Under the pieces are notes generated by a model. The model saw only the letters and a list, made by a program, of their open reading frames with translations, did no database searches and had not been told where the DNA came from. Below are positions 1 to 64,000 of a stretch of DNA of 64,000 nucleotides, piece after piece. The stretch's first letter is position 1, and each line of letters starts with the position of its first letter. A program made the position numbers and the translations under genes. The DNA is taken from assembly GCA_050250855.1 (NCBI GenBank), contig JBFWNW010000002.1, positions 69,925 through 133,924 of the forward strand. The letters are read 5' to 3'. Source of the stretch: Candidatus Babeliales bacterium. Lineage in GTDB: Bacteria > Babelota > Babeliae > Babelales > JACPOV01.

Positions 1-113
1 AAATAGCATGAGGCTCTTTTAGTACAAAGCTAGAGAAAAGAGCGTTTTCAAAGTGGATGACCGTTGCGTCAGCAATGAAAGAGCAGCATGCAATGCAATA
101 AGAGGCATCCATT

Positions 114-1703
114 ATGAATACTTTTAAAACATTTAATCTTCACCCTGATTTAATAGCTACCCTGGAAACATTGGGTATAACTACCCCCACCGAAATACAG
201 ACTCAAACCCTACCAATTTTACTTTCCCAAAACAAAGATTTTCATGGGCAAGCTCAAACAGGAACAGGGAAAACATTAGCTTTTGGCCTTCCTTTACTCA
301 GCAACATTAAAGCTGACAATAAAAAGACCCAAGCCCTTGTTGTGGCCCCAACCAGAGAACTTGTCGTACAAATTTTCCAAAGCTTACAACCTTTAGCTCA
401 GGCTCGTGGTATTTCTATTGCCGCTATTTATGGTGGTGTTTCTATAGAAAATCAGTTCAGAGACCTTAAAAAAGGGGTTCAGGTTGTTATAGGTACACCG
501 GGCCGCTTAAATGACCATTTAAAGCGAAAATCGTTGTCTTTAAGCACTATTCAGACGCTTGTCCTTGATGAAGCTGATATCATGCTTGATATGGGCTTTA
601 GAGAGGAAATAGATGAAATTCTACAATTTACTCCGCAAGACCGTAATATTTGGCTCTTTTCTGCTACCGTGAAATCAGGAATTAGCGAGCTTATGAAAAC
701 TCATATGAAGGACCCTGCTTCAGTACGCGCATCGCAAAAAAATGTAGGGAACTCAAATACTAAGCAGTACTTTTGCACTGTTCCTAAAAAATATCGCTTT
801 GAAGCTCTCTTGCGCTTTATTACCAATACTCCTTCATTCTATGGCTTTATTTTTTGCCAAACAAAAATAGAAACAGCAGAACTTGCAGAAAAATTAGCTG
901 CTAAAGGATTAAGCTCTAATGCCCTCCATGGCGATATGAATCAAGCAAATAGAAATCGTGTTATTAAAGATTTTAAAAATAAAAAATTTAGCGTGCTTGT
1001 GGCAACTGACGTTGCAGCTCGTGGTATTGACGTTGCTGATATTACGCACGTTATTAACTACCAGCTTCCAGAAGACCATGAGTCGTATGTTCACCGTGTA
1101 GGAAGAACAGGACGTGCTGGTAAAGAAGGTACTGCTATTACGTTAATTAATCCACGTGAAGTACATACTATAAAAACATTACAAAAACGTTTTGGTGTTG
1201 CTATTGAAGCAATAGAAGTTCCTTCTGTAGAAGCTATGTATGACCGCCAAATTCAGGAAGCTCACAGTTTTGTAGAATCTATGCAAAGTACCACTACAAA
1301 AAAATCTCATTTAGAAAAGCTACAAGCATTACTGAAAAATTATTCAACAGCTCAAATTAATACAGTAATACTATCGCTCCTTGATGAAAAATTCTTCAAG
1401 AATATTGATGATACACCGGTTAATTTCAGTGCTGCAGTAGAAGTCGACAATCGTTACCATAATGCTGATGTTGGTGAAATTATGATTAACGTTGGCTCGC
1501 AAGACGGCATTCAAACCCAGGATATTTTACATTACTTATTGCAAGATAAAAGTCTTAACAAGCGCAACATTGGCAAAATTCGAGTTATTAAGAAACGTAG
1601 TTTTGTTAAAATTCCACATGAAAAAGTTAATGATATTATTACAGCACTTAAAGGCAAAACTATTCGCGGACGTCGCGTATATATTGCTGCTGTAACACAG
1701 TAA
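114..1703 (+). CDS. DEAD-box ATP-dependent RNA helicase with C-terminal DbpA-type RNA-binding domain
   Basis: 529-aa ORF. Motif I AQTGTGKT, motif II VLDEAD, motif III SAT, motif VI HRVGRTGRAG. AAGAGG Shine-Dalgarno-like sequence 8 nt upstream. Confidence 0.95.
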   Translation: MNTFKTFNLHPDLIATLETLGITTPTEIQTQTLPILLSQNKDFHGQAQTGTGKTLAFGLPLLSNIKADNKKTQALVVAPTRELVVQIFQSLQPLAQARGISIAAIYGGVSIENQFRDLKKGVQVVIGTPGRLNDHLKRKSLSLSTIQTLVLDEADIMLDMGFREEIDEILQFTPQDRNIWLFSATVKSGISELMKTHMKDPASVRASQKNVGNSNTKQYFCTVPKKYRFEALLRFITNTPSFYGFIFCQTKIETAELAEKLAAKGLSSNALHGDMNQANRNRVIKDFKNKKFSVLVATDVAARGIDVADITHVINYQLPEDHESYVHRVGRTGRAGKEGTAITLINPREVHTIKTLQKRFGVAIEAIEVPSVEAMYDRQIQEAHSFVESMQSTTTKKSHLEKLQALLKNYSTAQINTVILSLLDEKFFKNIDDTPVNFSAAVEVDNRYHNADVGEIMINVGSQDGIQTQDILHYLLQDKSLNKRNIGKIRVIKKRSFVKIPHEKVNDIITALKGKTIRGRRVYIAAVTQ

Positions 1704-1724
1704 AATATAATTCAAAAATTTGAA

Positions 1725-1757
1725 AGGAGCCGATTAAACTCGGCTCCTTTTGCTTTT
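1725..1757 (+). terminator. Rho-independent terminator after the helicase gene
   Basis: aggagccga / ttaaac / tcggctcct 9-bp stem followed by tttgctttt. Confidence 0.8.
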
Positions 1758-1821
1758 ATGTTGCATAATTTTTCCTTCAAGGTACCCTAGTGTATGAATT
1801 TCAATCTTGAAGGAGACTTTT

Positions 1822-2577
1822 ATGAATAAAAAAATTACCCTATCACTCGCTTTACTTACTTCTATTTTTAGCTCTCTTTTTGCAGATCAAATCTATACCC
1901 CGCAAACAGCTGTTATTGGCTGGGAATTACCAAACATTTTGCTCGAAAGCACCTGTCCTTCTAAAGCTGGTATTATTTGGGAAATTTTTAGTGATGCAGA
2001 AAATAAATGGGACTTAGTAAAACTTCTCTTTAATGGAGAATTAAGAAAAGATATAAAAGAACTAGCGCGCAGAAGTGATTATGTTATCGATGAAATTGTT
2101 GAAAAATTAAGTGACAAATACCCAGCGCTTGCTCCGCATGCAAACAACATTATGGATCTGGTAACAGAATTTGAAATAATCAATGAAACTTTCCAAGTAT
2201 TACAAGAATGCAAACAATGTGGTTATAAAAATTTTATTATCTCAAACATTGGCGCAGAGTCGCTACGCTTAATAAGCTCAAAACTGCCTGATTTTTTTGA
2301 ACTTTTTGATGGGATTGTTGTTGCACATGAGCAAGAAAATAATGATGATAAATGGATTGCAAAACCACAAAGCGAATATTACAAGGATATGCGTGAAGAA
2401 TTAACGCAACAGGGAATCAATAGTAATATCATAGTTATTTGCATTGATAGTAAAAAAGAAAATATTGACGCTCTTATAAAACTTTCAGAATTTAATATGA
2501 AAGCAGTTAGATACAAAAACCCTGACCAACTACGCAAACAATTAACGCGTTTGGGTGTACTTACCGCTGCAGCATAA
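1822..2577 (+). CDS. Secreted HAD-superfamily-like protein with a degenerate catalytic motif I
   Basis: ATG at 1822 is preceded by AGGAGA; the track ORF begins at a TTG at 1807. Signal peptide MNKKITLSLALLTSIFSSLFA. Paralogue of 5102..5848. HAD motif II (ISN), III (KP) and IV (CIDSKKEN) are recognisable, but motif I reads GWELPN. Confidence 0.6.
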   Translation: MNKKITLSLALLTSIFSSLFADQIYTPQTAVIGWELPNILLESTCPSKAGIIWEIFSDAENKWDLVKLLFNGELRKDIKELARRSDYVIDEIVEKLSDKYPALAPHANNIMDLVTEFEIINETFQVLQECKQCGYKNFIISNIGAESLRLISSKLPDFFELFDGIVVAHEQENNDDKWIAKPQSEYYKDMREELTQQGINSNIIVICIDSKKENIDALIKLSEFNMKAVRYKNPDQLRKQLTRLGVLTAAA

Positions 2578-2585
2578 AGGCCGCT

Positions 2586-2918
2586 ATGATTAGTTACCAA
2601 GATTTTGAAAAAGTTGATATTCGTACAGGAACAATTATTGAAGTTCAAGAATTCCCTGAAGCACGAAAACCTGCTTATAAATTAACTATCGACTTTGGCA
2701 AAGAACTAGGTGTAAAAAAGTCTTCTGCTCAGATAACACAAAATTACAGTCGCCAGGAACTTATTGGCAAACAGATTATTGCCGTAGTCAATTTTGGCCC
2801 TAAACAGATAGGGCCCTTCATTTCTGAAGTATTAACACTCGGGCTAGCACAAGAAGATGGCGCTGTTGTTTTGGTAGCACCAACTAAAACAGTTCCCAAT
2901 GGAACGAAACTTTTTTAA
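2586..2918 (+). CDS. csaA: tRNA-binding-domain chaperone CsaA
   Basis: Near-collinear match to B. subtilis CsaA as I recall it: DFEKVDIRTGTI..EFPEARKPAYKL.IDFG.E.G.K.SSAQIT...VNF.P...G..SEVL.LG...VPNGTK. Confidence 0.9.
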   Translation: MISYQDFEKVDIRTGTIIEVQEFPEARKPAYKLTIDFGKELGVKKSSAQITQNYSRQELIGKQIIAVVNFGPKQIGPFISEVLTLGLAQEDGAVVLVAPTKTVPNGTKLF

Positions 2919-2920
2919 AT

Positions 2921-3436
2921 ATGAAAACTCTGCATTCAACTACTTTTGAAACACTGCTGGGCACTATGCTTGCCATAGCAGATGAAAATTTTTTGTATCT
3001 TTTAGAGTTTACTGAACGCAAAAACCTTACAAAAGAACTTAAAAATTTACAAAAAAATTATGCTATCGTTCCTGGTACCACCAAAATAACCGAATCTATC
3101 AAACAAGAGATAAAAGGCTATTTTGCCGGAAAACTGCAACAATTCAAAACACCAATCAAAGTATCAGGAACGCCATTCCAAGAAAAAACCTGGCAAGCAC
3201 TCGCAAAAATTCCTTTTGGCAGTACGCAAAGTTATGCTCAACAAGCAATCTCTATGCATAAACCAAAAGCATGCCGCGCGGTTGCAAAAGCAAATAGCAC
3301 CAATCAACTTGTTATTATTATTCCATGTCATCGGATAATTAATAAAAGTGGAAAACTTGGTGGCTATGCTGCTGGCCTTGCACGCAAGCAATGGCTCCTT
3401 GAGCATGAAAAACAAGTAGCTATGAGATCAATTTAA
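2921..3436 (+). CDS. ogt: Methylated-DNA--protein-cysteine methyltransferase
   Basis: Active-site IPCHRII motif, FGSTQSYAQQA and GGYAAGL helix-turn-helix region. 171 aa. Confidence 0.9.
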   Translation: MKTLHSTTFETLLGTMLAIADENFLYLLEFTERKNLTKELKNLQKNYAIVPGTTKITESIKQEIKGYFAGKLQQFKTPIKVSGTPFQEKTWQALAKIPFGSTQSYAQQAISMHKPKACRAVAKANSTNQLVIIIPCHRIINKSGKLGGYAAGLARKQWLLEHEKQVAMRSI

Positions 3437-3674
3437 ATCGCGGTTGTTCTTGATTATCTATAAGAACAGTTTCACAGAATTTGTTTAGCGATCTTGCAAA
3501 GATAGGGTTATCGCCAAGCTTTGGGTCATTATAAAGCCCTTGATACACAACCCATTGTTCAAGATCATCAGCTTCGCTATTCCATACAAGCATTAAAATT
3601 TTATAACGTTTACCTTTATAGTGCTCGTAAACATCATGGGCAGATGGTTTTTTAAAATTCCCTTGAGTAAGCAT
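3420..3674 (-). CDS. DUF1653-family small protein
   Basis: YEHYKGKRYKIL...VVYQGLY pattern typical of DUF1653. 84 aa. Its 3' end overlaps ogt convergently. Confidence 0.7.
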   Translation of the reverse strand: MLTQGNFKKPSAHDVYEHYKGKRYKILMLVWNSEADDLEQWVVYQGLYNDPKLGDNPIFARSLNKFCETVLIDNQEQPRFKLIS

Positions 3675-3733
3675 TGTTAACTCCTTTGTAGTAACTTAAA
3701 TTTTTGTCTGATTGCTTGGTGCAGTATAAAAAC

Positions 3734-4120
3734 CTACTTTAATTCTACTTCTTGTTCTTCTAAACTCTTGTAAAAAGCAGAGCGTAGCCATACTTTATCA
3801 ACTGCTTGAAGAGCTACAGCAAATACTGCATAATGAAATGCCGCCCATAAACCCATATAAGAACTCCTCTGCAGAGAACTTTTGATATCGCGACGGCCAA
3901 GGTCACTTATTGTGCATATAGTAATTGGAAACAAAAATTTATATGCCGCCCATGTCCCTACCATAATTGATGCAGCATTTATATTAGCACGAACATTAAA
4001 GTACCAATCAGTTGAACTATATTGCTTTGGCAAATTATTTTTTTCACTTGAAAAGGTTGTACTTATTGCAGAAGAAAGCAATACTACCAATGCAAAATTT
4101 TTATAATGAGCTAAAAACAT
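3734..4120 (-). CDS. Hypothetical exported or membrane protein, paralogue of 4252..4890
   Basis: Shares MFL..YKNFAL..LL N-terminus, DWYFNVR.N.N.A.I and YKSLEEQ blocks with the neighbouring gene. Confidence 0.6.
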   Translation of the reverse strand: MFLAHYKNFALVVLLSSAISTTFSSEKNNLPKQYSSTDWYFNVRANINAASIMVGTWAAYKFLFPITICTISDLGRRDIKSSLQRSSYMGLWAAFHYAVFAVALQAVDKVWLRSAFYKSLEEQEVELK

Positions 4121-4194
4121 ATACTCTCCTCATAGTGTTAATATAAAAAATTAAAATCTAGCTTCATACTAAACATCGATAAAGAAAATATACA

Positions 4195-4229
4195 ATAAAA
4201 AAAGGGCTGAGAAAAATCCCAGCCCTTTA
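4195..4229 (-). terminator. Rho-independent terminator of 4252..4890
   Basis: Minus strand reads aaagggctg-loop-cagcccttt followed by ttttttatt. Confidence 0.75.
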
Positions 4230-4251
4230 AATAGTTTTTTTGGTCTATATC

Positions 4252-4890
4252 TTAGTTTGCTTCTTGCTCTTCTGCTGCAACAGCAACCTCTTCTTTTTGA
4301 ACAGCATCACTACTTGCTTCATTAGCTAAACTCGCTGCATTTTCAAGTACAACCATAAAAGGATGTTTTTCTGTCTCTTTATACTCAGCTTCAGTTTGTT
4401 TTTCTGAACTCTTCAAGCAGGATTTCATTATAGCCTCAATACGATTTATCTCATCCTTAAGCATAACCACAAAAGAATTATTTTCTGCCTCTTTATGCTC
4501 AGCTTTATTTTGCTCTTCTAAGCTCTTGTAGTAAGCAGGGCTAAGCCATAGTTTATCAATTGCTTTCAGGGCTAAAATCATACCTGCATAGGAAAACATA
4601 TGGGGAAGTCCATACTGAGAAGCATTGTAAAAAGCATCTGCAAAAGAACAAGGATGAATAAACATGCTCCCCTTTACCTTAAAACTACGGATTAGATAAA
4701 TATATTCAGATACTGCATAAGTTCCTGCAATAATTGCTGCAGAATTCAAGTTAGTACGAACATTAAAATACCAGTCAGCTGCGCTGTGCCCTTTTGGCAA
4801 AGATTTTTCTTGCTCTCCTGAAACTGCTGTACCAACTATAGAGAAAAGCAATGCAGCTAATGCAAAGTTTTTATAACGAGACAGAAACAT
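4252..4890 (-). CDS. Hypothetical exported or membrane protein with a repeated acidic C-terminal tail
   Basis: Paralogue of 3734..4120. The C-terminus has an internal repeat: KAEHKEAENNSFVVMLKDE and EAEYKETEKHPFMVVLENA. Confidence 0.6.
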   Translation of the reverse strand: MFLSRYKNFALAALLFSIVGTAVSGEQEKSLPKGHSAADWYFNVRTNLNSAAIIAGTYAVSEYIYLIRSFKVKGSMFIHPCSFADAFYNASQYGLPHMFSYAGMILALKAIDKLWLSPAYYKSLEEQNKAEHKEAENNSFVVMLKDEINRIEAIMKSCLKSSEKQTEAEYKETEKHPFMVVLENAASLANEASSDAVQKEEVAVAAEEQEAN

Positions 4891-5101
4891 AAAATCCCCT
4901 ACAAGGTTAATTTTGTTATAATAAAGATTAGATCTGCCTTAAGAATAACTTCTACTATAAAAATGTCAATTCAAAAGAACTGCTTGCCCATCACCTTTTA
5001 ATTCAAATAGAAAACTATAAATAACGCCTTTTTGACTTTTTTTTAAAAATCTATAATGTTATACATATATGGGTAAAAAATAGCTATAAATGGAGGCTAT
5101 C

Positions 5102-5848
5102 ATGCAAAAACGGTTATTATTATCTCTTTCCCTGCTTTTGGCAAGTTCTTCACTCTTTTGCCAACAAGAAACACCTAAACTTAATAACACTAATACGATC
5201 ATTGCCTGGGATTTTCATGACGTTTTAGTAAGAAAAAATTGGTCTAATATAGGGTCTTCTGCCCTTAATTTGATAAAAAAAGATTGGAGTCTTTTAGGCT
5301 ATTTATTCTCTCCTATTTCATTTTATATTCCAGCGTATAGAATAATAAAAAATTCAAGCAACCCTGAAGAAATTGTTGATAAACTGATCAGCAATTATGG
5401 TTATTTAAAACAACATGAAGATGACCTTTTAAATCTTGTTAATCAGCATGACCTTATTCCAGAATCTGTTACTGCACTAGAGCTCTTAAAAAAACAAGGT
5501 TACAAAAATTACCTAGCTTCAAATATGGGACCAAAATCATACACAATAAATCAAAAACGTTTTTCAGAATTTATGAATAAGTTTGATGGTAAATTTATTC
5601 CTTCTGACAATACTGAACAGGATAAAAAACCAAAACCATTTTTAGAATATTTTTATGGTCTGCGATCATTTCTTAATACACAAAAAGATATAACAGATCA
5701 AACAACTATCATTTTCCTTGATGATAGTGCAAAAAACATTAAAGCAGCAAATGAATCTCAAAAAAATATTATTGGGCTGCACGTTACTGATCCCAAAAAT
5801 ATAAAAAATCTTTTGAATAACCATATTACTCTAAATCAGGATGTATAA
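5102..5848 (+). CDS. Secreted HAD-superfamily hydrolase-like protein
   Basis: GGAGG lies 5 nt before the ATG at 5102. Signal peptide MQKRLLLSLSLLLASSSLFC. Motif I-like AWDFHDVL, motif II ASN, motif III KKPKP, motif IV FLDDSAKN. Confidence 0.65.
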   Translation: MQKRLLLSLSLLLASSSLFCQQETPKLNNTNTIIAWDFHDVLVRKNWSNIGSSALNLIKKDWSLLGYLFSPISFYIPAYRIIKNSSNPEEIVDKLISNYGYLKQHEDDLLNLVNQHDLIPESVTALELLKKQGYKNYLASNMGPKSYTINQKRFSEFMNKFDGKFIPSDNTEQDKKPKPFLEYFYGLRSFLNTQKDITDQTTIIFLDDSAKNIKAANESQKNIIGLHVTDPKNIKNLLNNHITLNQDV

Positions 5849-7284
5849 TGAAATTATTTAACTACGCTATACCGTTCTTTCTTTTTGCAACCTTTTCAAC
5901 GCCACTATTAAGTAAAAAAACCAAAACAAAAAAATATGATTGGCAAAAAGAAGACCACTGGAATTGGTCAACAGTTGACTCCATGAGCAATGAAGATTTC
6001 TGGCAGCAATTAACACGCTTCTTCCCTCAAGATTTTGCTTGGGGTGTTGCAACATCAGCATTCCAAATGGAAGGAACACAATCTGCTCATGGCAAACATT
6101 GTTTAAATAGTTGGACTAAAAATGCACAACTTGCTCAACCGGGCATTGCAACTGGCCACTGGGATCGTTACAAAGAAGACGTTCAGTTGATTAAAAAAGC
6201 AGGTTTTACGCACTACCGCTTTTCTATAGAATGGAGCAAAGTTGAGCCTGAATGTGGTGTTTTTGACGAAGATGCTCTGCAGCATTATAGTGATCTTGTT
6301 GATGAACTTATCGCCAACGGCATTACTCCCATTCCTTGCCTTTTCCATCATGCATGGCCGCTGTGGTTTGATGATAAAGATCATTTTGAAAAAACAGAAA
6401 ATATCCATTATTTTACCCAATTTGCTTTATACGTATTTGAAAAACTGCATCACAAAATTCAGATGTGGATGACGTTTAATGAACCTGCCGGTTATGCAAT
6501 GGCTGCTTACGTTGATGCAAAATATCCACCGTGCAAAAAACTTGCCTTTAAAGAATGTGGCATTTGGCTTAAAAATGTTTTAAATGCGCACGTTGCTGTT
6601 GCTATGAAATTTAAAGAGATTAACCCAACAGTACAAGTTGGCTTTCCTCATATGTTCAATCCTTTAGATCCTTACAATAGTTGGAATCCTTGCGATTATA
6701 AAATAACAGGAGAATTTAACTATTTACTCCATGATGTAACGCTCAATTTCTTTAAAACAGGACATTTTGATTGGAAAATTTCTTTATTTGGTATGAATAC
6801 CTATCGCATTCGTGATTACAACAAAAATGCACCAAAGTCACTCGATTATTTAGGTGTTAACTATTACAGCCATACCACTATAGGTTGGTTTAAGCGTAAA
6901 GTGCGTGAAAATGAACCTTATACTGGCGGTAAGAATGGCAGAACTATTTATCCAGAAGGTTTGTATCGTTCTATTAAAAAAGCCAATGAACTTGCAACTG
7001 CTCTTAACATTCCGCTTTATATTGCAGAAAATGGTGTTAACGATCCACAAGACATTTGGAAAAATGAGTTCTTAAAAAAACATTTATCAGTTATTACACG
7101 AGCAATGCAAGAAGGCATTGATATTCGTGGCTACTACTGGTGGACTTTGCTTGATTCATTCTCATGGTCCCACAATACTGATAGCAAAATGGGTTTTTAT
7201 GCTGTTGATGAAAACCTTAACAGAACATTACGCTTTGGCGTTCAGCCTTTTATTGAATTCATGAAAACAGTACAAGCGAGTTAA
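5848..7284 (+). CDS. Glycoside hydrolase family 1 beta-glucosidase with an N-terminal signal sequence
   Basis: GH1 acid/base motif TFNEP and nucleophile motif YIAENG. Also WGVATSAFQMEG and YRFSIEWSK. Start overlaps the upstream stop by 1 nt. Confidence 0.9.
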   Translation: MKLFNYAIPFFLFATFSTPLLSKKTKTKKYDWQKEDHWNWSTVDSMSNEDFWQQLTRFFPQDFAWGVATSAFQMEGTQSAHGKHCLNSWTKNAQLAQPGIATGHWDRYKEDVQLIKKAGFTHYRFSIEWSKVEPECGVFDEDALQHYSDLVDELIANGITPIPCLFHHAWPLWFDDKDHFEKTENIHYFTQFALYVFEKLHHKIQMWMTFNEPAGYAMAAYVDAKYPPCKKLAFKECGIWLKNVLNAHVAVAMKFKEINPTVQVGFPHMFNPLDPYNSWNPCDYKITGEFNYLLHDVTLNFFKTGHFDWKISLFGMNTYRIRDYNKNAPKSLDYLGVNYYSHTTIGWFKRKVRENEPYTGGKNGRTIYPEGLYRSIKKANELATALNIPLYIAENGVNDPQDIWKNEFLKKHLSVITRAMQEGIDIRGYYWWTLLDSFSWSHNTDSKMGFYAVDENLNRTLRFGVQPFIEFMKTVQAS

Positions 7285-7291
7285 AAACTAA

Positions 7292-7327
7292 AAAGGGCCG
7301 GCTAAACACCGGCCCTTTATTCTTTTT
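7292..7327. terminator. Bidirectional hairpin terminator between convergent genes
   Basis: aaagggccgg / ctaaaca / ccggcccttt, with an A-run before and a T-run after. Confidence 0.8.
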
Positions 7328-7340
7328 CTAAAAAAACTAA

Positions 7341-7976
7341 TTATGAAACTAAAGGATAAATTTCAACGCGGCGGTTAGCAGCTTGGCCTTCCTTAGTTAC
7401 CGCTTGCTCCATAATCATAGGCTCATCATAGCCAACGCCAATCAAAATGCGTTTGCTTTCTGGCACGCCAAGCATATTTGCAGCATGAATAGCACGCTCA
7501 TTAGATCTAATCATATTATATAAAGAATCACCTTTTGGCGACCAACAGCAAGCATGGCCACGGAAGACAATTTTATAGCCTTTCTTTTGCCATTTATTAA
7601 TTTCTGAGCGCACTGCTTTAAGCTGAGCTTTTTGATCCGCTCGCGGCTCATTACTGTCATAATCAAAATAAATGCAGCATTTCTCTCCCTCAGTACGGGC
7701 TGGTTTTAAGCGGAATTCTTCTTTTGCATCAGCCTTCGCTACCACCATTCCTTTATCATGAGACTCTTCGTCTAAAACAAAGGTTTCTACGTCATCAAAT
7801 GTATTAGTATCTTCATCAAAAAAGCTTAAAAGGGTTCCTTTTGAATCACCACCTAAAGGCATAGCTAATTTTTGGCCCTCAGTATCAGGCTTAACTTCCT
7901 TGACCTGCTTGTCTCCACAGCCGGCAAGAACTCCTAGTAAGATAATAAAAAGGGGGAATAAATTGCGTTTTTTCAT
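7341..7976 (-). CDS. OmpA/Pal-like peptidoglycan-associated lipoprotein
   Basis: Internal start MKKRNLFPLFIILLGVLAGC carries a lipobox (LAGC) and is preceded by GGAG. C-terminal OmpA-like domain ends in NRRVEIYPL. The longer track ORF to 8198 would overlap rng. Confidence 0.8.
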   Translation of the reverse strand: MKKRNLFPLFIILLGVLAGCGDKQVKEVKPDTEGQKLAMPLGGDSKGTLLSFFDEDTNTFDDVETFVLDEESHDKGMVVAKADAKEEFRLKPARTEGEKCCIYFDYDSNEPRADQKAQLKAVRSEINKWQKKGYKIVFRGHACCWSPKGDSLYNMIRSNERAIHAANMLGVPESKRILIGVGYDEPMIMEQAVTKEGQAANRRVEIYPLVS

Positions 7977-8158
7977 AGAAATCTCCTCTAAAAAACTCAT
8001 TATACTCAGGTTCAGATAGGGGAAACGTACCATATTTTTAACTATTTTACTAGAAGATTCTCTCGTTTCCTGTAATTTGTTGTACGAATAAGGTATACTA
8101 GAATTATACCTGGTTAAGGTTAAAAAATTATAGTTATTTAGGGGCGGATTGGAGATCC

Positions 8159-9667
8159 ATGAAAAAAATTTTAATACAAGTAACCCTTTGGCAAACAAAG
8201 GTTGCTATACTCCGGGATGGAGAACTACAGAATATCTATTTTTCATCCCCGGTCAGTGAAAATCTTGAACGTTCATATTTTAAGGGTATTGTTAATAAGG
8301 TACTGCCTGGGATACAAACAGCCTTTGTAGACATCGGGCAACCAAAAGCAGGCTTTTTACATATATCAGAAATTGATCGAGAGCTTGCACTCCAGCGCAT
8401 GAGCTCTACCGTAGATCTTGAAGATTTTAAGGATTCAAAACCTGAGCCTTCTCCATCTCGTCATGGTATGGATATTAGCAAGATATTCAAGGAAAATGAG
8501 AATATCTTAGTACAAGTAAGCAAAGAACCTGTTTATGAAAAAGGGGCTAAACTTACTACCTGCTTTACCATTCCTGGTAGATTTCTTGTTCTTATGCCCA
8601 ATATTCCCCGCATAGCTATTTCTAAAAAAATAGAAGACCGAGAAGAACGCGCACGCCTTAAAGAATTGGTTTTGGCTAATTTACCTGAGGGTATGGGCGC
8701 TATTATACGTACAACTTCAGAAAAACGTTTAGAAAAAGAAATCATTCGCGACCTGCATTACTTAGTTGATATTTGGAATACTATTCTAAAAAAATATCAA
8801 GCTGCAAAACCTACTGAAAAAATTTATGAAGATTTACCATTAGTGCTCAGCATTGTGCGTGATCATCTTGATGAAGATGTAGAAGATGTTGTTATTGATG
8901 ATCAAAGAACACAAGTTGAAGTCTATAAATTTGTAAAAACAATAGCACCAGAATATGCTCAACGCATCCATTATTATGCAGGGCCTCAAGATTTATTTGA
9001 GCGCTTTAATGTTAATAAGCAACTAGAAGAAGCACTTTCTGAAAAAGTTCATCTAAAATCTGGCGGTTCTATTATTGTTGAAACTACACAAGCTATGACC
9101 GTTATTGATGTAAATACTGGTAAATTTATAGGTAAAACAGATTTAGAAGAAACAATACTTAAGACAAATTTAGAAGCTGCTGAAGAAGTTGTACGCCAGT
9201 TGCGCTTGCGCAACATTGGTGGGCTTATTGTTATTGACTTTATTGATATGGCAACGCATGCCCACCGCCAAAAGCTTTTAAAATTTCTAGAGCGCATGCT
9301 TAAAGAGCGTGATAAATTCCAATCTGTGGTACTGAAAGTTTCTGAGTTTGGGCTTATTCAGATGACGCGTAAGCGTTCAGGCAAAACATTGTTGCAGGAA
9401 TTAATGACAACCTGTCCAACCTGTAAAAGTCTTGGTGTTATTAAATCAATCCAAACGCAATGTTATACAATTTTGGAAAAAATAAAAATCGCTTTAGAAA
9501 AAAAGAAAACTGAACCAAAAATAACCCTTGTTCTTAACCATGAAATGTTTGAATACATGACTGGCATAGAATACAACGTTATTCTTGAGCTTGAGAAAAA
9601 ATACAATGCCAAAATTACTCTCGTAAGCGATGAAACCATGCACTTACTAGAGTTTGAGATTCAGTAA
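8159..9667 (+). CDS. rng: Ribonuclease G/E family endoribonuclease
   Basis: N-terminal S1 domain (GIVNKVLPGIQTAFVDIGQPKAGFLHISE) and catalytic core (VIDVNTGKF, GGLIVIDFIDM). 502 aa. Confidence 0.9.
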   Translation: MKKILIQVTLWQTKVAILRDGELQNIYFSSPVSENLERSYFKGIVNKVLPGIQTAFVDIGQPKAGFLHISEIDRELALQRMSSTVDLEDFKDSKPEPSPSRHGMDISKIFKENENILVQVSKEPVYEKGAKLTTCFTIPGRFLVLMPNIPRIAISKKIEDREERARLKELVLANLPEGMGAIIRTTSEKRLEKEIIRDLHYLVDIWNTILKKYQAAKPTEKIYEDLPLVLSIVRDHLDEDVEDVVIDDQRTQVEVYKFVKTIAPEYAQRIHYYAGPQDLFERFNVNKQLEEALSEKVHLKSGGSIIVETTQAMTVIDVNTGKFIGKTDLEETILKTNLEAAEEVVRQLRLRNIGGLIVIDFIDMATHAHRQKLLKFLERMLKERDKFQSVVLKVSEFGLIQMTRKRSGKTLLQELMTTCPTCKSLGVIKSIQTQCYTILEKIKIALEKKKTEPKITLVLNHEMFEYMTGIEYNVILELEKKYNAKITLVSDETMHLLEFEIQ

Positions 9668-9673
9668 TTTTTA

Positions 9674-10519
9674 TTATGGATTTCCATATTTTTTGAATAT
9701 TTTTTCAACAAAAATACGGTTTGATTCTTTAGAAAGCTTTACTGCATGGTTATAATCAGCATTAAGTTTAAACGTTTTTTCTTCATTGCAACGATCAAAA
9801 CCATAGCCTTCCCATAATTTTTCCCAGTTTTCTTTATACTCCAAACAACTGAGAATGGTAGGCAATGCTCCTTCAAGCCAAGCATCATTTTTTCTATAGA
9901 TTTCGCACAGTTCAATAAAATCATCTTTATATACCGCTGGTATATATGCTATATCTGCATATGCATGACAGATGCAATTATCTCCCCAGTTAGCTTTTAA
10001 CATTTCCTTATAGCAATCAGGCGTTTCTTTATAAGCATTCTTTAGTGCTTCATAACCAAATTTTGTTGGCCACCAACAATTAGTAATTGCTCTAATCCCT
10101 TTATTTAAATTAACAGCTTCTCCAATATCATATCTATGCCAATTAACGAATACATGATTAGCGGCCCATATTTTTGATAGATCAAAACGATTATAACGCC
10201 AAACATTCATTAAGCAATCATCGTGACAGAACAAATACCCTTTATAATCAGGAAATCTTTGCATAGCATCACTAAGAGCATAATAACTAAATGCCCCTCG
10301 CTCCTCTTCAATCGCATAAACGTCAGGACACTCACTTGGTCCATAAAAAATTACTTTAGAAAAATAAGGCTCATAGATCTTTTTTAAAAATGAGATTGCT
10401 TCATAATGAGCAAAATTAAAATTTATAATTAAAAGAACATCATCAAACATTTTTCCATAATTAGAAAAAATAATAGTAAAGACAAAAAAATAAACAATTC
10501 TTTTACTAAAAAAAACCAT
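9674..10519 (-). CDS. Hypothetical protein, last gene of the glycan locus; possible glycosyltransferase
   Basis: 281-aa ORF with a hydrophobic N-terminus (IVYFFVFTIIF). I recognised no family motif. Function is guessed from context only. Confidence 0.35.
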   Translation of the reverse strand: MVFFSKRIVYFFVFTIIFSNYGKMFDDVLLIINFNFAHYEAISFLKKIYEPYFSKVIFYGPSECPDVYAIEEERGAFSYYALSDAMQRFPDYKGYLFCHDDCLMNVWRYNRFDLSKIWAANHVFVNWHRYDIGEAVNLNKGIRAITNCWWPTKFGYEALKNAYKETPDCYKEMLKANWGDNCICHAYADIAYIPAVYKDDFIELCEIYRKNDAWLEGALPTILSCLEYKENWEKLWEGYGFDRCNEEKTFKLNADYNHAVKLSKESNRIFVEKIFKKYGNP

Positions 10520-10531
10520 AGGTTTCCCTTT

Positions 10532-11611
10532 CTAGTGTGTTATAGTTTTATAATAGCTATAAGCCTTTTCAAGCATAGCTATTTGCTCCGGTGTAAAAAT
10601 TAACTCTCTTTTGTAATCAGGAATAGTTAATGATAACACGGTATCAATAAAATATTCTGTAGAAAATAGAAATGCCATTTCGCTCTTCAAGTAAGCTTTA
10701 ATATTTTTAATATATTGATCATATTCTTCTTTTTTCATCTTTTTCATAAATTTATATAATTCTCGATTATTTTTAAATTTACGGCGATCAATAAAGCAAC
10801 TTGGCCATACACAATCGGTAATATTTTCTGCACCCCAATAGACTGGTACACAGCCAGAAACTAAACAATCAAAAATTTTTTCTGTAATATAGCCAGGAAC
10901 ATTATTACAATTTTCATAACAAATGCAAAATTTATAATTTTTTAATACTGGGCGTTTATGAGGAACCTTGCCTTTAAATGTCTTAAATTGCGATGCAGGC
11001 CAACCACCTTCACCATAAAAATCAAATTTTTTTCTCCTTTTACTTTTTTTCTCAAAAAAATTAATTACTTCTCTTCGTGCAGAATATAACTGGCCAACTC
11101 CTCCTGACATCTTATAGCTTACTATCATAGTGCACAATTTCTTTTGATCAAAAGAAGGAATATCTTTTTCTATTTCTAATGATGGTTGAGGATAAAAAAA
11201 CTTTAAAGCTTTATCGTTATCAATCATTGCATCAGATAAATATAAAATTTTTTTACAATAAGGCCGATAATCAAAACTATACATTCCTGGCGCAATCAGA
11301 GGCGGTTCAAAAACTCCAAAAATAGATTTTTCTTGCAATGTTTTCGGCAAAAGATCGACATTAGGAGTATTTAAAAAAAAAGCCCCTATACAATTATCAT
11401 CATTATAATCACTAAGCTCTAAACAGCTTGGATGATAACCAAGATTTTTTATGGCTTGTGCAAAATCGTAAAACATCTTCCATCCATTATCGCGACAAGG
11501 GTAATTAGGAATATTTAATATTTCATCAGACAAATTAAAATAAAATACTTTTTCTGTTCCAACTACAGTAAAAAAAGCTAAAAAAACTAATACTCTTATC
11601 TTATTATTCAT
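10532..11611 (-). CDS. GT10-family alpha-1,3/4-fucosyltransferase (copy A1)
   Basis: GT10 signature FCICYENCNNVPGYITEKIFDCLVSGCVPVYWG; compare H. pylori FutA FENS..GYVTEKI...IPIYWG. Signal-like N-terminus. Confidence 0.85.
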   Translation of the reverse strand: MNNKIRVLVFLAFFTVVGTEKVFYFNLSDEILNIPNYPCRDNGWKMFYDFAQAIKNLGYHPSCLELSDYNDDNCIGAFFLNTPNVDLLPKTLQEKSIFGVFEPPLIAPGMYSFDYRPYCKKILYLSDAMIDNDKALKFFYPQPSLEIEKDIPSFDQKKLCTMIVSYKMSGGVGQLYSARREVINFFEKKSKRRKKFDFYGEGGWPASQFKTFKGKVPHKRPVLKNYKFCICYENCNNVPGYITEKIFDCLVSGCVPVYWGAENITDCVWPSCFIDRRKFKNNRELYKFMKKMKKEEYDQYIKNIKAYLKSEMAFLFSTEYFIDTVLSLTIPDYKRELIFTPEQIAMLEKAYSYYKTITH

Positions 11612-11618
11612 ATATTTT

Positions 11619-12467
11619 CTACGCCTTCAAGTAACTATGTTGTAAATGGGGATTAAAAAAAAGAGCCGCGAGCGCAACATTTGATACGCCATGGATAAAA
11701 TGATCACACTTAGAAAGCAACTGTGTTTCAATCAAAACCTGTTCTCCCATTAATGCTCTATTTTTTACTTGTTGGTTCCATATATGTAATCCTGTATCAT
11801 CAAGAGATCGATAGGAGTCATAATAGATCACCTTACCAGGTAATTTCTTTTTTAATTCATCAAGAACTCGTTGATCATCAGTCGCTACCAAAAATTGTGC
11901 TCCCTTATGCTTAGAAGCCTCTTCTATATACTGCTTAAGAGGAATTCGCGGTGCTTCATTATGGTCTGTTCTGCGTACATGAATACCGACCGTCTTTTTA
12001 CCTTGCATATTTTTGTGATAAAAATCATCAATTTTTGCACTAATTTGAGGTTTTATATGTATATATTTTTCTATATATGAGTTAATAAAAGATCTATATT
12101 CATAAGAAAAATTTTGTTCATATCCAATATATCCGCAAGGTATAGCTTGACCATCTGGCGTAACATAATCTTCATGTATTACATCACCAGAATTATACTG
12201 AGCTTCTGAGACGGGATAAAAATAATATTCCCAAATATTATCACTTCCATTATAAGTTCCTGATACTTTATAATAAGCAGGAGCACGGTTCCAATGTACC
12301 ACAAGATCTAGCCCTTTTTCTTCACACCATATAAGATGACTGACTACACCAAATATATTAGAAAAAAGACCTGCCCAGCGACCACCTAAAACATAATGAT
12401 CTTTTGAAAAAGAGAAAAAACTAAAAAATATAATCGACATACAAAGAAAACAAGAATAATTTTTCAT
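11619..12467 (-). CDS. GT23-like (FUT8/NodZ-type) fucosyltransferase (copy B1)
   Basis: GIHVRRTDH ... FLVATDDQRVLDELKKKLP ... GLHIWN ... closely parallels FUT8 IGVHVRRTDK ... VYLATDDPSLLKEAKTKYP ... GLHNRY. Signal-like N-terminus. Confidence 0.75.
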   Translation of the reverse strand: MKNYSCFLCMSIIFFSFFSFSKDHYVLGGRWAGLFSNIFGVVSHLIWCEEKGLDLVVHWNRAPAYYKVSGTYNGSDNIWEYYFYPVSEAQYNSGDVIHEDYVTPDGQAIPCGYIGYEQNFSYEYRSFINSYIEKYIHIKPQISAKIDDFYHKNMQGKKTVGIHVRRTDHNEAPRIPLKQYIEEASKHKGAQFLVATDDQRVLDELKKKLPGKVIYYDSYRSLDDTGLHIWNQQVKNRALMGEQVLIETQLLSKCDHFIHGVSNVALAALFFNPHLQHSYLKA

Positions 12468-12502
12468 TAACTATTTCCTCAACAAAAATCTGTTTTATAG
12501 CT

Positions 12503-13387
12503 CTAAGAAATAACCAAGCCTACCTTAAAATCTTCCGTCATTTTTAAATATATGCTTTTTAATAATGGATTAAAAAACAATGCACCCAAGGAAACATTTG
12601 ATACAGAGTGAATAAAACAATCGCACAAAGAAAGTAGCTTTGATTCTATAAGCACTTGCTCTCCCATAAGAGCTTTATTATCTACTTGTGGGTTCCATAT
12701 ATGCAATCCTTTATTATTTGAAGAACGATACGCATCATAATAAATAACGTTTCCCTTTAGTTTTTGTTTTAAAATATCTAACACTGATTGATCATCGGTC
12801 GCTACTAAAAACTGCACATCTTTAAAAGAATTTGCCACCTGAATATAAGCATTAAGAGGAATGCGTGGCGATTCATAATGATCTGTTCTTCTAACGTGAA
12901 TTCCTATTGTTGCTTTACCTTCCATATTTTTTTTATAAAAATCATTCATTTTTTCAAGAATAGAAGGCTTTATGTGAATATATCTTTGAATATAGGAGTT
13001 AATAAATGATCTATATTCATAAGAAAGATTTTTTTCATATAAATAATATAAACATTCAATAGCTTCTCCATCTGGTGGCGTATAATCTGCGTGCAATTCA
13101 TCACCAAGTTGATAGTGAGCTTCTGAAACAGGATAAAAATAATATTCCCAAATATTATCACTGCCATTATAACCATCACTCATCTTGTAAAAAGAAGGCT
13201 CATCTTTCCAATAAACTACTAAGTCCATTCCCTGTTTTTCACACCAAATGAGATGATTAATGACCCCAAGGATATTTGAAAATAACCCTGTCTGCCGACC
13301 TGTCAAAACATAATAATTATTACTTAAACAAGAAAATGATTGTCCTAAGAAAAAAACTCCTATAATAATTTTTACAAAAAACCGCAT
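12503..13387 (-). CDS. GT23-like (FUT8/NodZ-type) fucosyltransferase (copy B2)
   Basis: Paralogue of 11619..12467: GIHVRRTDHYESPRIPL, FLVATDDQSVLDILKQKL. Confidence 0.75.
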   Translation of the reverse strand: MRFFVKIIIGVFFLGQSFSCLSNNYYVLTGRQTGLFSNILGVINHLIWCEKQGMDLVVYWKDEPSFYKMSDGYNGSDNIWEYYFYPVSEAHYQLGDELHADYTPPDGEAIECLYYLYEKNLSYEYRSFINSYIQRYIHIKPSILEKMNDFYKKNMEGKATIGIHVRRTDHYESPRIPLNAYIQVANSFKDVQFLVATDDQSVLDILKQKLKGNVIYYDAYRSSNNKGLHIWNPQVDNKALMGEQVLIESKLLSLCDCFIHSVSNVSLGALFFNPLLKSIYLKMTEDFKVGLVIS

Positions 13388-13390
13388 AAC

Positions 13391-14461
13391 TTATCCTATT
13401 TTTTTAAACAAAAAAGAACAATAATCCTTTGCCTTTTCAAGGTTAGTTATTTGTTCCGGGTTAAAAATAAGCTCTTTTTTATAATCAGGAACTGTTAATG
13501 ACAAAACTAAATCAATAAAATATTCCATAGAAAATAAAAACGCCATTTCACTCTTTAAATATGCCTTGATATTTTCAATATATTGATCGTATTCCTCTTT
13601 TTTCATATGCTTAATGAAATTGTACAACTCTTGATTATCCTTAAATTTACGCCGATCAATAAAGCAATTTGGCCATACATAATCGGTAATATTTTCTGCA
13701 CCCCAATAAATAGGGACACATCCTGCAACTAAACAATCAAAAATTTTTTCTGTAACATATCCTGGCGCATTGTTGCTATTTTCGTAACATATACAAAACT
13801 TGTAATTTTTGAGCACTGGTCTTTTGTGAGAAACCTTCCCTTTATAGGTTTTAAATGACGCTGGCCATTCAATACCATATACATCAAGCTCTTGGACTCT
13901 TTGAGGATCTGAATCAAAAAAATTAACTACACTAAGACGTTGGGTAAATAATTCTCCAGGCCTTTCTATAAATTTATAGGTTGCAATAAGTGCACATAGT
14001 TTTTTTTCATGAAAATCTGGAATATCCTCTTCAATCTCCAGTGAAGGTTGAGGATAAAAAAATTTAAATCTCGTATTGTTATCAATCTTATTATCCAAGA
14101 GATATAAAGTTCTAAAAGGATAGAAGGTTGTTGTATAATAACCAGGAGCAATAATAGGCGGCTCCCATAATGAGAATAAACATTTTTCAGGAATTAGATT
14201 CGGTGAAATATAATTGGGCAAATTAATAAAAAAAGCACCTGCATAATCTTTTGATCCCAGATAATCAAATTCTTTTACCTCATAACCAAGTTTTTTTGCC
14301 GCCTGAGCTAATTCATAAAAAACTCTATAAGCAGCATCTCTTTGCGGATAAGAAGTATCAGTAAAAGTAACTTCTGGAAGATTTATATAAAAAATCCTTT
14401 GATCAGCTTCACTCAAAAAAACCTGTAATAAAAAAGTAATTCCTAATAAATAGCGCACCAT
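13391..14461 (-). CDS. GT10-family alpha-1,3/4-fucosyltransferase (copy A2)
   Basis: FCICYENSNNAPGYVTEKIFDCLVAGCVPIYWG. The C-terminal half is nearly identical to copy A1. Confidence 0.85.
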   Translation of the reverse strand: MVRYLLGITFLLQVFLSEADQRIFYINLPEVTFTDTSYPQRDAAYRVFYELAQAAKKLGYEVKEFDYLGSKDYAGAFFINLPNYISPNLIPEKCLFSLWEPPIIAPGYYTTTFYPFRTLYLLDNKIDNNTRFKFFYPQPSLEIEEDIPDFHEKKLCALIATYKFIERPGELFTQRLSVVNFFDSDPQRVQELDVYGIEWPASFKTYKGKVSHKRPVLKNYKFCICYENSNNAPGYVTEKIFDCLVAGCVPIYWGAENITDYVWPNCFIDRRKFKDNQELYNFIKHMKKEEYDQYIENIKAYLKSEMAFLFSMEYFIDLVLSLTVPDYKKELIFNPEQITNLEKAKDYCSFLFKKIG

Positions 14462-15933
14462 TATACTATGCCAAAATTATACAGCTTTCTCTTTTGATAT
14501 AGCTGCTGATCATACCTAAAATATTGTGCATTACGCACATATAAAGGATCGTTATGATCAGAACCATCTAAAGGGTAATTATTCTTAATAAGCTGCTCAT
14601 AGAATATTTTTTCTTTACCGAGTGAACGGGCTACTTCAGCCAGTTCATTATCGCAGTAATATGATTTATATTCTGGATAATAAATATATCCAAACCGTTT
14701 ATAATACATTCTGCCTATAATAGGATAAATAACATAGTCTTTAGGATCTCTGCCATCTGAAAAATTAAGGATACCGTCAAAATCAGGAAAATGTTTCAAC
14801 ATTTGACGCACTATAACTACATCATAGTTTTTTACGATAGGTTCAAGATCATCACTTACTACTAAAATAACGTCAAACTTATCAATAAAATCATCGATAT
14901 CTTTATTGTATGCTTCAATTTTTGAACTACTATTGCCAAAGCGATAAGAAAGATTTGGCAAACTATCAAGAATACTTATTACCTTGGCATTATTCATAGT
15001 TGGATCATCTTGATCGCACGTAATTAAAAAATGGTAGGGAATGGTTCCTGATAACATCTCATAGTACTTTTTTAAATATTGGAAAAATTGTACCGGACGA
15101 TAACGCGTTGGAATTTTTATAAGTAGACGAACTAACTGCTCTCTTGACTGCTTGCAAGCATGAAATGCTATAGTATCTATATCTTTTTTATATGCACTAT
15201 AGGGCCTTGGAGGTAAACAATCAACATAAGTACCTTCTTCAATACGGCCCACATCATAGCGCCAATTAATTTTATCTATTCTCGTGCGTGGTGAAACTAC
15301 ATCAGTTTTGCCCAATCGTATACAGCGACTCTCATAACCATCCCACGCAAGTACCGTTTTATATAACATTTTTTGATCAGTGGTCCATCCAATTGCAGTA
15401 TCATGCCATTCTTTAATCTTTTGAGGGATATCCTCTTTTGTGAAAATCTTAAAAATTTCTGCAAAAATTTTACCTTTACCTGCAACATAGCACATAGGAA
15501 TTTCTTTGAATTGTCGTTCAAACTCTTCGCTATCTCGATAAACAACAAAAACATCATCAGCTAAATCTTTAATACGCTCGGTAAAATAATCTCGAGAAAG
15601 AGGTAATAAGTCTATATCAGAAACTATGCAACAATCATTGGGAAATAACAAGGGCAAAAATAAGCGAATACATTGAGCATATAATGACGTTGGTATGCCT
15701 GGAATAGGCTCAAAGCGAATAATGTCACCTAATGATTCATCTATTTCTACACTTTTATCTGCAATTAAAGCTAACGTTGGCCTTATACCAACTACTTCTT
15801 TCCACATCTTGGCAACCAGCGGCCAGTATTCTATATAATTGGGATTTGCATCAGTAGACAAAATAACACGATCAAGCGTTAAAGCTTCTGCTTTAAAAAT
15901 ACATAAAAAAAGTACTACGTATATTCTTCTCAT
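14461..15933 (-). CDS. Hypothetical two-domain protein, possible glycosyltransferase
   Basis: 490-aa ORF with signal-like N-terminus MRRIYVVLFLCIFKAEA and 1-nt overlap with the downstream gene. No family motif recognised with confidence. Confidence 0.4.
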   Translation of the reverse strand: MRRIYVVLFLCIFKAEALTLDRVILSTDANPNYIEYWPLVAKMWKEVVGIRPTLALIADKSVEIDESLGDIIRFEPIPGIPTSLYAQCIRLFLPLLFPNDCCIVSDIDLLPLSRDYFTERIKDLADDVFVVYRDSEEFERQFKEIPMCYVAGKGKIFAEIFKIFTKEDIPQKIKEWHDTAIGWTTDQKMLYKTVLAWDGYESRCIRLGKTDVVSPRTRIDKINWRYDVGRIEEGTYVDCLPPRPYSAYKKDIDTIAFHACKQSREQLVRLLIKIPTRYRPVQFFQYLKKYYEMLSGTIPYHFLITCDQDDPTMNNAKVISILDSLPNLSYRFGNSSSKIEAYNKDIDDFIDKFDVILVVSDDLEPIVKNYDVVIVRQMLKHFPDFDGILNFSDGRDPKDYVIYPIIGRMYYKRFGYIYYPEYKSYYCDNELAEVARSLGKEKIFYEQLIKNNYPLDGSDHNDPLYVRNAQYFRYDQQLYQKRKLYNFGIV

Positions 15934-15943
15934 AGCTATCTCT

Positions 15944-17305
15944 TTATTCAGTACATGAAATTAAACAAATATCTTCTTTGTCTTTGGATAAATCATAAGA
16001 TTGTATAGTTGAAAGTGATAATACAGTATTTCTTTTTACTATCATGCCACATGAATCTGCAGGAGACATAAATTTTACTTGTGAAATAGCTAAACCATCC
16101 CATAGATATGAAGCATTTTGCTGAGAAGAAAAATCTTTTTTGGATAGTATACAGAAATTTGATTTTGTATCATGCATAGCTTCTGCACAAATTTCTCTAT
16201 TTTTTAATGTTTCTAAAGCTTTAACGTCTGTAATAACACAATAATAATCATAATTAACATCTTTTAACCAAAAATCAGGTGATGCATCCTGCGATGGGTT
16301 AATAACAAACGTATAATGAGAGTAAAGAGAAGCTAATTGTTCATAATCATTTTTATGAGATAAGTCTCCACAGCAAATAACGTTTAGATTTTCATTTTTA
16401 TATAAACCTTTAAATGCGCTTAATGTCTCTGCAAGTGTATTTGGATCATTAGCATAGATCAAAAAAGGAATAGATTTTTTTTGATACGATTCTCGATAAG
16501 GTCTTTGTTCAAGGGGTTTGTATGCCGACCGGCTGCTAATAACCTTTCTTAAAAATTGTTGCTTTTCCCAGTTAGTTGCACCATCTGCAATTGGATTATC
16601 TTCATTGTAGCGATATAAAATGTTTGGGTTAAATTTGTAATGATTAATTGCCATCTCTATAATTGGATACACCCAAGAAACGTCCTGTGCCATAGAGAAA
16701 AACATACCTTCATGTAGTAAATCTTTAAGAGCAACTTCTCTAAAAAGCCATGCATACATGCAACGAGGAGGACTAAAATACCAATTTTGACGAATAAGAT
16801 TACGCTGCTTTACCATAGGAGGAATATCACCAGACCATGGTGCATAACCGTTTCTTGTTCCCCAAAAATTACCGTAGGTAAACCAAATAGATTCATCACT
16901 AAACTGTTCATTGATTGATGATAAAACATCTTTTGTAGTAAAGGTATCATCGCCATCCAAAATTACTGCAATTTCATGAGGTTTGCAGAATTTATAAAAG
17001 GCATACACAATATTTCTGAGCGCAAGACCACGAATTTCATTTTTAATAAGAGTAACGCGATGATGTATATCATACTGATCAATAAAAGCCTTTGCATTTG
17101 CATAAGTATTATCAGGAGAACAATCATCTATATAAACAACGCGAAATTTTTCATAATCCTGCATAAGAACTGATGCTAAATTTTCATTGCATACATCTTG
17201 ATTTTTATAAGAAGGAATAATAACAACAATATCATGCTGATATGCTGCTGCTATAGTATATACTCCCCCTACAAAAATTAATCCAAAAAATAGTTTTAAA
17301 TTCAT
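15944..17305 (-). CDS. GT2-family glycosyltransferase with an extra C-terminal domain
   Basis: VVIIPSYKNQD...VVYIDDCSPDNT and DGDD (DXD) motifs. Preferred start MNLKLFF at 17305 forms an ATGA overlap with the upstream stop. An alternative start lies at 17335. Confidence 0.8.
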   Translation of the reverse strand: MNLKLFFGLIFVGGVYTIAAAYQHDIVVIIPSYKNQDVCNENLASVLMQDYEKFRVVYIDDCSPDNTYANAKAFIDQYDIHHRVTLIKNEIRGLALRNIVYAFYKFCKPHEIAVILDGDDTFTTKDVLSSINEQFSDESIWFTYGNFWGTRNGYAPWSGDIPPMVKQRNLIRQNWYFSPPRCMYAWLFREVALKDLLHEGMFFSMAQDVSWVYPIIEMAINHYKFNPNILYRYNEDNPIADGATNWEKQQFLRKVISSRSAYKPLEQRPYRESYQKKSIPFLIYANDPNTLAETLSAFKGLYKNENLNVICCGDLSHKNDYEQLASLYSHYTFVINPSQDASPDFWLKDVNYDYYCVITDVKALETLKNREICAEAMHDTKSNFCILSKKDFSSQQNASYLWDGLAISQVKFMSPADSCGMIVKRNTVLSLSTIQSYDLSKDKEDICLISCTE

Positions 17306-18243
17306 ACACACTTCCTTATTTGCTTTAAGTACCATTGAAAATTTTTAATATCATTTCTTGAACTATAAATATGGGTATTTTCATTAACAAAATCACCTTG
17401 CCAGGTAATATAAAAAGGAATTGAAACCTGATTATAATCCAAAAGCATAGGAACTTTCTGCGTATAGTCTTGTTTATGAATGCAAAGATCTTTTAAATAG
17501 GCTAAAATTCCCAACAACGCTTGTTCATAGCGAGCACAACCAAACCCTTCAGGAGCTGTCCCATCATCAATAAAATTTCTTAAATCTTTGCTCATGTTAT
17601 ATAAGGGAGTAATAAAAAGATCTTGTGCTTTTTGCGCTACACCAATAACACCAGCCATAACTGCCTCTTGTGAAAGTATCCATTGATACTCGGGAGCATC
17701 AAGATTAAATTTATTTCTTACATAACGCGTTGTCTGCCATGCAATGGGATGTCTAAATTTACCATTATCACGCTCATTACCAATAGTAGCTAAAAAATAT
17801 CCTTTGTGCTGTATATATTCAAATAAATCATCAAGAGGACGCAATACCGTTGAGCCTGCATCTATCCATAGAACATAGGGAAATCTTTCTAAAGCCTGTT
17901 TTATAACAACAGGTTTCCATGCAAACCATCCAGGAACCATTCTTCCTGCCTTATTAATTACTACCTGCCTGAGTAAGTCAGGATGCGTTAATTCAACATT
18001 ATAAACTGCTATATTTTGAATAGTTTTAAGAAAAGAAATTTGTTGTTCTTCAAGGCCTAAATCAAAAACAGCAATTTCGTTAATATTGTCATAATTTGTA
18101 GCATGTAATGATCCAATTAAATTTAAAAGCTTAGAAAAATATTTTGCATCACATGCAGTACAATAATACTGAGGAATAGCTTGTAGAAAAGCCATTCCTC
18201 CTAATAAAGCTAACCATACATAAAGAGTCTTTCTTTTTATCAT
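17302..18243 (-). CDS. Nucleotide-diphospho-sugar-transferase-like protein
   Basis: Signal-like N-terminus. FAWKPVVIKQALERFPYVLWIDAGS resembles GT-A families with a W-K-P...D-x-D/S core. Family assignment is uncertain. Confidence 0.45.
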   Translation of the reverse strand: MIKRKTLYVWLALLGGMAFLQAIPQYYCTACDAKYFSKLLNLIGSLHATNYDNINEIAVFDLGLEEQQISFLKTIQNIAVYNVELTHPDLLRQVVINKAGRMVPGWFAWKPVVIKQALERFPYVLWIDAGSTVLRPLDDLFEYIQHKGYFLATIGNERDNGKFRHPIAWQTTRYVRNKFNLDAPEYQWILSQEAVMAGVIGVAQKAQDLFITPLYNMSKDLRNFIDDGTAPEGFGCARYEQALLGILAYLKDLCIHKQDYTQKVPMLLDYNQVSIPFYITWQGDFVNENTHIYSSRNDIKNFQWYLKQIRKCV

Positions 18244-18249
18244 TACTCT

Positions 18250-18840
18250 TTACTCAAAAAATGTACGAATATCTATAGTATCACTGACAATCGTTGTCTG
18301 AATTGCATAACGCAAATAAGTATAACGATATTTGAAAGTTGCAAGAACTGGTTCATACCCATATGCAGGTTCTTCTGTATCATGTACAACAAAAATATCT
18401 GCATTATGGCGCAAACGCTCAATATCAACTCTTCGTCTATCACCAGGACGATGATCAACAAAAACCACTGACCAATAGCGATCTGTTCCTACAGCATCCC
18501 ATAATTCTGGCTTTGGATTCTTTGCCCAATCATCTTCAAAAACAGGAATATAGCTAAAATGATGCCAATCTCGTGCCAAATCTATAAATAAAGAAAGCCA
18601 TCTTTTATCAGTATCTGTTGTAAGAAGAAACCGTTTTGTTACTGAACAAACAGCATGCAAAAGTGGCGTACTATAATCCCCAGATCCAAGTTCTAAAATA
18701 GGCCCTTTAGTATTTGCCACGACCGTCATAAGAGGAGCCATGTGAGTCCCATAATTGCCATCACCAAGACGTCTATTCGCTTCTATAAACTGGCCATTTA
18801 AACTCAATAAAATTATGAATAAAAATAATTTTTTTTGCAT
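18250..18840 (-). CDS. Possible SAM-dependent methyltransferase-like protein
   Basis: ILELGSGDYSTP resembles Rossmann motif I, and VVFVDH / VVHDTE strands follow. Start MQKKLFLFIILL at 18840 avoids overlap with the upstream gene. Confidence 0.35.
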   Translation of the reverse strand: MQKKLFLFIILLSLNGQFIEANRRLGDGNYGTHMAPLMTVVANTKGPILELGSGDYSTPLLHAVCSVTKRFLLTTDTDKRWLSLFIDLARDWHHFSYIPVFEDDWAKNPKPELWDAVGTDRYWSVVFVDHRPGDRRRVDIERLRHNADIFVVHDTEEPAYGYEPVLATFKYRYTYLRYAIQTTIVSDTIDIRTFFE

Positions 18841-18853
18841 ACTATTCCCTCTT

Positions 18854-19774
18854 TTAAAAAGACCAATCAATATCCCAAATATCTAAATCTTTAAAGTAAC
18901 CTTTTCCATACTGTTCAAACCATGCCAATACCTGTTTTTTCCTCCATAAAATTGGTTTATCCCATACAGAAAAATCAAGAAATTCATAACCTTTAAACCA
19001 ATATACTGGAGATGGTTGCGTTCTTAATCCTCGCTCATCTTTTGAAGGGAAATAACGCACATTAATTTCCTGGCAAGATTTTTCTGGTTGCCTGATACGC
19101 TCAAGACAGCGATACCACGCTTGTTTTTCTAATAAGTTTTGCCAATTAACAAACTGAAAATGCAAAAGGCCATATTCATAACCCTGTAAACGGAATCTTT
19201 TTCCTTGCACGGGAAAACTACGATTATGCAAAAAGTATGAAGGAAAATTTGAAACACCATCATCGCAAAAAATAACAGGTTTATAATCATTGGTCCATTT
19301 TGAGTCATCAAAACGATAGCGATCTATTGTTCTCCAGAGTTGAATCCAACAAACCTCCATACTTTCTCCTGGCTGCAAAGAAAGAATAAGTTTGCGTAAA
19401 AAATTATTATCTGAACAGTTTGCAGTAAACATTTCATCCGCATCAATTAAAACAAAATGAGTACCACCAAGTGCTCTGCCAGCATCTAATAATTTCTGCT
19501 TGTTATCACTTTCTTTGCCAACTTGCCAGCCAGATTGTTCATTGCGCAAAATGACAAATTCTTTGCCAAGCTTTTTACAACATGATTCAACCAGAATTTT
19601 AGTGCTATCTTCAGAATTATCATCAAGCGTAACAAATGCATCAACATAAAAAGACAATGCTTGTAAACATTGCTCAATACATTGCTCTTCATTTCTTACT
19701 TGCATAAGACTTACTATTTTAGGTGAAGCAGTTAAAGATAAAAAAGTCCCTAACAATAATAATAATTTAAACAT
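18854..19774 (-). CDS. GT2-like glycosyltransferase
   Basis: VSLMQVRNEE...VTLDDNSEDST and LIDADEMF (DXD) motifs. Start MFKLLLLLG at 19774 is preceded by AAGGAG. Confidence 0.6.
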   Translation of the reverse strand: MFKLLLLLGTFLSLTASPKIVSLMQVRNEEQCIEQCLQALSFYVDAFVTLDDNSEDSTKILVESCCKKLGKEFVILRNEQSGWQVGKESDNKQKLLDAGRALGGTHFVLIDADEMFTANCSDNNFLRKLILSLQPGESMEVCWIQLWRTIDRYRFDDSKWTNDYKPVIFCDDGVSNFPSYFLHNRSFPVQGKRFRLQGYEYGLLHFQFVNWQNLLEKQAWYRCLERIRQPEKSCQEINVRYFPSKDERGLRTQPSPVYWFKGYEFLDFSVWDKPILWRKKQVLAWFEQYGKGYFKDLDIWDIDWSF

Positions 19775-19787
19775 ATTCAGCACTCCT

Positions 19788-20636
19788 TTACTGAACAAAT
19801 GCTTCTTTTTTTAACCAGCTTCCTGCCCAATGGTGCACCGCATATGATTCAGGTTTTTGCCATTCTGAGGCAGGGGTTCCTCGTTGTTCATAACCACATG
19901 GGTAAAAGTAACTAGCGGGAAAAGCTACGATACGAAATTCTTGCATCATAGAGGGAACATATTTTAAAAAAAGTTTAGTAAAAAACAAAGGACCCGTTCT
20001 TAGTATAATCTGAATCTCATGAGATGAATTACGCAACTCTTCAATACATTTTTGCAATAATGGATGATGAGGAATAGACGCTATTAAAGCATTGTTAAGC
20101 TGGACCATATTGGTATCCAAAGGTTGAATACCGGTGTAAAAATCATAAATACATAAAGAATTCATTGATTTTAAACATTCAAAATCGGTATCAATGTAAA
20201 TACCCCCAAATTGCTCTAAAATTTCATAACGCCAAATATCAGACTTTTCACCATAATTCTTTGAAGCATCAAATAGATCTTTATTACGCCACGCAAATGA
20301 TGCTACATCTGCATCTGTCCATAATTTATATTCCCAGCCAGGATTATGCTTCAACCAGCTTTCTTGATAAGCGCGGTATTTTTCAGGAAAAGGACTACCA
20401 AGCCAAATTTGATGTATTATTTTAGGGATACGAACAGACGTCGGCACAATTCTTGCTGGTGAAAATAAGTTATATAAACGCTCAAAAAAGTTTTTAAGCA
20501 TCATATTATTATTCTTTTCAAGAATATGTTTATATGAATCAGCTTGCATTGATGTATTAAAATCTACCCATATAAAATTTTCCTGTGCACAAACTAAAGA
20601 ACTAAAAAGAAACGTTATGCTTAATAGTTTTTTCAT
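19788..20636 (-). CDS. GT32-type glycosyltransferase with a DXD sugar-binding region
   Basis: IPKIIHQIWLG...NPGWEYKLWTD...SDIWRYEILEQFGGIYIDTDFECL is a classic Gly_transf_sug/OCH1-type signature. Signal peptide MKKLLSITFLFSSLVCA. Confidence 0.8.
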   Translation of the reverse strand: MKKLLSITFLFSSLVCAQENFIWVDFNTSMQADSYKHILEKNNNMMLKNFFERLYNLFSPARIVPTSVRIPKIIHQIWLGSPFPEKYRAYQESWLKHNPGWEYKLWTDADVASFAWRNKDLFDASKNYGEKSDIWRYEILEQFGGIYIDTDFECLKSMNSLCIYDFYTGIQPLDTNMVQLNNALIASIPHHPLLQKCIEELRNSSHEIQIILRTGPLFFTKLFLKYVPSMMQEFRIVAFPASYFYPCGYEQRGTPASEWQKPESYAVHHWAGSWLKKEAFVQ

Positions 20637-20638
20637 AA

Positions 20639-21670
20639 TTATACCCTTGCTTGTTTATAAGATTTTTCTGGTACAACCTTGTGCGCTAAATACCAAAAAT
20701 ATGCTTCCTTTAAACCATTTTTCAATGAAGTTTTTGCTGTCCAACCAAGCTGTGAAATTTTATCAACATTTAATACTTTTCTTGGCGTGCCATCTAAAGT
20801 ATTGATATTAAAAAGGATTTCTCCTGCATACCCAACGATCTCTTTAATTAAAGAAGCTAGTTCGGCAATTGTTATATCTTTACCGGTCCCAATATTAATA
20901 TGACCCGATTCTTCATAACTATTCATTAAAAATAAGCATGCTTGCGCTAAATCATCGACGTATAAAAATTCTCGCAACGCTTTACCCGTTCCCCATAAAG
21001 AAACTGACGGTTTATTTTCTTCTTTTGCTGCATGAATTTTTGCAATAAGTGCAGGAATAACGTGCGATGATTCAAAGTCAAAATTATCATGAGGACCATA
21101 AAGATTTGTTGGCATACAAGAAATAAATTTTGTACCATATTGCCTGTTATAGCTTTTGCATAAAAGTATGCCGGCAATTTTTGCAAGCGCATACGGCTCA
21201 TTTGTTTTTTCAAGTTCATCGGTCATTAAATACTCTTCTTGTATTGGTTGAGGACAATTACGAGGATAAATGCAAGAAGAACCTAAAAATAAGAGCTTTT
21301 TAACGCCATTGGTATACGATGCATGAATAATATTTGCTTCAATCATAAGATTGTCATAAATAAATGAGGCTGGAAAATCATTATTTGCTTTAATGCCGCC
21401 AACTTTTGCAGCAGCCAAAAACACATATTCCGGTTTTTCTTGGTTGAAAAAATCATGTACCGCTGCTTGGTTGCGCAAATCAAGTTCTGCAAAACTACGC
21501 GTTATAAGGTTAGTATATCCTTCAGCTTGCAACGCTCGCATTAAAGCAGAGCCAACCAACCCCTGACCTGCTATATAAATTTTTGCCTGCTTGTCCATAT
21601 GTGCTTCACTAACACCAGTAAAAAGATTAAAAATCAAGCCTATACTCATTATCTTTGTTACGTAGTTCAT
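20639..21670 (-). CDS. fcl: GDP-L-fucose synthase (GDP-4-keto-6-deoxymannose 3,5-epimerase/4-reductase)
   Basis: Collinear with E. coli Fcl from [11 protein letters not shown] (ATG at 21598) to the C-terminus: [33 protein letters not shown]. An upstream in-frame ATG at 21670 has a strong AGGAGA SD and adds the hydrophobic 24-aa segment [24 protein letters not shown]. Confidence 0.9.
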
Positions 21671-22859
21671 GAGATTCTCCTGATAATTTTTGAGCTGCAA
21701 TGTAGATATTTGAGCCGGTTGCCTCACTTTTTAATTCCCATGCAATTTGTTCTAAATCTGCATCCATCATTAGACAAACTAAATCTTTAAAGGTTGTTTT
21801 TGGCTCCCAACCAAGAAGTTTTTTTGCTTTGCTAGGATCACCCAGTAAAATTTCAACTTCAGTCGGTCTGAAATAACGAGGATCAACCGCTATCAACAGC
21901 TCACCAGTTTTTTTATTGTATCCTTTTTCCTCAGCACCTATACCGCGCCATTCTACCGTAATACCAACACGTTCAAATGCTAATTCAACAAACTCTCTTA
22001 CGGTATGCGTTTGTCCGGTTGCAACAACCCAATCTTCAGGCTTTTCATACTGTAAAATAAGCCACATTGCTTCTACATATTCTTTGGCATAGCCCCAATC
22101 TCGTTTTGCATCAAGATTACCTAAATAAATAGGATCTTTTTTACCTAAAGAAATTGCGGCTACCGCACGCGTAATTTTTCTGGTTACAAAGGTTTCGCCA
22201 CGTAAAGGAGATTCATGATTAAATAAAATACCATTTGCAGCAAACATGCCGTAGGCTTCTCGATAGTTTACCGTTATCCAATAGGCATAAAGTTTTGCAA
22301 CACCATAGGGAGAACGTGGATAAAAAGGGGTCGTTTCTTTTTGAGGAATTTCTTGTACGTTGCCATACATTTCTGAAGTTGATGCTTGGTAAAATTTCGT
22401 TGTTTTATCAAATCCGGTTACACGCAATGCTTCTAATAAACGCAAGGTACCTATGCCATCAGCATTTGCTGTATATTCTGGCACTTCAAAAGAAACTTTT
22501 ACATGAGATTGTGCTGCAAGATTATAAATTTCATCAGGCTTAATTTCTTGTATCAAACGAATAAGATTGGTAGAATCGGTCATATCACCAAAGTGTAAAA
22601 AGAAATTTCCTTTCTTTTTATTATGAGGATCACGGTATAAAGGATCTATGCGATGCGTATTAAACATTGATGAACGACGTTTAATGCCATGAACTTCATA
22701 CCCTTTACCCAGTAAAAATTCAGCCAAGTAGGCCCCATCTTGACCAGTTATACCGGTAATTAAGGCAACTTTTTTCTTCATACTCTGCTCTCCTGCAAAA
22801 AAAGTACTGAATCCTAAGCAAGCTACTGCAACAAAAATTTTTTTATAAGAGTGCTTCAT
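21627..22859 (-). CDS. gmd: GDP-mannose 4,6-dehydratase
   Basis: Collinear with E. coli Gmd from [16 protein letters not shown] (ATG at 22781, AGGAGA upstream). The longer ORF from 22859 adds [26 protein letters not shown]. Confidence 0.92.
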
Positions 22860-22874
22860 ATCCTATTTCCTTTT

Positions 22875-23903
22875 TTATGTATAATGATGGCTATTTTTTT
22901 CCCGTAATTGATGCAAAATATGTTTTACTTTATCTGTCTGATCTCGCTTCGCTATTAAAAGAACATCATCTGTTTCTACAACACATAGATCTTCAACGCC
23001 TATAAGTGCTACGAGCTTTTTTGGCACCTGAACAATATTATTAGCTGCGTGCAATTCAATAACTTCTGTTTGCTGTTGGCTATGCTTTTTGTGCAAAGAA
23101 AGAAATATTTCTAAGTTGCCAACATCTGACCATGTAAAAGAGCAGGGCTGTACATACACGGCATTACTTTTTTCTAATACCGCATAATCAATAGAAATAT
23201 TTTCGGCATCTTTGTAATCTGCTTTATGTTCAAAAAAATCACATACCACCTTATATAGCTGTTGGGCATGACGATTGTATTCTTCTATAAAAACAGAACT
23301 TTTGGCACAAAAAATACCTATATTCCATAACATGGTATCCATGGTACTATATACATCCGCCAATTGCGCTGAAGGTTTTTCATGAAAACGAGAAACTTTT
23401 ACAACATCATTTTTTTGCGCTGCCATTTCTATGTAGCCATAGTTTGTTGCGGGAAAATCAGGACGAATTCCTAACAATGTTATGGCATCATGAGCTTGCG
23501 AAAATTCTAACGCATTATTTAAATGTTTGGCAAATTGGTCATCTTCTACAATAAAAGCATCAGCAGGTAAAAAAGCTATAATTGCTGAAGGGTCTTTTTG
23601 TTGAATATAAAGCGTAGCCAAAAGTAATGCTGGCGCTGTATTGCGGCCAATTGGTTCAGACAAAATGCCGCCTATAGAATCTCCCAAAAGACTTTTAATA
23701 GAATCAACCTGCTGCTCAGTTGTCATAATAAAAATATTATGTTTTTCAACAATTAAAGAAGCACGCATAACAGTACGCTCAAGCAAAGAATTTTGATCAT
23801 CAAGAGAGAGCAGCTGCTTTGGCTTTTTCTCTCTACTCAAAGGCCATAAACGCTCACCTTTGCCTCCAGCTAAAATAACAATATAGCGTGATGTTATATC
23901 CAT
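22875..23903 (-). CDS. manC: Mannose-1-phosphate guanylyltransferase (nucleotidyltransferase domain only)
   Basis: VILAGGKGERLWPLSREKKPKQLL N-terminal NTP-transferase signature. At 342 aa there is no C-terminal isomerase/cupin domain. Confidence 0.8.
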   Translation of the reverse strand: MDITSRYIVILAGGKGERLWPLSREKKPKQLLSLDDQNSLLERTVMRASLIVEKHNIFIMTTEQQVDSIKSLLGDSIGGILSEPIGRNTAPALLLATLYIQQKDPSAIIAFLPADAFIVEDDQFAKHLNNALEFSQAHDAITLLGIRPDFPATNYGYIEMAAQKNDVVKVSRFHEKPSAQLADVYSTMDTMLWNIGIFCAKSSVFIEEYNRHAQQLYKVVCDFFEHKADYKDAENISIDYAVLEKSNAVYVQPCSFTWSDVGNLEIFLSLHKKHSQQQTEVIELHAANNIVQVPKKLVALIGVEDLCVVETDDVLLIAKRDQTDKVKHILHQLREKNSHHYT

Positions 23904-23909
23904 AACTAT

Positions 23910-24623
23910 TTATTTTTTTCTTCGTTCAAAAAACAAACGACAAAATGTTTTAGCTGCTTCTTTCATAATTGCTACTGAAAGCTTTGAATCGCCATGAATT
24001 CTATTACGTGCATGAATCGGAATTTCTGTTATACGCAAACCATCCTCTTTAAAGCGATACAGTGATTCAATGCAGAAAGAAAATCCTTTTGAACTTACTT
24101 TTTTATAGACATGAGGCTTTAATTTTTGTACAGAATATAAACGGTAAGCACCGGTACAATCGTACGGCATACCAAGGCCTCGTTTAATTAAATTTCGCCA
24201 AAAGTAAGTAAATGGTAAACGAATTCTTCCCCAACCGCTCATGCCACCGCCATGAATATAGCGTGAACCAATAACGACATCATGAACATCTCTTTTTTCA
24301 AAAAGAGCAGGAATATAACGCGGATCGTGCGTAAGATCTGCATCCATCGTAATTAAAAATTTATAATTATGTTTTTGCGCATATTCAAATGCCTGCACGT
24401 GAGCCGTTCCTAAACCAAGCTTTGCAGGGCGATGCATAACATGCACAGAAGGATCTTTTTTACTTAAATCATCAAGAACTTTTCCGGTGCCATCTGGAGA
24501 ATTATCATCACAAAAAAGAATATCAACATCTTCTTTGTGCTTCTTTATTTCTTCATACAAAATTAAAACATTGTCACGTTCATTATAGGTGGGAACAAAA
24601 ACTAAAACTTCATTTTTTTGCAT
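23910..24623 (-). CDS. Polyprenyl-phosphate sugar synthase, Dpm1/Ppm1-like GT2
   Basis: VFVPTYNERDN...DILFCDDNSPDGTG...HRPAKLGLGTA...ITMDADLTHDP is the canonical dolichol/polyprenol-phosphate mannose synthase pattern. Confidence 0.8.
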   Translation of the reverse strand: MQKNEVLVFVPTYNERDNVLILYEEIKKHKEDVDILFCDDNSPDGTGKVLDDLSKKDPSVHVMHRPAKLGLGTAHVQAFEYAQKHNYKFLITMDADLTHDPRYIPALFEKRDVHDVVIGSRYIHGGGMSGWGRIRLPFTYFWRNLIKRGLGMPYDCTGAYRLYSVQKLKPHVYKKVSSKGFSFCIESLYRFKEDGLRITEIPIHARNRIHGDSKLSVAIMKEAAKTFCRLFFERRKK

Positions 24624-24632
24624 AGTATAAAC

Positions 24633-25985
24633 CTAGTGAATCAATTGGTACGTAATAATAGTATTTTCTTTCTTTGCACAACGATATGCAACAACCATAC
24701 CAAAAGCAGAAAAAAGGATAAAGAAGTATTCAAACATCATCCGATAGCGCGCACATCCGTCATGTCCTGTTATAAAGGAAAAATAAAAAATTGAAATAAT
24801 GACAAAGCTAACTATAAAATAATATTTTTTATGCCATAGAGCATAAAGGCCGATCATGATAAAAAATAGTTGCAATACCATCCAGAGTAATTGTAAAAAT
24901 GCAATAATATGTATTAAACGCGATGAAGTGCCATCAACTACATAATGGTAAAAACGATTATATAAAGAGCCTGACTTTGAAAAAAATGATGTTTCCGTAC
25001 CTTTTAACGATGGATTTACTAAAAATTTAAGTTGATTCGTATACAAAGCACCTACCGTCTTTATCATGTTATGCAACCAAATACGTACAACTAATACTGG
25101 TTTTTCATAAAAATAAGAATGCATCAATGCTTTTGGTTTATTCCAACGCGTATGATCATTATGATGTTTACCATCCATTAACGTACCGACCTGAACTAAT
25201 CCTTCTGCCCATGAGATACCTTGGTCATGTGCTATAACTTTTGCCAAAAAATAAAAATAAATATTTTCATGCATTAAAGGGGCAATTGTCATAGAACCAA
25301 ATTGATACTTATTGTGTAGCATATAACCAGCAACAGGAATATAAAAACAAAACAAGCACAGTAAAATGGCATTCAATACTTTTTGTCTCTGTAAATAAGC
25401 ATGTAGCCCGACAAAAAAGATTACTATGAAAATATAAAAAAGCGCTACCGGTTTTACCGCAACTGAACAACCATACAATAAGCCTGCTAGGGCTAAAGAA
25501 GATAAGCTAGACGTTTTAAAATACGTACATAAACGCTCAAGAGAAGCTATCAAGAAAAATGCTAAAAGCACTTCTGTGAGCATAAATTGACTGTATATTA
25601 AAAAACCAAGATTAAAAGATCCTAACAAAACAGTTACTTGTGCAACATGTTCATCAAAAAGCATGTATGCTATGCGATAGAGCAACAATAACGCTAAAAG
25701 GCTTAGCAAGATTTGTGCAATAATGACCCATGTGTGATGAAAACCAAATAACTTATAAATACTACCTAGAAAAAATGGGTACCCTAATGTTTGAACGGGA
25801 ATAATGGATCCTCGTTGAGGATCCATTAATTGATTATCTGTTGCAAAATAGTTGCCTATTGCCACATATCCTGATGAATCAAGATCACAATGAGCTTCAT
25901 AGGCAGGATTTATCCTATACAAACTGTAGGATAATAAACAAAAAATAACTATCGAACAGAGTAAAACTATTTTTGTACTATTCAT
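24633..25985 (-). CDS. GT-C fold membrane glycosyltransferase (PMT/ArnT-like)
   Basis: 450 aa with many predicted TM helices. CDLDSSGY acidic motif in the first extracytoplasmic loop. 4-nt overlap with the upstream gene. Confidence 0.65.
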   Translation of the reverse strand: MNSTKIVLLCSIVIFCLLSYSLYRINPAYEAHCDLDSSGYVAIGNYFATDNQLMDPQRGSIIPVQTLGYPFFLGSIYKLFGFHHTWVIIAQILLSLLALLLLYRIAYMLFDEHVAQVTVLLGSFNLGFLIYSQFMLTEVLLAFFLIASLERLCTYFKTSSLSSLALAGLLYGCSVAVKPVALFYIFIVIFFVGLHAYLQRQKVLNAILLCLFCFYIPVAGYMLHNKYQFGSMTIAPLMHENIYFYFLAKVIAHDQGISWAEGLVQVGTLMDGKHHNDHTRWNKPKALMHSYFYEKPVLVVRIWLHNMIKTVGALYTNQLKFLVNPSLKGTETSFFSKSGSLYNRFYHYVVDGTSSRLIHIIAFLQLLWMVLQLFFIMIGLYALWHKKYYFIVSFVIISIFYFSFITGHDGCARYRMMFEYFFILFSAFGMVVAYRCAKKENTIITYQLIH

Positions 25986-28159
25986 TGATTGATTTCTTGA
26001 TTACCTCCTCCTTGGCAGGCAAGCTTATCAACAATCAGCGTTATTTCTGCTACGCGCATTAAACGTTCTATGCTAATTGGCGCTTTATAATCATTGTGCA
26101 TAGCGCCAAAAAAATCCTTAAGCAACTGCTCATGACCTTTATCAGGAACCATTACTTTTTCATTAAATGATGATGGTAATCCAAAACCTTGCAAGACTTT
26201 ATAATCGTCCATCAAAATTGATTTAGAATCATAAAAGACTTCCATACGCTCTTTTCCTAGATCGCCATGACCTAATGACGTATACAATAAAGAACAAATT
26301 GAACCATCTGCAAAGCTAAATTGAACGGAAAAATTATCCGTTGGAAAAAGATCATCATGTTTTGGTTTTAGTGATTCTACTGATAATGCTACTGGATAGG
26401 AATCTGTTAAATGAACAAAAAGATCAAAAATATGACACGCCTCACCTATAATTCTGCCAGCACCAACTTCAGTTTGAATCCAATGATTTTTAGGGATAAA
26501 ACCAGCATTCATTCGATAATGTACAACAAGTGGTGATGAACGCTTTGCTACTTCTTTTTTTATTTTCTGCACAAAAGGAGCAAAGGAACGATTATAATCA
26601 ACACAGAATGGCAATGAAGAATTTTTCTCAAAAAACGCTTTCATTTCGTGTAGTTGATCAAAATCAGTAACCATAGGTTTTTCTAAGAATACCGCTTTGC
26701 CATGTTGCAATGCAGCAAGAGCTTGCTTGCTATGGTATTTGTGAGGAGATGCAATTAATACTGCATCAACTAAATCTTCATCAAAAAGTTTGCTATCATC
26801 AGATAATGCTTTTGCTGCACCATATGTTTTTGAAACAGTAATTGAATTTGCCATATTGGCATCAACAACGGCATTAATTTTTACATTTTTGATACGAGAA
26901 ATTATAGGCATAAGCTTCACTTTTGCAAAGCCACCAGCACCAACAACCCCGACACGTAAACGATCTTTAAATGCTGGAACAAATCTTATTTCTTCTAATG
27001 GTACGGATTCTTTTTGAACCGCCTCTTCTTGATGAGGCGCAAGCTCATGTTCTTCAGTACGATAAGAAAGAACTACCGCCAAAACGTCTTGCGATTTTAA
27101 AGAATCATATGCCTTTTCTGCTTGATCAAGAGAGGCTTCTTGTGAAATTAAACTATCAACATCAAGCTTTTTACGTTCAATAAGATCAACAATTGATTCC
27201 ATATTGCGATTTTCTGTCCAACGCACGTAGGCATAAGGATAATCTAAACCATTTTGCTCATACGATGCATCGTAACGGCCAGGACCATATGAACATGAAA
27301 TAAGAAAATCAATCTCTTTTTGATAAAATGGTGAACGATCAAAGGTAAGCGGAACATCACCAACTAAGACAACACGCCCTTTTTTGCGCGTAATTTCCAT
27401 AGATTGTTGAATTATTCCTTTATGCGATGATCCTGCGGTAATAATAGTACAGTCAACGCCCTGATGAGCAGTTACAAATTCTATTTCTTTTTTTATATCA
27501 ACTTCTGCAGGATTCAACACGGTATCAGCACCTAGTTTAAGCGCTAAATCAAGGCGATTTTTTAATAAATCTAATGCAATAACTTTGCAACCAGAAATCT
27601 TTGCCAATTGCACCGTAAATTGCCCAAGTAGACCTAAACCAAGAACGCACACGGTATCACCCAGTTTAACATCGGCACGACGTAAACCTTGTAATGCAAT
27701 TGCACCTAACGTTGTAGTACTTGCTTGGCGCAAATATTCTTCGCTGCTTACTTTAGTAACAAGATTTTCTGGCACAATGACCATTTCAGCATGATGAGCA
27801 AAACCTGCGCCAGCACAAGCAACAAAATCTCCTGCTCTGTATTTTTTTATATTTTTGCCTACAGCAATAACTTTTCCAGAACATGAGTATCCTAGTGCTT
27901 GCAAATTGCCGGCAAGTTTTTCGCGAATAAGTGCTTTTGTTCCTTCTATCCCATTTTTTGCAATAGAAAGAAGAACTTTAGGCAACTTTAACGGAATATT
28001 GCTAAAAACACTTTGTTGAGCATTTGCAATAGTAGAACCTTCTGTTCCTGGACTAATACAAGAGTAATAAACTTCAACAAGAACACTATTATCATCAAGA
28101 ATAGGTTCGCATACATCTTTTACTGCTATAATACCTTTTTCTAGAAACAGTTGTCTCAT
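25982..28159 (-). CDS. Bi-domain oxidoreductase: zinc-type alcohol dehydrogenase (MDR) N-terminal half plus Gfo/Idh/MocA C-terminal half
   Basis: N-terminal half carries GLGLLG Rossmann and MDR features. C-terminal half has VGVVGAGGFAK Rossmann, then EKP and other Gfo/Idh/MocA features. 725 aa. Confidence 0.8.
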   Translation of the reverse strand: MRQLFLEKGIIAVKDVCEPILDDNSVLVEVYYSCISPGTEGSTIANAQQSVFSNIPLKLPKVLLSIAKNGIEGTKALIREKLAGNLQALGYSCSGKVIAVGKNIKKYRAGDFVACAGAGFAHHAEMVIVPENLVTKVSSEEYLRQASTTTLGAIALQGLRRADVKLGDTVCVLGLGLLGQFTVQLAKISGCKVIALDLLKNRLDLALKLGADTVLNPAEVDIKKEIEFVTAHQGVDCTIITAGSSHKGIIQQSMEITRKKGRVVLVGDVPLTFDRSPFYQKEIDFLISCSYGPGRYDASYEQNGLDYPYAYVRWTENRNMESIVDLIERKKLDVDSLISQEASLDQAEKAYDSLKSQDVLAVVLSYRTEEHELAPHQEEAVQKESVPLEEIRFVPAFKDRLRVGVVGAGGFAKVKLMPIISRIKNVKINAVVDANMANSITVSKTYGAAKALSDDSKLFDEDLVDAVLIASPHKYHSKQALAALQHGKAVFLEKPMVTDFDQLHEMKAFFEKNSSLPFCVDYNRSFAPFVQKIKKEVAKRSSPLVVHYRMNAGFIPKNHWIQTEVGAGRIIGEACHIFDLFVHLTDSYPVALSVESLKPKHDDLFPTDNFSVQFSFADGSICSLLYTSLGHGDLGKERMEVFYDSKSILMDDYKVLQGFGLPSSFNEKVMVPDKGHEQLLKDFFGAMHNDYKAPISIERLMRVAEITLIVDKLACQGGGNQEINQ

Positions 28160-29485
28160 TTAAATTTCTCCTTGCATATGATCTATAATTGAGCGAATTG
28201 CTGCATTACTTGCAGGCCAAAATAGTTTTTCTTGTGTATCTTGTTCCTTGTGAGGCTCATAAAAAATACCACAAAAATCCAAAATCTTTTTATGCTGTAT
28301 ATCAAGTGCATCTATTTTTTTAAATGCTGTATGTTTTACAAGACATAAGATAATATCAGCCTGTTCGATGCCTTTTTGTAATGAAACACCATCGTGACCA
28401 AAAATTTCTACAATATTCTCATTGTGAATGTATGGATCACAAATCAGTAAATTCATATCAGTAAAAATTGAAAGTTTTTTTGCTATTTCTAATGCTGGTG
28501 ATTCGCGTAAATCATCAATATCTGGCTTATAGGTGAGGCCTAAAATAAGTACGTTAGCTACTTTTTGATGCGCTTGACGCCAACGCTCAATACAGTAACG
28601 TGTTGCTTGAACAACCTGTCTTGGCTTTGCACTATTAACATCACGAGCCATTTTTAAAAGTTTTGTTTCTTCAGGAAATGTTTGCACTAAAAACCAAGGA
28701 TCAACTGCTATGCAATGCCCACCAACACCGCATGAAGGATTTAAAATATTAACGCGTGGATGTTTATTTGCTAATTCAATAACTTCAAAAGGATTTAAAC
28801 CTATTTTATACGCCATTGCAGCAACTTGGTTTGCAAAGGCAATTTCAACATCACGAGAGCTATTTTCAACTAGCTTTACCATTTCTGCTGTTGTTGCATT
28901 AGTAAGATATAATGCTCCCTTTACAAATGCTTTATAAAATAGTTTTGCTTGCTCAACTGATTCTTGGTTTATACCGCCAATAATGCGAGCATTGTGTACA
29001 AGCTCATGAAAAATCTTGCCTGGCAACACGCGCTCTGGACAATGTGCAACAAAAAAGTCTACGCCTGCCTTTAAGGGGGTAAGCATTTCTAATCGCTCAC
29101 CAAGCTTATCAGTAGCTCGGACCGGCACAGTAGATTCTAAAATAACAACGTCACCCTTTTTGAGTACCGTAGCTATTGAAGCTGCAGCATGCCAAATATA
29201 AGAAAGGTCTGCTTCTTTATTTTCTAAAAATGGCGTTGGTACTGCTATAACAAAAAAGTCAGCCGCTTCTATAGCTTGTATAGCACGGAAATTACCGGAA
29301 GAAAGAGCTTCTCGCAATTTCTCCGAAAGCTCTGGCTCTTCTATGACAGGGTCAAAATTATTAATACGTTCAACTTTTTTTTGATCTATGTCAAAACCAA
29401 CAACATCAAAATCTGCATTTGCTGCAACAATAGCTGTTGGAAGACCTATATAACCAAGACCAACTACACATACCTTTTTTTTCAT
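28160..29485 (-). CDS. wecC: UDP-N-acetyl-D-mannosamine dehydrogenase / nucleotide-sugar dehydrogenase
   Basis: KVCVVGLGYIGLPTA N-terminal Rossmann motif and catalytic GGHC motif (PSCGVGGHCIAVDP). 441 aa. Confidence 0.85.
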   Translation of the reverse strand: MKKKVCVVGLGYIGLPTAIVAANADFDVVGFDIDQKKVERINNFDPVIEEPELSEKLREALSSGNFRAIQAIEAADFFVIAVPTPFLENKEADLSYIWHAAASIATVLKKGDVVILESTVPVRATDKLGERLEMLTPLKAGVDFFVAHCPERVLPGKIFHELVHNARIIGGINQESVEQAKLFYKAFVKGALYLTNATTAEMVKLVENSSRDVEIAFANQVAAMAYKIGLNPFEVIELANKHPRVNILNPSCGVGGHCIAVDPWFLVQTFPEETKLLKMARDVNSAKPRQVVQATRYCIERWRQAHQKVANVLILGLTYKPDIDDLRESPALEIAKKLSIFTDMNLLICDPYIHNENIVEIFGHDGVSLQKGIEQADIILCLVKHTAFKKIDALDIQHKKILDFCGIFYEPHKEQDTQEKLFWPASNAAIRSIIDHMQGEI

Positions 29486-29500
29486 AGGAAAAGTTCCTCT

Positions 29501-30685
29501 CTATTTTACTACTAATGTAGGCTTAATTTTTTTGTGATCAAGAACATTAGAATTATCGTGCATAAAAAAATTCTTAATACCTTGTACCATTTTTTCTGCT
29601 GCATAACCATCACCAAAGATAGTACGTTTTTTTGGCTCACTTAACAAGATGGTATCAGCTATTTGTTGTAACATATCAGTAATATTCTTTTCATCCGTCC
29701 CTACTAAATGTGCAACACCTTCCCACACTGCCTCCATGCGCTCTGTTTCGTTGCGCAAAATTAAGGTAGGCTTTCCTAAACTTGCTGCCTCTTCGCAGAT
29801 GCCGCCGGAATCTGATGCTACAATATCGGCCTGTAAAAGAATGTATACTAAATCTTTATACGCTACTGGCTTACACATAAAAATATTTGAAGTGCCATCA
29901 AGACCAACCGACTGAATAGCTTGCAATACGTTTGGATTTGGATGATAAGGATAAATAAAAAATGTATCAGGATTTTTTTGAGCATACGTTTTGATGGCAG
30001 TTAGTATTGATTTAATACCGCCATTAAAGGATTCTCTACGATGCGCTGTTACTAAAATAATTTTTTTACCGTGTTTTTTATTCTCTTCTATAACTGCTTT
30101 AAGAGTAGCATCAATAAGAACTACTTCTTGTTTAATTTTTTCTTCCATAATACGCAAGGCATCAACAACGGTATTTCCTGTGCATAACACTCTTTGTCTT
30201 TCAATATTTTCTGATAAAAGATTTGCTGCTGCCGTTGCTGTTGGTGCAAAATGAAGCTGTGCGACCATAGAAATAAAACGTCGATTCATTTCCTCAGGAA
30301 AAGGTAAATCTATTGTTGGGGTACGCAATCCTGCTTCAACGTGAGCAAGGGGGATTCTTAGGTAAAATGCAGCAAGAGCTGCTGTCATTGCCGTGGTTGT
30401 ATCTCCTTGCACAATAACAAGAGAGGGCTCAACTGACACAAATATTTCTTTAATTTTTTCCAAAACTTTTTGCGTAATATGGAAAAGGTCTTGTCCTGGC
30501 ACCATACAATGCAGTTCAAAATCTGGCTTAATTGAAAAAAGATCAAAAGCTTCTTGCAATAAATTGTTATGTTGATTTGTTGAACATATTAAAACAGGCA
30601 ACTTTGCTCGTTTAAGAGCATAGTAAAGAGGTATCATTTTAATACCTTCTGGCCTCGTTCCAATAACAAGAATAATTGGTTTCAT
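29501..30685 (-). CDS. wecB: UDP-N-acetylglucosamine 2-epimerase (non-hydrolysing)
   Basis: ILVIGTRPEGIKMIPL, VQGDTTT, HVEAGLRT and SDSGGICEEA motifs. Confidence 0.9.
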   Translation of the reverse strand: MKPIILVIGTRPEGIKMIPLYYALKRAKLPVLICSTNQHNNLLQEAFDLFSIKPDFELHCMVPGQDLFHITQKVLEKIKEIFVSVEPSLVIVQGDTTTAMTAALAAFYLRIPLAHVEAGLRTPTIDLPFPEEMNRRFISMVAQLHFAPTATAAANLLSENIERQRVLCTGNTVVDALRIMEEKIKQEVVLIDATLKAVIEENKKHGKKIILVTAHRRESFNGGIKSILTAIKTYAQKNPDTFFIYPYHPNPNVLQAIQSVGLDGTSNIFMCKPVAYKDLVYILLQADIVASDSGGICEEAASLGKPTLILRNETERMEAVWEGVAHLVGTDEKNITDMLQQIADTILLSEPKKRTIFGDGYAAEKMVQGIKNFFMHDNSNVLDHKKIKPTLVVK

Positions 30686-30816
30686 ATAATAATTTTACGT
30701 TTATAAAAACTATATCAAATACATCTGCAAACATACCATAATCGTACTACATAGCAAGATTTGAAATATGAAAATTAGTTGATAAACTGATAGTTTGTAT
30801 AAAAATAGGGAGTATC

Positions 30817-32298
30817 ATGAATACAACATTTTCACATTTTAATCGTCCATATTCTTGGAAAAATTTAAGCTTTCTTTTTATTGCAGCATTCATACTACGA
30901 GCTCTTTTTTTCTTTTTTTATGTACAACATGAAGAGCGTTATCGTCAAGCAGATTCTATGGATTATCATGCATGCGCAGTAAGCCTTGGCGCTGGATTTG
31001 GCTTAGTACATCCACAACATAGAAAGCCTATTTTTTGGCGCGTTCCAGGTTATCCTTATTATCTATCAAAATTTTATACATCATATGGACTAAAGGATCC
31101 TCGCTTTGAAGGAAACCGTGAAGCACAAAAAGCATCAATTTGGTTTCAAATCTTTTTATGCTCCTTTACTCCTATTCTTACTTTTTTTCTTGCGCTCTTT
31201 TTAACAGGATCATTAGCTCTTGCATGGATTACCGGCTGGATTTTTGTATTTCATGTAGGATTCATTCTGGCAAGTACCTATCTGCTTACAGATGGCCTTG
31301 CTACACTATTTTTTTTAATGTTTTTAATACTTTTTTATCTTTGTTTTAATTTTATAGGAGAACAGCGACACTTATCTGCCAATAAATATCTTTATTGCAT
31401 TGGCGCTGCATTAACTCTTTCTGCTTATACGTGGATGAGACCAAATGGTGAATTTATTGCACTTCTTGCTCTTATAATTTTTGCCCTTGCTGCTGGCACA
31501 TGGAGAAAAAAAGTTGTTATGATGATACTCTTTTTTTCTGTATTTTTTTCAAGCATTAGCCCATGGTATTTTAGAAATTACCGCCTTACTGAAAAATGGT
31601 TTTTCTGTCCCATGTCTGGACCTTATCATTTAGCATTTACTGCCCCAAAAATATTACGCAGAGTAACAAAACAACCCCTTGATATCTGTTTGAAATACCT
31701 TTTTTATCAAACTAAACAGGAATTAGACCGCCAAGAAAAAGAATTAAAAATTACTTCGCCCCATCTTTATGTACCGCAAGAATTAGTATGCGGTTCCATT
31801 GCGCGCCAGTGGCTAACAAAATATCCTCATTATCTTGCTTGTGATTGGGCTCGAGAAGTTTCCAAGGCAACGTTTGATTTGTATTCAAGTCAACTTGTTG
31901 CCTTTGCAAATAATAGTTATACCTATGATCCCATTGAAGAATTTTTAACGGAAAAACTAAAAAATTGCATCTATAAACAAGCTATGCCTTGGTGGATGCG
32001 ACTAGTCTGCTGGCTTGAATTAATCTTTTCTCTTTGCGTCTGGTTTGGCTTATTTGGTGGCCTTATTTATTATGTTATTCTTCCTTTATTCTATCTTATA
32101 AGAAAAAAACAACCTCTTCATGCTGTATCTTTACTCTGGATTAAAACAGGACTCATGATAGGGGGATTATTGTTTATGACAGGAGGATTTGGTTATGCGC
32201 GCCTTCGTATGCCACCTGAAGCGCTCATGATCATTCTTTCGCTAACATTTTGGTATTGGTTTTTAGAAAAAAAACATCTTGAGGAGCTTACTCAATGA
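30817..32298 (+). CDS. GT-C fold membrane glycosyltransferase (PMT/ArnT-like), second copy
   Basis: 493 aa, polytopic. YRQADSMDYH acidic loop motif after TM1. Divergent from the wecB operon. Confidence 0.6.
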   Translation: MNTTFSHFNRPYSWKNLSFLFIAAFILRALFFFFYVQHEERYRQADSMDYHACAVSLGAGFGLVHPQHRKPIFWRVPGYPYYLSKFYTSYGLKDPRFEGNREAQKASIWFQIFLCSFTPILTFFLALFLTGSLALAWITGWIFVFHVGFILASTYLLTDGLATLFFLMFLILFYLCFNFIGEQRHLSANKYLYCIGAALTLSAYTWMRPNGEFIALLALIIFALAAGTWRKKVVMMILFFSVFFSSISPWYFRNYRLTEKWFFCPMSGPYHLAFTAPKILRRVTKQPLDICLKYLFYQTKQELDRQEKELKITSPHLYVPQELVCGSIARQWLTKYPHYLACDWAREVSKATFDLYSSQLVAFANNSYTYDPIEEFLTEKLKNCIYKQAMPWWMRLVCWLELIFSLCVWFGLFGGLIYYVILPLFYLIRKKQPLHAVSLLWIKTGLMIGGLLFMTGGFGYARLRMPPEALMIILSLTFWYWFLEKKHLEELTQ

Positions 32299-32813
32299 AA
32301 CATCTTTATGCTCCATGGCGAAAAAAATACGTAGAAGATATTGTTCATGGTAAAAAAGAAAAAACAGAAGAAGGCGAATGCCCTTTTTGCTTAAAAATTT
32401 TATCCCATGAAGATGAAAAAAATTTTATTTTAGCGCGTTTTAAATATTTCACTATAATGCTTAATCTTTATCCTTATAACGCTGGCCATATTTTAATTGT
32501 ATCTAATGACCATAAAAATTGCTTAAAAAATATATCAGCCCAAGCGCGCCATGAACTCATGGAGCTTACCAATGAATCGATCAACATTTTAACTGACGTT
32601 TTAAAAGCAGAGGGCATTAACGTTGGGCTTAATATTGGCAAAGCAAGTGGCGCTGGCATTCCTGCACATTTGCATCAACACGTATTGCCGCGCTGGGTTG
32701 GCGATACTAACTTTTTACCACTCCTTGCTCATACTAAGCAAATTTCAGTGGACCTTGAAGAGCTTTTCCTTAAGCTAAAACCTTATTTTGAAAAGCTCAC
32801 TGCTCACCACTAG
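32295..32813 (+). CDS. HIT-family nucleotide hydrolase/transferase (Ap4A-phosphorylase-like)
   Basis: Histidine triad HLHQHVLPRW, plus NLYPYNAGHILIV and CPFC. ATGA overlap with the upstream gene. Confidence 0.8.
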   Translation: MKHLYAPWRKKYVEDIVHGKKEKTEEGECPFCLKILSHEDEKNFILARFKYFTIMLNLYPYNAGHILIVSNDHKNCLKNISAQARHELMELTNESINILTDVLKAEGINVGLNIGKASGAGIPAHLHQHVLPRWVGDTNFLPLLAHTKQISVDLEELFLKLKPYFEKLTAHH

Positions 32814-32872
32814 GCTGTTGCGTTTTGGTTATAATACATTACTTTAAGTATACATAATCTGAAAGGAAAACT

Positions 32873-33538
32873 ATGCTTAAATTAATGTCGCTGCTACTTT
32901 TATTTCAATTAGAATCACCAGAAATAACAGTAAAAAAGGCCAATCACGATAAAGTATTGGAAATCTATCTTGATATAGCATTTAAAACTGCCTATGAAAG
33001 AGCAGTGAATTATGGATTGTGTGCTTCAAATCTTTCGCATTATATTAAAGATTCACAGGAGATTCCTTCTTTGAAGTATAATGAGAAAAGAAGCATTATA
33101 GATTCTTTACAAAATGAATCTCATCAATATCCTTTTGCTTATATAGCAGGCAAATTTAACTTGGATCATGTAAAACTTTCCCGTCTTTATGATGTCATAA
33201 CCCCCTATGAAATGGCACTGAATTTTTATCTTTATGCTGCTTATACGAAAGGGCTTTTTAGCCGAGAGTATAATCTTCTTGCAAATATATGGCATTCAAA
33301 CATACACCATAAAGAAATGATATTTGAATGCTTCAGCGATAAAGAACATAAAAAGATTCAGGCTCGATGCAAAAAGATTATTAAAAAAGATTTTCGCCAG
33401 CCACTCTACAGTGTGAAGCCAGCCCCTCACAAAAATCCGTATTGGGTTCATCCTCATTCCCCTTATATAGATCACGGGATTAACCCTCATTCATCATGGG
33501 CTAATCATTCAAATATTTATAAATATCAGCCCTTTTAG
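32873..33538 (+). CDS. Hypothetical protein with a His/Pro-rich C-terminus
   Basis: 221-aa ORF with no recognised motif. The last ~7 codons run into the antisense of a HAD-gene remnant. Confidence 0.4.
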   Translation: MLKLMSLLLLFQLESPEITVKKANHDKVLEIYLDIAFKTAYERAVNYGLCASNLSHYIKDSQEIPSLKYNEKRSIIDSLQNESHQYPFAYIAGKFNLDHVKLSRLYDVITPYEMALNFYLYAAYTKGLFSREYNLLANIWHSNIHHKEMIFECFSDKEHKKIQARCKKIIKKDFRQPLYSVKPAPHKNPYWVHPHSPYIDHGINPHSSWANHSNIYKYQPF

Positions 33539-33613
33539 TATACAAAAACCCTTTTATACCAAGAGATTCTGCTGAAGCAATATTTTTCTTTTTGATCATC
33601 AATAAAAACAGCG
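33517..33613 (-). pseudogene. 3'-terminal remnant of the HAD hydrolase gene (copy of 37007..37101)
   Basis: About 97 nt align to the 3' end of 36997..37731 (NIASAESLGIKGFLYTKRADIYK vs NIASAESLGIKGLLYTKGADIYK). A 1-nt indel breaks the frame upstream. Confidence 0.8.
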
Positions 33614-33680
33614 CGAAAGAATATTCTTGCTTTTTATATAAAGAATATGATGTACTTTCTATATAAAAAAAAGGAGAACC

Positions 33681-35117
33681 ATGAAGAATCATTTTAAAAA
33701 ATTACTATTGTTCGGATTACTCGGTGCAATGCCCACAATTTTTGCTGAGAAAATAAAGCTTGAATCAAGCAATGACAAAAAGTTCGAAATCGAAAAAAAA
33801 GCCGCAGAACAATCAATAACTATTAAAAACATGTTAGCAGATATAGGTGAAGCAACTGATCAACCAATTCCTTTGCCCAATATAGATGGAGCAACGTTGG
33901 GGCATATGGTAGAATTTCTTACAAACATAGATAAAAATCCGAAAAAATATAAAAATCCTCAAGAACTAATTACTTTGATTAAAAATAAAAATTTAGATCT
34001 TGAAAATCTTATAAAAATAGTTAATGCAACAAATTATCTTGATATACCTACGCTCCTTGATGCTGCAACTACAGTTTTAGCAGAATATATCAATACCAAT
34101 CCAAGCAATCTTGAAGAAAAAGTCAAAAAACTTCCTTTAGATATTCTAAAACTTGTTATGCAAAAATTAAATTTTAAAGAAACACCATTCAAAACACTTA
34201 TGGAAGATAGATCTGTCACTTCAGTAGCATGGTCACCAGATAGCAAAAAGCTTGCATCAGGCTCAGATGACGGTATCATAAAAACATGGGATACCAATAC
34301 CTGGCAAAAGACACCTCTTAAAGGGCATACATCCTATGTCCATTCAGTAGCATGGTCACCAGATGGCACCAAGCTTGCATCAGGCTCATATGATGATAAA
34401 ACCATAAAAATATGGGATGCCAATAACGGGAAAGAGCTCAAAATTCTTAAGGGGCATACAGGCGATATCATTTCAGTAGCATGGTCACCAGATGGCACTA
34501 AGCTTGCATCAGGCTCAAATGACGAGACCATAAAAATATGGGATGCAAAAAACTGGAAAAAGCTCCAAACTCTTACGGGGCATGAAGGCGCGATTAATTC
34601 AGTAGCATGGTCACCAGATGGCACTAAGCTTGCATCAGGCTCACATGACGAGACCATAAAAATATGGAATGCAAAAAATGGCACAGAGCTCCAAACCCTT
34701 ACAGGGCATACAGCTGAGGTCACTTCAGTAGCATGGTCACCAGATGGCACTAAGCTTGCATCAGGCTCACATGACAAAACCATAAAAATATGGGATGCCA
34801 ATAACGGGAAAGAGCTCCAAATTCTTAGGGGGCATAAAGATTCTGTCTATTCAGTAGCATGGTCACCAGATGGCAAAAATCTTGCATCAGGCTCAGATGA
34901 CAAAACCATAAAAATATGGAATACCAATACCTGGAAAGAGCTCCAAACTCTTACAGGGCATGAAGGCGCGATTAATTCAGTAGCATGGTCACCAGATGGC
35001 ACTAAGCTTGCATCAGGCTCACATGACAAAACTATAAAAATATGGGAACGAGAGTCTGAAATAGGAAAAAAATTACAAGAAGTTATAAAAGAAAAAGAAA
35101 AAACAACCAAAATCTAA
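33681..35117 (+). CDS. Secreted SKP1-like (BTB/POZ) / F-box-like / 7xWD40 fusion protein, copy 1
   Basis: AAGGAGA SD. Signal peptide MKNHFKKLLLFGLLGAMPTIFA. IKLESSNDKKFEIEKKAAEQSITIKNMLADIG...PIPLPNIDGATL aligns with SKP1. LPLDILKLVMQKL follows, then 7 repeats of GH..V.SVAWSPDG.KLASGS.D.TIKIW. Confidence 0.85.
   Translation: MKNHFKKLLLFGLLGAMPTIFAEKIKLESSNDKKFEIEKKAAEQSITIKNMLADIGEATDQPIPLPNIDGATLGHMVEFLTNIDKNPKKYKNPQELITLIKNKNLDLENLIKIVNATNYLDIPTLLDAATTVLAEYINTNPSNLEEKVKKLPLDILKLVMQKLNFKETPFKTLMEDRSVTSVAWSPDSKKLASGSDDGIIKTWDTNTWQKTPLKGHTSYVHSVAWSPDGTKLASGSYDDKTIKIWDANNGKELKILKGHTGDIISVAWSPDGTKLASGSNDETIKIWDAKNWKKLQTLTGHEGAINSVAWSPDGTKLASGSHDETIKIWNAKNGTELQTLTGHTAEVTSVAWSPDGTKLASGSHDKTIKIWDANNGKELQILRGHKDSVYSVAWSPDGKNLASGSDDKTIKIWNTNTWKELQTLTGHEGAINSVAWSPDGTKLASGSHDKTIKIWERESEIGKKLQEVIKEKEKTTKI
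34200..35045 (+). repeat. Seven tandem ~126-bp coding repeats (WD40 blades)
   Basis: tcagtagcatggtcaccaga recurs at 34221, 34344, 34473, 34599, 34725, 34851 and 34977. Confidence 0.95.
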
Positions 35118-35261
35118 AACAAGAACTGCAGCTGGCAATGCATGAAATTGATTTCTTAAATAAAGAATTACAATCATTGCAAAGTGAGCTGGATAGATTG
35201 GTAAAAATGCTGGGATAATCTAAAAGTTTATCGCAAAATTAGAAACTTTTGCAGTTTTATA

Positions 35262-35379
35262 CTTCGATTCGGGTCAAAACCCTTGCTCCCGTCGCCCCCA
35301 AGGCTACATCGGACACCGCAGGGCGAACGTTTATATTAAAGCCGTTTGTGCTGAGTTTATCCAAGCATTCGAACGGCAG
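35262..35379 (-). repeat. GC-rich MITE-like palindromic element, short copy
   Basis: The reverse complement gccgttcgaatgcttggataaactcagcacaaacgg...cgttcgccctg matches 41988.. (gccgttcgaatgcttcgacaagctcagcacgaacgg...cgttcgccctg). GC content is far above the surroundings. Confidence 0.75.
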
Positions 35380-35446
35380 TTAAAGGATATTCTTGCTTTT
35401 TATATAAAGAATATGATGTACTTTCTATATAAAAAAAAGGAGAACC

Positions 35447-36886
35447 ATGAAGAATCATTTTAAAAAATTACTATTGTTCGGATTACTCGGTGCAATGCCT
35501 ACAATTTTTGCTGAGAAAATAAAGCTTGAATCAAGCGATGACAAAAAGTTCGAAATCGAAAAAAAAGCCGCAGAACAATCAATAACTATTAAAAACATGT
35601 TAGCAGATATAGGTGAAGCAACTGATCAACCAATTCCTTTGCCCAATATAGATGGAGCAACGTTGGGGCATATGGTAGAATTTCTTATAAACATAGATAA
35701 AAATCCTCAAGAACTAATTACTTTGATTAAAAATAAAAATTTAGATCTTGAAAATCTTATAAAAATAGTTAATGCAACAAATTATCTTGATATACCTACG
35801 CTCCTTGATGCTGCAACTACAGTTTTAGCAGATCATATTAATGCTACGCAAACAGCTATTAATGATTTTAAAGACAAACTTCCTTTAGATATACTAAAGC
35901 TTCTTGTGCAAAAAATACCAGGAGGAACGTTTAAAGAAACGCCATTCAAAACACTTATGGGGAATACGAACACGGTCTATTCAGTTGCATGGTCACCAGA
36001 TGGCACTAAGCTTGCATCAGTCTCAGATCTCAAGACCATAAAAATATGGGATACCAATACCTGGAAAGAGCTCCAAACCCTTACAGGGCATACAGCCGCG
36101 GTCGATTCAGTAGCATGGTCACCAGATGGCAAAAATCTTGCATCAGGCTCAAGTGACACAACCATAAAAATATGGAATACCAATACCTGGAAAGAGCTCC
36201 AAACTCTTAAAGGGCATACAGCCGTGGTCACTTCAGTAGCATGGTCACCGGATGGCAAAAAGCTTGCATCAGGTTCACATGACAATACCATAAAAATATG
36301 GAATACCAATACCTGGAAAGAGCTCCGAACTCTTACAGGGCATACAGCCGTGGTCACTTCAGTAGCATGGTCACCGGATGGCACTAAGCTTGCATCAGGT
36401 TCACATTCACCTGACAATACCATAAAAATATGGGATGCGAATACCTGGAAAGAGCTCCAAACTCTTACAGGGCATACAGCCGCGCTCACTTCAGTAGCAT
36501 GGTCACCAGATGGCACTAAGCTTGCATCAGGTTCAAATGCATATAGCAACAATACCATAAAAATATGGGATACCAATACCTGGAAAAAGCTCCGAACTCT
36601 TAAGGGGGATACAGCCGCGATCACTTCAGTAGCATGGTCACCAGATGGCAAAAATCTTGCATCAGGCTCAAATGACAAAACCATAAAAATATGGAATGCA
36701 AAAAATGGCACAGAGCTCCAAACTCTTAAAGGGCATACAGCCGCGGTCGATTCAGTAGCATGGTCACCAGATGGCACTAAGCTTGCATCAGGTTCATGGG
36801 AGCTAAAAATATGGGAACGAGAGTCTGAAATAGGAAAAAAATTACAAGAAGTTATAAAAGAAAAAGAAAAAACAACCAGAACCTAA
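35447..36886 (+). CDS. Secreted SKP1-like (BTB/POZ) / F-box-like / 7xWD40 fusion protein, copy 2
   Basis: Same signal peptide and SKP1-like N-terminal domain as copy 1. [13 protein letters not shown], then 7 WD40 blades, some with 2-3 aa loop insertions (HSPDN, NAYSNN). Confidence 0.85.
   Translation: [479 protein letters not shown]
35965..36815 (+). repeat. Seven tandem ~126-bp coding repeats (WD40 blades), copy 2
   Basis: Recurring gcatggtcacc[ag]gatggca...cttgcatcagg...accataaaaatatgg units. Confidence 0.9.
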
Positions 36887-36996
36887 AACAAGAACTGCAG
36901 CTGGCAAGGCATGAAATTGATTTCTTAAATACAGAATTACAATCATTGCAAAGTGAGCTGGATAGATTGGTAAAAATGCTGGGATAATCTAAGCTT

Positions 36997-37731
36997 TCAT
37001 AATAGCTTATAAATATCAGCCCCTTTAGTATATAAAAGGCCTTTTATGCCAAGAGACTCTGCTGAAGCAATATTTTCTTGTTGATCATCAATAAAAACAG
37101 CTTCTTGAGGATCAAAAGCATGTTTTTGCAAAACATGCTCAAAAATAGCTTTTTCTGGTTTTATTAACTGCACTTGGCAAGAAGCGATAATGTCATCAAA
37201 AAGAGCAAATATTTCTGGAAAAGCTTTTTGTAAACAATCAAGGAGCTCGTGATCAATATTAGTAAGCATAAGCAGAGAATACTGATTACTTTCTTTTAAT
37301 GCAGCAATATTCTTTATGAGTTTATTATTCGGCTGCATGGTAGGTATTCTGTTTTTACTATCAAATGATTGCCTCATAGAATTTTTAAATAACTGATATT
37401 CCCATTCTTGTGCAAAATAGCTTTGTTGATCAAGAATCTCTATAAATTGTAGTAATTTTTCTAAAGCTTCTTGATTACTCATAAGTCCTCTCTGCCAAGA
37501 ACAAAAGGATGCTGGCAGATAATTACCACGAAATGCAATAACATCTTGATATTCCCCCGGCATTTCTTCGCGCATTTTATCAAGAATTTCGTAATATTTG
37601 TCATAAGGAGTTGTTCGATACTTACAGAAAAATCTTAATGTACTCAACCAGCCTATTTGCTTTAAAATAACAAGTGGCTTTAAAAAAAATAAAACACCAT
37701 AAAGGTCAAAAATTACTGTCTTTTTCTTCAT
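36997..37731 (-). CDS. HAD-superfamily hydrolase (subfamily IA-like)
   Basis: Motif I VIFDLYGVLF, motif II LTN, motif III KPEKAIF, motif IV FIDDQQEN. No signal peptide. Confidence 0.8.
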   Translation of the reverse strand: MKKKTVIFDLYGVLFFLKPLVILKQIGWLSTLRFFCKYRTTPYDKYYEILDKMREEMPGEYQDVIAFRGNYLPASFCSWQRGLMSNQEALEKLLQFIEILDQQSYFAQEWEYQLFKNSMRQSFDSKNRIPTMQPNNKLIKNIAALKESNQYSLLMLTNIDHELLDCLQKAFPEIFALFDDIIASCQVQLIKPEKAIFEHVLQKHAFDPQEAVFIDDQQENIASAESLGIKGLLYTKGADIYKLL

Positions 37732-37732
37732 A

Positions 37733-38287
37733 TCAACTCATACTAAAAACAAATTGTTTATGCTTTTCATCATAGGCAAGTTTGCCTTTTAAAGATAATT
37801 TTTTTTGCTGCGCTACTTTAGGCAATGGTTCTACTAAAAAAGAATCCTTTGAACTATCAAGATGAAAATGAACGCTATTTGTTTGGCCATCAACAGGGTG
37901 CATGCTGCCATGAAAAGTTCCTTCTAAGGATACCAACTCAAAACCCTCTTTTTCCACTGCTTTTTTTAAACTCTCAAAAGATATATTCTCATTTCTTTTA
38001 GTCCAAAAAAGTTCTATATAACTTTGTTCATAATCTTCTGTTACATTTTTAAAGAGGGGCTCTTCTATGCCATTAATTTTTTTAAGAGCCGTTAATACTG
38101 ATTCAGCACATAGCTCGCACTCAACACCGCTCACTTTTACATAAAAAAGAGAAGCATTCTTTTTCTTTCTCAATAACGTTGAAATTTTTTGTTGATCACT
38201 TTTTTCTGATCTTTTTTTAGTGTAAGGCCCGGCATAGCTGATACAACATACCGTTATTATTATCATTAAAAAAATACTTTTTTTCAT
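37733..38287 (-). CDS. Exported or lipoprotein-like protein with a heavy-metal-associated (HMA)-like domain
   Basis: Start MKKSIFLMIIITVCC at 38287. VKVSGVECELCAESVLTALKKINGIEE resembles the HMA fold and keeps a CxxC pair. Confidence 0.5.
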   Translation of the reverse strand: MKKSIFLMIIITVCCISYAGPYTKKRSEKSDQQKISTLLRKKKNASLFYVKVSGVECELCAESVLTALKKINGIEEPLFKNVTEDYEQSYIELFWTKRNENISFESLKKAVEKEGFELVSLEGTFHGSMHPVDGQTNSVHFHLDSSKDSFLVEPLPKVAQQKKLSLKGKLAYDEKHKQFVFSMS

Positions 38288-38492
38288 AGCACATTCTCTA
38301 TCTTTTATAAAAAAATTATATAATACCAAACAATCACGCCTCTTTATTTTTTTCTTGACAGCACTCTGGTTGCTTGTTAGGATCATCTGTGACTAAAGAA
38401 TTTAACAATGTCCCTAAACGAACAATACGATCTACTGTATTGTTCACCCCCCTAACCCTTCAGCTTTTTCTAAGTTGAAGGGTTTTATTTTT

Positions 38493-38759
38493 CTATCTTT
38501 TTGGCTTTGAAACCTGAAAAATTTGTCCCTTATCATTTTGTAAAATAAGCTGATCTTTACTTACCCCTTTTACAATCCATTCATCATTAAAACGATCGCC
38601 TACTTGATAACTATCTTTATTTTCATAAGAAGCTTTTTGGCAAGACTCTTTAGGTTTTTGCTCAGAGTGTTTAATGCTATCATCTGCAAAAGAGAAAGGA
38701 TCTCGTGCTTGCAAAATAGGAAAACTAATACAGACCAAAAGCATATAATATTTTTTCAT
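38493..38759 (-). CDS. Small secreted PilP-like protein
   Basis: Signal peptide, an RDPF motif, then a short beta-rich C-terminal domain (VGDRFNDEWIVKGVSKDQLILQNDKGQIFQV), as in PilP/GspC HR domains. 4-nt overlap with the upstream gene. Confidence 0.45.
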   Translation of the reverse strand: MKKYYMLLVCISFPILQARDPFSFADDSIKHSEQKPKESCQKASYENKDSYQVGDRFNDEWIVKGVSKDQLILQNDKGQIFQVSKPKR

Positions 38760-39322
38760 ACTCCCACACCTTCATTAAATTTTAATACTAAGGACATTTG
38801 CAACACCGCATCGTGCACTTTTTTTATGTCACAACAATGAATAGTGGTGGCTGGTAAATTTTTTTCAATCACCTGTAATAACTTTATAGAATTTTCAAAA
38901 GACCCCTGTACTGCACTGTGAACTACAGTTCTAGGGCTCCCTTTTTTATTCATTTTTTGTTCAGATGAAAATGACTGCAAAGATAACCCAGATTCTTCAA
39001 CGAGCGAACAAAAAAGCTTGCTATATTCATCAAACGGTAATGCTTTATTTTTTGCCTCTTGTATTGAATCTTTAAGCGTTTTTATTGAGCGCTCAAGATC
39101 ATGAAATAGTCTGTTGTCCTGAATAAGAGTTTGTTGACCTTTTTCTAAGGTAGCTATTCCCTGTTTATAATTTTTTATAGTACTAAGCAAAATACGATAA
39201 CAAGTGCCGTACCATAGAGCAACCAATCCTAGTAGCAATAAACATGAAATACCATACCAAGTTTTAAGTGAAAATTTGCTCGCATATGCGCTGAGCCTAT
39301 ATGGCCGTGCTATAAATTCCAC
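38756..39322 (-). CDS. PilO/GspM-like bitopic membrane protein
   Basis: One TM helix (ISCLLLLGLVALWYG), a coiled-coil stretch, then a ferredoxin-like C-terminal pattern (..VQGSFENSIKLLQVIEKN...). Confidence 0.45.
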   Translation of the reverse strand: MEFIARPYRLSAYASKFSLKTWYGISCLLLLGLVALWYGTCYRILLSTIKNYKQGIATLEKGQQTLIQDNRLFHDLERSIKTLKDSIQEAKNKALPFDEYSKLFCSLVEESGLSLQSFSSEQKMNKKGSPRTVVHSAVQGSFENSIKLLQVIEKNLPATTIHCCDIKKVHDAVLQMSLVLKFNEGVGV

Positions 39323-39336
39323 CTTTTTACCTCATA

Positions 39337-40542
39337 TTAAAAATATTGATTTGTCCATTGTAATGGATCAATTGCTACATTATTAATACGCATTTCCCAA
39401 TGGAGATGATAACCACTTGCATAGCCAGTTTTTCCAAGCGTTCCTATAGGATTACCGCGTTTAACTACGCTACCAACGGCAATATTTTCTGCAAATTCAT
39501 CAAGATGATAGAATAAAGAAAAAACACCATAGCCATGATCAATTACAATAGTGTTACCACTTTCTGCATAACGATTTTTAACGATAACCCTACCGCCCTG
39601 CGTTGCCCATACGACGCTTTTTGGACTGCTAATAACATCTATTGCTTTATGCGTATAACGCCCTTTTTCTTGCGTAGTTCTTATGGTACCAAACTCAGTA
39701 GTAATCGTTTGAATTTCTATAGGCGGATAGAACGAACCATGCCATAGTTTTTCTTGAGGTGATTTTTGCACCAATATCTCTAGTTCTCGCTCAAGTTCTG
39801 CATTGCTCAAACCAAGCTCTTTTTCTTTTTTAAACTGTTCATAATCAACTTTGAGAATCGATTTTTTAAACTGAAATGCAACGACTTGAAATTTGCTCTC
39901 TAGCTTTGAACTATTACCGACATTATCCTGCGCTTCTATAGTAAAAGGATGTTCTGTTGGTGATTCTTCACATGCTATAGGAATAAAACATTCATAAACT
40001 AATGAGTTTTTTGACTCTGGAAAACATATAAAATTATCATCGAGTGTTTTTACAAAAGCAGTTTTTAAAGGCTTATTGGCTTGAAACTGAAGATGCAATG
40101 TTCTGCCTTGAAAAACTTTACTCTCCGTTTGCGGACGCACAAAAGCTGCTCGTAAGGGCTCATTATCAACTAAAAATTCACAGGTGATAGTTTTTTTTGC
40201 TTGATTATACGTACCACTTACTACTTCTGCCTTTAAGGAATGTGCTCCATGCGCAAGATGTTTTGTTGCAAAGGTAAGCGGATGCTCAAAATTCTTTTTG
40301 CCAATTCTTAATTTTGAAATAAGAGGTTTTTCATCAAGCCACACAGAACACTCAGCAACTTTATAAGAATCCTTACCTTCAAGCGTACATTGCACGTCTC
40401 CTGCATAGTAATGCTGATCAATTAATCCTTTGAGCATAATGGTTGGCTCTGCTGTATCAAAAAAGTAGTGGTAATAATTCCATGTAGTATAGCCGCTAAA
40501 AACAAATAATAATGTTATAAGAGCTGTCTTTATATAGTTCAT
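39337..40542 (-). CDS. M23-family metallopeptidase (LytM domain) with an N-terminal membrane anchor
   Basis: HKAIDV, IDHGYGVFSLFYHL and GYHLHWEM (HxH) M23 motifs. 401 aa. Confidence 0.85.
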   Translation of the reverse strand: MNYIKTALITLLFVFSGYTTWNYYHYFFDTAEPTIMLKGLIDQHYYAGDVQCTLEGKDSYKVAECSVWLDEKPLISKLRIGKKNFEHPLTFATKHLAHGAHSLKAEVVSGTYNQAKKTITCEFLVDNEPLRAAFVRPQTESKVFQGRTLHLQFQANKPLKTAFVKTLDDNFICFPESKNSLVYECFIPIACEESPTEHPFTIEAQDNVGNSSKLESKFQVVAFQFKKSILKVDYEQFKKEKELGLSNAELERELEILVQKSPQEKLWHGSFYPPIEIQTITTEFGTIRTTQEKGRYTHKAIDVISSPKSVVWATQGGRVIVKNRYAESGNTIVIDHGYGVFSLFYHLDEFAENIAVGSVVKRGNPIGTLGKTGYASGYHLHWEMRINNVAIDPLQWTNQYF

Positions 40543-40693
40543 AAATAATCCTTGTCATAATCTAGAAAAAAACTCATAAGTAAGTTCAATATAAATCTTT
40601 TTAAAAATAAGGTAAATTGATTATCAGAAAACTATTTCTTTAGCTATACCCCAATTTTACAAATTGCCAATATTTTGCTATAGTAAAAATACT

Positions 40694-41953
40694 ATGGAAA
40701 CCTTAAATAAAGCTCTCATTCCTACATCTCCAGGTATCTATCTCTTTAAAAATAAGGATAATACCATTATCTATATAGGTAAGGCAAAGTCACTCAAAAA
40801 AAGGGTAAATTCCTATTTTCTTAACTATCATAAGGACTGGAAAATTAAGGCTCTTATTGATGAACATACCTCCATAGACCATATTGTTACCAAAACTGAA
40901 CCTGAGGCCCTCCTTCTTGAAGCTCAGCTTATAAAGCAGCATCAGCCCAAATACAATGTTTTGCTCAAAAGCGGACAACCTTTTGTATACCTTTTATTCA
41001 CAGCAGAGCCCTTGCCTCAACTAGAATTAGTAAGAAATAAAAAGAAAAAAGGTACCTATTTTGGGCCATTTTTGCATAAAAAACAGGCCCGTAGTGTTTA
41101 TAGCTACCTTTTAAGAACCTTCCGTCTAGAATGGTGTAAAACAAAAATAAAAGAAGGGTGCTTGCGTTATCATATAGATTTATGCGTTGGGAACTGCCGC
41201 CAAGATTTTAACCCTGATGAATACCTTTTTAGAATAGAATTAACCAAAGATATTCTTAAAGGACATTATGAAAAGTCTTTAAAAGATTTAAAAGAACGCA
41301 TCACGCTCCATAGTAAAAATTTCGAATTTGAAAAAGCAAAAAACTTACACGAATATGTACAAAATTTAGATACTATTTTTGCTACCTTAAAAACAAAATT
41401 TTCTGATAAAAAATATGAACATGATGTTTTTATAGCAACAATGCCGCTTGCACATAAAAAAGAACCTGATCTGAAATTAGCTGAAGAGCTCCAAGCATTT
41501 CTGCAACACCATGACCCTATAAAAACAGTAGATTGTTTTGATATTTCTCATTTTCAAGGTAATTATATTGTAGGCTCATGCGTTCGCTTTACGTATGGCG
41601 TTCCTGATAAACATCATTTTCGTCATTTTAAAATAAAAACATTAGTACAACAAAATGATTATGCTGCATTACAAGAAATTGTGAGCCGTCGGTACAAAAA
41701 TCCTGCTGAAATTCCTGACCTTATTGTTATTGATGGCGGTAAAGGACAATTAAGTGCTGTAAAAGCTATTTTACCAGCTGCACCTTTAGTGAGCCTTGCA
41801 AAACGAGAAGAAAGATTGTTTACTGGTTATAATCCTGAGGGAATTCTTCTTAATCAAAAAACTGAGGTTGGTAAGTTTTTTATTGCTTTACGCGATTATG
41901 CTCATCATTTTGCTATTAGTTATCATAGAAAACGAAGAAATAAAGAGTTATAA
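40694..41953 (+). CDS. uvrC: Excinuclease ABC subunit C, short form lacking the C-terminal (HhH)2 domain
   Basis: GIY-YIG (PGIYLFKNKDNTIIYIGKAKSLKKRVNSYF), UVR domain (FEFEKAKNLHEYVQNLD), RNase H-like endonuclease domain ending in LRDYAHHFAISYHRKRR. ATG at 40694; the track ORF starts at a TTG at 40664. Confidence 0.85.
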   Translation: METLNKALIPTSPGIYLFKNKDNTIIYIGKAKSLKKRVNSYFLNYHKDWKIKALIDEHTSIDHIVTKTEPEALLLEAQLIKQHQPKYNVLLKSGQPFVYLLFTAEPLPQLELVRNKKKKGTYFGPFLHKKQARSVYSYLLRTFRLEWCKTKIKEGCLRYHIDLCVGNCRQDFNPDEYLFRIELTKDILKGHYEKSLKDLKERITLHSKNFEFEKAKNLHEYVQNLDTIFATLKTKFSDKKYEHDVFIATMPLAHKKEPDLKLAEELQAFLQHHDPIKTVDCFDISHFQGNYIVGSCVRFTYGVPDKHHFRHFKIKTLVQQNDYAALQEIVSRRYKNPAEIPDLIVIDGGKGQLSAVKAILPAAPLVSLAKREERLFTGYNPEGILLNQKTEVGKFFIALRDYAHHFAISYHRKRRNKEL

Positions 41954-41985
41954 TATAAGTTAAGAGTTTATTCACAAACTACTAA

Positions 41986-42207
41986 TTGCCGTTCGAATGC
42001 TTCGACAAGCTCAGCACGAACGGATTTTAATACAGATACTTCCTCCGTTCAACCTAATTCTTCGATTGAATATTCAGGAGTAAGTACTGCGCTTAGTAGC
42101 TCACTCCGTTCGCCCTGACCCCTCGTCAGCTTTGCAGCTGCTCGGGACTAAAGGCCACTCGAGGGGAGCCTGCCCTGAGCTTGTCGAATGGGTCGAAGGG
42201 TACGAAC
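41986..42207 (+). repeat. GC-rich MITE-like element with terminal inverted repeats, long copy
   Basis: ttcgacaagctcag at 42001-42014 and its exact reverse complement ctgagcttgtcgaa at 42174-42187. Internal ccgttcg/cgaacgg hairpins. Related to 35262..35379. Confidence 0.75.
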
Positions 42208-42230
42208 ACAAAATTAATTTGGAGATAATT

Positions 42231-44789
42231 ATGAATACAGAAATTCTTACTAATGCAAGCCAAGAACTTATCAATAAAAGTATTCAATTGGCCATGGCCA
42301 ATAAAAATCCTGCTTTATTACCCCTCCATACGCTTGCTGCAGGACTTGGCGATGAATTTTGTTCTTCATTTTTTGCTGCACTCAATGTTGCTCAAGAACC
42401 ATTAAAAACATTAATTGAACAAGAACTTGCCAAACTTCCTAAAGCTGAAGGAGCTCGCCTTGCAGCTGATTATTCTTTTGAACAGTTTATGTTAGAACTA
42501 GAAAAGGAAGCTCAAGGACTTGGTGATACCTATATAAGTCTTGAACTTTTTTTACTTGGTTGGGGCACTACAAGCTATCTTCCTGAGGCTATAAAAAATT
42601 TCTTTAAACAAAATAATTTTACCAAAAGCACTATCCTTGCTCATATGAAATTATTGCGAAAGGGCAAAACAGTGAATTCAAAATCTGCTGAAAAACAGTA
42701 CCAAATTTTAGAAAAATATTGCACAGACCTTACTAAACTTGCTCGTGAAGGAAAACTTGATCCCGTCATTGGCCGCCATGAAGAGGTTCGTCGCGTTATT
42801 CAAATTCTTTCACGCAGAACAAAAAACAATCCTGTTTTAATTGGACAACCAGGCGTTGGTAAAACTGCTATTGTAGAAGGTATTGCACAACGCATTATTA
42901 ATAATGACGTACCTGAAGGACTACAAAATAAAAAAATATTTGCCCTTGATCTTGGCATGCTCATTGCAGGAACTAAATATCAAGGAGAGTTTGAAGAACG
43001 TCTTAAAGGAATTTTAAAAGAAATAGAAGAAAGTAAGGATGATATTATTCTCTTTATTGACGAGCTGCATATGCTTGTTGGCGCTGGTGCAGCTGGTGGC
43101 GGCATGGATGCTTCTAATTTACTCAAGCCTGCTTTAGCGCGCGGCATTTTGCATTGCATTGGCGCAACAACGCTGCAAGAATATAAAAAATATATAGAAA
43201 AAGATGCGGCACTTGAGCGCCGATTCCAAAAAGTTTTTGTTCCTGAACCAACGGTAGAAGATGCTATTTCAATTTTACGTGGCTTAAAAGAGCGCTATGA
43301 ACTTCATCATGGTATTCGTATAAAAGACCAAGCGCTGGTGGATGCGGTACAACTTTCTGCCAAAAATATCGCTGATCGCTTTTTGCCTGATAAAGCAATA
43401 GACCTTATTGATGAAGCAGCAGCAAGTGTTCGCATGACCATTGATTCTCATCCGGTTGAAATAGATCAACTTGATCGCAAGATTCGTCAGCTTGAGATTG
43501 AAAAAGTTGCTTTAGCAAAAGAAAAAGATGAGGCTTCACAAAAGCGCTTAAAAGATATTGAAAAGGAATTGGCTAATCTTAAAGAACAGCATAAAAAACT
43601 CATGAGCCAGTGGGAAGCTGAAAAAAAACCGTTAGAAACTATTCATAAATTGCGTGAAAAAATTGAACAAGCGCAGCTTGAATTCCAACAAGCAGAACGT
43701 GAGGGTGATTTTGCAAAAGCTTCAGAAATTAAGTATGGCAAGTTAGTAAAATTGGCAAGTGAGCTTGATAAAGAACAAGAAAAAATTAAAAAATTAGAAA
43801 CACACCTTATTAAAGAAGAAGTCGATGAAGAGGATATTGCACGTATTCTTTCTCGCTGGACTGGCATTCCTGCAGAAAAATTACAAACTTCAGAAAAAGA
43901 AAAAATCCTTAACATGGAAAAAATCTTAAAAGAACATGTTATTGGACAAGATGAAGCTCTTGAAAAAGTTTCTCAAGCAATTCAAATGCACCGTGCCGGG
44001 CTTACTGACCAAAATAGACCAATAGGTTCTTTTCTCTTTTTAGGACCAACAGGGGTTGGTAAAACTGAAGTAGCAAAAACATTAGCAGACTTTTTATTCA
44101 ATGACCCTCATCGCCTCATTCGCATTGATATGTCTGAATACATGGAAAAACATGCCGTTGCGCGCCTTATTGGTGCTCCTCCTGGTTATGTTGGTTATGA
44201 AGAAGGTGGTCAATTAACAGAACAAGTACGCCGCAACCCTTACAGCGTTATATTATTTGATGAAATTGAAAAAGCACATCCAGATGTTTTTAATATTTTC
44301 TTACAAATTCTTGATGAAGGCCATTTAACAGATAGCCAAGGACGTACCGTCTCCTTTAAAAATTGCATTATTATTATGACTTCTAATATTGGCTCTGATA
44401 TTATCCTTACGGCAAAAGAATTAACCGATAAGGTAAAGTCTGAAGTCGAGCAACTACTGTTTAAGCATTTTAGACCAGAATTTTTAAACCGTATTGATGC
44501 CATAGTATTCTTTAAAAGTCTTTCAGAAAAAGATGTGGAAAAAATTGCAAAAATCCATCTTGGCATGCTAGAAAAACGCTTACAAGAAAAGGGCATTACT
44601 CTTACTATGAGCAAAGATGTTTTGAAAATAATTGCACAAGAAGGGTATGAAAAAGAGTTTGGCGCTCGTCCATTAAAACGGGCTATTCAACGATTTATTA
44701 CGGTACCAGTTTCACTCTCTATGCTTCAGCATCCTGATAAAAAAGAAATTCATTTAGGAACTAAAGGCGGGGCGATAATAGTGGAATAG
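42231..44789 (+). CDS. clpB: ATP-dependent chaperone/disaggregase ClpB
   Basis: Two AAA+ modules ([16 protein letters not shown]), a long middle coiled-coil and [15 protein letters not shown] at 42231 is preceded by GGAGA. The track's 42132 start lies inside the repeat element. Confidence 0.95.
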
Positions 44790-44812
44790 AACTTATCAAA
44801 TATTGAATAATT

Positions 44813-44821
44813 TGATATAAT
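44813..44821 (+). promoter_or_regulatory. Extended -10 promoter element (TGaTATAAT) immediately upstream of the 44828 ATG
   Basis: tgatataat at 44813-44821, with the ATG 6 nt downstream and no SD sequence. Confidence 0.4.
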
Positions 44822-44827
44822 AGCAGC

Positions 44828-45628
44828 ATGAATTACAAAAAAAAATTAATAAAAACTATTACACATTCTCTTGATGGCCCATTATTGGACACCATAAAAA
44901 TTGCTTTTTCAGCTAATGCTCCCTTTAATGAGTATCCTTTTTGCATACCGCTTATTAAAAACTTAAAAAATATAAACTTTCCGCAGCAAGTTACTTTTTT
45001 TGTTGGCGAAAACGGGACAGGTAAATCAACCATTATGGAAGCCATTGCGCAAAAATCAGGATTTGGCCCTGAAGGTGGCAGTAAAAACATACATTTTAAA
45101 ACGTCTCAGGAAAATACCTATACAGGAACAGAGTCTCTTGCAGATGCTATGACACTTTCATGGCGAAAAAAACCTATGAATGGTTATTTTTTTAGAGCAG
45201 AAAGTTTTTTTAATGTTGCAAATTATCTTGATCTTATAGCAAAAAATGGTGGCCCTGAATTGGCTTATGGTCCTTATGGTGGCAAGTCTCTGCATGAACA
45301 ATCACATGGTGAAAGCTTTCTTGCTTTTTTTAAAAATCGGTTAGGAATAGAAGGCTTTTTTCTATTTGATGAGCCAGAGGCAGCACTTTCACCGCAGCGT
45401 CAGTTATCATTGCTGGCAATAATGCACGATATCTGCAAACATAATACACATGCACAATTTATTATCGCAACGCATTCACCTCTATTACTTGCTTACCCAA
45501 ATGCTACTATTTATTCATGTGATGGGGATGCATTAACTCAGATTTCTTACGAAGATACGCTGCATTATCAAATTACAAAAAACTTTTTAAATAACCCAGA
45601 GGGTTACTTACGTTACTTATGCGATTAA
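44828..45628 (+). CDS. AAA/ABC-like ATPase (COG3910-type predicted ATPase)
   Basis: Walker A GENGTGKST, Walker B FFLFDEPEAALS, then ATHSPLLL. Confidence 0.75.
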   Translation: MNYKKKLIKTITHSLDGPLLDTIKIAFSANAPFNEYPFCIPLIKNLKNINFPQQVTFFVGENGTGKSTIMEAIAQKSGFGPEGGSKNIHFKTSQENTYTGTESLADAMTLSWRKKPMNGYFFRAESFFNVANYLDLIAKNGGPELAYGPYGGKSLHEQSHGESFLAFFKNRLGIEGFFLFDEPEAALSPQRQLSLLAIMHDICKHNTHAQFIIATHSPLLLAYPNATIYSCDGDALTQISYEDTLHYQITKNFLNNPEGYLRYLCD

Positions 45629-45636
45629 ATTAAATC

Positions 45637-45654
45637 GGGGGCTTTTCAGCCCCC
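45637..45654. terminator. Hairpin between convergent genes
   Basis: gggggct / tttc / agccccc, a 7-bp GC-rich stem in an AT-rich spacer. Confidence 0.6.
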
Positions 45655-45662
45655 CTTAATCT

Positions 45663-46733
45663 TTATTTATCGCAATAAACAACAATACAAGGTCTGCTAT
45701 TTTGTTCTTGCTTCAATTTTTCTTTTTCATATTCGAGCGATACTTGCTGAATACCTTGGCAAACGCCAGTAACAAATTGACCTGCTTCTTTTAATGCCAA
45801 ATAATCTTCTCGTGCTTGTAGTGCTGCTTCGCGTTCACGCTGTCTTATTCTTTCTTGTGCTAAACGCGCTTCTTTTTCTCGTAGCTCTTTTTCTTTGCGT
45901 TCAAGCTCTTGTTTTTTGTAATAATGGCTTGTGCTTACAATTCTCTGCACATCACGCAAAATAATAAGCATTCCATTGGCATCTTGATACACAACAGAAT
46001 ATCTGTTCAAATACTGGATATGAGACTCTAAATTTCGAATATCACGATTAAGGTTTTGAACATAATACAAAGCAGGAAATTCTTTGCGTATGTTATAAAC
46101 AAGTCGCTCCAAAAATTGCTCTCTGCCCGCATAAGAAAGCTTTGGCATATTCATAAACTCGCTACCATAAGAGCGATGTAAGCAACCCTGTAACGAGCAA
46201 AATTCAAAATAATGCTTATGCATAGTAACTATATCTTTAAAATTTTTAATACGCTTTACAAAATCCTCTATCTGCACTACAGCACGTTGCGCTTCAAATA
46301 CAAACATCCCTTTTTCATAATTGTTATAAGATTTTGTTATGCGCTTTGTTAATTCTTGTCTGATTTGATCAAGATTGTTTTCATAGGTCATATTACAAAA
46401 ATCAAGAAGCTTAGATCCACTAAAACGTTCATAGAGTGTTCTTAAATCATTTTCACTCAATTGATACCCTGATTTACAACCAACAGTATATTCAAATCCT
46501 CGTATAACATGCTCCAAATTTCGCTGTGCTTCTTCTAATGCTGTATGAGCTTTTTGCAAAACTGCCTCATCTGACTCTGGCCAAAAAAGCCAGTACCCTA
46601 TTCCAGCAACCGCCGCACATGCCGTTGCAAAAATACCTACCTTTTCTGGGGTGCTAAGTTCAACTGGCTTTGCCTCTTGAACCTGAGTATAAAGCGCTAA
46701 GCCTAGTGATATTTTCATAATGTGTTTTTTCAT
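45663..46733 (-). CDS. Hypothetical membrane-anchored coiled-coil protein
   Basis: Start MKKHIMKISLGL at 46733. One TM helix (IFATACAAVAGIGYWLFW). C-terminal charged coiled coil ELERKEKELREKEARLAQERIRQREREAALQ. Confidence 0.55.
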   Translation of the reverse strand: MKKHIMKISLGLALYTQVQEAKPVELSTPEKVGIFATACAAVAGIGYWLFWPESDEAVLQKAHTALEEAQRNLEHVIRGFEYTVGCKSGYQLSENDLRTLYERFSGSKLLDFCNMTYENNLDQIRQELTKRITKSYNNYEKGMFVFEAQRAVVQIEDFVKRIKNFKDIVTMHKHYFEFCSLQGCLHRSYGSEFMNMPKLSYAGREQFLERLVYNIRKEFPALYYVQNLNRDIRNLESHIQYLNRYSVVYQDANGMLIILRDVQRIVSTSHYYKKQELERKEKELREKEARLAQERIRQREREAALQAREDYLALKEAGQFVTGVCQGIQQVSLEYEKEKLKQEQNSRPCIVVYCDK

Positions 46734-46896
46734 TGAAAAGTCTCCATGTATAAGTAGTTGTGAAAAAACTAATTTCGTTTCAACTATAGCGATATTTGCC
46801 ACAAAATCAAAAGCCCCCCTAGACCAAAAAACTATACAAATACATAAATTTTGGCATATTCTTTCAATAATACATTTCAACACCAAAAGGATTCCT

Positions 46897-47595
46897 ATGA
46901 AAAAATTTCTTCTTGCTTTAGCAATAATGTTTAGCACTCCGGCTGTACAAGCCCAAGACCCAATTAGTTGGTTTTTTGAATTACTTGGTTATCGAGTAGA
47001 AGAGCGTGAAGGCTGGCAAGTACAACAAGCGGCCCGTGAAAATGCAGCTTATGATGTAGCAGAGGCAAATGCTAGCCAACGCGCAGATTATTATGGTGAA
47101 ATTCGCCAAACATTTAAAAATTCTTTTGATTATGTATTAGTAAAGCCAGGCACCTACAACAGTAAAATTGAAAAAGCTAAAAATCACTATTCAAATGAAT
47201 TAATTAACCACTACCAAAAACAAAATGCTCATACATGGCTTGCATTAGATCAAGCAAAAAAGCAAGCAAAAGACGTTGCTGTCCAAAAAGCCAAAGAATT
47301 TATCTTGCACAACGCTAAGGATTATGCAAATAAGCTCCTTTATGGCAAAAATCTCCCTTGCAATCCCGATTACCTTATAAATGAAGTTCATAATAACATT
47401 GCTAATAAAATAAGATATCTCGACACTTGCCAAGATTTTGTTGGCCAAAATTTATACTATGAAGTTGAGGCTATATTAGAAAGAGAAATAGGATGTACGT
47501 GCACTATGATTACCCATGATCAATCAGATTACGCAGATTATCTTAATGCTCAGAACCAGAAATATGCACCTTCAGCACCGCCTATGGATCTATAA
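46897..47595 (+). CDS. Hypothetical secreted protein
   Basis: ATG at 46897 gives signal peptide MKKFLLALAIMFSTPAVQA. The track ORF's 5' extension overlaps the divergent gene. Confidence 0.55.
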   Translation: MKKFLLALAIMFSTPAVQAQDPISWFFELLGYRVEEREGWQVQQAARENAAYDVAEANASQRADYYGEIRQTFKNSFDYVLVKPGTYNSKIEKAKNHYSNELINHYQKQNAHTWLALDQAKKQAKDVAVQKAKEFILHNAKDYANKLLYGKNLPCNPDYLINEVHNNIANKIRYLDTCQDFVGQNLYYEVEAILEREIGCTCTMITHDQSDYADYLNAQNQKYAPSAPPMDL

Positions 47596-47606
47596 AGGAA
47601 TTTAGC

Positions 47607-48368
47607 ATGCAAAAAAAAGGATATATGCTCATTGGTAATTGGAAAATGTACATGAGCACTTATGAAGCACGTGCATGGCTGGAATCTCACACTAAAAATC
47701 TTGCTACAACTCTTAAGGGCTCAGGACATTCTTTAGTCCTGTGCCCTTCTTTTGATGCTCTTTTTTTAGTGCAACAGTTTTTAAAAGATTCTTCTATAGA
47801 ATATGGTGCGCAGGATTGTTCGGAACATATACAAGGGGCGTACACGGGCCAGGTTTCTGCTCAATCATTGCAAGACCTTGGTTGTTCTTACGGCATTATT
47901 GGCCATAGCGAAGTAAGACAGTTTCATGCAGAAACATCAGATATAGTTGCTCAAAAAATGGTGCGTTTATTGGAACATGCTATAACCCCGATAATTTGCA
48001 TTGGAGAATCTCATCAAGATTACCTAAATGGTAAAGCACAAGAACACATTAAGAAACAACTTAAGCCCATTGAGCGTGCTCTTACTTCTTATAAAAAATC
48101 TGCAAATCTTATTATCGCCTATGAACCAATTTGGTCGATAGGAACGGGCATTGTACCAGAAGTTAATTACTTAGAAAGCATCTTTGAATTCATTAACTCT
48201 TTAACTGCCAGTTGGCCAAAAACTACTACGTTTAAACTTTTATATGGCGGTAGCGTTAATGAAAAAAGCAGTATACAGCTTAAAAATATAGCTGCTCTTG
48301 ATGGCTTTCTTGTAGGTAAAGCAAGCACTGACCCTAAAAAATTAAGTGATATGCTAAAGCTCTTATAA
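47607..48368 (+). CDS. tpiA: Triosephosphate isomerase
   Basis: GNWKMY, IGHSEVR and AYEPIWSIGTG motifs. Confidence 0.95.
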   Translation: MQKKGYMLIGNWKMYMSTYEARAWLESHTKNLATTLKGSGHSLVLCPSFDALFLVQQFLKDSSIEYGAQDCSEHIQGAYTGQVSAQSLQDLGCSYGIIGHSEVRQFHAETSDIVAQKMVRLLEHAITPIICIGESHQDYLNGKAQEHIKKQLKPIERALTSYKKSANLIIAYEPIWSIGTGIVPEVNYLESIFEFINSLTASWPKTTTFKLLYGGSVNEKSSIQLKNIAALDGFLVGKASTDPKKLSDMLKLL

Positions 48369-48440
48369 ATTCTTTTTTTACAAATGCTAAAAAAAGGGTT
48401 ATCCTGAAACTATAAGTATACTCAAGTACTGGAGACTATT

Positions 48441-48734
48441 ATGAATATTGTTATCGGTTTACTAACAGCTCTTTTTGTTTTTGTCAGCATTCTTTTGATT
48501 CCCCTTATTCTTTTACAAAAAGGTAAAGGAAGCATGGGTCTTGGCTCTATGGGCGGCGGCGCTCAAATGCTTTTTGGTGGCAGCGGTGGTCAAGATCTTT
48601 TCCAAAAATTAACATGGACTCTTGGTGCAATTTTCATGTTTGGCTCGCTTGCAATTTCTATCATGAAAACCCAAGATTATCGCTCTTCTCGCTATTTAAA
48701 GGGTTATAAAACTCAACAGCAACTTCCAGAATAA
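48441..48734 (+). CDS. secG: Preprotein translocase subunit SecG
   Basis: Two TM helices flank a Gly-rich loop (LLQKGKGSMGLGSMGGGAQMLFGGSGG). Classic tpiA-secG adjacency. Confidence 0.85.
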   Translation: MNIVIGLLTALFVFVSILLIPLILLQKGKGSMGLGSMGGGAQMLFGGSGGQDLFQKLTWTLGAIFMFGSLAISIMKTQDYRSSRYLKGYKTQQQLPE

Positions 48735-48750
48735 GAATCTTATTCTGCGC

Positions 48751-49521
48751 ATGCTTATTAGCAACACGGGAAGATTTTTTTTAAAAGCATGTAATGCTAC
48801 TGGTTCCTTTATTCTTTTTTTAGGACATGTGCTGCGTACTTTTTTTTCTGAAAAACCTCCTTATAAAAAGATACTGCACAATATTGAGTCTATAGGAATT
48901 CATTCGCTTCCTATTGTTTTATTAACCGGTACGTTTTCTGGCGCCGTACTCGCTTTGCAAAGTTATTTAGGATTCAAGCGCTTTGGCGGTCAAGATTTTA
49001 TAGGCCCTATTGTAGCATTAACCTTAACACGAGAGTTAGGCCCCGTTTTAACAGGACTTATGGTCACAGGAAGGGCCGGTTCTTCCATTGCAGCAGAAAT
49101 TGGCACCATGAAAATTACTGAACAAATTGATGCTCTGCGCACGATGAATATTAATATCTGGCACTATCTTATGGTTCCCCGTATTGTTGCTGCTACTTTT
49201 ATAGTACCTTTTCTTTCACTGATTGCTATGCTCATGGGAATCTTAGGCGGTTATTTTGTATGCACCTATATTTTACATATAAATAGTCACCTTTATATTC
49301 TTGGCATTCAAAAACATATTGACCTTTTTGACATTATAAGCGGCCTGATTAAATCTGCTTTTTTTGGCCTCATTTTTTCATGGGTTGGTTGTTATAAAGG
49401 ATATAAAACATATGGCGGCGCTCAAGGAGTTGGCAAAGCCACAACACAAACGGTTGTCCTTGCTTCTGTTATGATTTTAATAGCTAACTACTTTTTAACC
49501 GCACTTCTTTTTGGTCTCTAG
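48751..49521 (+). CDS. mlaE: MlaE-family ABC transporter permease
   Basis: Polytopic 256-aa protein. Motifs ..G..SLPIV.LTG.F.G.VLALQ.. and TRELGPVLT.L...GRAGS..AAEIG.MK..EQIDAL. Confidence 0.85.
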   Translation: MLISNTGRFFLKACNATGSFILFLGHVLRTFFSEKPPYKKILHNIESIGIHSLPIVLLTGTFSGAVLALQSYLGFKRFGGQDFIGPIVALTLTRELGPVLTGLMVTGRAGSSIAAEIGTMKITEQIDALRTMNINIWHYLMVPRIVAATFIVPFLSLIAMLMGILGGYFVCTYILHINSHLYILGIQKHIDLFDIISGLIKSAFFGLIFSWVGCYKGYKTYGGAQGVGKATTQTVVLASVMILIANYFLTALLFGL

Positions 49522-49524
49522 CAT

Positions 49525-50277
49525 ATGATTCAACTTATTAATGTTCATAAAAAAATTAAAAATTCATTTATCTCTAAGGGCATAGATCTGGTAATCCCTG
49601 CTCACAAGATGACCGTTATTATAGGAAGATCGGGTGAAGGTAAGTCACTTCTTTTAAAACAGATCATGGGACTTGTAAAACCAACATCAGGCTCAATTTT
49701 GATTGATAATAAGGATATAACTACATTATCAGAAAAAGAGTGCGCTCCTATTTTTAGCCAACTGGGCTATGTATTTCAATTTGCAGCTCTTCTTGATTCA
49801 CTCAATACATTTGAAAATATAGGAATAAAGTTGCTCCTTGATGGCATGCCCCGAGAAAAGGTTCTTGCTATTGTGCAAGAAAAATTAGCTCTTGTTCATT
49901 TACCACAAGAAGTATTATGGAAATATCCTTCTGAACTTTCTGGCGGCATGCGCAAGCGCGTTGGCTTGGCACGCACTTTAACCACAAACCCTAGCATTAT
50001 TTTGTATGATGAACCAACAACGGGCCTTGACCCTATTACAACACGAGTAATTCATGAACTTATGCATGACATGCAAGTAAAACTCAATGTAACGTCTGTT
50101 GTTATTTCACATGACGTTGAAATTTTTAAATATGCGGATCATGTAGCACTATTGCATGAAGGTAAAATTCAGTATTCAGGAACTGCCTGCGACATATGGC
50201 AAACGGATAATGCTCACGTTCATCAATTCATTCATGGCTTACAAAACGGCCCTATTCAAGCAGAATGGCAACTCTAA
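49525..50277 (+). CDS. mlaF: MlaF-family ABC transporter ATP-binding protein
   Basis: Walker A GRSGEGKS, signature LSGGMRKRV, Walker B ILYDEPTTGLD. Confidence 0.85.
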   Translation: MIQLINVHKKIKNSFISKGIDLVIPAHKMTVIIGRSGEGKSLLLKQIMGLVKPTSGSILIDNKDITTLSEKECAPIFSQLGYVFQFAALLDSLNTFENIGIKLLLDGMPREKVLAIVQEKLALVHLPQEVLWKYPSELSGGMRKRVGLARTLTTNPSIILYDEPTTGLDPITTRVIHELMHDMQVKLNVTSVVISHDVEIFKYADHVALLHEGKIQYSGTACDIWQTDNAHVHQFIHGLQNGPIQAEWQL

Positions 50278-50390
50278 AACAAATCGCCATTGTAAGATTT
50301 GATCAAACTGATACAATGAATATTACTCAGTAATTTGCACGAGGATTTACTAATAAGAATAGTATAAAACTTGGATAGTAAGGCATAGTT

Positions 50391-51377
50391 ATGGTTCATG
50401 AATTAGATAATCAACTTATTGAAAAAATACAAGAACAAAGCGCTTTATTTAATCTTTTAAAAAATGAAGTCGGCAAACATATTGTTGGCAATGAAAAAGC
50501 TATAGATTTTATTATTATAGCCCTTCTTTGCAATGGACATATTCTTTTGGAAGGTGTTCCTGGTGTCGCTAAAACAAAAATGATTAAAACAATTTCTGAT
50601 GCGCTAGGTCTTTCGTTTAAGCGAATTCAATTTACGCCAGATTTATTACCAGCAGATTTGCTTGGCACCCTTATTTTTAACCCAAAAACTCATGAATTTG
50701 AAACAAAAAAGGGTCCTATTTTTGCCAATTTAATTTTAGCCGATGAAATTAACCGTACGCCTGCAAAAGTTCAAGCTGCTTTGCTTGAATGTATGCAAGA
50801 ACATCAAGTAACACTCGGTTCTACTACCTACAATCTCGAAAAACCTTTCTTGGTATTTGCTACACAAAATCCTATAGAACAAGAAGGAACCTATCGCCTT
50901 CCTGAAGCGCAAATAGATAGATTCATGTTTAAACTTCTTATTGAATATTTAAATCCTGAACAAGAAAAACAAATTATAGCAAAAACAGAAAATAGTAGTC
51001 CTATTGTTCGTATTCTTGACCAGGCAACTATTTCAGCCGCGCAAGCATTAGTCAAAAAAGTATATGTCGATCAAAAGATTGTTGATTATATTATTGACCT
51101 TATTTTTGCAACAAGAAGACCACAAGATTATGGCTTAAAAAATATTAAACCATATATTCATTATGGCGTTTCTCCTCGTGCTACGCTTGCACTCTATCAT
51201 GCTGCTCAAGCTCATGCATTTTTAAAGAAACGACATTTTGTAATACCTGATGATGTAAAAGCAGTTGCTCCTGCAGTGCTTCGTCACCGCATAACGTTAA
51301 GCTACGAGGCAGAAGCGGATGATATTACGCAAGATGCTATCATTCAAACAATTTTAAATACTATTCCATCTCCATAA
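50391..51377 (+). CDS. MoxR-family AAA+ ATPase
   Basis: ILLEGVPGVAKT, FKRIQFTPDLLPADLLG and LADEINRTPAKVQAALLE.MQE motifs. Confidence 0.9.
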   Translation: MVHELDNQLIEKIQEQSALFNLLKNEVGKHIVGNEKAIDFIIIALLCNGHILLEGVPGVAKTKMIKTISDALGLSFKRIQFTPDLLPADLLGTLIFNPKTHEFETKKGPIFANLILADEINRTPAKVQAALLECMQEHQVTLGSTTYNLEKPFLVFATQNPIEQEGTYRLPEAQIDRFMFKLLIEYLNPEQEKQIIAKTENSSPIVRILDQATISAAQALVKKVYVDQKIVDYIIDLIFATRRPQDYGLKNIKPYIHYGVSPRATLALYHAAQAHAFLKKRHFVIPDDVKAVAPAVLRHRITLSYEAEADDITQDAIIQTILNTIPSP

Positions 51378-51486
51378 TAATAAGTAGGACAAATCAAGGG
51401 TCTATTCTTGCAATCAAAAATAGCCCTTGACAAAAAATTAATATGAAGGGTATTGTGTGAAAGTAATGTCAAAAAAAGGAATATTA

Positions 51487-52638
51487 ATGAAACATCCTTT
51501 TTGGCTTCTTAATAGTACTCTATTATTAACCTTTATTGGGTCAATACTTTTTGTAATTTTTTCATGGCAAAAAATGCCTTTAAAGGTATCCTTTGAGCCT
51601 GGTCCTGAAATAAAACCTATTAAAAAAGAACTTACAAAAATTGATCTGAGTAAAATTTATACTAACGATCTTTTTGATACGTATGTTCAACCATTGCCAA
51701 GTATCAAGCAGCCAACATTTACAGCACCTATTCCTGCACCCCCAATACCAAAACCACCAGCAATTCCTTCTACACCGCCTATAAAATTTTTAGAACCACT
51801 TAAAATTAATTTGCGTGGCATTATTATAGCAAGCGATGAACGCATGAATATTGCTATTATTCAAGATGCAAAAACAGGAAAATCTGAAAACTACAAAATT
51901 GGTGACATGCTTGAAGATGCTCAACTTATTAGAATATTAAAAAACAAAATTATTCTTATTCGCTCAAATGGGCAACAAGAAACTCTTTATGTAAGTCAGC
52001 ATGATGCAGAGCTTGAACAACTTATGAAACCTCAGCAAAACTGGACTTCTGTTATCAAGAAAACATCAGAAAATGTTTATAGCATAGATACCGATCTTTT
52101 TGCTGAAAAAATAAAAAATCTTTCACAATTTATTGACGCACTGAACTTAACAACAGTATATAAACAGGGTGAAAGCATTGGATGCCGCCTTGGTAAACAA
52201 AGTAATGATTCATTAGGCTTAGCGCTTGGTTTAATGCAAGGTGATATTATTGAATCAATACAAGGTATTCCGGTAACAACCACTGAAAATCGCTTTACTA
52301 TTTACCAAAATCTTCTTTCTTTAGAAAAAGGTCAGGAGATTTCCGTTATTGTGATACGACGAGGTCAACCAATGCGTTTTAGTTACCTATTGGAAAAATA
52401 TACGGGAATAAGTGCTGCTGCGCAGCTAGAAGGAATCTCAGTAAAATATGATGAAAAAACAGAAGAGCAAGTTAAAGCAGAAAAAAGAAAGCTTCTAGAA
52501 GAAAAATATCGTTTTGCTCCAACTGCTGAAGAACTACAAAAAAAAGAAAAACAGGATATGCTCAAATTAAGTAGACGAAATAGCCAGTTATCTAATAGGC
52601 AAAATCGTAGTACACTATTAAATACTATGAAACTTTAA
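51487..52638 (+). CDS. GspC/PilP-like inner-membrane secretion-system component with a PDZ-like domain
   Basis: N-terminal TM helix, Pro-rich linker (PIPAPPIPKPPAIPSTPP), HR-like beta domain (LRGIII...IILIRSNGQQETLYV), PDZ-like segment (GLMQGDIIESIQGIPV), Lys/Glu-rich tail. Alternative starts at 51457 (GTG) and 51466. Confidence 0.6.
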   Translation: MKHPFWLLNSTLLLTFIGSILFVIFSWQKMPLKVSFEPGPEIKPIKKELTKIDLSKIYTNDLFDTYVQPLPSIKQPTFTAPIPAPPIPKPPAIPSTPPIKFLEPLKINLRGIIIASDERMNIAIIQDAKTGKSENYKIGDMLEDAQLIRILKNKIILIRSNGQQETLYVSQHDAELEQLMKPQQNWTSVIKKTSENVYSIDTDLFAEKIKNLSQFIDALNLTTVYKQGESIGCRLGKQSNDSLGLALGLMQGDIIESIQGIPVTTTENRFTIYQNLLSLEKGQEISVIVIRRGQPMRFSYLLEKYTGISAAAQLEGISVKYDEKTEEQVKAEKRKLLEEKYRFAPTAEELQKKEKQDMLKLSRRNSQLSNRQNRSTLLNTMKL

Positions 52639-52650
52639 ATGTAGAAAAAA

Positions 52651-55296
52651 ATGAATTATAAAAAAATTATATCAATGCTTTTTATATTCTTTTTTTGTCA
52701 GCATCTAGAGGGATACACGAGAAAAACAAAAACTTCTTGTGCTAGTCCTGTTGCTGCAGAAAAACAACAGAGCTCTTATGGCAAAAGAGCATCACGAAAT
52801 AAACCTAAAGCGGTTATTTCTGGTTCTACCCAAGAATGTCAACCTGAAGCTTTAGATACCTGTGCTCCTGCAGTTTTTAATCCTGCGCAAAAGGTACAAA
52901 GCCGACAACCCTTTGCCGCAAAAAAAGATCCTAAACAGACTAAAACAAAACCACTATCACAAGTAGAGCAAAAACAAGTTGATGAGCCTTTAGATGGTCA
53001 CGATTTTTCTGAAGCTAAAAAGCATATTCCCACGCGCCCAAAAACAGCAACTGATGATAAAGAAGATTTAATAGAAGTAAATCTTGAAAAAACAGATCTT
53101 CCTAATTTGTTGCGTTGGATTTCTGATGTATTTAACGTTAAATTTTTAAGTGAAGATGCTCTTCAACCGTCGCCGAGTGGCAGAAATTTATCTGGTAATG
53201 CTATTACTTTTAAAACCCATACGCCACTTACCAAGCGTGAAGTGTGGGATCTCTTTATTACGTTTCTTGATCTTTTTGGTTTTGGCCTTTCTGAAGGCAC
53301 TATTCCAGATTTATATAAAGTTTTACCAACAGGGCCACAGGGGTCTCCTAATTTACTTTCAAAAGCACCGCTCCCTTCTTACATTAATATACCTTGGCAA
53401 GATTTACCTGATAATGATAGCACCGTGCGCTATGTATATTTGGTAAAAAATAGTAACTTAGCAACCATTCAAGGTATTGTTGATGCCTTTAGAAGTAACA
53501 CCTCAATATTACGAAAATTAGAAGATCTAAATGGTCTTTTTATGATTGATAAATCATCCAATATTCGTTCTATTATGCAAGTTGTTGATGAGCTTGATAA
53601 AGCAACACAACCGGAAGCACTTTCTGTTCTTAAGTTAAAAAATGCTGACGCTAATGATGTTGTTAATCTTTATAACCAATTAGTAAAAACAGAAGATCCT
53701 CGCGGCATTGCTCGCTTTTTGGGAGGCAAAAAACCTACTACTATTTACTTTCCCGAAGGCCTTCGCATGATTCCTGAACCGCGAACCAATACGCTGATTA
53801 TTTTGGGAGATAAAGAAGGTATCAAAAAAGCAGAAGATTTCATTATTAACCATGTTGATACTGAATTAAAAATTCCTTATTCACCTTTGTATGTTTATGA
53901 ATTACAGTACACCAGCGCCAAAGATATGGCAGAAATTTTAACGAATGTAACACAATTTACCGGAGGCTCTGCAGCCGCAGCAACAAGCGGCGGTGTTCGT
54001 GAAGGTGATAAATATTTACGTCCTATGGTGTTCAAGGCAGAAGATCAAGGAAATCGTTTACTTATTAAAGCAGAAAAAGAAGATTATTTAAAAGTGCGTG
54101 ATATTATTAGAAAACTTGATGTAAAACAACCACAGATTGCTATGGAAGTTTTAATCGTCAATGTTATTCAGACCAATGATCGCCAACTTGGCGTTCAGAT
54201 TCGTAACAAGTCAACAAATACCGTTAGTAAAAATCTTGATTTCCAAACTTCCGGGTTCCCTCTTGCGAATAATACTCGCTCAGCTCCCGTCATTGATCAA
54301 AATACTGGCTCAATCATGGCAAACCTTATTAGCCTTGCGCAAGGACAATCTGTTGGCTCAACCTTGTTGACCATTTCTAATGCAGCATCGGGCGTATGGG
54401 GAATTTTTAAAATTTTACAAAACTATGCACAAACAAATATTGTTTCTAATCCGTTCTTAATTACGACTAATAAATATACGGCTCAAGTTTCTATTGGTGA
54501 AACACGCCGTATTCAGACAAGTACAACCTCTGGTGTACAAAACGTTGCAGCATTTGGCGACGTTGAAGCGAATTTGACAGTAAAAATAACACCACAAATA
54601 AATAGTATAGGTATTATTAACTTAGTTGTTGATATTAGCATTCAAAACTTTACGCAAGCTGACCCTAACAGTGCTACTAAAGATACAAAAACAGTAAAAA
54701 CAAACGCTAACGTTGCTAATGGCGAAGTTCTTGCTATTGGTGGCCTCTTGCAATCAAGAGAAGATGATGCCACCAGCAAAGTACCTATTCTTGGTGATTT
54801 TCCTGTGCTTGGTTGGTTCTTTAAAAGTAAGGCAAAAACGAAAACAAAAGATAATTTACTTATTTTTATTTCTCCTCGCATTATCGAACCTATGCTTGCA
54901 GGTGGCATTGGTGAATACACACAAGAAAAAGCATGTAAATCAAAAAATATTATGGGCGAAGCTCGTCATCCTGCAGAAAAACGCGATCCTATTCATCGTT
55001 GGTTCTTCCATGACTATCCATGCGAAGGTACTGAGTATATTGACGATTTCCTTGCAAGTCGCAACAATGAACCAGTATGCCGCGTAGAATGTGAAGAATG
55101 TCCAGATCAAATAGATCCAGATTATACCTGTTGCGGAGAGCCAGCCACACGCTTTATAACAACAGATGCTGCAGTTGGCACTGATGCAAAGAAAAATAGT
55201 CCCGCACCTAAAGAAAAAGTTATTCTTGCTGATAACAAGGCAGAAAATAAAAAATCAAAAAAATCTCTTATTAACTTCTTGCCAGGTGAAGCATGA
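52651..55296 (+). CDS. Secretin (GspD/PilQ family), copy 1
   Basis: Signal peptide. N-domain repeats. C-terminal secretin domain NANVANGEVLAIGGLLQSREDDATSKVPILGDFPVLGWFFKSKAKTKTKDNLLIFISPRII. Cys-rich C-terminal tail. Confidence 0.9.
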   Translation: MNYKKIISMLFIFFFCQHLEGYTRKTKTSCASPVAAEKQQSSYGKRASRNKPKAVISGSTQECQPEALDTCAPAVFNPAQKVQSRQPFAAKKDPKQTKTKPLSQVEQKQVDEPLDGHDFSEAKKHIPTRPKTATDDKEDLIEVNLEKTDLPNLLRWISDVFNVKFLSEDALQPSPSGRNLSGNAITFKTHTPLTKREVWDLFITFLDLFGFGLSEGTIPDLYKVLPTGPQGSPNLLSKAPLPSYINIPWQDLPDNDSTVRYVYLVKNSNLATIQGIVDAFRSNTSILRKLEDLNGLFMIDKSSNIRSIMQVVDELDKATQPEALSVLKLKNADANDVVNLYNQLVKTEDPRGIARFLGGKKPTTIYFPEGLRMIPEPRTNTLIILGDKEGIKKAEDFIINHVDTELKIPYSPLYVYELQYTSAKDMAEILTNVTQFTGGSAAAATSGGVREGDKYLRPMVFKAEDQGNRLLIKAEKEDYLKVRDIIRKLDVKQPQIAMEVLIVNVIQTNDRQLGVQIRNKSTNTVSKNLDFQTSGFPLANNTRSAPVIDQNTGSIMANLISLAQGQSVGSTLLTISNAASGVWGIFKILQNYAQTNIVSNPFLITTNKYTAQVSIGETRRIQTSTTSGVQNVAAFGDVEANLTVKITPQINSIGIINLVVDISIQNFTQADPNSATKDTKTVKTNANVANGEVLAIGGLLQSREDDATSKVPILGDFPVLGWFFKSKAKTKTKDNLLIFISPRIIEPMLAGGIGEYTQEKACKSKNIMGEARHPAEKRDPIHRWFFHDYPCEGTEYIDDFLASRNNEPVCRVECEECPDQIDPDYTCCGEPATRFITTDAAVGTDAKKNSPAPKEKVILADNKAENKKSKKSLINFLPGEA

Positions 55297-56912
55297 TACG
55301 TGATATTTTTATTCCAGAAAAAGTTGGTACGTATTATCTATCACCAAAACGCATTATAGGATTTGATATAACCAAAACATACGTATACGCTTCACAAGTT
55401 TATTGCGCTGGCTCTTCTATTACGTTGGAAAAATTTTATCAAGAACAGATTGACCCTGATGTTACAAGATCTTATGTAGAACGAGTGAGCCAAGCAATTA
55501 GAGCAATTATGAGCCAAGCTCCTTATTGCGATGAAATGAGATCTTCTCTTTCAAGTACCTTAATTGTTTTTAAAGAATTAACATTACCGTTCTTGAATGC
55601 AGAAAAAATTTCCTTACTCTTGCCGTATGAAATTGAACAATCATTACCATTTTCATTACACGATGCAGTTGTTGATTTTATTACTACAAAGCAAACAGTT
55701 CAACAAGGAACATCAGACGTTATTGCTGCTGCTACCCAGAAAGAATATATTGCAGAGCAAATAGTTTATTTTGAACAAGCTGGCTACAACCCTACAACTC
55801 TCACTGTTGATCTTTTTGATCTTTATGGCCTTTATCGCCAAATTCCTTCTTATGCAACATCGGAGGAAACGGTGGCCCTTATTGATATAGAATTTAATAT
55901 AACCAGAATTTGTTTTATTATTGATGGTCAATTAAAACTTGTGCGCACATTACAGCGCGGCATTGCAAATATTGCAAAAACAATGGCTCAAGAACTTTCT
56001 GCTGCTAATGGAAAAGCACTAGAAGATCTTGTCAGATTTGGTCTAGAAAAACATGACGATGCATCCTATACGACTGCTGCACAAAAAGCAATGCAGATGT
56101 TCTTAAAAGATATTCAGTTCACCTTGCAATCATTTATAACGCAAACAGGCTATCAAGAAAAAATTAATAAAATTTTATTACTGGGCCGAGGCTCTGAAAT
56201 TAATAATCTTGAGCAGTTCTTTACTAAAAATTTGAGTATTGAAACCGTGCTTTTTGATACGAATGCTTTATTAAAACTACCAAATGTTTCAATAAAAACA
56301 GGCGTGCGTATTCCGCGTGCAAATAGCATAAGTTTATCTACAGCTTTCCCTACTACTATTACTGAAAGATTCAATTTACGCCAACAAGAGTTTGCTATTC
56401 CCTCAACCGTTACGTTTTACAAACAGTTTTTTGTAGCAGTTACTCTTTTTCTGTCAACATTCTTAATGCTCTTTATGCACAGCTATTGGCAAAAAAGAAC
56501 GCTAGCTCATACGGCAACAGCAATGGAAAAAGCGGTAGTAAATAAACTTAATGAGCTTGATCTAACGGATAAAAAACAGTTTGCTACTGCTCTTGAAGAT
56601 GCAGAGGAAAAAGTTGCACGAGAAGAAGAATTATGGTTTGGTTTTTCTCGTCAAACACGTTTTTCTTTCCTTAAAGCATTGCAAGATTTAAGCATTCTTA
56701 TAGATAGAAAAGGCCTTGGACTTCAGCTTAAAAAAATGATCATTACCACCAATGAAATTACCCTAGAGGGTGAGGTCAGAGGATTTGAAGAACTAAAAAC
56801 GCTTGAACGCGAATTGCGAGAATCAAAACTATTTGCCTATGTTCCTACACTGCAAGAGCTTAAATTTAATGAAAAGTTACCATTACGTAAAAATAATGAG
56901 GGACCTCAATGA
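55293..56912 (+). CDS. PilM-PilN fusion / GspL-like actin-fold assembly protein
   Basis: The N-terminal ~350 aa follows the PilM pattern (IIGFDITKT..., LIDIEFNITRICFIIDG, KILLLGRGSEINNL). One TM helix (FFVAVTLFLSTFLMLF), then a ~140-aa periplasmic domain. ATGA overlap upstream. Confidence 0.7.
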   Translation: MIRDIFIPEKVGTYYLSPKRIIGFDITKTYVYASQVYCAGSSITLEKFYQEQIDPDVTRSYVERVSQAIRAIMSQAPYCDEMRSSLSSTLIVFKELTLPFLNAEKISLLLPYEIEQSLPFSLHDAVVDFITTKQTVQQGTSDVIAAATQKEYIAEQIVYFEQAGYNPTTLTVDLFDLYGLYRQIPSYATSEETVALIDIEFNITRICFIIDGQLKLVRTLQRGIANIAKTMAQELSAANGKALEDLVRFGLEKHDDASYTTAAQKAMQMFLKDIQFTLQSFITQTGYQEKINKILLLGRGSEINNLEQFFTKNLSIETVLFDTNALLKLPNVSIKTGVRIPRANSISLSTAFPTTITERFNLRQQEFAIPSTVTFYKQFFVAVTLFLSTFLMLFMHSYWQKRTLAHTATAMEKAVVNKLNELDLTDKKQFATALEDAEEKVAREEELWFGFSRQTRFSFLKALQDLSILIDRKGLGLQLKKMIITTNEITLEGEVRGFEELKTLERELRESKLFAYVPTLQELKFNEKLPLRKNNEGPQ

Positions 56913-57478
56913 CGATAGTTAACCATATTAAAGAATTCATTGAGCAACTTGATGAAGCAGCTTTTAAGCGTTACATAGTTACCTTTTTTGCTCTTTTTTT
57001 CCTCTGCATAGGTTTTATTATATATCGCTACTATAGTGGCGTTTCAGTTATAAAAAATCGCATTGATACTATTAATAAAAAAAGAAAAGAGGTTAAAAAT
57101 CTCTTAGAACGTTTTGAAGTTGTTAAAGTACAAAAAACGGAAGTAGATACACTTCTTGAAAAAGATGCAGCATTTAAAATTGGTGGTTATTTTGATACTA
57201 TTATTAATCAACTAGGCATAGCCGGTAATCAAACTCGTGCTCCTGAAACTTCATCTGAAGAGCTAGATAATGGCTACACTGAAGTTAAGTTGTATGCAAG
57301 CTTTACCAACATGAATACACAAAAGCTTGTAGCATTACTTGACACACTTGAGCAAAATGAACGAATCTATACAAAAGAAGTTGAAATTTATAAACCAGAT
57401 GTTGGCAAAACAATCAACATAAATATTTTAATTGCAACGCTTGAACCAAAAATTGAAACAACTGAAATAACGGAGTGA
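56909..57478 (+). CDS. PilO/GspM-like bitopic membrane protein
   Basis: 189 aa with a single TM helix (IVTFFALFFLCIGFIIY), a coiled coil and a C-terminal alpha/beta domain. ATGA overlap upstream. Confidence 0.55.
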   Translation: MTIVNHIKEFIEQLDEAAFKRYIVTFFALFFLCIGFIIYRYYSGVSVIKNRIDTINKKRKEVKNLLERFEVVKVQKTEVDTLLEKDAAFKIGGYFDTIINQLGIAGNQTRAPETSSEELDNGYTEVKLYASFTNMNTQKLVALLDTLEQNERIYTKEVEIYKPDVGKTININILIATLEPKIETTEITE

Positions 57479-57480
57479 TT

Positions 57481-60033
57481 ATGCTAAACAAGCGTTTTAT
57501 ATTTCTTGTAAGCATAGTACTATTTACTACGCATGCATTAATGAGTACTGAAGAAATTTCTTTAAAAAAAGATGATTCAGTAAAAAAAACTCATACAAGA
57601 ACTGGCAAAAAAAAAATTAAATTCGAGTTTACGGATAAACCTCTTGTAGATATTATCAATGAACTCGCACAAGAAAAAAAACTAAATATTATTCTTCCGC
57701 AAGGTGATCCTGTTGAAATAAAAACAAAGGTAACCTATCATCTTAAAAAACCTTTAACCCTTGCACAAGCATGGAAAGAAGTTATTTCACTACTTGACCT
57801 TGCTGGCTATACTATGCAGCCGCAGGGCACTGATATGCTTCTTATTAGAAAAGTTGATGATAATATAAAAAAACAAATTACTTCAATCTTTATTGATCAA
57901 CCTCTCGATAAATTACCTGATAATGAAAACTTTATTCGTGCTGTTTTTTATTTGGCCAATATAAATCTTAAAAATGAGTCTAGCTGGGGGGATTTAAATC
58001 CCATATTAACCGATATGCTTTCAGCTAAAGCAAATATCCAGGTTGATAAAAAAACTAACGCTTTAATTTTAACTGACAAAGCAACCAATATAAAATCGGT
58101 TATGAAAATAGTTTTGGAGCTTGATAAAGGTGGCCCTAAAGATAGCATTGAAGTTATTCCTCTTTACTATACCTCAGCAGATGATATTCAAAAACTTTTT
58201 GATCAACTGCTTGCACCACGTCAACAACCAGTACCTGGTGCTCCTCCTGTGCAAGAGCAAGCTTCTTATTTTCCTAAAAATACAAGAATTATTGCATTGC
58301 CGCGTAATAATAATTTAGTAATTATGGGTACGCCGTATACTATAGATCTAGTGCGTGATTTTATTATTAAATATATTGACCGTCCTTTAGAATCTGGTGA
58401 ATCAATTCTTCATATTTATGATTTACAATATCTTGATGCACAGCAATTTCAGCCCGTTTTACAACAAATTGTAAGTCCTGGGCAAACAGGACAAAGTACT
58501 GGACAGGCTGTAGCTCAAGGGCCTAAGCAATATTTCCAGGGCGTTATTATTGCTGCCGAAAAAACAAGCGAAACGGAACAGCTTGCACCGTCAACCGTAG
58601 GCACCAATGGTTCAACGGCTGGCGCACAGCCACAAGCAGAAACCGCAAAAGTAGGTGGTAATCGTTTACTTATTGCAGCACGTAAAAAAGATTGGATTCG
58701 CATTAAGCAACTTATTGAGGATCTTGATAAACCCCAACCACAAATTTCTTTAGAAGTACTTGTTGCTGATATAACTCTCAATAGCGATAAATTATTAGGC
58801 AGCCAAATGCGCAACAAACAAGGCTGGAATGATGCCATTTCACAAGGTGTTGATTGGCAAAGTGCACAACTTAACCAGCCTGTATTAAAAGCTGCACCTA
58901 TAAATCCCGATGGTACCGGCGCTAGTGATATCTTCACTCAATTACCTGCAGATGCCCTTATGTCAAACTTATTGCAATTGAATGATCCTTTTGGCAATGG
59001 CCAAAACCTTGCATCAGTTATGACACCTGGATCTTTAGTATTTTCTTTAAAAGATTCTGCCAATAATGGCATTTGGAGTGTTTGGCAATTTATTAATAAC
59101 TACACCACAGCAACGCTTATCGCTCAACCCTTTGTGGTTACCAAAAATCACCAACAAGCAAGTGTAACTATTGCACAGCAACGATTCGTTGCTGGTAAAG
59201 CAGATACCAGTAATACTGCCGTTAACGTTGCTAATGAATGGATTACCGCTGCATTTACTATTGATATTCTTCCTCATATAAGTAGCTCTGGTAATGTCAA
59301 TTTACAAGTAGTGGTAAAAATAAACCAGTTTGCATCCTCTGATGTTACTAACAACACGCGCTTGACGCGCTTAGTACAAACCAATGCAAACGTTGGCGAT
59401 GGTCAAATTTTAGCTCTTGGTGGCCTAACGCGTGAATCAACGGATGATGCTATGCGAGAAACTCCGGTTTTAGGAAATTTCCCCATCTTAGGATGGTTCT
59501 TTAAAGCGAAGCAAAAAATTAAGGAACGTAATAACCTTATCATTTTTATTAGACCAGTAATTGATAAAGAGATTGTCGGTGGTACAAGCAAATTTACTCA
59601 ACGCAAACTTGCTTATGCTAAAGATAGTATTGATGAAAGTCTTTGCTTTGAAAATCTTAATGACCCTATTACGCGTTGGTTCTTTAAGCCTGATCCGTTC
59701 TATGCAAAAAATACTATTGATGAGTACAAACATATAACGCAAAAACATCGTGAGCCATCTGGAAAAGCTGAAGACGTGAAAGTTTTAGCTGAGCAATCTG
59801 TAGATAAAAAAACTATACGAGAGCTTGTTAAAAATGAAACAAATCCTTTATTAAATACGCAAGAAGAAAAATCTGTGCATATTGCCACCACAAAATCTTC
59901 TCCTGCACGCAAAGAACGTTCTGTGCAAGAGAAAAGAATGCATGATATTATTGCAAAAGAAGCTTCATGCCAAGACTTAAAACTATTACTTGAAGACGCA
60001 GAAAATCCTTTACTTGCTAATTCTCAAGCATAG
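57481..60033 (+). CDS. Secretin (GspD/PilQ family), copy 2
   Basis: ATG at 57481 follows GGAG. Signal peptide. Secretin domain NANVGDGQILALGGLTRESTDDAMRETPVLGNFPILGWFFKAKQKIKERNNLIIFIRPVI. Roughly 160-aa C-terminal extension. Confidence 0.9.
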   Translation: MLNKRFIFLVSIVLFTTHALMSTEEISLKKDDSVKKTHTRTGKKKIKFEFTDKPLVDIINELAQEKKLNIILPQGDPVEIKTKVTYHLKKPLTLAQAWKEVISLLDLAGYTMQPQGTDMLLIRKVDDNIKKQITSIFIDQPLDKLPDNENFIRAVFYLANINLKNESSWGDLNPILTDMLSAKANIQVDKKTNALILTDKATNIKSVMKIVLELDKGGPKDSIEVIPLYYTSADDIQKLFDQLLAPRQQPVPGAPPVQEQASYFPKNTRIIALPRNNNLVIMGTPYTIDLVRDFIIKYIDRPLESGESILHIYDLQYLDAQQFQPVLQQIVSPGQTGQSTGQAVAQGPKQYFQGVIIAAEKTSETEQLAPSTVGTNGSTAGAQPQAETAKVGGNRLLIAARKKDWIRIKQLIEDLDKPQPQISLEVLVADITLNSDKLLGSQMRNKQGWNDAISQGVDWQSAQLNQPVLKAAPINPDGTGASDIFTQLPADALMSNLLQLNDPFGNGQNLASVMTPGSLVFSLKDSANNGIWSVWQFINNYTTATLIAQPFVVTKNHQQASVTIAQQRFVAGKADTSNTAVNVANEWITAAFTIDILPHISSSGNVNLQVVVKINQFASSDVTNNTRLTRLVQTNANVGDGQILALGGLTRESTDDAMRETPVLGNFPILGWFFKAKQKIKERNNLIIFIRPVIDKEIVGGTSKFTQRKLAYAKDSIDESLCFENLNDPITRWFFKPDPFYAKNTIDEYKHITQKHREPSGKAEDVKVLAEQSVDKKTIRELVKNETNPLLNTQEEKSVHIATTKSSPARKERSVQEKRMHDIIAKEASCQDLKLLLEDAENPLLANSQA

Positions 60034-61267
60034 CAAGAGCAAGTTCATCTTCAATCATAAGTAAGCGGTTATATTTTGCCAGGCGCTCACCACGGGAAAG
60101 TCCGCCAGCTTTTATTTGCCCAGCATTAGCACCAACAGCAAGGTCTGCAATAAAAGCATCATTGGTTTCGCCCGAACGGTGAGAAACTAAGGTATTAAAC
60201 CCATGCTCCTGGCATAATTGAAGGGCTTGTAGCGTTTCTGTGATGGTACCTATTTGATTTGGCTTAATAATAGATCCTGTTGCCAATCCTTCGATAATAC
60301 CTTGATAGATACGTGTTGGATTGGTTGCAAAAATATCATCGCCAAGAATTTGAATTTTTTTGCCCAAGGTTGCCGTCAATGTTTGCCAACCTTCAATATC
60401 AAAAGCAACAAGACCATCTTCTAAAGAAAAAATAGGATAATCTTGCACCCATTGACCATAGAGCTCAATAAGTTCTTGCGTAGAAATTAATTTGCCATAC
60501 CATTCGTACGCTTTTTTTTGTTTGTTGTAAAAAAATGATGCTGCAGCATCAAGCGCAATTTTAAAAAGAGATTCTGCTTTAAGTGATTGTATAGTTTCCA
60601 TTAATAGATCTAATGCTTGTCTGTCATCAGTTAATAATGGTGCAAAACCACCTTCATCGCCAACACACGTCAATAATTTTTTACGTTTTAATATATCTTT
60701 TAATCTATGATAAAATTCAACACCATATTCAAGTGACTGACGAAAATTTTGTGCTCCAGAAGGCACAATCATAAACTCTTGTATATGAAGTTTATTATCT
60801 GCATGCATGCCGCCATTAATAACATTAAAAAAAGGAATTGGCAGCATAACTGATTCATAACCTAATAACTGAGCAATAAATTCATACAACTCCATTTCAT
60901 TAACTACTGCTTGCGCTTTAATAACTGCCATACTCGCCGCAAGCATACTATTAGCTCCCAGTTTACTTTTGTCATCAGTACCATCAAGTTGCAAAAGAAT
61001 TTGATCAATAACAACAACATCAGGTTCTTTGCCAACAAGAGCTGGTGCAATAATTTCTTCTATAATTTGGATAGCTTTTGAAATTCCTTGGCCGTTAAAG
61101 CGATCACCGCCATCACGCAGCTCATGCGCTTCGTAAGGACCTTTTGATTTTCCAGCAGGAACCGCTGACGCAACAAAAAAACCATCATCTAAATAAAGAT
61201 AGCATGCTATGGTTGGATATCCGCGTGAATCAAAAATCTCTCGGGCTTGAATTTTTGCTATTTTCAT
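60017..61267 (-). CDS. eno: Enolase
   Basis: IFDSRGYPT N-terminus, SHRSGETND and KYNRLLMIEDEL. 416 aa. Confidence 0.95.
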   Translation of the reverse strand: MKIAKIQAREIFDSRGYPTIACYLYLDDGFFVASAVPAGKSKGPYEAHELRDGGDRFNGQGISKAIQIIEEIIAPALVGKEPDVVVIDQILLQLDGTDDKSKLGANSMLAASMAVIKAQAVVNEMELYEFIAQLLGYESVMLPIPFFNVINGGMHADNKLHIQEFMIVPSGAQNFRQSLEYGVEFYHRLKDILKRKKLLTCVGDEGGFAPLLTDDRQALDLLMETIQSLKAESLFKIALDAAASFFYNKQKKAYEWYGKLISTQELIELYGQWVQDYPIFSLEDGLVAFDIEGWQTLTATLGKKIQILGDDIFATNPTRIYQGIIEGLATGSIIKPNQIGTITETLQALQLCQEHGFNTLVSHRSGETNDAFIADLAVGANAGQIKAGGLSRGERLAKYNRLLMIEDELALAMLEN

Positions 61268-61373
61268 AGCTTCCTTTTTTGTTCTGTTTTGAAATTTGTT
61301 ATATTATTTTTAATGTACTCTATCAAGAAATTATACTCAATAGTTCCTCTGAAAAATGTAAAGCTGAAATACC

Positions 61374-61796
61374 TTATACATTCTCGCTATAAAACAGTTT
61401 CTTTATAAAGCAAGCAACACCATCACGGCTTGCATCAAAATGCGGTTGAGGAAGATTTTGAGGGTCAACCCAGCGCCATTCAGCACACTTTTCTGGCTCC
61501 ATGAGCTTCAGTTCACCCGTAAAATCTTTTGCAAGCAAAATAACTGATGCGTAATGCTTGCCAAACTCTTTATACGTCTCAAGGTTGTTGGTAATTGCTA
61601 TTACTTTTGGATCATGAATAATAAGATTAGTTTCTTCTTTAATTTCGCGCACAGCGCACTGCTCAAATGTTTCGCCTAGCTCTAATTTACCGCCAGGAAT
61701 TGACCAAAAGGGCGCATGGCTATTAATACGCTTGCCAACTAAAATCTTGCCGTTATGCTCAATAATTACGCCAATGCCAACGCGAACTATTTCCAT
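61374..61796 (-). CDS. NUDIX hydrolase
   Basis: Nudix box GGKLELGETFEQCAVREIKEETNL. Confidence 0.9.
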   Translation of the reverse strand: MEIVRVGIGVIIEHNGKILVGKRINSHAPFWSIPGGKLELGETFEQCAVREIKEETNLIIHDPKVIAITNNLETYKEFGKHYASVILLAKDFTGELKLMEPEKCAEWRWVDPQNLPQPHFDASRDGVACFIKKLFYSENV

Positions 61797-61798
61797 AC

Positions 61799-63565
61799 TT
61801 ATTTTTTTACCGGCAACTTTTTCAATCCATATTCAAGAAGTTGCTTATCATCAACTGGCGTAGGACTTTCCATTAATGGATCATAACCATTTGCCATCTT
61901 AGGGAATGCAATAACTTCACGAATAGATGTTGACTCCGTTAAAAGCATAATAAGGCGATCAAGGCCGAGGGCTATGCCACCGTGCGGAGGAAAGCCAAGT
62001 TCTTGCGCTTCTAATAAAAAGCCAAATTTTTCTTTTGTTTGTTCATCAGATAATCCAAGAAGTTCAAAAATCTTTTTTTGTACTTCTGGTTTATAAATAC
62101 GAATAGAACCGCCACCAAGTTCAATACCATTAAGCACAATATCGTACGCTCGCGCCTTCATATCATGCGGCTTAAGATTTTCCCAGCCCTCTTGTGGTGA
62201 GGTAAAAGGGTGATGTGCTGAAGACCACGATTTACTTTCTTTATCATATTCAAGTAATGGAAAATCAGTCACCCATGATAGATTTAAAACATTTTTAGGA
62301 ATCATATCAAGAGCATGCGCTACCATTAAACGCAAGCGGCCTAAAAGTTCCCATGCCTCTTTATAGTCGCCAGCAATTAAAAATAATACATCACCATGCG
62401 CAAGGCCTGGCACTACCGTTCTTAACTGCTCATAAAAATCTGTCGGCAAAAATTTGGCAACAGGGGTTTCAATTTTATCTTCTTCTATCTTCATCCATAG
62501 CAAACCTTTTGCGCCAATTTCTTGTGCTCGGTCAACCCAACGCACGAGCTCAGAACGCGAAATATCTTTGCCTTGAACATAGATACCCCCAATTTTACCA
62601 CCTTTATCAAGCACATCGCGTAAAAATTTAAGCTCAGTTTTTTCAAAAAGCTTGGTAAAATCTTGAATTTCCATGCCAAAACGCAGATCAGGTTTATCTG
62701 AACCATAATGAGAAAATGCATGATCATAGGTCATGCGCGATAGTGGTAATGAAATTGTTTTATTAAATAATTTTTTAAAAAGAAACGCAAAAAGCTGCTC
62801 AATTAAACTTTGCACATCCTGTTCTTTAATGAATGACATTTCAATATCAAGCTGAGTAAATTCTGGCTGACGATCAGCGCGCAAATCTTCATCACGAAAA
62901 CAACGGGCAATCTGGAAATAACGCTCCAAGCCGCCGGCCATTAAAAGTTGCTTATAAAGCTGCGGAGATTGTGGTAGCGCATAAAAATAGGTTGGCTTGC
63001 AACGAGAAGGGACTAAAAATTCTCGTGCTCCTTCTGGCGTATTTTTTGTCAAAATAGGGGTTTCGATTTCATAAAAACCTTGGTTTTGCAAAAATTCGCG
63101 CATGGCAAAAATAACATCATTGCGCAAGCGCATACGCTCCTGCATATAGTTCGTACGCAAATCAAGATAGCGGTATTTTAGGCGCAACTCTTCATCAACA
63201 TGCGATGCTTCATCAAGCATAAAGGGCAAGGTTTTTGCCTTATTTAAAATAGTCAGTTCTTCAACTTGAATTTCAAAATCACCAGTTTTTAAATCAGAGT
63301 TCTTGGTTTCTGGCGCGCGCTCAATAACGGTACCCTTAATTGAAATAACATATTCTGAGCGCAATGAATGGGCCATTTCATGTACTTTTGGATTTTTATC
63401 AGGATTAAGCACCAACTGCACTATGCCGCTACGATCGCGTAAATCAATAAAAATCAATCCGCCATGATCTCGACGTCTTGCAACCCATCCTGCCAAAGAA
63501 ACTTCTTTATTCAAGTGGGCTTTATCAATCAACCCGCAACCGGTAGTACGTTCATAATAATGCAT
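61799..63565 (-). CDS. aspS: Aspartate--tRNA ligase
   Basis: Class II aaRS. FIDLRDRSGIVQLV OB-fold region, FRDEDLRADRQPEFTQLD motif 2, GGIALGLDRL motif 3. 588 aa. Confidence 0.95.
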   Translation of the reverse strand: MHYYERTTGCGLIDKAHLNKEVSLAGWVARRRDHGGLIFIDLRDRSGIVQLVLNPDKNPKVHEMAHSLRSEYVISIKGTVIERAPETKNSDLKTGDFEIQVEELTILNKAKTLPFMLDEASHVDEELRLKYRYLDLRTNYMQERMRLRNDVIFAMREFLQNQGFYEIETPILTKNTPEGAREFLVPSRCKPTYFYALPQSPQLYKQLLMAGGLERYFQIARCFRDEDLRADRQPEFTQLDIEMSFIKEQDVQSLIEQLFAFLFKKLFNKTISLPLSRMTYDHAFSHYGSDKPDLRFGMEIQDFTKLFEKTELKFLRDVLDKGGKIGGIYVQGKDISRSELVRWVDRAQEIGAKGLLWMKIEEDKIETPVAKFLPTDFYEQLRTVVPGLAHGDVLFLIAGDYKEAWELLGRLRLMVAHALDMIPKNVLNLSWVTDFPLLEYDKESKSWSSAHHPFTSPQEGWENLKPHDMKARAYDIVLNGIELGGGSIRIYKPEVQKKIFELLGLSDEQTKEKFGFLLEAQELGFPPHGGIALGLDRLIMLLTESTSIREVIAFPKMANGYDPLMESPTPVDDKQLLEYGLKKLPVKK

Positions 63566-63632
63566 GAAAAATCCTTTTTAAAAGGGCTAAAAACCTACAC
63601 TTAGTCTAACAAATGACATAGATTAAAGCAAT

Positions 63633-63655
63633 AAGGGATGCTTAGTGCATCCCTT
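63633..63655 (-). terminator. Hairpin downstream of the partial outer-membrane protein gene
   Basis: aagggatgc / ttagt / gcatccctt 9-bp stem. The U-tract on the minus strand is weak (tattgcttt). Confidence 0.35.
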
Positions 63656-63687
63656 AAAAAAAAATTACTCAACTTACAATAGCTACC

Positions 63688-64000
63688 TTAAAACCTATAC
63701 TCAATACCAATATTAATAGTATAAGCAATATTATCACCAAGAAGCGGATTTGCATCAACAGTAATACCCGTTACATCAGAGTTATCAATCAATTTTAAAT
63801 CATCACGATTTAGTGGCATTCCCTTAATATCTGCATAATGACCACCCGGAACAAACATAGAACCAACTACATAAATTTTGCAGGCATCAAGCAGCGTAGC
63901 ATCAATAAATGCATTCGCTTCCAAACCTAAATAGTTGCGTGCAAATTTAGTTGGTGAAGACATGCCAGTAGTAATATCAAAAGCACGTGTTTTTCTTTGC
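63688..64000 (-). CDS. Partial (5'-truncated by the window edge) putative outer-membrane beta-barrel protein
   Basis: The frame is open to the window edge. The C-terminus ...INIGIEYRF ends in an aromatic Phe with alternating hydrophobic residues, typical of OMP terminal strands. Confidence 0.4.
   Translation of the reverse strand, partial: QRKTRAFDITTGMSSPTKFARNYLGLEANAFIDATLLDACKIYVVGSMFVPGGHYADIKGMPLNRDDLKLIDNSDVTGITVDANPLLGDNIAYTINIGIEYRF

Follow-up and report, generated by a model that had tools for sequence, protein, structure and literature searches.

A fucose-linked glycan locus of a Candidatus Babeliales bacterium with predicted export signals on thirteen of its products

How might a glycan be assembled from a gene cluster that lacks the usual genes for initiation, flipping, polymerisation and export? 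This question is raised by a locus of a metagenome-assembled genome (MAG) of an obligate intracellular bacterium that NCBI places in Candidatus Babeliales (Dependentiae/TM6). The DNA analysed, hereafter the window, is a 64-kb part of a contig that is at least 275 kb long, and every conclusion comes from sequence analysis. A first-pass annotation had described 19 co-directional minus-strand genes from 30685 down to 9674, and ORF listing gives exactly 19. It had also reported tight spacing; with the starts used here, this holds as gaps of 0-35 nt or overlaps of 1-4 nt, except for a longer Gmd/Fcl overlap (44 nt with Fcl starting at the ATG at 21670, preceded by a Shine-Dalgarno (SD) motif; 101 nt for the longest ORF). 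Nearly all earlier gene calls are borne out by profile matches (Pfam, NCBIfam).

Locus setting and upstream enzymes

The absence of standard machinery was confirmed: WecA/WbaP, Wzx, Wzy, Wzz, Wza, Wzm/Wzt and WaaL have no match among ORFs of at least 100 aa in the 64 kb. Genes for a phosphoglycosyltransferase, Wzx, Wzy or an ABC exporter are absent for 9.6 kb on one side of the locus and 33 kb on the other. Since LPS genes are reported absent from Babeliales (PMC4776705), missing O-antigen machinery is expected and the O-antigen logic is inapplicable. In another Babeliales MAG (locus L004), the same chromosomal slot holds a different set of glycosyltransferases (GTs). This is typical of strain-variable surface-glycan loci, and the chances that the present locus is one seem about even.

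The GC content of the downstream half of the locus (0.30-0.31) is below that of the flanks (0.35-0.38), as might be seen in an island of horizontally acquired glycan genes of which only a decaying or inactive remnant is left. Such a remnant is very improbable: all 19 ORFs are intact and tightly spaced, catalytic motifs are kept, identical copies of the locus were found in two independent sequencing runs and orthologous loci are widespread.

The upstream part of the locus and its divergent neighbour comprise the following genes.

29501..30685, minus: WecB, non-hydrolysing UDP-GlcNAc 2-epimerase (TIGR00236, 358 bits, cut-off 210); no signal peptide
28160..29485, minus: WecC-like UDP-ManNAc (NDP-sugar) dehydrogenase (NF008286, 441.5, cut-off 459); no signal peptide
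25982..28159, minus: bi-domain oxidoreductase, BiOx (Pfam ADH_zinc_N and GFO_IDH_MocA), Zn-ADH-like; no signal peptide
24633..25985, minus: GT-C glycosyltransferase, PMT_2/ArnT-like (PF13231 1.2e-10, PF02366 1.2e-7), about 8 TM segments by TM scan
23910..24623, minus: Dpm1/Ppm1-type polyprenyl-phosphate mannose synthase, soluble GT2 of 237 aa (Pfam GT2 8e-28); no signal peptide
22875..23903, minus: ManC, GMP domain only (Pfam NTP_transferase and ManC beta-helix)
30817..32298, plus: second GT-C, PMT-like (PF02366 1.1e-4, at cut-off), 8 TM segments

WecB (N-terminus MKPIILVIGTRPEG) passes the NCBIfam equivalog cut-off and matches Pfam Epimerase_2 at 3e-93, while the WecC-like protein passes at the level of the NDP-sugDHase subfamily and matches the N, central and C domains of Pfam UDPG_MGDP_dh. 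Their predicted joint product is UDP-ManNAcA. In related loci, the BiOx orthologue comes after WecC (L089, L091) or WecB (L090) and before ManC (L089, L090, L091, L101). The Dpm1-type synthase has Pyrococcus DPMS (5mlz, 2e-20) as its nearest solved structure, far above ArnC and GtrB, and shares about 40% identity with homologues from genomes of Actinobacteria and Myxococcota; although the records of these homologues are unannotated, they are presumably of Ppm1 type. ManC is predicted to make GDP-mannose and the Dpm1-type synthase polyprenyl-phosphate-mannose.

The second GT-C is transcribed divergently, across the divergent promoter from the locus, and the HIT/GT-C pair is syntenic in L086 and L087; it belongs to the locus as a conserved partner that the count of 19 genes missed. 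Signal peptides, the Dpm1/GT-C priming logic and this second GT-C do not figure in the first-pass annotation.

Gmd, Fcl and the downstream transferases

The remaining genes, all on the minus strand, are the following.

21627..22859, minus: Gmd (TIGR01472, 611 bits, equivalog cut-off passed), with a signal-peptide-like N-terminal extension of 26-29 aa
20639..21670, minus: Fcl, GDP-L-fucose synthase (NF047922, 470.7, cut-off 500), with a 24-aa signal-peptide-like extension
19788..20636, minus: GT32-type DXD glycosyltransferase (PF04488, Gly_transf_sug, 9e-17); signal peptide (MKKLLSITFLFSSLVCA, cleavage before QE)
18854..19774, minus: weak GT2-like protein (PF13704 4e-5, below cut-off); signal peptide at the N-terminus
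18250..18840, minus: 196-aa exported protein with a LELGSGDYST motif; signal peptide
17302..18243, minus: GT8-like retaining GT-A glycosyltransferase (AF2 pLDDT 96.4); signal peptide
15944..17305, minus: GT2 glycosyltransferase of 463 aa (PF00535 1.9e-15) with an extra C-terminal region; signal peptide
14461..15933, minus: two-module exported protein, with a GT8/GT6-like GT-A N-module (1-262) and a C-module of a second family (263-490)
13391..14461, minus: GT10 fucosyltransferase a (PF00852, 58.4, cut-off 23.9); signal peptide
12503..13387, minus: GT23-like a, FUT8/NodZ superfamily (NodZ 22.0 bits, below the cut-off of 28.3); signal peptide
11619..12467, minus: GT23-like b (NodZ 29.0, cut-off 28.3; FUT8_N_cat 28.3, cut-off 27.6); signal peptide
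10532..11611, minus: GT10 fucosyltransferase b (PF00852, 57.9), 59% identical to GT10 a; signal peptide
9674..10519, minus: STELLO-like putative glycosyltransferase (PF03385, 34.1, cut-off 27.8); N-terminal hydrophobic segment

Several assignments could be sharpened. The protein called GT-A-like is indeed GT-A and is narrowed by AF2 and Foldseek (XXYLT1, WbbM, LgtC and UGGT at about 1e-7) to GT8-like, Pfam GT8 being matched by 9 of the 63 members of its family. The two-domain unknown does have two parts, which appear as fused GT-type modules; the N-module (AF2 pLDDT >90) matches LARGE1, glycogenin and GT6 in Foldseek, and each module is also seen on its own or in fusions with GT2, MTase, sulfotransferase or GT11. 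The last gene, left as unknown, now matches the STELLO-like profile. The 196-aa protein, called methyltransferase-like, has no match in Pfam, NCBIfam or PDB; its homologues form tandem arrays in L115 and L118. The N-terminus of the 463-aa GT2 is MNLKLFFGLIFVGG, and the PDB relatives of the GT32 are Legionella SetA (2e-9), YeGT and Och1.

The GDP-fucose pathway, together with the GT10 and GT23-like transferases, points to a fucosylated product, as proposed at first. However, the description of these transferases as eukaryote-type was overstated. The GT10 motif YKFCICYENS..GYVTEK aligns with Helicobacter pylori FucT, the closest solved relative (9e-13, and 1e-5 for human FUT9); all named GT10 homologues are bacterial (Babeliales, Dependentiae, Chlamydiae) and no close viral relative was found. 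The GT23-like proteins are 69% identical and both keep the FUT8/NodZ motif GIHVRRTDH; their scores are marginal (29.0 and 22.0 bits, cut-off 28.3); GT23-like b matches FUT8 at E 0.005, with HVRRTD aligned. The proposed alpha-1,6 linkage depends on these borderline matches, and mimicry of host N-glycan cores finds no support.

Predicted export signals in the locus and its relatives

Signal peptides were called by a hydrophobicity and charge heuristic plus inspection. Sec-type signal peptides were found on Gmd, Fcl and all 11 proteins downstream (13/13): K/R are followed by a hydrophobic run of 8-14 residues, too short for a TM helix. None was found on the five soluble upstream enzymes, in which no start can be hidden because their ORFs are maximal; ManC, for instance, has no room for one. 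The new finding is therefore a predicted split between cytoplasmic or membrane enzymes upstream and exported Gmd, Fcl and 11 further proteins downstream. Signal peptides are reported for 44% of proteins in a Dependentiae genome (PMC6561590), against which 13/13 gives about 2e-5.

Gene-start choice bears on this split. The TIGR01472 profile begins only at residue 30 of Gmd and the NF047922 profile at residue 28 of Fcl. For Fcl, AGGAG lies 7 nt 5' of the ATG at 21670 and the short start has no SD. Gmd has a second in-frame start at 22781 and an SD-like motif ahead of both starts; this SD-preceded short start is a point against export. It fits a conventional cytoplasmic assembly, in which the hydrophobic N-termini would be membrane tethers or gene-start artefacts and the GTs would work on the cytoplasmic side of the membrane, using an undecaprenyl-linked intermediate; genes for the initiating transferase, the flippase and a polymerase or exporter would lie elsewhere in the genome. 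The limited view of the contig leaves room for this, and in L004 no hydrophobic segment is present at the starts annotated for Gmd and GT10.

Comparison with related loci mostly speaks against artefacts and tethers. Among homologues of GT10 (n = 120), the two-module protein (n = 96) and the GT8-like protein (n = 120), signal-peptide-like N-termini are present in 93%, 85% and 96%, respectively; all but one of the named homologues in these families come from Babeliales, Dependentiae or Chlamydiae. By the same heuristic, hydrophobic N-extensions occur in 7 of 13 related Gmd genes (an eighth, in L107, by eye), 5 of 10 Fcl and 4 of 6 ManC, and in 0 of 3 HIT and 0 of 5 BiOx orthologues (L089, L090, L091, L101, L128). 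None of the 150 best Gmd cluster representatives has such an extension. On ManC, Gmd, Fcl and other nucleotide-sugar enzymes of related loci the extensions span 17-30 residues, and several end in AXA right at the Rossmann start (e.g., ...MQA, then KKALIIG). In the same way, NDP-sugar dehydrogenase, PseB/FnlA-like and RmlD-like enzymes carry extensions, with profiles starting from residues 18-31. Soluble enzymes such as Gmd, Fcl, ManC and SDRs need no tether, their AXA would sit at the mature N-terminus, and positive charges followed by so short a run predict N-in/C-out export rather than a cytoplasm-facing tether. Together with the reported lack of LPS genes and the missing machinery around the locus, this makes conventional assembly rather unlikely.

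The distribution of signal peptides on ManC also favours export: ManC has none in the two loci with an adjacent Dpm1 (the window and L004) and has one in all four BiOx-ManC loci without Dpm1 (L089, L090, L091, L101). However, the compartment logic is not uniform. In L086 and L087, signal peptides are present on the downstream GTs but not on ManC, Gmd or Fcl, which favours conventional assembly, and in L004 Gmd has one and Fcl none.

Assembly outside the cytoplasm and known systems

The export signals on the fucose-making and 11 downstream enzymes suggest that a fucose-rich glycan is probably built outside the cytoplasm, in a Golgi-like manner, a reading to which we give about one chance in two. 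A GT-C would move mannose from polyprenyl-P-mannose to an acceptor in the periplasm or at the surface. This acceptor is probably Ser/Thr of a protein, in the manner of PMT/Ppm1 systems, or else a lipid. Exported Leloir transferases would then extend this primer, either within the periplasm or at the surface that faces the host, with nucleotide sugars arriving from the host cytosol or via a putative exporter, and exported Gmd and Fcl would convert GDP-mannose to GDP-fucose in place. The unconventional route, one option raised at first, thereby becomes the best reading. It would require a periplasmic supply of nucleotide sugars, NADPH or GTP, which counts against it. Furthermore, cytoplasmic UDP-ManNAcA fits poorly because Dpm1 is the only cytoplasmic GT of the locus; under conventional assembly, a cytoplasmic GT would use the WecB/WecC donor.

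Alternatively, the transferases and Gmd/Fcl could leave the cell through Sec and the type II secretion system encoded in the window (components and two secretins at 51457-60033), and add fucose or other sugars to proteins or glycans of the host, or deplete its GDP-mannose. This resembles the earlier idea of host-glycan remodelling, which stays conceivable but less likely than assembly on the bacterium's own surface. The nearest solved GT32 relatives (SetA, YeGT, the TcdA family) target hosts, many eukaryote-like proteins of the window also have signal peptides (two WD40 proteins), as do ankyrin genes of the L004 locus, a large number of secreted effectors has been proposed for Dependentiae (PMC6561590), and the GT families are common to Chlamydiae. 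However, the tight operon-like block includes a Dpm1-type synthase and GT-Cs, limited to the bacterium's own extracytoplasmic acceptors, and about a dozen strain-variable transferase modules in a fixed slot follow a surface-glycan pattern. Moreover, no host-targeting or receptor domains were seen, and the enzyme closest to the GT10, H. pylori FucT, makes Lewis antigens that belong to the bacterium itself. Secreted effectors therefore seem a doubtful explanation.

Assembly outside the cytoplasm finds partial parallels in systems that pair a polyprenyl-phosphate-sugar synthase with a GT-C, such as actinobacterial Ppm1/Pmt protein O-mannosylation and the Gtr, Arn and "three-component" systems (PMC11127046). 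Like Ppm1/Pmt-type systems, the locus combines a soluble Dpm1/Ppm1-type GT2, beside ManC, with one or two PMT_2-type GT-Cs, the donor being made in the cytoplasm and transferred outside. Unlike them, the window has no flippase of the GtrA or MATE type or for polyprenyl-P-mannose, and no small multi-TM ORF resembling GtrA. Known systems add a single sugar, or all their donors outside the membrane are lipid-linked, whereas here the GT-C would only prime and about a dozen exported Leloir-type modules extend.

In eukaryotes, too, a lipid-linked mannose donor serves a PMT-like GT-C (Dpm1 and PMT in the ER), N-terminally targeted GT10, GT23, GT32 and GT8 enzymes act topologically outside the cytosol, and some nucleotide-sugar interconversion enzymes (e.g., UXS1) are also luminal. 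However, the signals of the locus resemble cleavable Sec signal peptides rather than type II anchors, a search of the 64-kb window gave no nucleotide-sugar transporter, and the GT10 is closer to bacterial than to animal enzymes. The likeness is an analogy rather than an established homology of systems.

Bacteroidetes general protein O-glycosylation (lfg locus) places a fucose-containing glycan on many periplasmic and outer-membrane proteins, but this glycan is assembled in the cytoplasm on a lipid carrier and depends on flipping by Wzx, which is not seen in the window. H. pylori Lewis fucosylation (FutA/FutB) shares a GT10 with the conserved alpha-1,3-FucT motif and ManC/Gmd/Fcl; its FucTs are cytoplasmic enzymes without signal peptides and modify O-antigen carried on Und-PP, which is later flipped and joined to LPS, for which Babeliales reportedly lack genes.

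A precedent for a bacterial Leloir GT acting outside the cell is Chlamydia trachomatis GlgA, which with other secreted glycogen enzymes uses host UDP-glucose in the inclusion lumen (PMC4829429). There too, Leloir-type sugar enzymes of an obligate intracellular bacterium work outside the bacterial cytoplasm and are fed a host nucleotide sugar, but they are delivered by type III secretion without signal peptides, for a storage polymer instead of a fucosylated heteroglycan, and not from one locus with a GT-C/Dpm1 module. If the chain of the Babeliales glycan grows on its final acceptor outside the membrane, then an initiating phosphoglycosyltransferase, Wzx, Wzy, ABC exporter and ligase would be dispensable, and extracytoplasmic assembly would account for the missing initiation, flipping and export genes.

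Gene content of the locus and its genomic setting

The glycan locus is made of 19 minus-strand ORFs that run from 30685 down to 9674 in the ORF listing of the window. They are separated by 0-35 nt or overlap by 1-4 nt, except for Gmd and Fcl, whose overlap is 44 nt when the ATG at 21670 is taken as the Fcl start. This co-directional block, already recognized in the first-pass annotation, is real and most of its gene calls were confirmed by searches with Pfam and NCBIfam profiles. Its delimitation was correct save for a second, divergently transcribed GT-C gene that is part of the locus. The main features are:

30817-32298, plus strand: second GT-C gene
9674-30685, minus strand: the 19 co-directional genes, the last one encoding a STELLO-like protein
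12503-13387, minus strand: GT23-like gene
11619-12467, minus strand: GT23-like gene

The upstream part encodes a WecB above its NCBIfam equivalog cut-off, a WecC-like dehydrogenase (441.5 vs a cut-off of 459), a bi-domain Zn-ADH/GFO-IDH-MocA oxidoreductase and, further on, a 237-aa GT2 followed by ManC, of which only the GMP domain is present. Gmd scores 611 against an NCBIfam cut-off of 415, and Fcl (470.7) is slightly under its equivalog cut-off of 500. All three proteins of the de novo GDP-L-fucose pathway are therefore there, with family-level scores. Besides fucosyltransferases, the downstream part encodes a GT32 (Gly_transf_sug), one weak and one clear GT2 and three less usual proteins, for which, as for the GT-C, PDB sequence searches found nothing. 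The 313-aa protein is a GT8-like retaining GT-A according to structure prediction (pLDDT 96), with matches to XXYLT1, WbbM, LgtC and UGGT; 9 of 63 relatives match Pfam GT8. The 490-aa protein consists of two fused modules, each also found on its own and in fusions with GT2, methyltransferase, sulfotransferase or GT11 domains. Its N-module is GT8/GT6-like, the predicted structure matching best the bifunctional LARGE1, and the pLDDT of its C-terminal module is below 50. The 196-aa protein has no match in the profile libraries either, and calling it a putative methyltransferase is a guess from a LELGSGDYST motif spotted by eye. Tandem arrays of its homologues (52-62% identity) adjoin GT32 genes in two related loci (L115, 1996-3060; L118, 2452-5208).

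The fucose theme seen at first reading is borne out by ManC, Gmd and Fcl and by the GT10 proteins, the GT23-like pair being borderline. Both GT10 exceed the PF00852 cut-off (58.4 and 57.9 bits vs 23.9). The alpha-1,3-FucT motif (F/YxxxxxENSxxxxYxTEK) is present, and YKFCICYENSNNAPGYVTEK aligns to H. pylori FucT. This enzyme is also the closest solved structure (9e-13, vs 1e-5 for human FUT9). Furthermore, all named GT10 homologues are bacterial and a scan of viral contigs with GT10 revealed no close relative, so that the label "eukaryote-type" was overstated. The HMM check that secures GT10 is divided for GT23: the protein encoded at 11619-12467 reaches 29.0 bits vs 28.3, with a weak FUT8 match (E 0.005), and that at 12503-13387 only 22.0. 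There is a weak GT11 match as well. The two paralogues are 69% identical, and both carry GIHVRRTDH, aligned with the donor-binding motif GVHVRRTDK (HxRRxD) of FUT8, and judging by these matches they belong to the FUT8/NodZ superfamily. Since HxRRxD is common to the wider GT11/GT23/GT65/GT68 superfamily, it does not fix the linkage, and the predicted alpha-1,6 specificity is not secure. Mimicry of eukaryotic N-glycan cores, an earlier proposal that depends on this borderline GT23 call, finds no support.

The lowest GC of the window lies at the GT10/GT23-like end (0.30-0.31 at 10001-14000 vs 0.35-0.38 in the flanks). A perfect hairpin with a 12-bp stem, TAATGGATCCTC GTT GAGGATCCATTA, is found at 25802-25828 within the GT-C coding region. 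Scans returned fewer promoter-like sites than shuffled sequences (69 vs 91.5) and terminator-like sites that fall within genes. That the locus is a decaying island seems extremely improbable, because all its ORFs are intact and conserved.

The flanks are those of an ordinary bacterial chromosome (DEAD helicase, RNase G, UvrC, ClpB, TIM, MlaEF, MoxR, T2SS-C, two secretins, PilM, enolase, AspRS), and identical segments were found in two Logan runs. The T2SS-C-like gene, both secretins and PilM are clustered with genes for small membrane proteins (51457-60033), which fits the two gspD secretins of TM6 genomes. Just beyond RNase G, beside the locus, lie two genes for HAD-like hydrolases and one for a GH1 glycosidase (1807-2577, 5090-5848 and 5848-7284), all with SP-like N-termini. 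These enzymes could trim the glycan or recycle sugar-phosphates or nucleotides outside the cytoplasm. Three GH1 genes occupy the matching position in L004, the locus of another Babeliales MAG (14299-18606). Two small paralogues (3734-4120 and 4252-4890) have SP-like N-termini (MFL..YKNFAL..) and no Pfam match. Two tandem WD40-repeat paralogues (33681-35117 and 35447-36886) share an identical SP-like N-terminus, MKNHFKKLLLFGLLGAMPTIFA, and are probably exported eukaryote-like proteins. The long ORFs 45663-46937 (minus strand) and 46720-47595 (plus strand), neither with a Pfam match, share about 220 nt, and one of the two may be a spurious ORF.

Proposed lipid-linked priming and assembly genes missing from the window

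The 237-aa GT2, located between a PMT_2-type GT-C and ManC, is a Dpm1/Ppm1-type synthase (PF00535, 8e-28), whose closest solved structure is Pyrococcus DPMS (2e-20), far above ArnC and GtrB. Among the matches listed in a profile search of genome contigs, homologues about 40% identical occur in Actinobacteria, Myxococcota and Chloroflexi and none in a Babeliales genome. By similarity, these homologues support the Dpm1/Ppm1 family assignment only. The GT-C itself matches PMT_2 (1.2e-10) and has about 8 TM segments; the second GT-C is just under the PMT cut-off (22.3 vs 22.7 bits).

The first-pass annotation had also seen no assembly or export machinery in the window, and this observation holds. 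Among the tested ORFs of at least 100 aa in the 64-kb window, there is no initiating phosphoglycosyltransferase (PF00953, PF02397; WecA/WbaP) and no Wzx, Wzy, Wzz, Wza, Wzm/Wzt or WaaL. The sole ABC pair of the window is MlaE/MlaF, and the two GT-C genes are the only ORFs with at least 8 TM-like segments. Neither a lipid flippase nor a nucleotide-sugar exporter was seen in the window, and no ORF in it encodes a small flippase of the GtrA, MATE or SMR type, which may be encoded elsewhere in the genome. No flippase for PPM or Dol-P-Man is known in Actinobacteria or eukaryotes either. Furthermore, a Wzx/Wzy- or ABC-dependent locus would be expected to encode glycosyltransferases free of signal peptides, and all 11 products downstream of Fcl have predicted Sec-type N-termini. 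As the defining features of the Wzx/Wzy- and ABC-dependent O-antigen or capsule loci were looked for and are absent from the window, the locus falls outside these types. From its gene content, it is classed among surface-glycan loci that rely on lipid donors and GT-C enzymes.

Babeliales (Dependentiae/TM6), the order to which the source of the window belongs, live in protists as obligate intracellular parasites. Most LPS biosynthesis genes were reported absent from this order, and two gspD secretins present in TM6 genomes (PMC4776705). In the same way, no LPS genes were found in Chromulinavorax destructans, 44% of whose CDS have a predicted signal peptide and whose cells replicate touching the host cytoplasm directly (PMC6561590). 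The lack of an O-antigen ligase and related machinery is thus expected, and the final carrier of the glycan must be other than LPS.

Predicted signal peptides in the locus and in its relatives

Signal peptides were called from a hydrophobicity and charge heuristic plus inspection. In WecB, WecC, the oxidoreductase, the Dpm1-like GT2 and ManC, the N-terminus is the start of the catalytic fold; as these ORFs are maximal, no upstream start is hidden. By contrast with these upstream enzymes, Gmd and all the proteins that follow begin with 1-3 K/R and then have 8-14 uncharged, hydrophobic residues in a row, for example:

GT32: MKKLLSITFLFSSLVCA/QE
GT10a, one of the two GT10: MVRYLLGITFLLQVFLSEA/DQ
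490-aa two-module glycosyltransferase: MRRIYVVLFLCIFKAEA
313-aa GT8-like protein: MIKRKTLYVWLALLGGMAFLQA

These runs are below the length of a TM helix and the charge distribution is N-in/C-out, which predicts Sec signal peptides. Lipoprotein signals were rejected by eye, the cysteines having no preceding lipobox. N-out/C-in signal anchors were also rejected, since K/R precede every segment and the segments are too short to span a membrane. Against a background of 44% in a Dependentiae genome, finding predicted signal peptides in 13 of 13 downstream proteins has a probability of about 2e-5. The unconventional route suspected at first reading fits this pattern.

Described cases of the GDP-L-fucose pathway all place it in the cytosol. 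Gmd and Fcl depart from this placement, if their N-terminal extensions act as predicted: both have extra hydrophobic segments of 24-29 aa, and the curated profiles start at residues 30 (Gmd) and 28 (Fcl). The Fcl start that includes the signal peptide has an AGGAG 7 nt upstream; no SD precedes the shorter one. In Gmd, two ATG codons in the same frame could serve as start, 22859 (with signal peptide) and 22781 (without), each preceded by an SD-like motif, so that two isoforms are conceivable. Furthermore, two related loci (L090 and L101) have two Gmd genes apiece, one with the extension and one without. The double start and these gene pairs may indicate dual localisation.

This feature recurs in relatives. 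The heuristic finds SP-like N-termini in 93% of the best 120 GT10 homologues; the share is 85% for the two-module protein (96 homologues) and 96% for the GT8-like protein (120 homologues). All named homologues but one belong to Babeliales, Dependentiae, TM6 or Chlamydiae; Dependentiae/TM6 and Chlamydiae are unrelated phyla whose members live as endosymbionts in protists. For the nucleotide-sugar enzymes, the test was applied only to the residues ahead of the canonical start, as the unrestricted heuristic flags Rossmann N-termini such as that of WecC.

Related loci with a hydrophobic N-extension:
ManC: 4 of 6
Gmd: 7 of 13 (8 by eye)
Fcl: 5 of 10
Oxidoreductase: 0 of 5
HIT: 0 of 3

Several extensions close with an AXA-like site abutting the Rossmann strand (...ISMQA/KKALIIG, ...MIVCA/KKALIIG). 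Hydrophobic add-ons of 17-30 residues also precede the profile start in an NDP-sugar dehydrogenase, SDR epimerases, a PseB/FnlA-like dehydratase and an RmlD-like reductase of related loci, for example at 17736-20007 in L087 and 14543-16516 in L101 (about 20 aa ahead of the profile start). No hydrophobic N-extension was found in the 150 best Gmd cluster representatives drawn from 1.8 billion proteins, a noisy set whose value is that of a negative control only.

A GT32-seeded metagenome scan led to many loci in which (WecB/WecC)-oxidoreductase-ManC-Gmd-Fcl are followed by GT2/GT32 arrays. The locus of L004 (GCA_040879965.1) lies in the same slot, adjoining RNase G, OmpA, GH1 and DEAD helicase genes, and has a core of GT-C, Dpm1, ManC, Gmd, Fcl and GT32 in common with the window. 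Its downstream set differs (two SP-bearing ankyrin genes, a GT2, a GT10 and a second GT32). The SP-bearing ankyrin-repeat gene pair is inserted inside the glycan locus (5040-7504). A divergent HIT/GT-C pair is kept in L086 and L087. When ManC lies beside Dpm1 (window and L004), where cytoplasmic GDP-mannose is needed, it has no signal peptide; it has one in the four oxidoreductase-ManC loci devoid of Dpm1. In L167, from a Simkaniaceae MAG, a gene for a 1135-aa GT2-GT2-GT10 fusion adjoins V-type ATPase genes (6652-12572), beside a Methyltransf_21 gene and a fusion of the N-module of the 490-aa protein with a methyltransferase. By homology, modules of the locus are reused in Chlamydiae.

Proposed elongation outside the cytoplasm and its alternatives

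These data are best accommodated by a model in which polyprenyl-phosphate-mannose would be made in the cytoplasm and used by a GT-C to mannosylate an envelope acceptor outside, as in Ppm1/Pmt protein O-mannosylation or in lipid-donor systems (PMC11127046). The primer would then be extended by exported Leloir transferases (two GT10, two GT23-like, GT32, two or three GT8-like modules, GT2s and the STELLO-like protein), while exported Gmd and Fcl would produce GDP-fucose in the same extracytoplasmic compartment. If the chain grew on its final acceptor, beyond the membrane, the pathway could do without a phosphoglycosyltransferase, Wzx, Wzy, an ABC exporter or a ligase, which fits the lack of these genes in the window. 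GDP-Man, UDP-sugars, NADPH and possibly SAM would, as donors, need to enter the periplasm. Such entry is plausible for a parasite that is surrounded by host cytosol and must in any case let nucleotides through its outer membrane. Chlamydia provides a precedent, its GlgA acting on host UDP-glucose in the inclusion lumen (PMC4829429).

The chances of this priming and exported elongation appear to be about even. Several points speak against it. The signal peptide pattern is mixed: ManC, Gmd and Fcl lack it in L086 (8130-9913) and L087 (5834-8849), where the downstream GT10, GT32 and GT2 have it, and L004 has it on Gmd and not on Fcl. Exported elongation in L086 and L087 would thus require a nucleotide-sugar exporter or host supply. 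Cytoplasmic UDP-ManNAcA is left without an accounted fate, and the window shows neither the lipid flippase nor the nucleotide-sugar exporter that one would look for. If the signal peptides are non-functional, the locus is an ordinary, though fucose-rich, surface-glycan cluster with its assembly genes elsewhere. Such conventional cytoplasmic assembly, completed by genes located elsewhere in the genome, is unlikely given the opposed topology signals, including those on soluble enzymes.

The transferases could instead be secreted effectors acting on the host. GT32, with its GT-A DXD domain, resembles Legionella SetA (2e-9) and toxin glycosyltransferase domains (PF12919, 4e-11), a match confined to the N-terminal sugar-binding region; it carries a Sec signal, a T2SS is present, and so are exported WD40 and ankyrin proteins. 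However, the genes are linked in an operon-like block with Dpm1/GT-C, the architecture is strain-variable like that of a surface locus, and no translocation or targeting domain was seen, which makes this explanation improbable.

The lipid-mannose priming step would resemble Ppm1/PMT systems, the polyprenyl-P synthase and GT-C both being present. The locus differs from polyprenyl-P-sugar/flippase/GT-C systems in that no small flippase was found in the window. Luminal-style elongation after priming recalls the Golgi. More broadly, Babeliales, with parallel families in Chlamydiae, might have a Golgi-like, host-fed Leloir pathway, sited in the periplasm or host-facing space and using host GTP, NADPH and nucleotide sugars, a possibility given somewhat less than an even chance. 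It would rely on exported ManC, Gmd, Fcl, NDP-sugar dehydrogenases and SDR dehydratases and on about 12 Leloir glycosyltransferase modules, and would need no lipid-linked initiation, flipping, polymerisation or export. In the literature on Dependentiae and Chlamydiae, of which the coverage is incomplete, no description of exported Leloir transferases or GDP-fucose enzymes was found.

In bacterial glycobiology, both Leloir transferases and the synthesis of nucleotide sugars are taken to be cytoplasmic, only lipid-linked donors being used outside the membrane. Sec-targeted fucosyltransferases, GT8, GT2 and GT32 together with GDP-fucose enzymes would, if confirmed, break this rule. Nucleotide-sugar donors are also stated to be cytoplasmic in bacteria (PMC11127046). 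The exported pathway, if true, would be a bacterial analogue of Golgi topology and would provide soluble, secretion-competent fucosyltransferases for glycoengineering. For the organisms themselves, it would give a reason for the presence of signal peptides on nearly half of a Dependentiae proteome, namely a metabolism shifted to the place where host metabolites are found, and would hint at what covers the surface of the LPS-less Babeliales.

Follow-up and report, generated by a model that had tools for sequence, protein, structure and literature searches.

Precedents for Leloir-type enzymes that use a host sugar nucleotide outside the bacterial cytoplasm are Lst of Neisseria (PMC4324315) and GlgA of Chlamydia trachomatis, in which the host UDP-glucose is brought in by SLC35D2 (PMC4829429). 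In the Dependentiae, host ATP import and Sec are present, and 44% of the CDS of the cultured Chromulinavorax destructans carry signal peptides (PMC6561590). The window analysed here, 64,000 nucleotides from a Candidatus Babeliales (Dependentiae) MAG, contains a glycan locus in which eleven consecutive cassette proteins begin with signal-like N-termini and the GDP-fucose-making enzymes Gmd and Fcl have signal-like extensions. Judging from sequence, these would be genuine signals for Sec export, with both Leloir glycosylation and the synthesis of GDP-fucose taking place outside the cytoplasm on host nucleotides; we give this tentative reading a probability of roughly 45%.

All eleven N-termini quoted in the initial annotation were found on the minus strand between 9674 and 20636. 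They belong to a GT32 glycosyltransferase (Gly_transf_sug; DTD motif; 19788..20636; signal MKKLLSITFLFSSLVCA), a weak GT2-like protein (18854..19774; MFKLLLLLGTFLSLTA, ATG 19774, SD AAGGAG), a 196-aa protein with no family match (18250..18840; MQKKLFLFIILLSLNG from ATG 18840, SD GAGG), a 313-aa protein with no family match (17302..18243; MIKRKTLYVWLALLGGMAFLQA), a GT2 glycosyltransferase (15944..17305; MNLKLFFGLIFVGGVYTIAAA from ATG 17305, SD AAGGA) and a 490-aa protein, also with no family match (14461..15933; MRRIYVVLFLCIFKAEA). These are followed by GT10 fucosyltransferase-like protein b (13391..14461; MVRYLLGITFLLQVFLSEA), NodZ/FUT8-like (GT23-like) protein b (12503..13387; MRFFVKIIIGVFFLGQSFS), its paralogue a with 67% identity (11619..12467; MKNYSCFLCMSIIFFSFFSFS), GT10 protein a, 59% identical to b (10532..11611; MNNKIRVLVFLAFFTVVG), and a 281-aa protein with a partial STELLO-like GT match and the signal-like N-terminus MVFFSKRIVYFFVFTIIFS (9674..10519). 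At 17305, 18840 and 19774 the quoted Met was the first ATG within slightly longer GTG/TTG- or ATG-started ORFs, each with its own Shine-Dalgarno match. The earlier family labels were supported by Pfam for GT32, GT2 and the two GT10 proteins and marginally for the two NodZ/FUT8-like proteins; the 'GT2-like' match fell under the Pfam cut-off, and for the protein called methyltransferase-like (18250..18840) neither the family nor a homologue in related loci was found.

N-termini were scored with a simple n/h/c heuristic, which gives false positives (e.g., WecC). In the eleven proteins and both extensions, 1-3 Lys/Arg preceded an uncharged hydrophobic run of 10-26 residues (mostly 10-20) with a Kyte-Doolittle mean of 2.4-3.7 over the best 8 residues, and small residues stood at -3/-1 right behind the run. 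Runs of this length suit a signal peptide more than they suit a membrane anchor. The charge of the N-flank equalled or exceeded that of the C-flank in 10 of the 11 proteins, favouring an N-in/C-out orientation.

As the initial annotation had described, the gmd ORF is open 26 codons upstream of its canonical start. The long form of this GDP-mannose 4,6-dehydratase gene (21627..22859, minus strand) starts at 22859 with the SD AAGGA, and an internal ATG at 22781, with AGGAG 8 nt before it, gives the 384-aa form; the product has a C-terminal tail of about 45 aa. The ATG of fcl at 21670, with AGGAGA 5 nt upstream and 24 codons before the canonical start, was likewise present. From it the long form of the GDP-L-fucose synthase gene (20639..21670, minus strand) would overlap gmd by 44 nt, and the canonical ATG at 21598 gives 319 aa. 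PGAP annotated the short forms of both; this and the overlap speak against export. Both extensions scored as signal-like, and positive charges (KKK) lie 6-8 residues behind the predicted cleavage site of Gmd, where they could hinder export. Gmd and Fcl are of ordinary bacterial type, with 60-77% identity to Firmicutes and Methanosarcina enzymes, and the N-terminal signals that they have gained are unrelated in sequence.

Signal-like extensions were carried by all the closest Gmd relatives (P0123-P0127, P0129, L005 and L006) and by 51 of 120 Fcl sequences, the set being the window Fcl and its 119 best non-identical database relatives. The Met at the canonical start was kept in 38 of these 51 extended proteins, against 14% expected by chance, and in 9/9 Babeliales-type Gmd proteins, suggesting two isoforms rather than simple relocation. 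One locus (L012) with one signal-bearing gmd and one without matches this idea. Gmd, and here also Fcl, would thus probably be made from two in-frame starts, one isoform exported and one cytoplasmic. The internal Met was absent from both enzymes in the Parachlamydiaceae locus L007 (assigned by GroEL) and in L013 and L014, and from Gmd in L008 and L011, indicating that these genes can yield no form other than the signal-bearing one. These obligate signal-bearing forms largely refute an artefact, in which AT-rich upstream DNA would yield Phe/Ile/Leu/Lys-rich peptides in over-long ORFs whose true starts lie downstream. The GC content (30-35%), the short PGAP starts for gmd and fcl and the usual retention of the canonical Met would agree with such an artefact. 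However, no downstream start keeps the fold of the 11 GTs, SD motifs precede the signal-encoding ATGs, the extensions are open and signal-like across dozens of divergent sequences, many Gmd/Fcl proteins have no internal Met at all, and the feature is absent from housekeeping genes of the same loci, making it extremely improbable.

In the three closest loci (L005, L006 and L010) Fcl had no extension, though the fucosyltransferase-like GTs there bear signals, which speaks against export: GDP-fucose would then have to arise inside and be used outside, and an exporter is not evident. A cytoplasmic Fcl would agree with uncleaved tethers, by which the enzymes would be fixed to the inner membrane on its cytoplasmic side, forming an assembly line of conventional chemistry fed by cytoplasmic sugar nucleotides. 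The cofactor and donor problem would then vanish; the 19-residue Kyte-Doolittle mean is at least 1.6 in about half of the eleven proteins, sufficient for a membrane helix, and Lys residues stand close behind the Gmd run. However, such tethers need N-out/C-in, contrary to the positive-inside rule in 10/11 proteins, and many runs are just 10-15 residues long. The small -3/-1 residues occur in 11/11 window proteins and, as judged by eye, in many of the relatives listed. Between the helix and the first strand of the fold there is no linker, and the locus lacks a conserved flippase or polymerase gene that would serve a glycan built in the cytoplasm. We consider tethering unlikely.

Outside the enzyme block, 16 of 42 window ORFs (38%) were signal- or TM-like by the heuristic, in agreement with the 44% of Chromulinavorax (PMC6561590). 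The window also encodes two signal-bearing Skp1_POZ-WD40 proteins. Against the 38% background, a run of 13 signal-like proteins has a naive probability of the order of 1e-4; by itself the run is only moderately improbable and the figure is not decisive. Since about 40% of the organism's proteins look signal-bearing, signals are less special here than in E. coli. What decides is that relatives conserve the signals and ordinary bacteria lack them; the comparison loci of the latter (L003 and L004) scored 3/15 and 0/18 by the same heuristic, with no extensions on Gmd, Fcl or GT2.

Five related Dependentiae-type loci (L005, L006, L010, L011 and L012) share a common core and differ in their GT cassettes. 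They hold 23 homologues of window proteins; the N-terminus was readable in 22 and hydrophobic in 21 of these, and in the sole exception a hydrophobic stretch is still encoded after a stop that adjoins a T7 run. The GT2 protein had a hydrophobic N-terminus in 8/8 homologues from related loci, and GT32 in all 6 readable ones of 7. Signals were borne by the L005 and L010 orthologues of the 313-aa protein; the N-terminal domain of the 490-aa protein was kept in the same two loci, signal included, and the signal of the L005 orthologue of NodZ/FUT8-like a was read from a GTG start. Within the GT10 subfamily (740 cluster representatives at E<=1e-30), 106 of the best 150 relatives had signal-like N-termini, in which the signal runs straight into the conserved first strand without an intervening stem. 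The signals of orthologues and of paralogues are mutually unrelated; they are conserved in character and not in sequence. Elsewhere, signals were also found on ManC (L012), NAD-dependent epimerases, SAM methyltransferases (L014) and a GT6, and were lacking on housekeeping genes of the same loci. The recurrence spans two phyla, with Dependentiae-type loci and a Parachlamydiaceae genome. Fucosyltransferase-like GTs and the enzymes that make GDP-fucose are tagged together, which makes a coherent pathway. No paper that we found describes the tagging of sugar-nucleotide enzymes or the Parachlamydiaceae recurrence.

The initial annotation had offered export or retained anchors of eukaryote-like ancestry. 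Export was the better supported, given the conserved character of the signals, the N-in/C-out preference in 10/11 proteins and the obligate signal-bearing Gmd/Fcl. Inheritance of Golgi type II signal anchors with genes from eukaryotes or giant viruses, with no specific role, would suit protist hosts and typical Golgi families (GT10, GT23-like, GT32, STELLO-like, GT6 and RXYLT1-like). However, Gmd and Fcl are of bacterial type, and the nearest solved relative of the GT10 proteins is Helicobacter FucT (2nzw, E 7e-12). The stem is missing, the GT6 of a related locus has a 26-residue signal where the eukaryotic tail, TM and stem would be, and signals are unrelated between orthologues and between paralogues. 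Signals are shared by Gmd, Fcl, ManC, epimerases and methyltransferases, which to our knowledge are never luminal in eukaryotes. Such an origin is therefore very unlikely.

Upstream of the enzyme block lies a core without signals (22875..30685, minus strand), with manC, a Dpm1/ArnC-like GT2, a PMT_2 GT-C membrane protein, a fused ADH/GFO oxidoreductase, wecC and wecB in an order shared with L005, L006 and L010. ManC, the Dpm1-like protein, the oxidoreductase and WecB were negative by the heuristic, as previously claimed; WecC also counts as signal-less, its positive score being false and due to a Rossmann strand. The tagging is selective inside the operon, sparing these five soluble core enzymes. 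A second multi-pass PMT-like (GT-C) membrane protein (30817..32298, plus strand) is divergent from wecB and adjoins the core in relatives too. Under the preferred export reading, the N-termini would be cleaved signal peptides or N-in signal anchors maintained by selection. The signal-less module (WecB, WecC, oxidoreductase, ManC, the Dpm1/ArnC-like polyprenyl-phosphate sugar synthase and the two PMT-like GT-C proteins) would sit in the cytoplasm and the membrane and would hand lipid-linked sugars to the periplasmic face. The hypervariable cassette (GT10, GT23-like, GT2, GT32 and others) would supply Leloir-type GTs translocated by Sec, lengthening an envelope glycan in the periplasm or on the cell surface. 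GDP-fucose and UDP-sugars as donors, and GDP-mannose and NADP(H) for exported Gmd/Fcl, would come from the host cell, by the same reasoning as host ATP reaching the inner-membrane nucleotide importers of energy parasites. Sec exports proteins unfolded, Gmd requires bound NADP+ and Fcl consumes NADPH, which argues against export of these two; neither NADP+ nor NADPH is known from a periplasm. Nor did the analysis identify an acceptor, a flippase-independent carrier or a nucleotide-sugar transporter.

The suggested exit through a secretin system at 51.5-60 kb stood in part. A GspC-like protein, a secretin, a PilM-like protein, a small protein and a second secretin are encoded there (51457..60033, plus strand), of T2SS type for GspC/secretin, and nothing ties them to the enzymes; the cluster is a possible outer-membrane exit. 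It would also serve a different outcome, in which the exported enzymes are released via the T2SS-type secretin or vesicles and become effectors inside the vacuole or cytosol of the host, glycosylating host molecules or rewiring the host sugar-nucleotide pool, with no bacterial glycan built. Signal peptides mark proposed Dependentiae effectors such as ankyrin-repeat proteins (PMC6561590). The Skp1_POZ-WD40 domains are typical of eukaryotic cytosolic proteins, suggesting a host-cytosol role, and the required cofactors are cytosolic (NADPH; GTP for the L012 ManC; SAM for the L014 methyltransferases). Further, the window GT32 matches the TcdA_TcdB catalytic-domain model, its DXD region being common to the TcdA/TcdB glucosylating toxins. 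However, the genes share their operon with a module for lipid-linked sugars and GT-C enzymes that can act solely on the bacterial envelope, the cassette varies between conserved flanks as in surface-antigen loci, at least 10 GTs suit stepwise assembly of one glycan better than toxins, and host-targeting domains are absent. An effector role is possible but doubtful. The recurring signals suggest that glycans are built beyond the bacterial cytoplasm, probably from building blocks that the host supplies.

Among known systems, the glycosylating toxins and effectors (TcdA/TcdB of Clostridioides, Legionella Lgt/SetA, NleB/SseK) are bacterial Leloir enzymes too, and they likewise consume host UDP-sugars outside the bacterial cell. 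However, each of them works alone, is delivered by domains of its own or by T3SS/T4SS signals and modifies host proteins, and no operon-encoded glycan assembly line accompanies them. Helicobacter pylori FutA/FutB are the closest solved relatives of the window GT10s, and Helicobacter and O-antigen/LOS loci likewise have gmd and fcl beside a GT cassette that varies. The Helicobacter enzymes lack signal peptides; their site of action is the cytoplasm, where they work on lipid-linked intermediates, which are flipped afterwards. The eukaryotic Golgi uses the same GT families (GT10/FUT, FUT8, GT32, GT6, STELLO), with the catalytic domain non-cytosolic behind an N-terminal hydrophobic signal and elongation following a PMT/Dol-P-Man-type first step. 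By contrast, the signals here are short, without cytosolic tail, TM or stem, and GDP-fucose enzymes are tagged, which is not known from eukaryotes; the Golgi relies on nucleotide-sugar transporters, and none was found here.

The predicted secretome of Chromulinavorax destructans, from the same phylum, is rich in signal peptides and includes signal-bearing HAD hydrolases and ankyrin proteins with Sec as the proposed route; glycosyltransferases, fucose and nucleotide sugars have zero occurrences in the main text of that paper (PMC6561590). Chlamydia trachomatis is, like the organisms here, an obligate intracellular parasite, and its GlgA and associated enzymes act in a host-derived compartment on host UDP-glucose (PMC4829429). 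However, they use type 3 secretion without Sec signals, their product is a storage polymer rather than a glycan of the surface or the host, and GlgC, for nucleotide-sugar synthesis, has no secretion signal and is proposed to stay inside (PMC4829429). Neisseria gonorrhoeae Lst, a LOS alpha-2,3-sialyltransferase, differs in being a single enzyme of another GT family that adds one terminal sugar, without exported sugar-nucleotide synthesis enzymes or a multi-enzyme cassette. It resembles the system proposed here in being a Leloir-type, extracytoplasmic (outer membrane) enzyme that decorates the bacterium's own surface glycan with host-scavenged CMP-NANA (PMC4324315).

The glycan genes formed a single, tightly packed array on the minus strand of the window, running from 30685 down to 9674. 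WecB, WecC, a fused ADH/GFO-type oxidoreductase, a multi-pass PMT_2 (GT-C) protein, a Dpm1/ArnC-like GT2, ManC, Gmd and Fcl came first, in that order, and a second PMT-like membrane protein (30817-32298) was transcribed divergently. The eleven genes after fcl (20636 down to 9674) encoded a GT32, a weak GT2-like protein, proteins of 196 and 313 aa, a GT2, a 490-aa protein, a GT10, two NodZ/FUT8-like paralogues, a second GT10 and a protein with a partial STELLO match. The glycosyltransferase labels of the initial annotation stood for the GT32 protein (Gly_transf_sug, PF04488, 62 bits vs a cut-off of 23; the DXD motif is DTD, read in GGIYIDTDFECL), the GT2 at 15944-17305 (Glycos_transf_2, 57.7 bits vs 23.3) and both GT10 proteins (Glyco_transf_10, 57.9 and 58.4 bits vs a Pfam gathering score of 23.9), whereas the GT23-like label was marginal for 11619-12467 (NodZ 29.0 vs 28.3, FUT8 28.3 vs 27.6) and below the gathering score of the NodZ/FUT8 models for 12503-13387 (22.0). 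The GT23-like match to the FUT8 structure in the PDB had an E-value of 5e-3. The protein at 18854-19774 scored 20.5 and 24.4, below the Pfam cut-off, and is called GT2-like only. By profile score, the two GT10 proteins are predicted members of the GT10 fucosyltransferase family, and the closest solved structure was Helicobacter pylori FucT (E 7e-12), with plant and human enzymes ranking behind. No family was found in Pfam (E<=5) or NCBIfam for the 490-, 313- and 196-aa proteins, leaving the earlier label "methyltransferase-like" for the last of these without support.

Gmd (523 bits, profile positions 1-330 of 332) and Fcl (217 bits on the Epimerase model; 100% identical to the PGAP "GDP-L-fucose synthase family protein") matched their family models over the full length and contained the glycine-rich NADP loop; their N-terminal extensions sat entirely upstream of the fold. 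The loop of Fcl (21560-21598, IAGQGLVGS) was one residue shorter than the AGHxGLVGS of most relatives, as was that of one database relative, P0075, and PGAP named the protein just a "family protein". Babeliales-type Gmd proteins (window and database relatives P0123-P0127 and P0185) had non-conserved C-terminal tails reaching 25-45 residues past the usual end of the fold; the tail in the window (21627-21770) read into the fcl extension in a different frame.

Every N-terminal string quoted earlier for the eleven proteins was found in the sequence, and the in-frame gmd and fcl extensions (26 and 24 codons) were both present and both signal-like. Scoring used a simple n/h/c heuristic (basic tip, uncharged run, Kyte-Doolittle (KD) mean, small -3/-1 residues). 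In each of the 11 proteins and both extensions, the tip ahead of the hydrophobic run carried one to three Lys/Arg and no acidic residues; the uncharged runs spanned 10-26 residues, with a best 8-residue KD mean of 2.4-3.7. Each of the 11 had one or more small-residue -3/-1 sites directly behind the run, under a rule of low specificity, with VCA-Q, LTA-S, LQA-I, AAA-Y, AEA-L and SEA-D as candidate cleavage sites. Three ORFs are open further upstream; in each of them the ATG that starts the signal (17305, 18840 and 19774) had a Shine-Dalgarno match. Since about half of the eleven reached a 19-residue KD mean of at least 1.6, some may be uncleaved anchors. In 10/11, all but the GT2-like protein, the ten residues following the run were no more positive than the N-flank, which by the positive-inside rule predicts an N-in/C-out orientation. 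An arrangement in which the N-termini are tethers for cytoplasm-facing enzymes was ranked after a host-directed effector role and is improbable.

A Tat signal was rejected: an Arg-Arg pair occurred only in MRRIYVV (14461-15933), where the rest of the S/T-R-R-x-F-L-K motif was absent, and Gmd and Fcl had none. A lipoprotein signal was likewise rejected, as direct reading found the lipobox [LVI][ASTVI][GAS]C in 0/11 N-termini; the neighbouring OmpA-like protein (7341-7976) does carry one, LAGC. The core enzymes had been described as starting directly in their folds, which was borne out for ManC, the Dpm1-like protein, the oxidoreductase and WecB; WecC scored positive, falsely, on a Rossmann strand. 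Signal-like N-termini were also seen on a GH1 beta-glucosidase (5848-7284, plus strand) and two HAD-like hydrolases (1807-2577 and 5090-5848, plus strand; a Pfam match, under cut-off, for the first only), which are usually cytoplasmic enzymes; the HAD hydrolases agree with the "secreted HAD hydrolases" of Chromulinavorax. Two adjacent small paralogues without a family match (3734-4120 and 4252-4890, minus strand) shared a signal-like start (MFLAHYKNFALVVLL and MFLSRYKNFALAALL).

Outside the 13-gene block of the eleven plus gmd and fcl, 16/42 ORFs in the window (38%) were signal- or TM-like. Signal peptides have been reported on 44% of all CDS in another member of the Dependentiae, Chromulinavorax destructans, with Sec as the proposed route (PMC6561590). 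At the background of the window, a run of thirteen had a naive probability of the order of 1e-4, operon genes not being independent, and the run is suggestive of more than chance. Two distant control loci around fcl (Thermodesulfobacteriota and Parvularcula), the only loci with Fcl from a scan of GTDB genomes, had 3/15 and 0/18 ORFs flagged, and their Gmd, Fcl and one GT2 began directly in the folds. The low counts in these ordinary bacteria show that the heuristic does not flag ORFs indiscriminately.

Both gmd starts appear usable, the long one at 22859 (AAGGA, spacing 8) and the internal one at 22781 (AGGAG, spacing 8). The long fcl start at 21670 had AGGAG at a spacing of 6 and the canonical start at 21598 only GTGA. 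PGAP annotated the short forms of both genes. Against export of Fcl, its long start overlaps gmd by 44 nt.

Most of the best 120 Gmd matches were of the standard type, about 362 aa long, and came from Firmicutes, archaea and other groups. The nearest relatives differed: P0123-P0127, P0129 and P0185 (the last from related locus L006) carried a signal-like extension followed by a Met kept at the canonical start, as did an uncalled in-frame extension of the Gmd in related locus L005, so that all 9 of the closest Gmd, window included, had extension and canonical Met. For Fcl, the window protein and its 119 best non-identical database matches were compared (n=120): 51 had a signal-like extension, grouped in blocks in a neighbour-joining ordering, and a Met lay within the last nine extension residues in 38/51 vs 14% expected from composition. 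Locus L007, placed in the Parachlamydiaceae by its GroEL (91% identical to a Parachlamydiaceae MAG, 87-88% to Protochlamydia), encoded Gmd (MMRLFFSLLYTAFILACFDQVHADSPQRKKALIFG) and Fcl (MKYRMSGAILFLTCLCSMASVFSESLPLDAKIYVAGH) with extensions and no internal Met. Such obligate signal-bearing Gmd also occurred in L011, a related locus with the same core, and in L008, L013 and L014, further loci with tagged enzymes; obligate Fcl also occurred in L013 and L014. Housekeeping genes of L007 (LexA, SDR, DEAD helicase, ParA, ABC ATPase) had no signal-like N-termini. The obligate forms and the untagged housekeeping genes argue that the Gmd/Fcl extension is a real, selected protein feature in Dependentiae-type loci and Chlamydiota.

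In the related locus L012, the NTP_transferase domain of ManC began at residue 34, after MKIQYMLLIMCMPYSLCSG. In the stretch 7813-12138, this signal-bearing ManC preceded three genes: a standard gmd of 362 aa, an fcl with a signal, and another gmd, of 371 aa, that also has a signal. The gmd copies were 64% identical, apparently a gene-level duplication into cytoplasmic and exported versions. The canonical Met kept in relatives, the AGGAG inside the window gmd extension and the duplicated gmd together suggest that Gmd, and in the window Fcl, may be made as both exported and cytoplasmic isoforms. Tagging reached further enzymes elsewhere: in L008, three GT4, a Nucleotid_trans protein, an NAD-dependent epimerase and an acetyltransferase had signal-like N-termini, and in L014 (168-10712, GC 28%) a classical signal was present on 11/11 genes, namely Fcl, Gmd, four SAM methyltransferases, two NAD-dependent epimerases/dehydratases, an RXYLT1-like GT and two of unknown function.

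The first window GT10 was searched exhaustively against 1.84 billion cluster representatives, giving 7,420 matches at E<=1e-3, of which 740 reached E<=1e-30. Among the best 150 relatives, 106 passed the strict heuristic, about 10 more were hydrophobic without a basic residue, and others were truncated. The conserved first strand of the subfamily (roughly K-T-I-Y-I-I-P) came directly after the signal, with no stem region, and signal-GT2-GT10 fusion proteins were seen. A Golgi type II architecture (short cytosolic tail, TM of about 20 residues, stem) was not seen in the GT10 subfamily, where the signal abuts the first strand; a GT6 in L012, matching profile positions 72-312 from residue 27 onward, also counts against it. 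The alternative raised earlier, that the N-termini are anchors inherited from eukaryote-like ancestors, is thus not supported, given the H. pylori enzyme as nearest structure, the missing stem and the GT6 layout.

Exact-protein look-ups of Fcl and Gmd relatives yielded five related loci: L005 (JGI 3300038435), L006 (Logan SRR27977663), L010 (Logan SRR24804371), L011 (GCA_022599615.1) and L012 (Logan SRR17161166). They had the core in common and differed in their glycosyltransferase cassettes; the cassette of L006 ended at rng and an OmpA-like gene, as in the window. The cassette thus reads as a variable region adjoining a conserved core, arranged like a surface-polysaccharide locus. WecB and WecC were fused (838-850 aa) in L011 (4200-6752) and L012 (1085-3601), and were separate genes in the window, L005, L006 and L010. 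A sole short contig from the metagenome scan with a PMT_2 alignment, L009, stopped before gmd.

In the five loci, phmmer found 23 homologues of the eleven, and 21 of the 22 that were readable had a hydrophobic N-terminus once start codons were re-read (GTG for the NodZ-like gene of L005; upstream starts for the GT2 genes of L011 and L012). The lone exception, the GT10 of L006, still encoded the hydrophobic stretch upstream of a stop next to a T7 run. Its signal-coding region (16630-16760, TIFFYILFIPFNTIFS joined to TEKNVYIIPF) lay behind an in-frame stop, beside the T7 homopolymer and a possible TTG..AAC AAT start; an indel from assembly, a pseudogene or phase variation of a glycan gene by strand slippage could each account for this. 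The signal sequences diverged even between the paralogue pairs in the window, whose aligned regions are 59% and 67% identical, as is usual for signal peptides. A misfit with the export reading is that in L005, L006 and L010 Fcl had no extension (upstream stops or a 4-nt overlap with gmd), yet the fucosyltransferase-like proteins carried signals; GDP-fucose would then have to be supplied by the host or pass through the membrane.

The most economical reading of these patterns is that the N-termini would be functional Sec signals and that the enzymes act outside the bacterial cytoplasm. Because NADPH, GTP, SAM and sugar nucleotides are required, they would work in a compartment metabolically connected to the host cytosol. 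It could be the periplasm or surface of the parasite, which already takes up host ATP across its inner membrane (PMC6561590). It could also be a host compartment, with the cluster of GspC/secretin and PilM/secretin genes at 51.5-60 kb (51457-60033, plus strand) as the way out. This cluster encoded a T2SS GspC-like protein (T2SSC), a secretin, a PilM-like protein with a hydrophobic segment in its C-terminal half, a small protein the size of PilO and another secretin. The adjacent secretins appear to form a hybrid T2SS/type IV pilus arrangement.

Tandem paralogues at 33681-35117 and 35447-36886 (plus strand) combined a classical signal peptide (MKNHFKKLLLFGLLGAMPTIFA) with Skp1_POZ (E 1.6e-16) and seven WD40 repeats, domains of eukaryotic cytosolic proteins. 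They point to a pair aimed at host SCF ubiquitin ligases, which implies that some signal-bearing proteins may reach the host cytosol. For the glycan enzymes themselves, the main rival, a host-directed effector role, is unlikely. An envelope glycan is the favoured product, at somewhat less than even odds, because the cassette shares its operon with a module of lipid-linked-sugar and GT-C enzymes that is bound to act on the envelope, and because it is hypervariable between conserved flanks.

Taken furthest, the export reading would describe a Golgi-like, extracytoplasmic Leloir pathway in obligate intracellular bacteria from two phyla or more, Dependentiae and Chlamydiota among them, fed by the host with GTP, GDP-mannose, NADPH and SAM, in which glycosyltransferases, ManC, Gmd, Fcl, epimerases and methyltransferases are Sec-exported to the periplasm or a host-exposed space. 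We give this a probability of about 0.4. Sec-exported NADP-dependent enzymes would need cofactor loading outside the cytoplasm, which weighs against it, and neither a nucleotide-sugar transporter nor an acceptor for the exported pathway was found. If it is true, the space beyond the parasite inner membrane would be a metabolic extension of the host cytosol.

With Fcl and Gmd 100% identical to NCBI proteins of a Candidatus Babeliales bacterium, the window belongs to the Dependentiae (TM6), a phylum of obligate intracellular protist parasites. Textbook bacterial glycobiology keeps all sugar-nucleotide-dependent steps in the cytoplasm and has the periplasm use lipid-linked donors only; if the signals work, a whole class of intracellular parasites would violate this rule by making or modifying glycans beyond the cytoplasm, with the host bearing the metabolic cost. 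This would change the picture of which metabolites get into the periplasm of energy parasites, provide a bacterial analogue of Golgi glycosylation and explain how organisms of minimal metabolism afford variable fucosylated surfaces. The idea would be open to direct tests by start-site mapping, by fusions, and by labelling infected amoebae with lectins or click-fucose, and the kept internal Met is a candidate bacterial case of one gene serving two compartments by alternative initiation. Secreted glycosylating toxins are a known, isolated case of extracytoplasmic Leloir enzymes on host sugar nucleotides. Further isolated cases are Neisseria Lst (PMC4324315) and Chlamydia trachomatis GlgA, which uses SLC35D2-imported UDP-glucose outside the cytoplasm (PMC4829429). 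The signal-rich secretome of Dependentiae is already known (PMC6561590). We found no publication describing a signal-tagged assembly line in the literature on glycosylation, fucose, signal peptides and the periplasm in Dependentiae/TM6. Beside the isolated enzymes, the new element would be an entire signal-tagged line, including the enzymes of sugar-nucleotide synthesis, common to Dependentiae and Parachlamydiaceae.

Follow-up and report, generated by a model that had tools for sequence, protein, structure and literature searches.

Thirteen consecutive genes of a Babeliales (Dependentiae) genome, encoding ten glycosyltransferases, a methyltransferase-like protein, GDP-L-fucose synthase (Fcl) and GDP-mannose 4,6-dehydratase (Gmd), begin with Sec-type N-termini, and we consider it somewhat better than an even bet that these enzymes are Sec-exported and build a fucose-rich glycan at the periplasm or cell surface from host donors. 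The genome is a 1.22-Mb metagenome-assembled genome with 35% GC from a landfill metagenome, and it belongs to a tiny-genome, obligate intracellular energy parasite of protists. The genes lie in a window of 64,000 nucleotides (the whole stretch of DNA analyzed). Every signal peptide (SP) call reported here was made with our own home-made heuristic rule set.

The eleven minus-strand ORFs running from 20636 down to 9674, which comprise the ten glycosyltransferases and the methyltransferase-like protein, all exist and have N-termini that read as quoted in the preliminary description. At the low-coordinate end, 9674..10519 (-) encodes a STELLO-like glycosyltransferase (PF03385, 34.1 bits, cut-off 27.8) whose SP-like N-terminus MVFFSKRIVYFFVFTIIFS, with a charge of +3 on the N-flank and -1 on the C-flank, is called SP by the heuristic, and which has two SP-bearing paralogues elsewhere in the genome. 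Two GT10 fucosyltransferase-like proteins, at 10532..11611 (-; PF00852, 57.9 bits; heuristic SP MNNKIRVLVFLAFFTVVG, with an SP on 3/3 homologues in relatives) and 13391..14461 (-; PF00852, 58.4 bits; SP MVRYLLGITFLLQVFLSEA followed by D), enclose a pair of NodZ/FUT8-like (GT23-like) transferases sharing 69% identity. The first of this pair, at 11619..12467 (-; SP MKNYSCFLCMSIIFFSFFSFS, with an SP on 2/2 homologues in relatives), scores just above the cut-off for PF19745 (28.3 versus 27.6 bits) and reaches 29.0 bits for PF05830 (cut-off 28.3), while the second, at 12503..13387 (-; heuristic SP MRFFVKIIIGVFFLGQSFS), falls just below the Pfam cut-off.

The following three genes encode a two-domain GT-A-like glycosyltransferase at 14461..15933 (-; SP MRRIYVVLFLCIFKAEA followed by L), a GT2 glycosyltransferase at 15944..17305 (-; PF00535, 57.8 bits) whose SP or signal anchor MNLKLFFGLIFVGGVYTIAAA has an uncharged run of 20 residues, and a GT-A fold transferase (DUF1647/GT8-like) at 17302..18243 (-; SP MIKRKTLYVWLALLGGMAFLQA). 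Pfam searches returned no match for the first and third of these; Atlas features and structure give a lead only for the former, pointing to GT2-like or viral GT clusters, and the Atlas structure of the latter has a TM of 0.67-0.69 to DUF1647 and GT clusters. Eight of ten homologues of the two-domain protein and seven of nine homologues of the DUF1647/GT8-like protein are called SP, the remaining two in each case being visibly SP-like. The putative class I SAM-methyltransferase-like protein at 18250..18840 (-; SP MQKKLFLFIILLSLNG), for which Pfam, NCBIfam and PDB searches gave no match, is likewise an Atlas lead only, with a feature score of 0.95 and 202-208 features shared with three clusters, the second alone of which is labelled methyltransferase and the others hypothetical protein. 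The series is completed by a GT2-like (Glyco_tranf_2_4) transferase at 18854..19774 (-; PF13704 at 24.5 bits, short of the 27.5 cut-off; SP MFKLLLLLGTFLSLTA) and a GT32 (DXD) glycosyltransferase at 19788..20636 (-; PF04488, 62 bits; SP MKKLLSITFLFSSLVCA followed by QENF), among whose nearest cluster representatives those that are named are Babeliales or Dependentiae.

These genes are adjoined by fcl at 20639..21670 (-; NF047922, 470.7 bits, cut-off 500), with an SP of 23-24 residues, and gmd at 21627..22859 (-; TIGR01472, 611 bits), with a 26-residue SP-like extension, the 5' end of fcl and the 3' end of gmd overlapping by 44 nt. A cytoplasmic or membrane module spanning 22875..30685 (-) follows within the same tightly packed array and comprises ManC (22875-23903), a Dpm1-like polyprenyl-phosphate sugar synthase (23910-24623), a GT-C protein of the PMT_2 type (24633-25985), an ADH/GFO fusion oxidoreductase (25982-28159), WecC (28160-29485) and WecB (29501-30685), all assigned by Pfam/NCBIfam profiles and all devoid of an SP. 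With the exception of the GT-C protein, for which no such claim had been made, these proteins were previously described as starting directly in their catalytic folds, which the profiles confirm. Intergenic gaps within this signal-less module range from -4 to 15 nt. The SP-bearing and signal-less modules form one 21-kb same-strand array whose synteny is conserved in relatives, and a second, divergent PMT-like GT-C membrane glycosyltransferase is encoded at 30817..32298 (+; PF02366, borderline at 22.3 bits, cut-off 22.7).

Nowhere else in the genome do as many consecutive ORFs have SP-like N-termini as the thirteen here, and a run of at least this length is expected with a probability of ~0.006 (5000 shuffles). 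This is less improbable than was assumed in the preliminary description, because 38-40% of the 1136 ORFs genome-wide have SP-like N-termini according to the same heuristic. That share agrees with the 44% obtained using Phobius for Chromulinavorax (PMC6561590), and a high SP content is thus a trait of the order.

AT-rich sequence upstream of true, downstream starts could in principle be misread as signal sequence, as a genome of 35% GC favours Lys-, Ile-, Phe- and Leu-rich peptides, and in both Gmd and Fcl the canonical position is occupied by an internal Met. We regard such an artefact as scarcely credible, since decoys begun at internal Met residues are called SP in just 1.4% of cases, a far lower rate than at ORF starts, and since in most transferases the next Met falls inside the conserved domain. 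The quoted Met residues at 19774, 18840 and 17305 are internal ATG codons of slightly longer ORFs, and each has its own Shine-Dalgarno (SD)-like motif (AAGGAG, GAGG and TAAGGA, respectively), whereas no SD was found ahead of the longer TTG/ATG starts of these three ORFs (e.g., 17335). The gmd ORF is indeed open for 26 codons upstream of its canonical start, the TIGR01472 profile beginning at residue 30, and SD-like motifs precede both the upstream, signal-bearing start and the internal canonical ATG at 22781, so that a cytoplasmic Gmd isoform is possible. For fcl, the reported ATG at 21670 with AGGAGA 5 nt upstream (AGGAG with a 6-nt spacer) was verified, while no SD was detected before the internal ATG at 21598, and the NF047922 profile begins at residue 28. 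Furthermore, SD-like motifs lie ahead of the signal-bearing starts, and the genes are spaced 2-15 nt apart only when these starts are taken, in agreement with the long starts. Among relatives, 13 of 15 SP-bearing gmd/fcl starts have an SD ahead of them, as opposed to one of seven internal canonical Met codons. In addition, Gmd of relatives G004, G023, G033 and G039 has neither an ATG nor an internal Met close to the canonical start, and Fcl of G033 and G039 has no ATG there, so the signal is obligatory in some orthologues. The N-termini, including those of Gmd and Fcl, are real, translated and of the Sec type, as had been proposed.

In all thirteen N-termini, a K/R-containing n-region is accompanied by a hydrophobic stretch of 10-26 uncharged residues and by small residues at -3/-1. 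The N-flank carries more positive charge than the C-flank in 13/13 locus proteins, and likewise in 98/111 of the GT32 and 100/125 of the GT10 relatives, which predicts an N-in/C-out orientation. We consider it quite probable that the catalytic domains of the thirteen proteins are extracytoplasmic. It may alternatively be proposed that the N-termini are uncleaved tethers that keep the catalytic domains on the cytoplasmic side of the inner membrane, in a membrane-bound metabolon serving a conventional cytoplasmic pathway, which would remove the donor-supply problem, match the cytoplasmic location of the GDP-mannose maker ManC, explain the easy evolutionary gain and loss of the Gmd/Fcl segment and allow signal-less Gmd and Fcl of relatives to feed neighbouring signal-bearing transferases. 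This is improbable, as the positive-inside rule predicts the opposite orientation in every locus protein and in ~80-88% of family members, as the uncharged run is at most 15 residues in 8/13 proteins, below the length of a membrane span and followed by AXA-type sites, and as N-termini of the same type are found in this genome on clearly periplasmic proteins such as a PBP transpeptidase, MreC and SpoIID. Uncleaved N-in anchors with cytoplasmic catalytic domains, the arrangement which had been set against export, are topologically inconsistent; a single N-in anchor places the protein domain outside.

Sequence comparison indicates that the dichotomy between SP-bearing and signal-less proteins is conserved in at least nine relatives from several families. 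Orthologues of WecB, WecC, the ADH/GFO protein and the Dpm1-like protein carry an SP in 0/22 cases (1/25 when ManC is included), as compared to 29/42 homologues of the glycosyltransferases and methyltransferase by rule, or 37/42 if visibly SP-like N-termini are included (Fisher p = 9e-8, although kin are not independent). A hydrophobic N-terminus is present in 125/150 of the nearest cluster representatives of the GT10 at 13391..14461, and precedes the conserved VDFDxSMQ motif in 111/120 of those of GT32, yet its sequence is not conserved, which argues for selection on the property.

SP-bearing Gmd proteins of G000, G001, G002 and G004 form a clade (support 100/99) that covers three genera, G000 and G001 belonging to the same genus, and whose signal sequences are now too divergent to align. 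In several families the Gmd and Fcl signals are unrelated sequences that cannot be aligned between relatives, and the signal was gained or lost at least twice. SP-bearing Fcl is encoded by G004, G013, G021, G033 and G039, and occurs only in genomes that also possess SP-bearing Gmd (6/3/0/12), as expected if both steps must share a compartment.

These data also bear on the earlier suggestion that the N-termini are anchors inherited from eukaryote-like ancestors. On this view they would be relics without special meaning, retained with Golgi-type GT10, GT23, GT32 and STELLO genes of eukaryotic or giant-virus origin. The locus does contain GT10, FUT8/NodZ-like, GT32 and STELLO members, families characteristic of type II enzymes of the Golgi, and the Atlas look-alikes of its family-less enzymes are often viral, including Nucleocytoviricota. 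Such inheritance is nevertheless very unlikely and fails as a general explanation, because bacterial-type Gmd, Fcl, GT2 and methyltransferase proteins bear these N-termini as well, the Gmd/Fcl signals changed state repeatedly, the catalytic domains start a few residues past the hydrophobic run with no stem region, and signals of this kind are present on about 40% of the proteome.

Translocation of the catalytic domains out of the cytoplasm is the best-supported reading of the earlier export proposal, in view of the uniform charge bias, the conservation among relatives and the single signal peptidase I gene of the genome. The destination is a matter of inference; provided that the domains are extracytoplasmic, we put the odds that they act in the periplasm or at the surface, as opposed to within the host, at about even. 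The enzymes might instead leave the cell after Sec export, through a type II secretin or outer-membrane vesicles, with the host cytosol or vacuole as their site of action, where they would fucosylate and methylate host glycans or proteins while Gmd and Fcl make GDP-fucose from host GDP-mannose. All cofactors (GDP-mannose, NADPH, SAM and UDP-sugars) are available in the host cytosol, patchy Gmd/Fcl signals could follow the GDP-fucose capacity of the host, and other SP-bearing proteins of the genome carry eukaryote-type WD40, ankyrin, SET and PLA2_B domains, for which a role is conceivable only inside a host. The window also encodes candidate outer-membrane export machinery at 51457..60033 (+), consisting of a GspC-like protein (51457-52638, Pfam T2SSC), a secretin (52651-55296, Pfam Secretin and Secretin_N), PilM (55293-56912, Pfam PilM_2) and a second secretin (57475-60033, Pfam Secretin and Secretin_N), and two T2SSE-type ATPases are encoded elsewhere in the genome. 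Host delivery via these secretins is possible, but nothing links them to the glycan enzymes: substrates of type II systems are not known to share a recognisable signal by which the thirteen proteins could be tied to the secretin. Chromulinavorax exhibits the same pattern of SP-bearing eukaryote-type proteins and sheds vesicles (PMC6561590), and a precedent is offered by Chlamydia, which secretes glycogen enzymes and a phosphoglucomutase acting on host UDP-glucose (PMC4829429, PMC9251005). Action within the host is nonetheless unlikely in our view, given that the same packed, syntenic array holds a polyprenyl-phosphate/GT-C module, whose target must be the envelope of the bacterium itself. Furthermore, ~40% of GT32 orthologues have anchor-like uncharged runs of at least 20 residues, and long N-termini of this kind, seen in many orthologues, would retain proteins in the inner membrane, which is compatible with periplasmic action and incompatible with secretion.

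In the favoured scheme of periplasmic or surface assembly, in which export, cleavage, compartment, donor source and acceptor are inferred, the thirteen enzymes would be synthesized as precursors with Sec signal peptides at their N-termini, of which a few may remain as uncleaved N-in signal anchors, and would cross the inner membrane to be active outside the bacterial cytoplasm. WecB, WecC, the oxidoreductase, ManC and the Dpm1-like protein would supply the two GT-C enzymes with polyprenyl-phosphate sugars at the periplasmic face, after which the exported Leloir-type enzymes would lengthen and methylate a fucose-rich glycan. Leloir enzymes require nucleotide sugars, Fcl NADPH and the methyltransferase SAM. 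The genome encodes three TLC/NTT translocases, while searches of it returned neither LpxC nor WaaL, and in an energy parasite with ATP/ADP translocases host nucleotides must already reach the periplasm; the exported enzymes may there use host GDP-mannose or GDP-fucose, UDP-sugars, NADPH and SAM, with Gmd and Fcl converting host GDP-mannose into GDP-fucose on site.

Several points weigh against this scheme. It assumes that nucleotide sugars, NADPH and SAM are available in the periplasm, and self-made GDP-mannose cannot reach an exported Gmd because ManC is cytoplasmic. In many relatives signal-less Gmd and Fcl neighbour a signal-bearing GT32, which calls for an inner-membrane donor route or a host donor. 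Gmd binds NADP tightly, and since a genome search found no TatC, an exported Gmd could fold and take up this cofactor only once it had passed through Sec. Searches of the genome likewise returned no TPT-type nucleotide-sugar transporter and no GDA1/CD39 NDPase. The closest known likenesses to the exported Babeliales enzymes include the secreted glycogen enzymes of Chlamydia and Lst of Neisseria, and a sugar-building pathway located outside the bacterial cytoplasm would, if true, be very unusual for bacteria.

The organism from which the window derives is a member of the Dependentiae (TM6), whose cultured representatives are obligate intracellular parasites of protists (PMC6561590). Its genome comprises 1.22 Mb in 11 contigs, with ~36% GC and an estimated completeness of 95%, and the sequencing runs that contain its DNA are landfill metagenomes, which probably represent the source sample; none of the runs listed for it is of RNA. 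The glycan locus spans positions 30685 to 9674 and consists of 19 tightly packed minus-strand genes, successive genes being separated by -44 to +35 nt. Its first part (30685-22875) encodes WecB, WecC, an ADH/GFO fusion oxidoreductase, a GT-C protein of the PMT_2 type, a Dpm1-like GT2 and ManC; then follow Gmd (22859-21627) and Fcl (21670-20639) and, between 20636 and 9674, eleven further enzymes, i.e., a GT32, a GT2_4-like protein, a methyltransferase-like protein, a DUF1647/GT8-like GT-A, a GT2, a two-domain GT-A, a GT10, two NodZ/FUT8-like proteins, a second GT10 and a STELLO-like protein. A second PMT-like GT-C gene lies at 30817, divergent to the array, and is adjoined, with a 4-nt overlap, by a gene for a signal-less HIT-domain protein of the nucleotide hydrolase/transferase superfamily (32295-32813, plus strand). 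No Rfam family matched within the window. A promoter and terminator scan returned no intergenic terminators, and promoter-like sites that were rarer than in shuffled sequence, and is regarded as uninformative.

Profile searches identified Gmd as a full-length equivalog (TIGR01472, 611 bits against a cut-off of 415; residues 30-371 corresponding to profile positions 1-341), with a C-terminal tail of ~35 residues past the profile end. Fcl scored 470.7 bits against a cut-off of 500 for NF047922, covers positions 2-305 of the 308 in that profile, and its gene adjoins gmd. The two GT10 proteins matched the C-terminal catalytic domain of this family (PF00852, 57.9 and 58.4 bits; gathering score 23.9), and the CYEN...GYxTEK motif is visible in the GT10 sequence; the GT32 protein matched the DXD sugar-binding region (PF04488, 62 bits; gathering score 23), with a partial PF12919 match confined to residues 72-119. 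One of the GT23-like proteins (11619-12467) lies just over the cut-offs (29.0 against 28.3, and 28.3 against 27.6), the other (12503-13387) falls under the gathering scores (22.0 and 15.5), and a word-based homologue search with a GT23-like protein returned only seven proteins. The methyltransferase-like protein (18250-18840) contains an LELGSGDYS motif and shares 202-208 features with three clusters at an Atlas feature score of 0.95, one of these clusters being labelled as a methyltransferase; it returned no Pfam or NCBIfam match and only chance matches in a PDB sequence search, and its single-sequence AF2 model reached a pLDDT of only 38.

All N-termini of the eleven enzymes that were quoted in the preliminary description were found in the sequence, and these enzymes, together with Fcl and Gmd, form a set of 13 with N-termini resembling Sec signal peptides. 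These were called with a home-made rule set that asks for K/R in the n-region, an uncharged stretch containing a hydrophobic core, small residues at -3/-1 and polar sequence beyond that site; this set replaced a looser rule that called 54% of ORFs and also caught Rossmann N-termini such as that of WecC. By this rule set K/R precedes the hydrophobic region in all 13 proteins, whose uncharged runs measure 10-26 residues (at most 15 in eight of them), and a small-residue -3/-1 site is present in 13 of 13 under the relaxed and in 10 of 13 under the strict rule. For example, the predicted sites include SEA|D, AEA|L, VCA|Q and SEA|H, with that of Gmd being the least canonical. An N-in/C-out topology is predicted from the charge of the N-flank, which exceeds that of the C-flank in all 13 and in 80-88% of family members; the genome encodes one signal peptidase I (Peptidase_S26, 119 bits).

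Other classes of N-terminal signal were also considered. The canonical lipobox L-[AS]-[GA]-C is absent from all 13 proteins; none of them carries twin arginines followed by a Tat consensus, and TatC was not found in the genome. It had further been proposed that the N-termini are membrane anchors inherited from enzymes of eukaryotic type, and a Golgi-type II signal anchor would consist of a span of ~17-22 residues followed by a stem. The proposal is not borne out for the 13 in general, as the eight short uncharged runs end in AXA-type sites, while the catalytic-domain matches or conserved motifs start within a few residues of the hydrophobic run and a stem is thus absent; the GT2 at 15944, the GT-A at 17302 and the GT23-like protein at 11619 are borderline in this respect.

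The start sites of the array are consistent with translation of these N-termini. SD-like motifs of at least 5 nt precede 37% of unambiguous starts in this genome versus 3% of internal ATGs, and the tight gene spacing of the array holds only with the long, signal-bearing starts. The preliminary description was borne out for fcl, where AGGAGA stands 5 nt before the ATG at 21670 while the internal ATG at 21598 lacks an SD, and for gmd, which is open for 26 codons before the canonical start, the equivalog profile beginning at residue 30. The final 44 nt of gmd (21627-21670) lie within the region that encodes the fcl signal peptide. In three genes the ORF extends slightly upstream of the ATG that encodes the Met quoted earlier, and it is this ATG, not the longer start, that is preceded by an SD-like motif. 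The internal canonical ATG of gmd (22781) is itself preceded at 8 nt by AGGAG, so that two isoforms, one exported and one cytoplasmic, are possible; among the relatives checked, this internal SD occurs in the present genome only.

Across the genome, SP-like N-termini were called in 38% (strict) to 40% (relaxed) of 1136 ORFs versus 1.4% of internal-Met decoys, in agreement with the 44% of CDS for which Phobius predicts a signal peptide in Chromulinavorax destructans (PMC6561590). Under the relaxed rule the eleven enzymes, Fcl and Gmd constitute the longest run in the genome, and shuffling of gene order gave a probability of ~0.006 for a maximum run of at least 13. The run reported in the preliminary description is real and non-random, but it stands against a background rate far above that assumed there.

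Another long run comprises 12 SP-like ORFs on a different contig (C1:381417-393962), several of them small paralogues whose leaders (MKKLL... or MKKILILVL...) are nearly identical. Just upstream of the glycan locus lies a further cluster of SP-like ORFs (3734-4120, 4252-4890, 5090-5848 and 5848-7284), two of which are paralogues (MFLAHYKNFALVV... and MFLSRYKNFALAA...). On the plus strand, two tandem genes (33681-35117 and 35447-36886) encode WD40 beta-propeller proteins that share one and the same SP-like leader (MKNHFKKLLLFGLLGAMPTIFA), and the combination of eukaryote-type WD40 repeats and Sec signals makes both candidate secreted effectors. A second glycan cluster is found ~20 kb upstream of the window (C2:45842-51483), where GT23-like, GT2 and STELLO-like proteins carry signals and a Dpm1-like protein has none; a weak Wzx-like match lies nearby (C2:42335). 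A random sample of 45 SP-like proteins from the first 400 kb of the other contig (C1:1-400000, stretches L058-L077) includes SET-domain, PLA2_B, ankyrin, Methyltransf_25, RPE65, FAD oxidoreductase and phosphoglucose-isomerase-like proteins, and also ordinary periplasmic proteins (PBP, MreC, SpoIID).

Across relatives the signal property is conserved while the signal sequence is not. In 20 genomic stretches of nine relatives, 29 of 42 transferase and methyltransferase homologues were called as signal-bearing, eight more are visibly SP-like but fail the cleavage rule, and five (one GT10 and four GT2) have no signal, whereas signals were called in none of 22 WecB, WecC, ADH/GFO and Dpm1 homologues and in one of three ManC homologues. 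One relative (stretch L052) carries ~15 consecutive signal-bearing enzymes, Fcl among them. A hydrophobic N-terminus precedes the conserved VDFDxSMQ in 111 of the 120 nearest GT32 cluster representatives, the named members of this family being Babeliales, Babeliaceae or Dependentiae, and, among the 150 representatives (50% identity) closest to the GT10 protein, such an N-terminus is present in 125. The SP-like GT10 relatives include a cluster (P0184) annotated as Parachlamydiales or Verrucomicrobiota, and this signal-bearing subfamily is thus not confined to the Dependentiae.

For Gmd and Fcl, a signal-like extension was observed in 9 of 21 and 6 of 22 genomes, respectively, and on Fcl only where Gmd has one too (6/3/0/12 for both, Gmd alone, Fcl alone and neither). 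An SD precedes 13 of 15 signal-bearing gmd and fcl starts in relatives versus one of seven internal canonical Mets, and an ATG near the canonical start is absent altogether from gmd of genomes G004, G023, G033 and G039 and from fcl of G033 and G039. In the Gmd tree the signal-bearing clade comprises four genomes of three genera (support 100/99), and G023 has two gmd copies, one with and one without a signal (stretches L012 and L031), which form a recent paralogue pair; the signal requires at least two state changes for Gmd and two to six for Fcl. In G033 (stretch L048) ManC also bears a signal (MKIKFLLSILFFVNLLA|K), so that in this genome the GDP-fucose pathway appears to be exported in its entirety, from mannose-1-phosphate onwards. 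Four lines of sequence evidence, i.e., start sites, conservation, Gmd and Fcl in relatives, and topology, thus indicate that the signals of the 13 are probably translated and functional.

An exported set of this composition would require GDP-mannose, NADP(H), SAM and nucleotide sugars. The genome contains three TLC/NTT-type translocase genes, which implies that host nucleotides must already cross the outer membrane in order to reach the inner membrane. With the queries used, LpxC, WaaL/Wzy_C, Bac_transf and TatC were not found in this 95%-complete genome, and the failure to find LpxC and WaaL suggests that the envelope may be atypical. Furthermore, the predicted exported enzymes share a syntenically conserved array with the polyprenyl-phosphate/GT-C module, which would act on the bacterium's own side of the envelope, and many orthologues have long, anchor-like N-termini. 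In view of these translocases, synteny, anchor-like orthologues and a possibly atypical envelope, we favour a model in which the enzymes, located in the periplasm or on the cell surface, would modify a glycoconjugate of the bacterium itself with donors obtained from the host. The principal alternative is that they are secreted into the host, for which the genome offers a GspC-like gene and two secretins (51457-60033, plus strand) and two T2SSE ATPases; substrates of type II secretion carry no sequence signal. Other signal-bearing proteins of this genome are of host-directed domain types (WD40, ankyrin, SET, PLA2_B), and Chlamydia provides a precedent, its secreted sugar enzymes acting on host UDP-glucose (PMC4829429, PMC9251005).

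Any export model, whether to the periplasm or to the host, meets the same problems: ManC is cytoplasmic here, signal-less Gmd and Fcl adjoin signal-bearing transferases in many relatives, Gmd must load NADP after Sec export, and neither a TPT nucleotide-sugar transporter nor a GDA1/CD39 NDPase was found in the 95%-complete genome with the queries used, the GDA1/CD39 control being negative in every control genome as well. Were the N-termini cytoplasm-facing tethers, the donor problem would be removed, but such tethers would be at odds with the charge topology and the short hydrophobic regions. Returning to the favoured periplasmic or surface model, it is possible, though on balance doubtful, that the Babeliales periplasm, open to host metabolites, constitutes a Golgi-like compartment in which a complete Sec-exported Leloir pathway runs on host-derived nucleotide sugars and elongates GT-C-primed glycans. 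This pathway would comprise the enzymes of GDP-fucose synthesis together with about ten glycosyltransferases and one methyltransferase, with ManC added in some relatives, and the GT-C enzymes would prime glycans on the very large exported proteome or on the envelope. The signal-bearing GT10 relatives in Parachlamydiales hint that such a system, if it exists, could extend to other protist-associated intracellular lineages.

Among described systems, the locus comes nearest to the glycogen enzymes that Chlamydia secretes by type III and to Lst, a sialyltransferase in the outer membrane of Neisseria. In Chlamydia trachomatis, secretion of glycogen enzymes (GlgA and others, including the phosphoglucomutase CT295) has been shown experimentally (PMC4829429, PMC9251005). 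Both there and, as predicted, here, an obligate intracellular bacterium uses a secretion signal to place housekeeping enzymes of sugar metabolism, a Leloir glycosyltransferase among them, outside its cytoplasm; the Chlamydia enzymes work on a host-supplied nucleotide sugar, as proposed here, and the signal varies among orthologues of related species in both. The signals are, however, of type III in Chlamydia and predicted Sec signal peptides here, the product is glycogen in the inclusion lumen as opposed to a proposed fucosylated glycan, and the present case, known from sequence, involves a whole locus of ~13 enzymes including those of nucleotide-sugar interconversion. PMC4324315, citing Shell et al. 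2002, describes Lst as an alpha-2,3-sialyltransferase in the outer membrane that transfers from host-derived CMP-NANA to the cell's own surface glycan, and thus as a bacterial Leloir transferase outside the cytoplasm, as is predicted here, with the source of donor and kind of acceptor that are proposed here; it is a single enzyme of another family, in an extracellular or facultative pathogen and with no exported donor-synthesis enzymes.

Golgi type II glycosyltransferases, i.e., GT10 FUTs, FUT8, GT32 and STELLO, have an N-terminal hydrophobic segment and a non-cytoplasmic catalytic domain, and thus share families and predicted sidedness with the enzymes of this locus. Here, in contrast, the segments are mostly short, stemless and followed by an AXA-type site, thereby resembling cleavable signal peptides; the Golgi system's nucleotide-sugar transporter and lumenal NDPase have no counterpart among the matches in this genome, and Gmd and Fcl, cytosolic in eukaryotes, bear signals. 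In actinobacterial Ppm1/Pmt protein O-mannosylation, elongation proceeds by further lipid-linked donors; that system likewise combines ManC with a Dpm1-like polyprenyl-phosphate sugar synthase and a GT-C enzyme of the PMT type, acting on the outer side of the cytoplasmic membrane, whereas the candidate elongating enzymes here are exported Leloir-type transferases. Chloroviruses and other giant viruses have their GMD, GMER and glycosyltransferases made in the host cytoplasm, with no export step; they resemble the present organism as parasites of protists with their own GDP-fucose synthesis and transferases, and the viral enzymes draw on host pools away from any bacterial cytoplasm, as is proposed for those described here.

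In the textbook view, bacterial glycan assembly places nucleotide-sugar synthesis and Leloir transferases in the cytoplasm, from which lipid-linked products are moved outward; here a conserved, order-wide locus appears to place those same enzymes across the membrane, and it is this breadth of conservation, and the involvement of nucleotide-sugar synthesis enzymes besides transferases, that make it noteworthy. In the published account of Chromulinavorax destructans, ankyrin proteins and other effectors are assumed to be exported through Sec, and glycosyltransferases and fucose are not mentioned (PMC6561590). Literature searches on Dependentiae, TM6 or Babeliales in combination with glycosyltransferases or their export returned nothing relevant, and an exported glycan pathway with a conserved split from a signal-less module is undescribed in the literature searched; the high signal-peptide share of Dependentiae has already been published. 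If correct, the finding would mean that the Gmd, Fcl and transferase genes of these genomes are not to be trimmed to 'canonical' starts, and it would carry the principle known from Chlamydia, where housekeeping enzymes have gained secretion signals, over to Sec signals and an entire pathway. It would also represent a bacterial counterpart of lumenal, Golgi-type glycosylation and, should the periplasm indeed be Golgi-like, a general extracytoplasmic glycosylation system of a kind undescribed for bacteria. For the Dependentiae themselves, it would provide a concrete function within the unexplained 40-44% 'secretome', with an energy parasite outsourcing the building of its glycans to the metabolite pools of its host.
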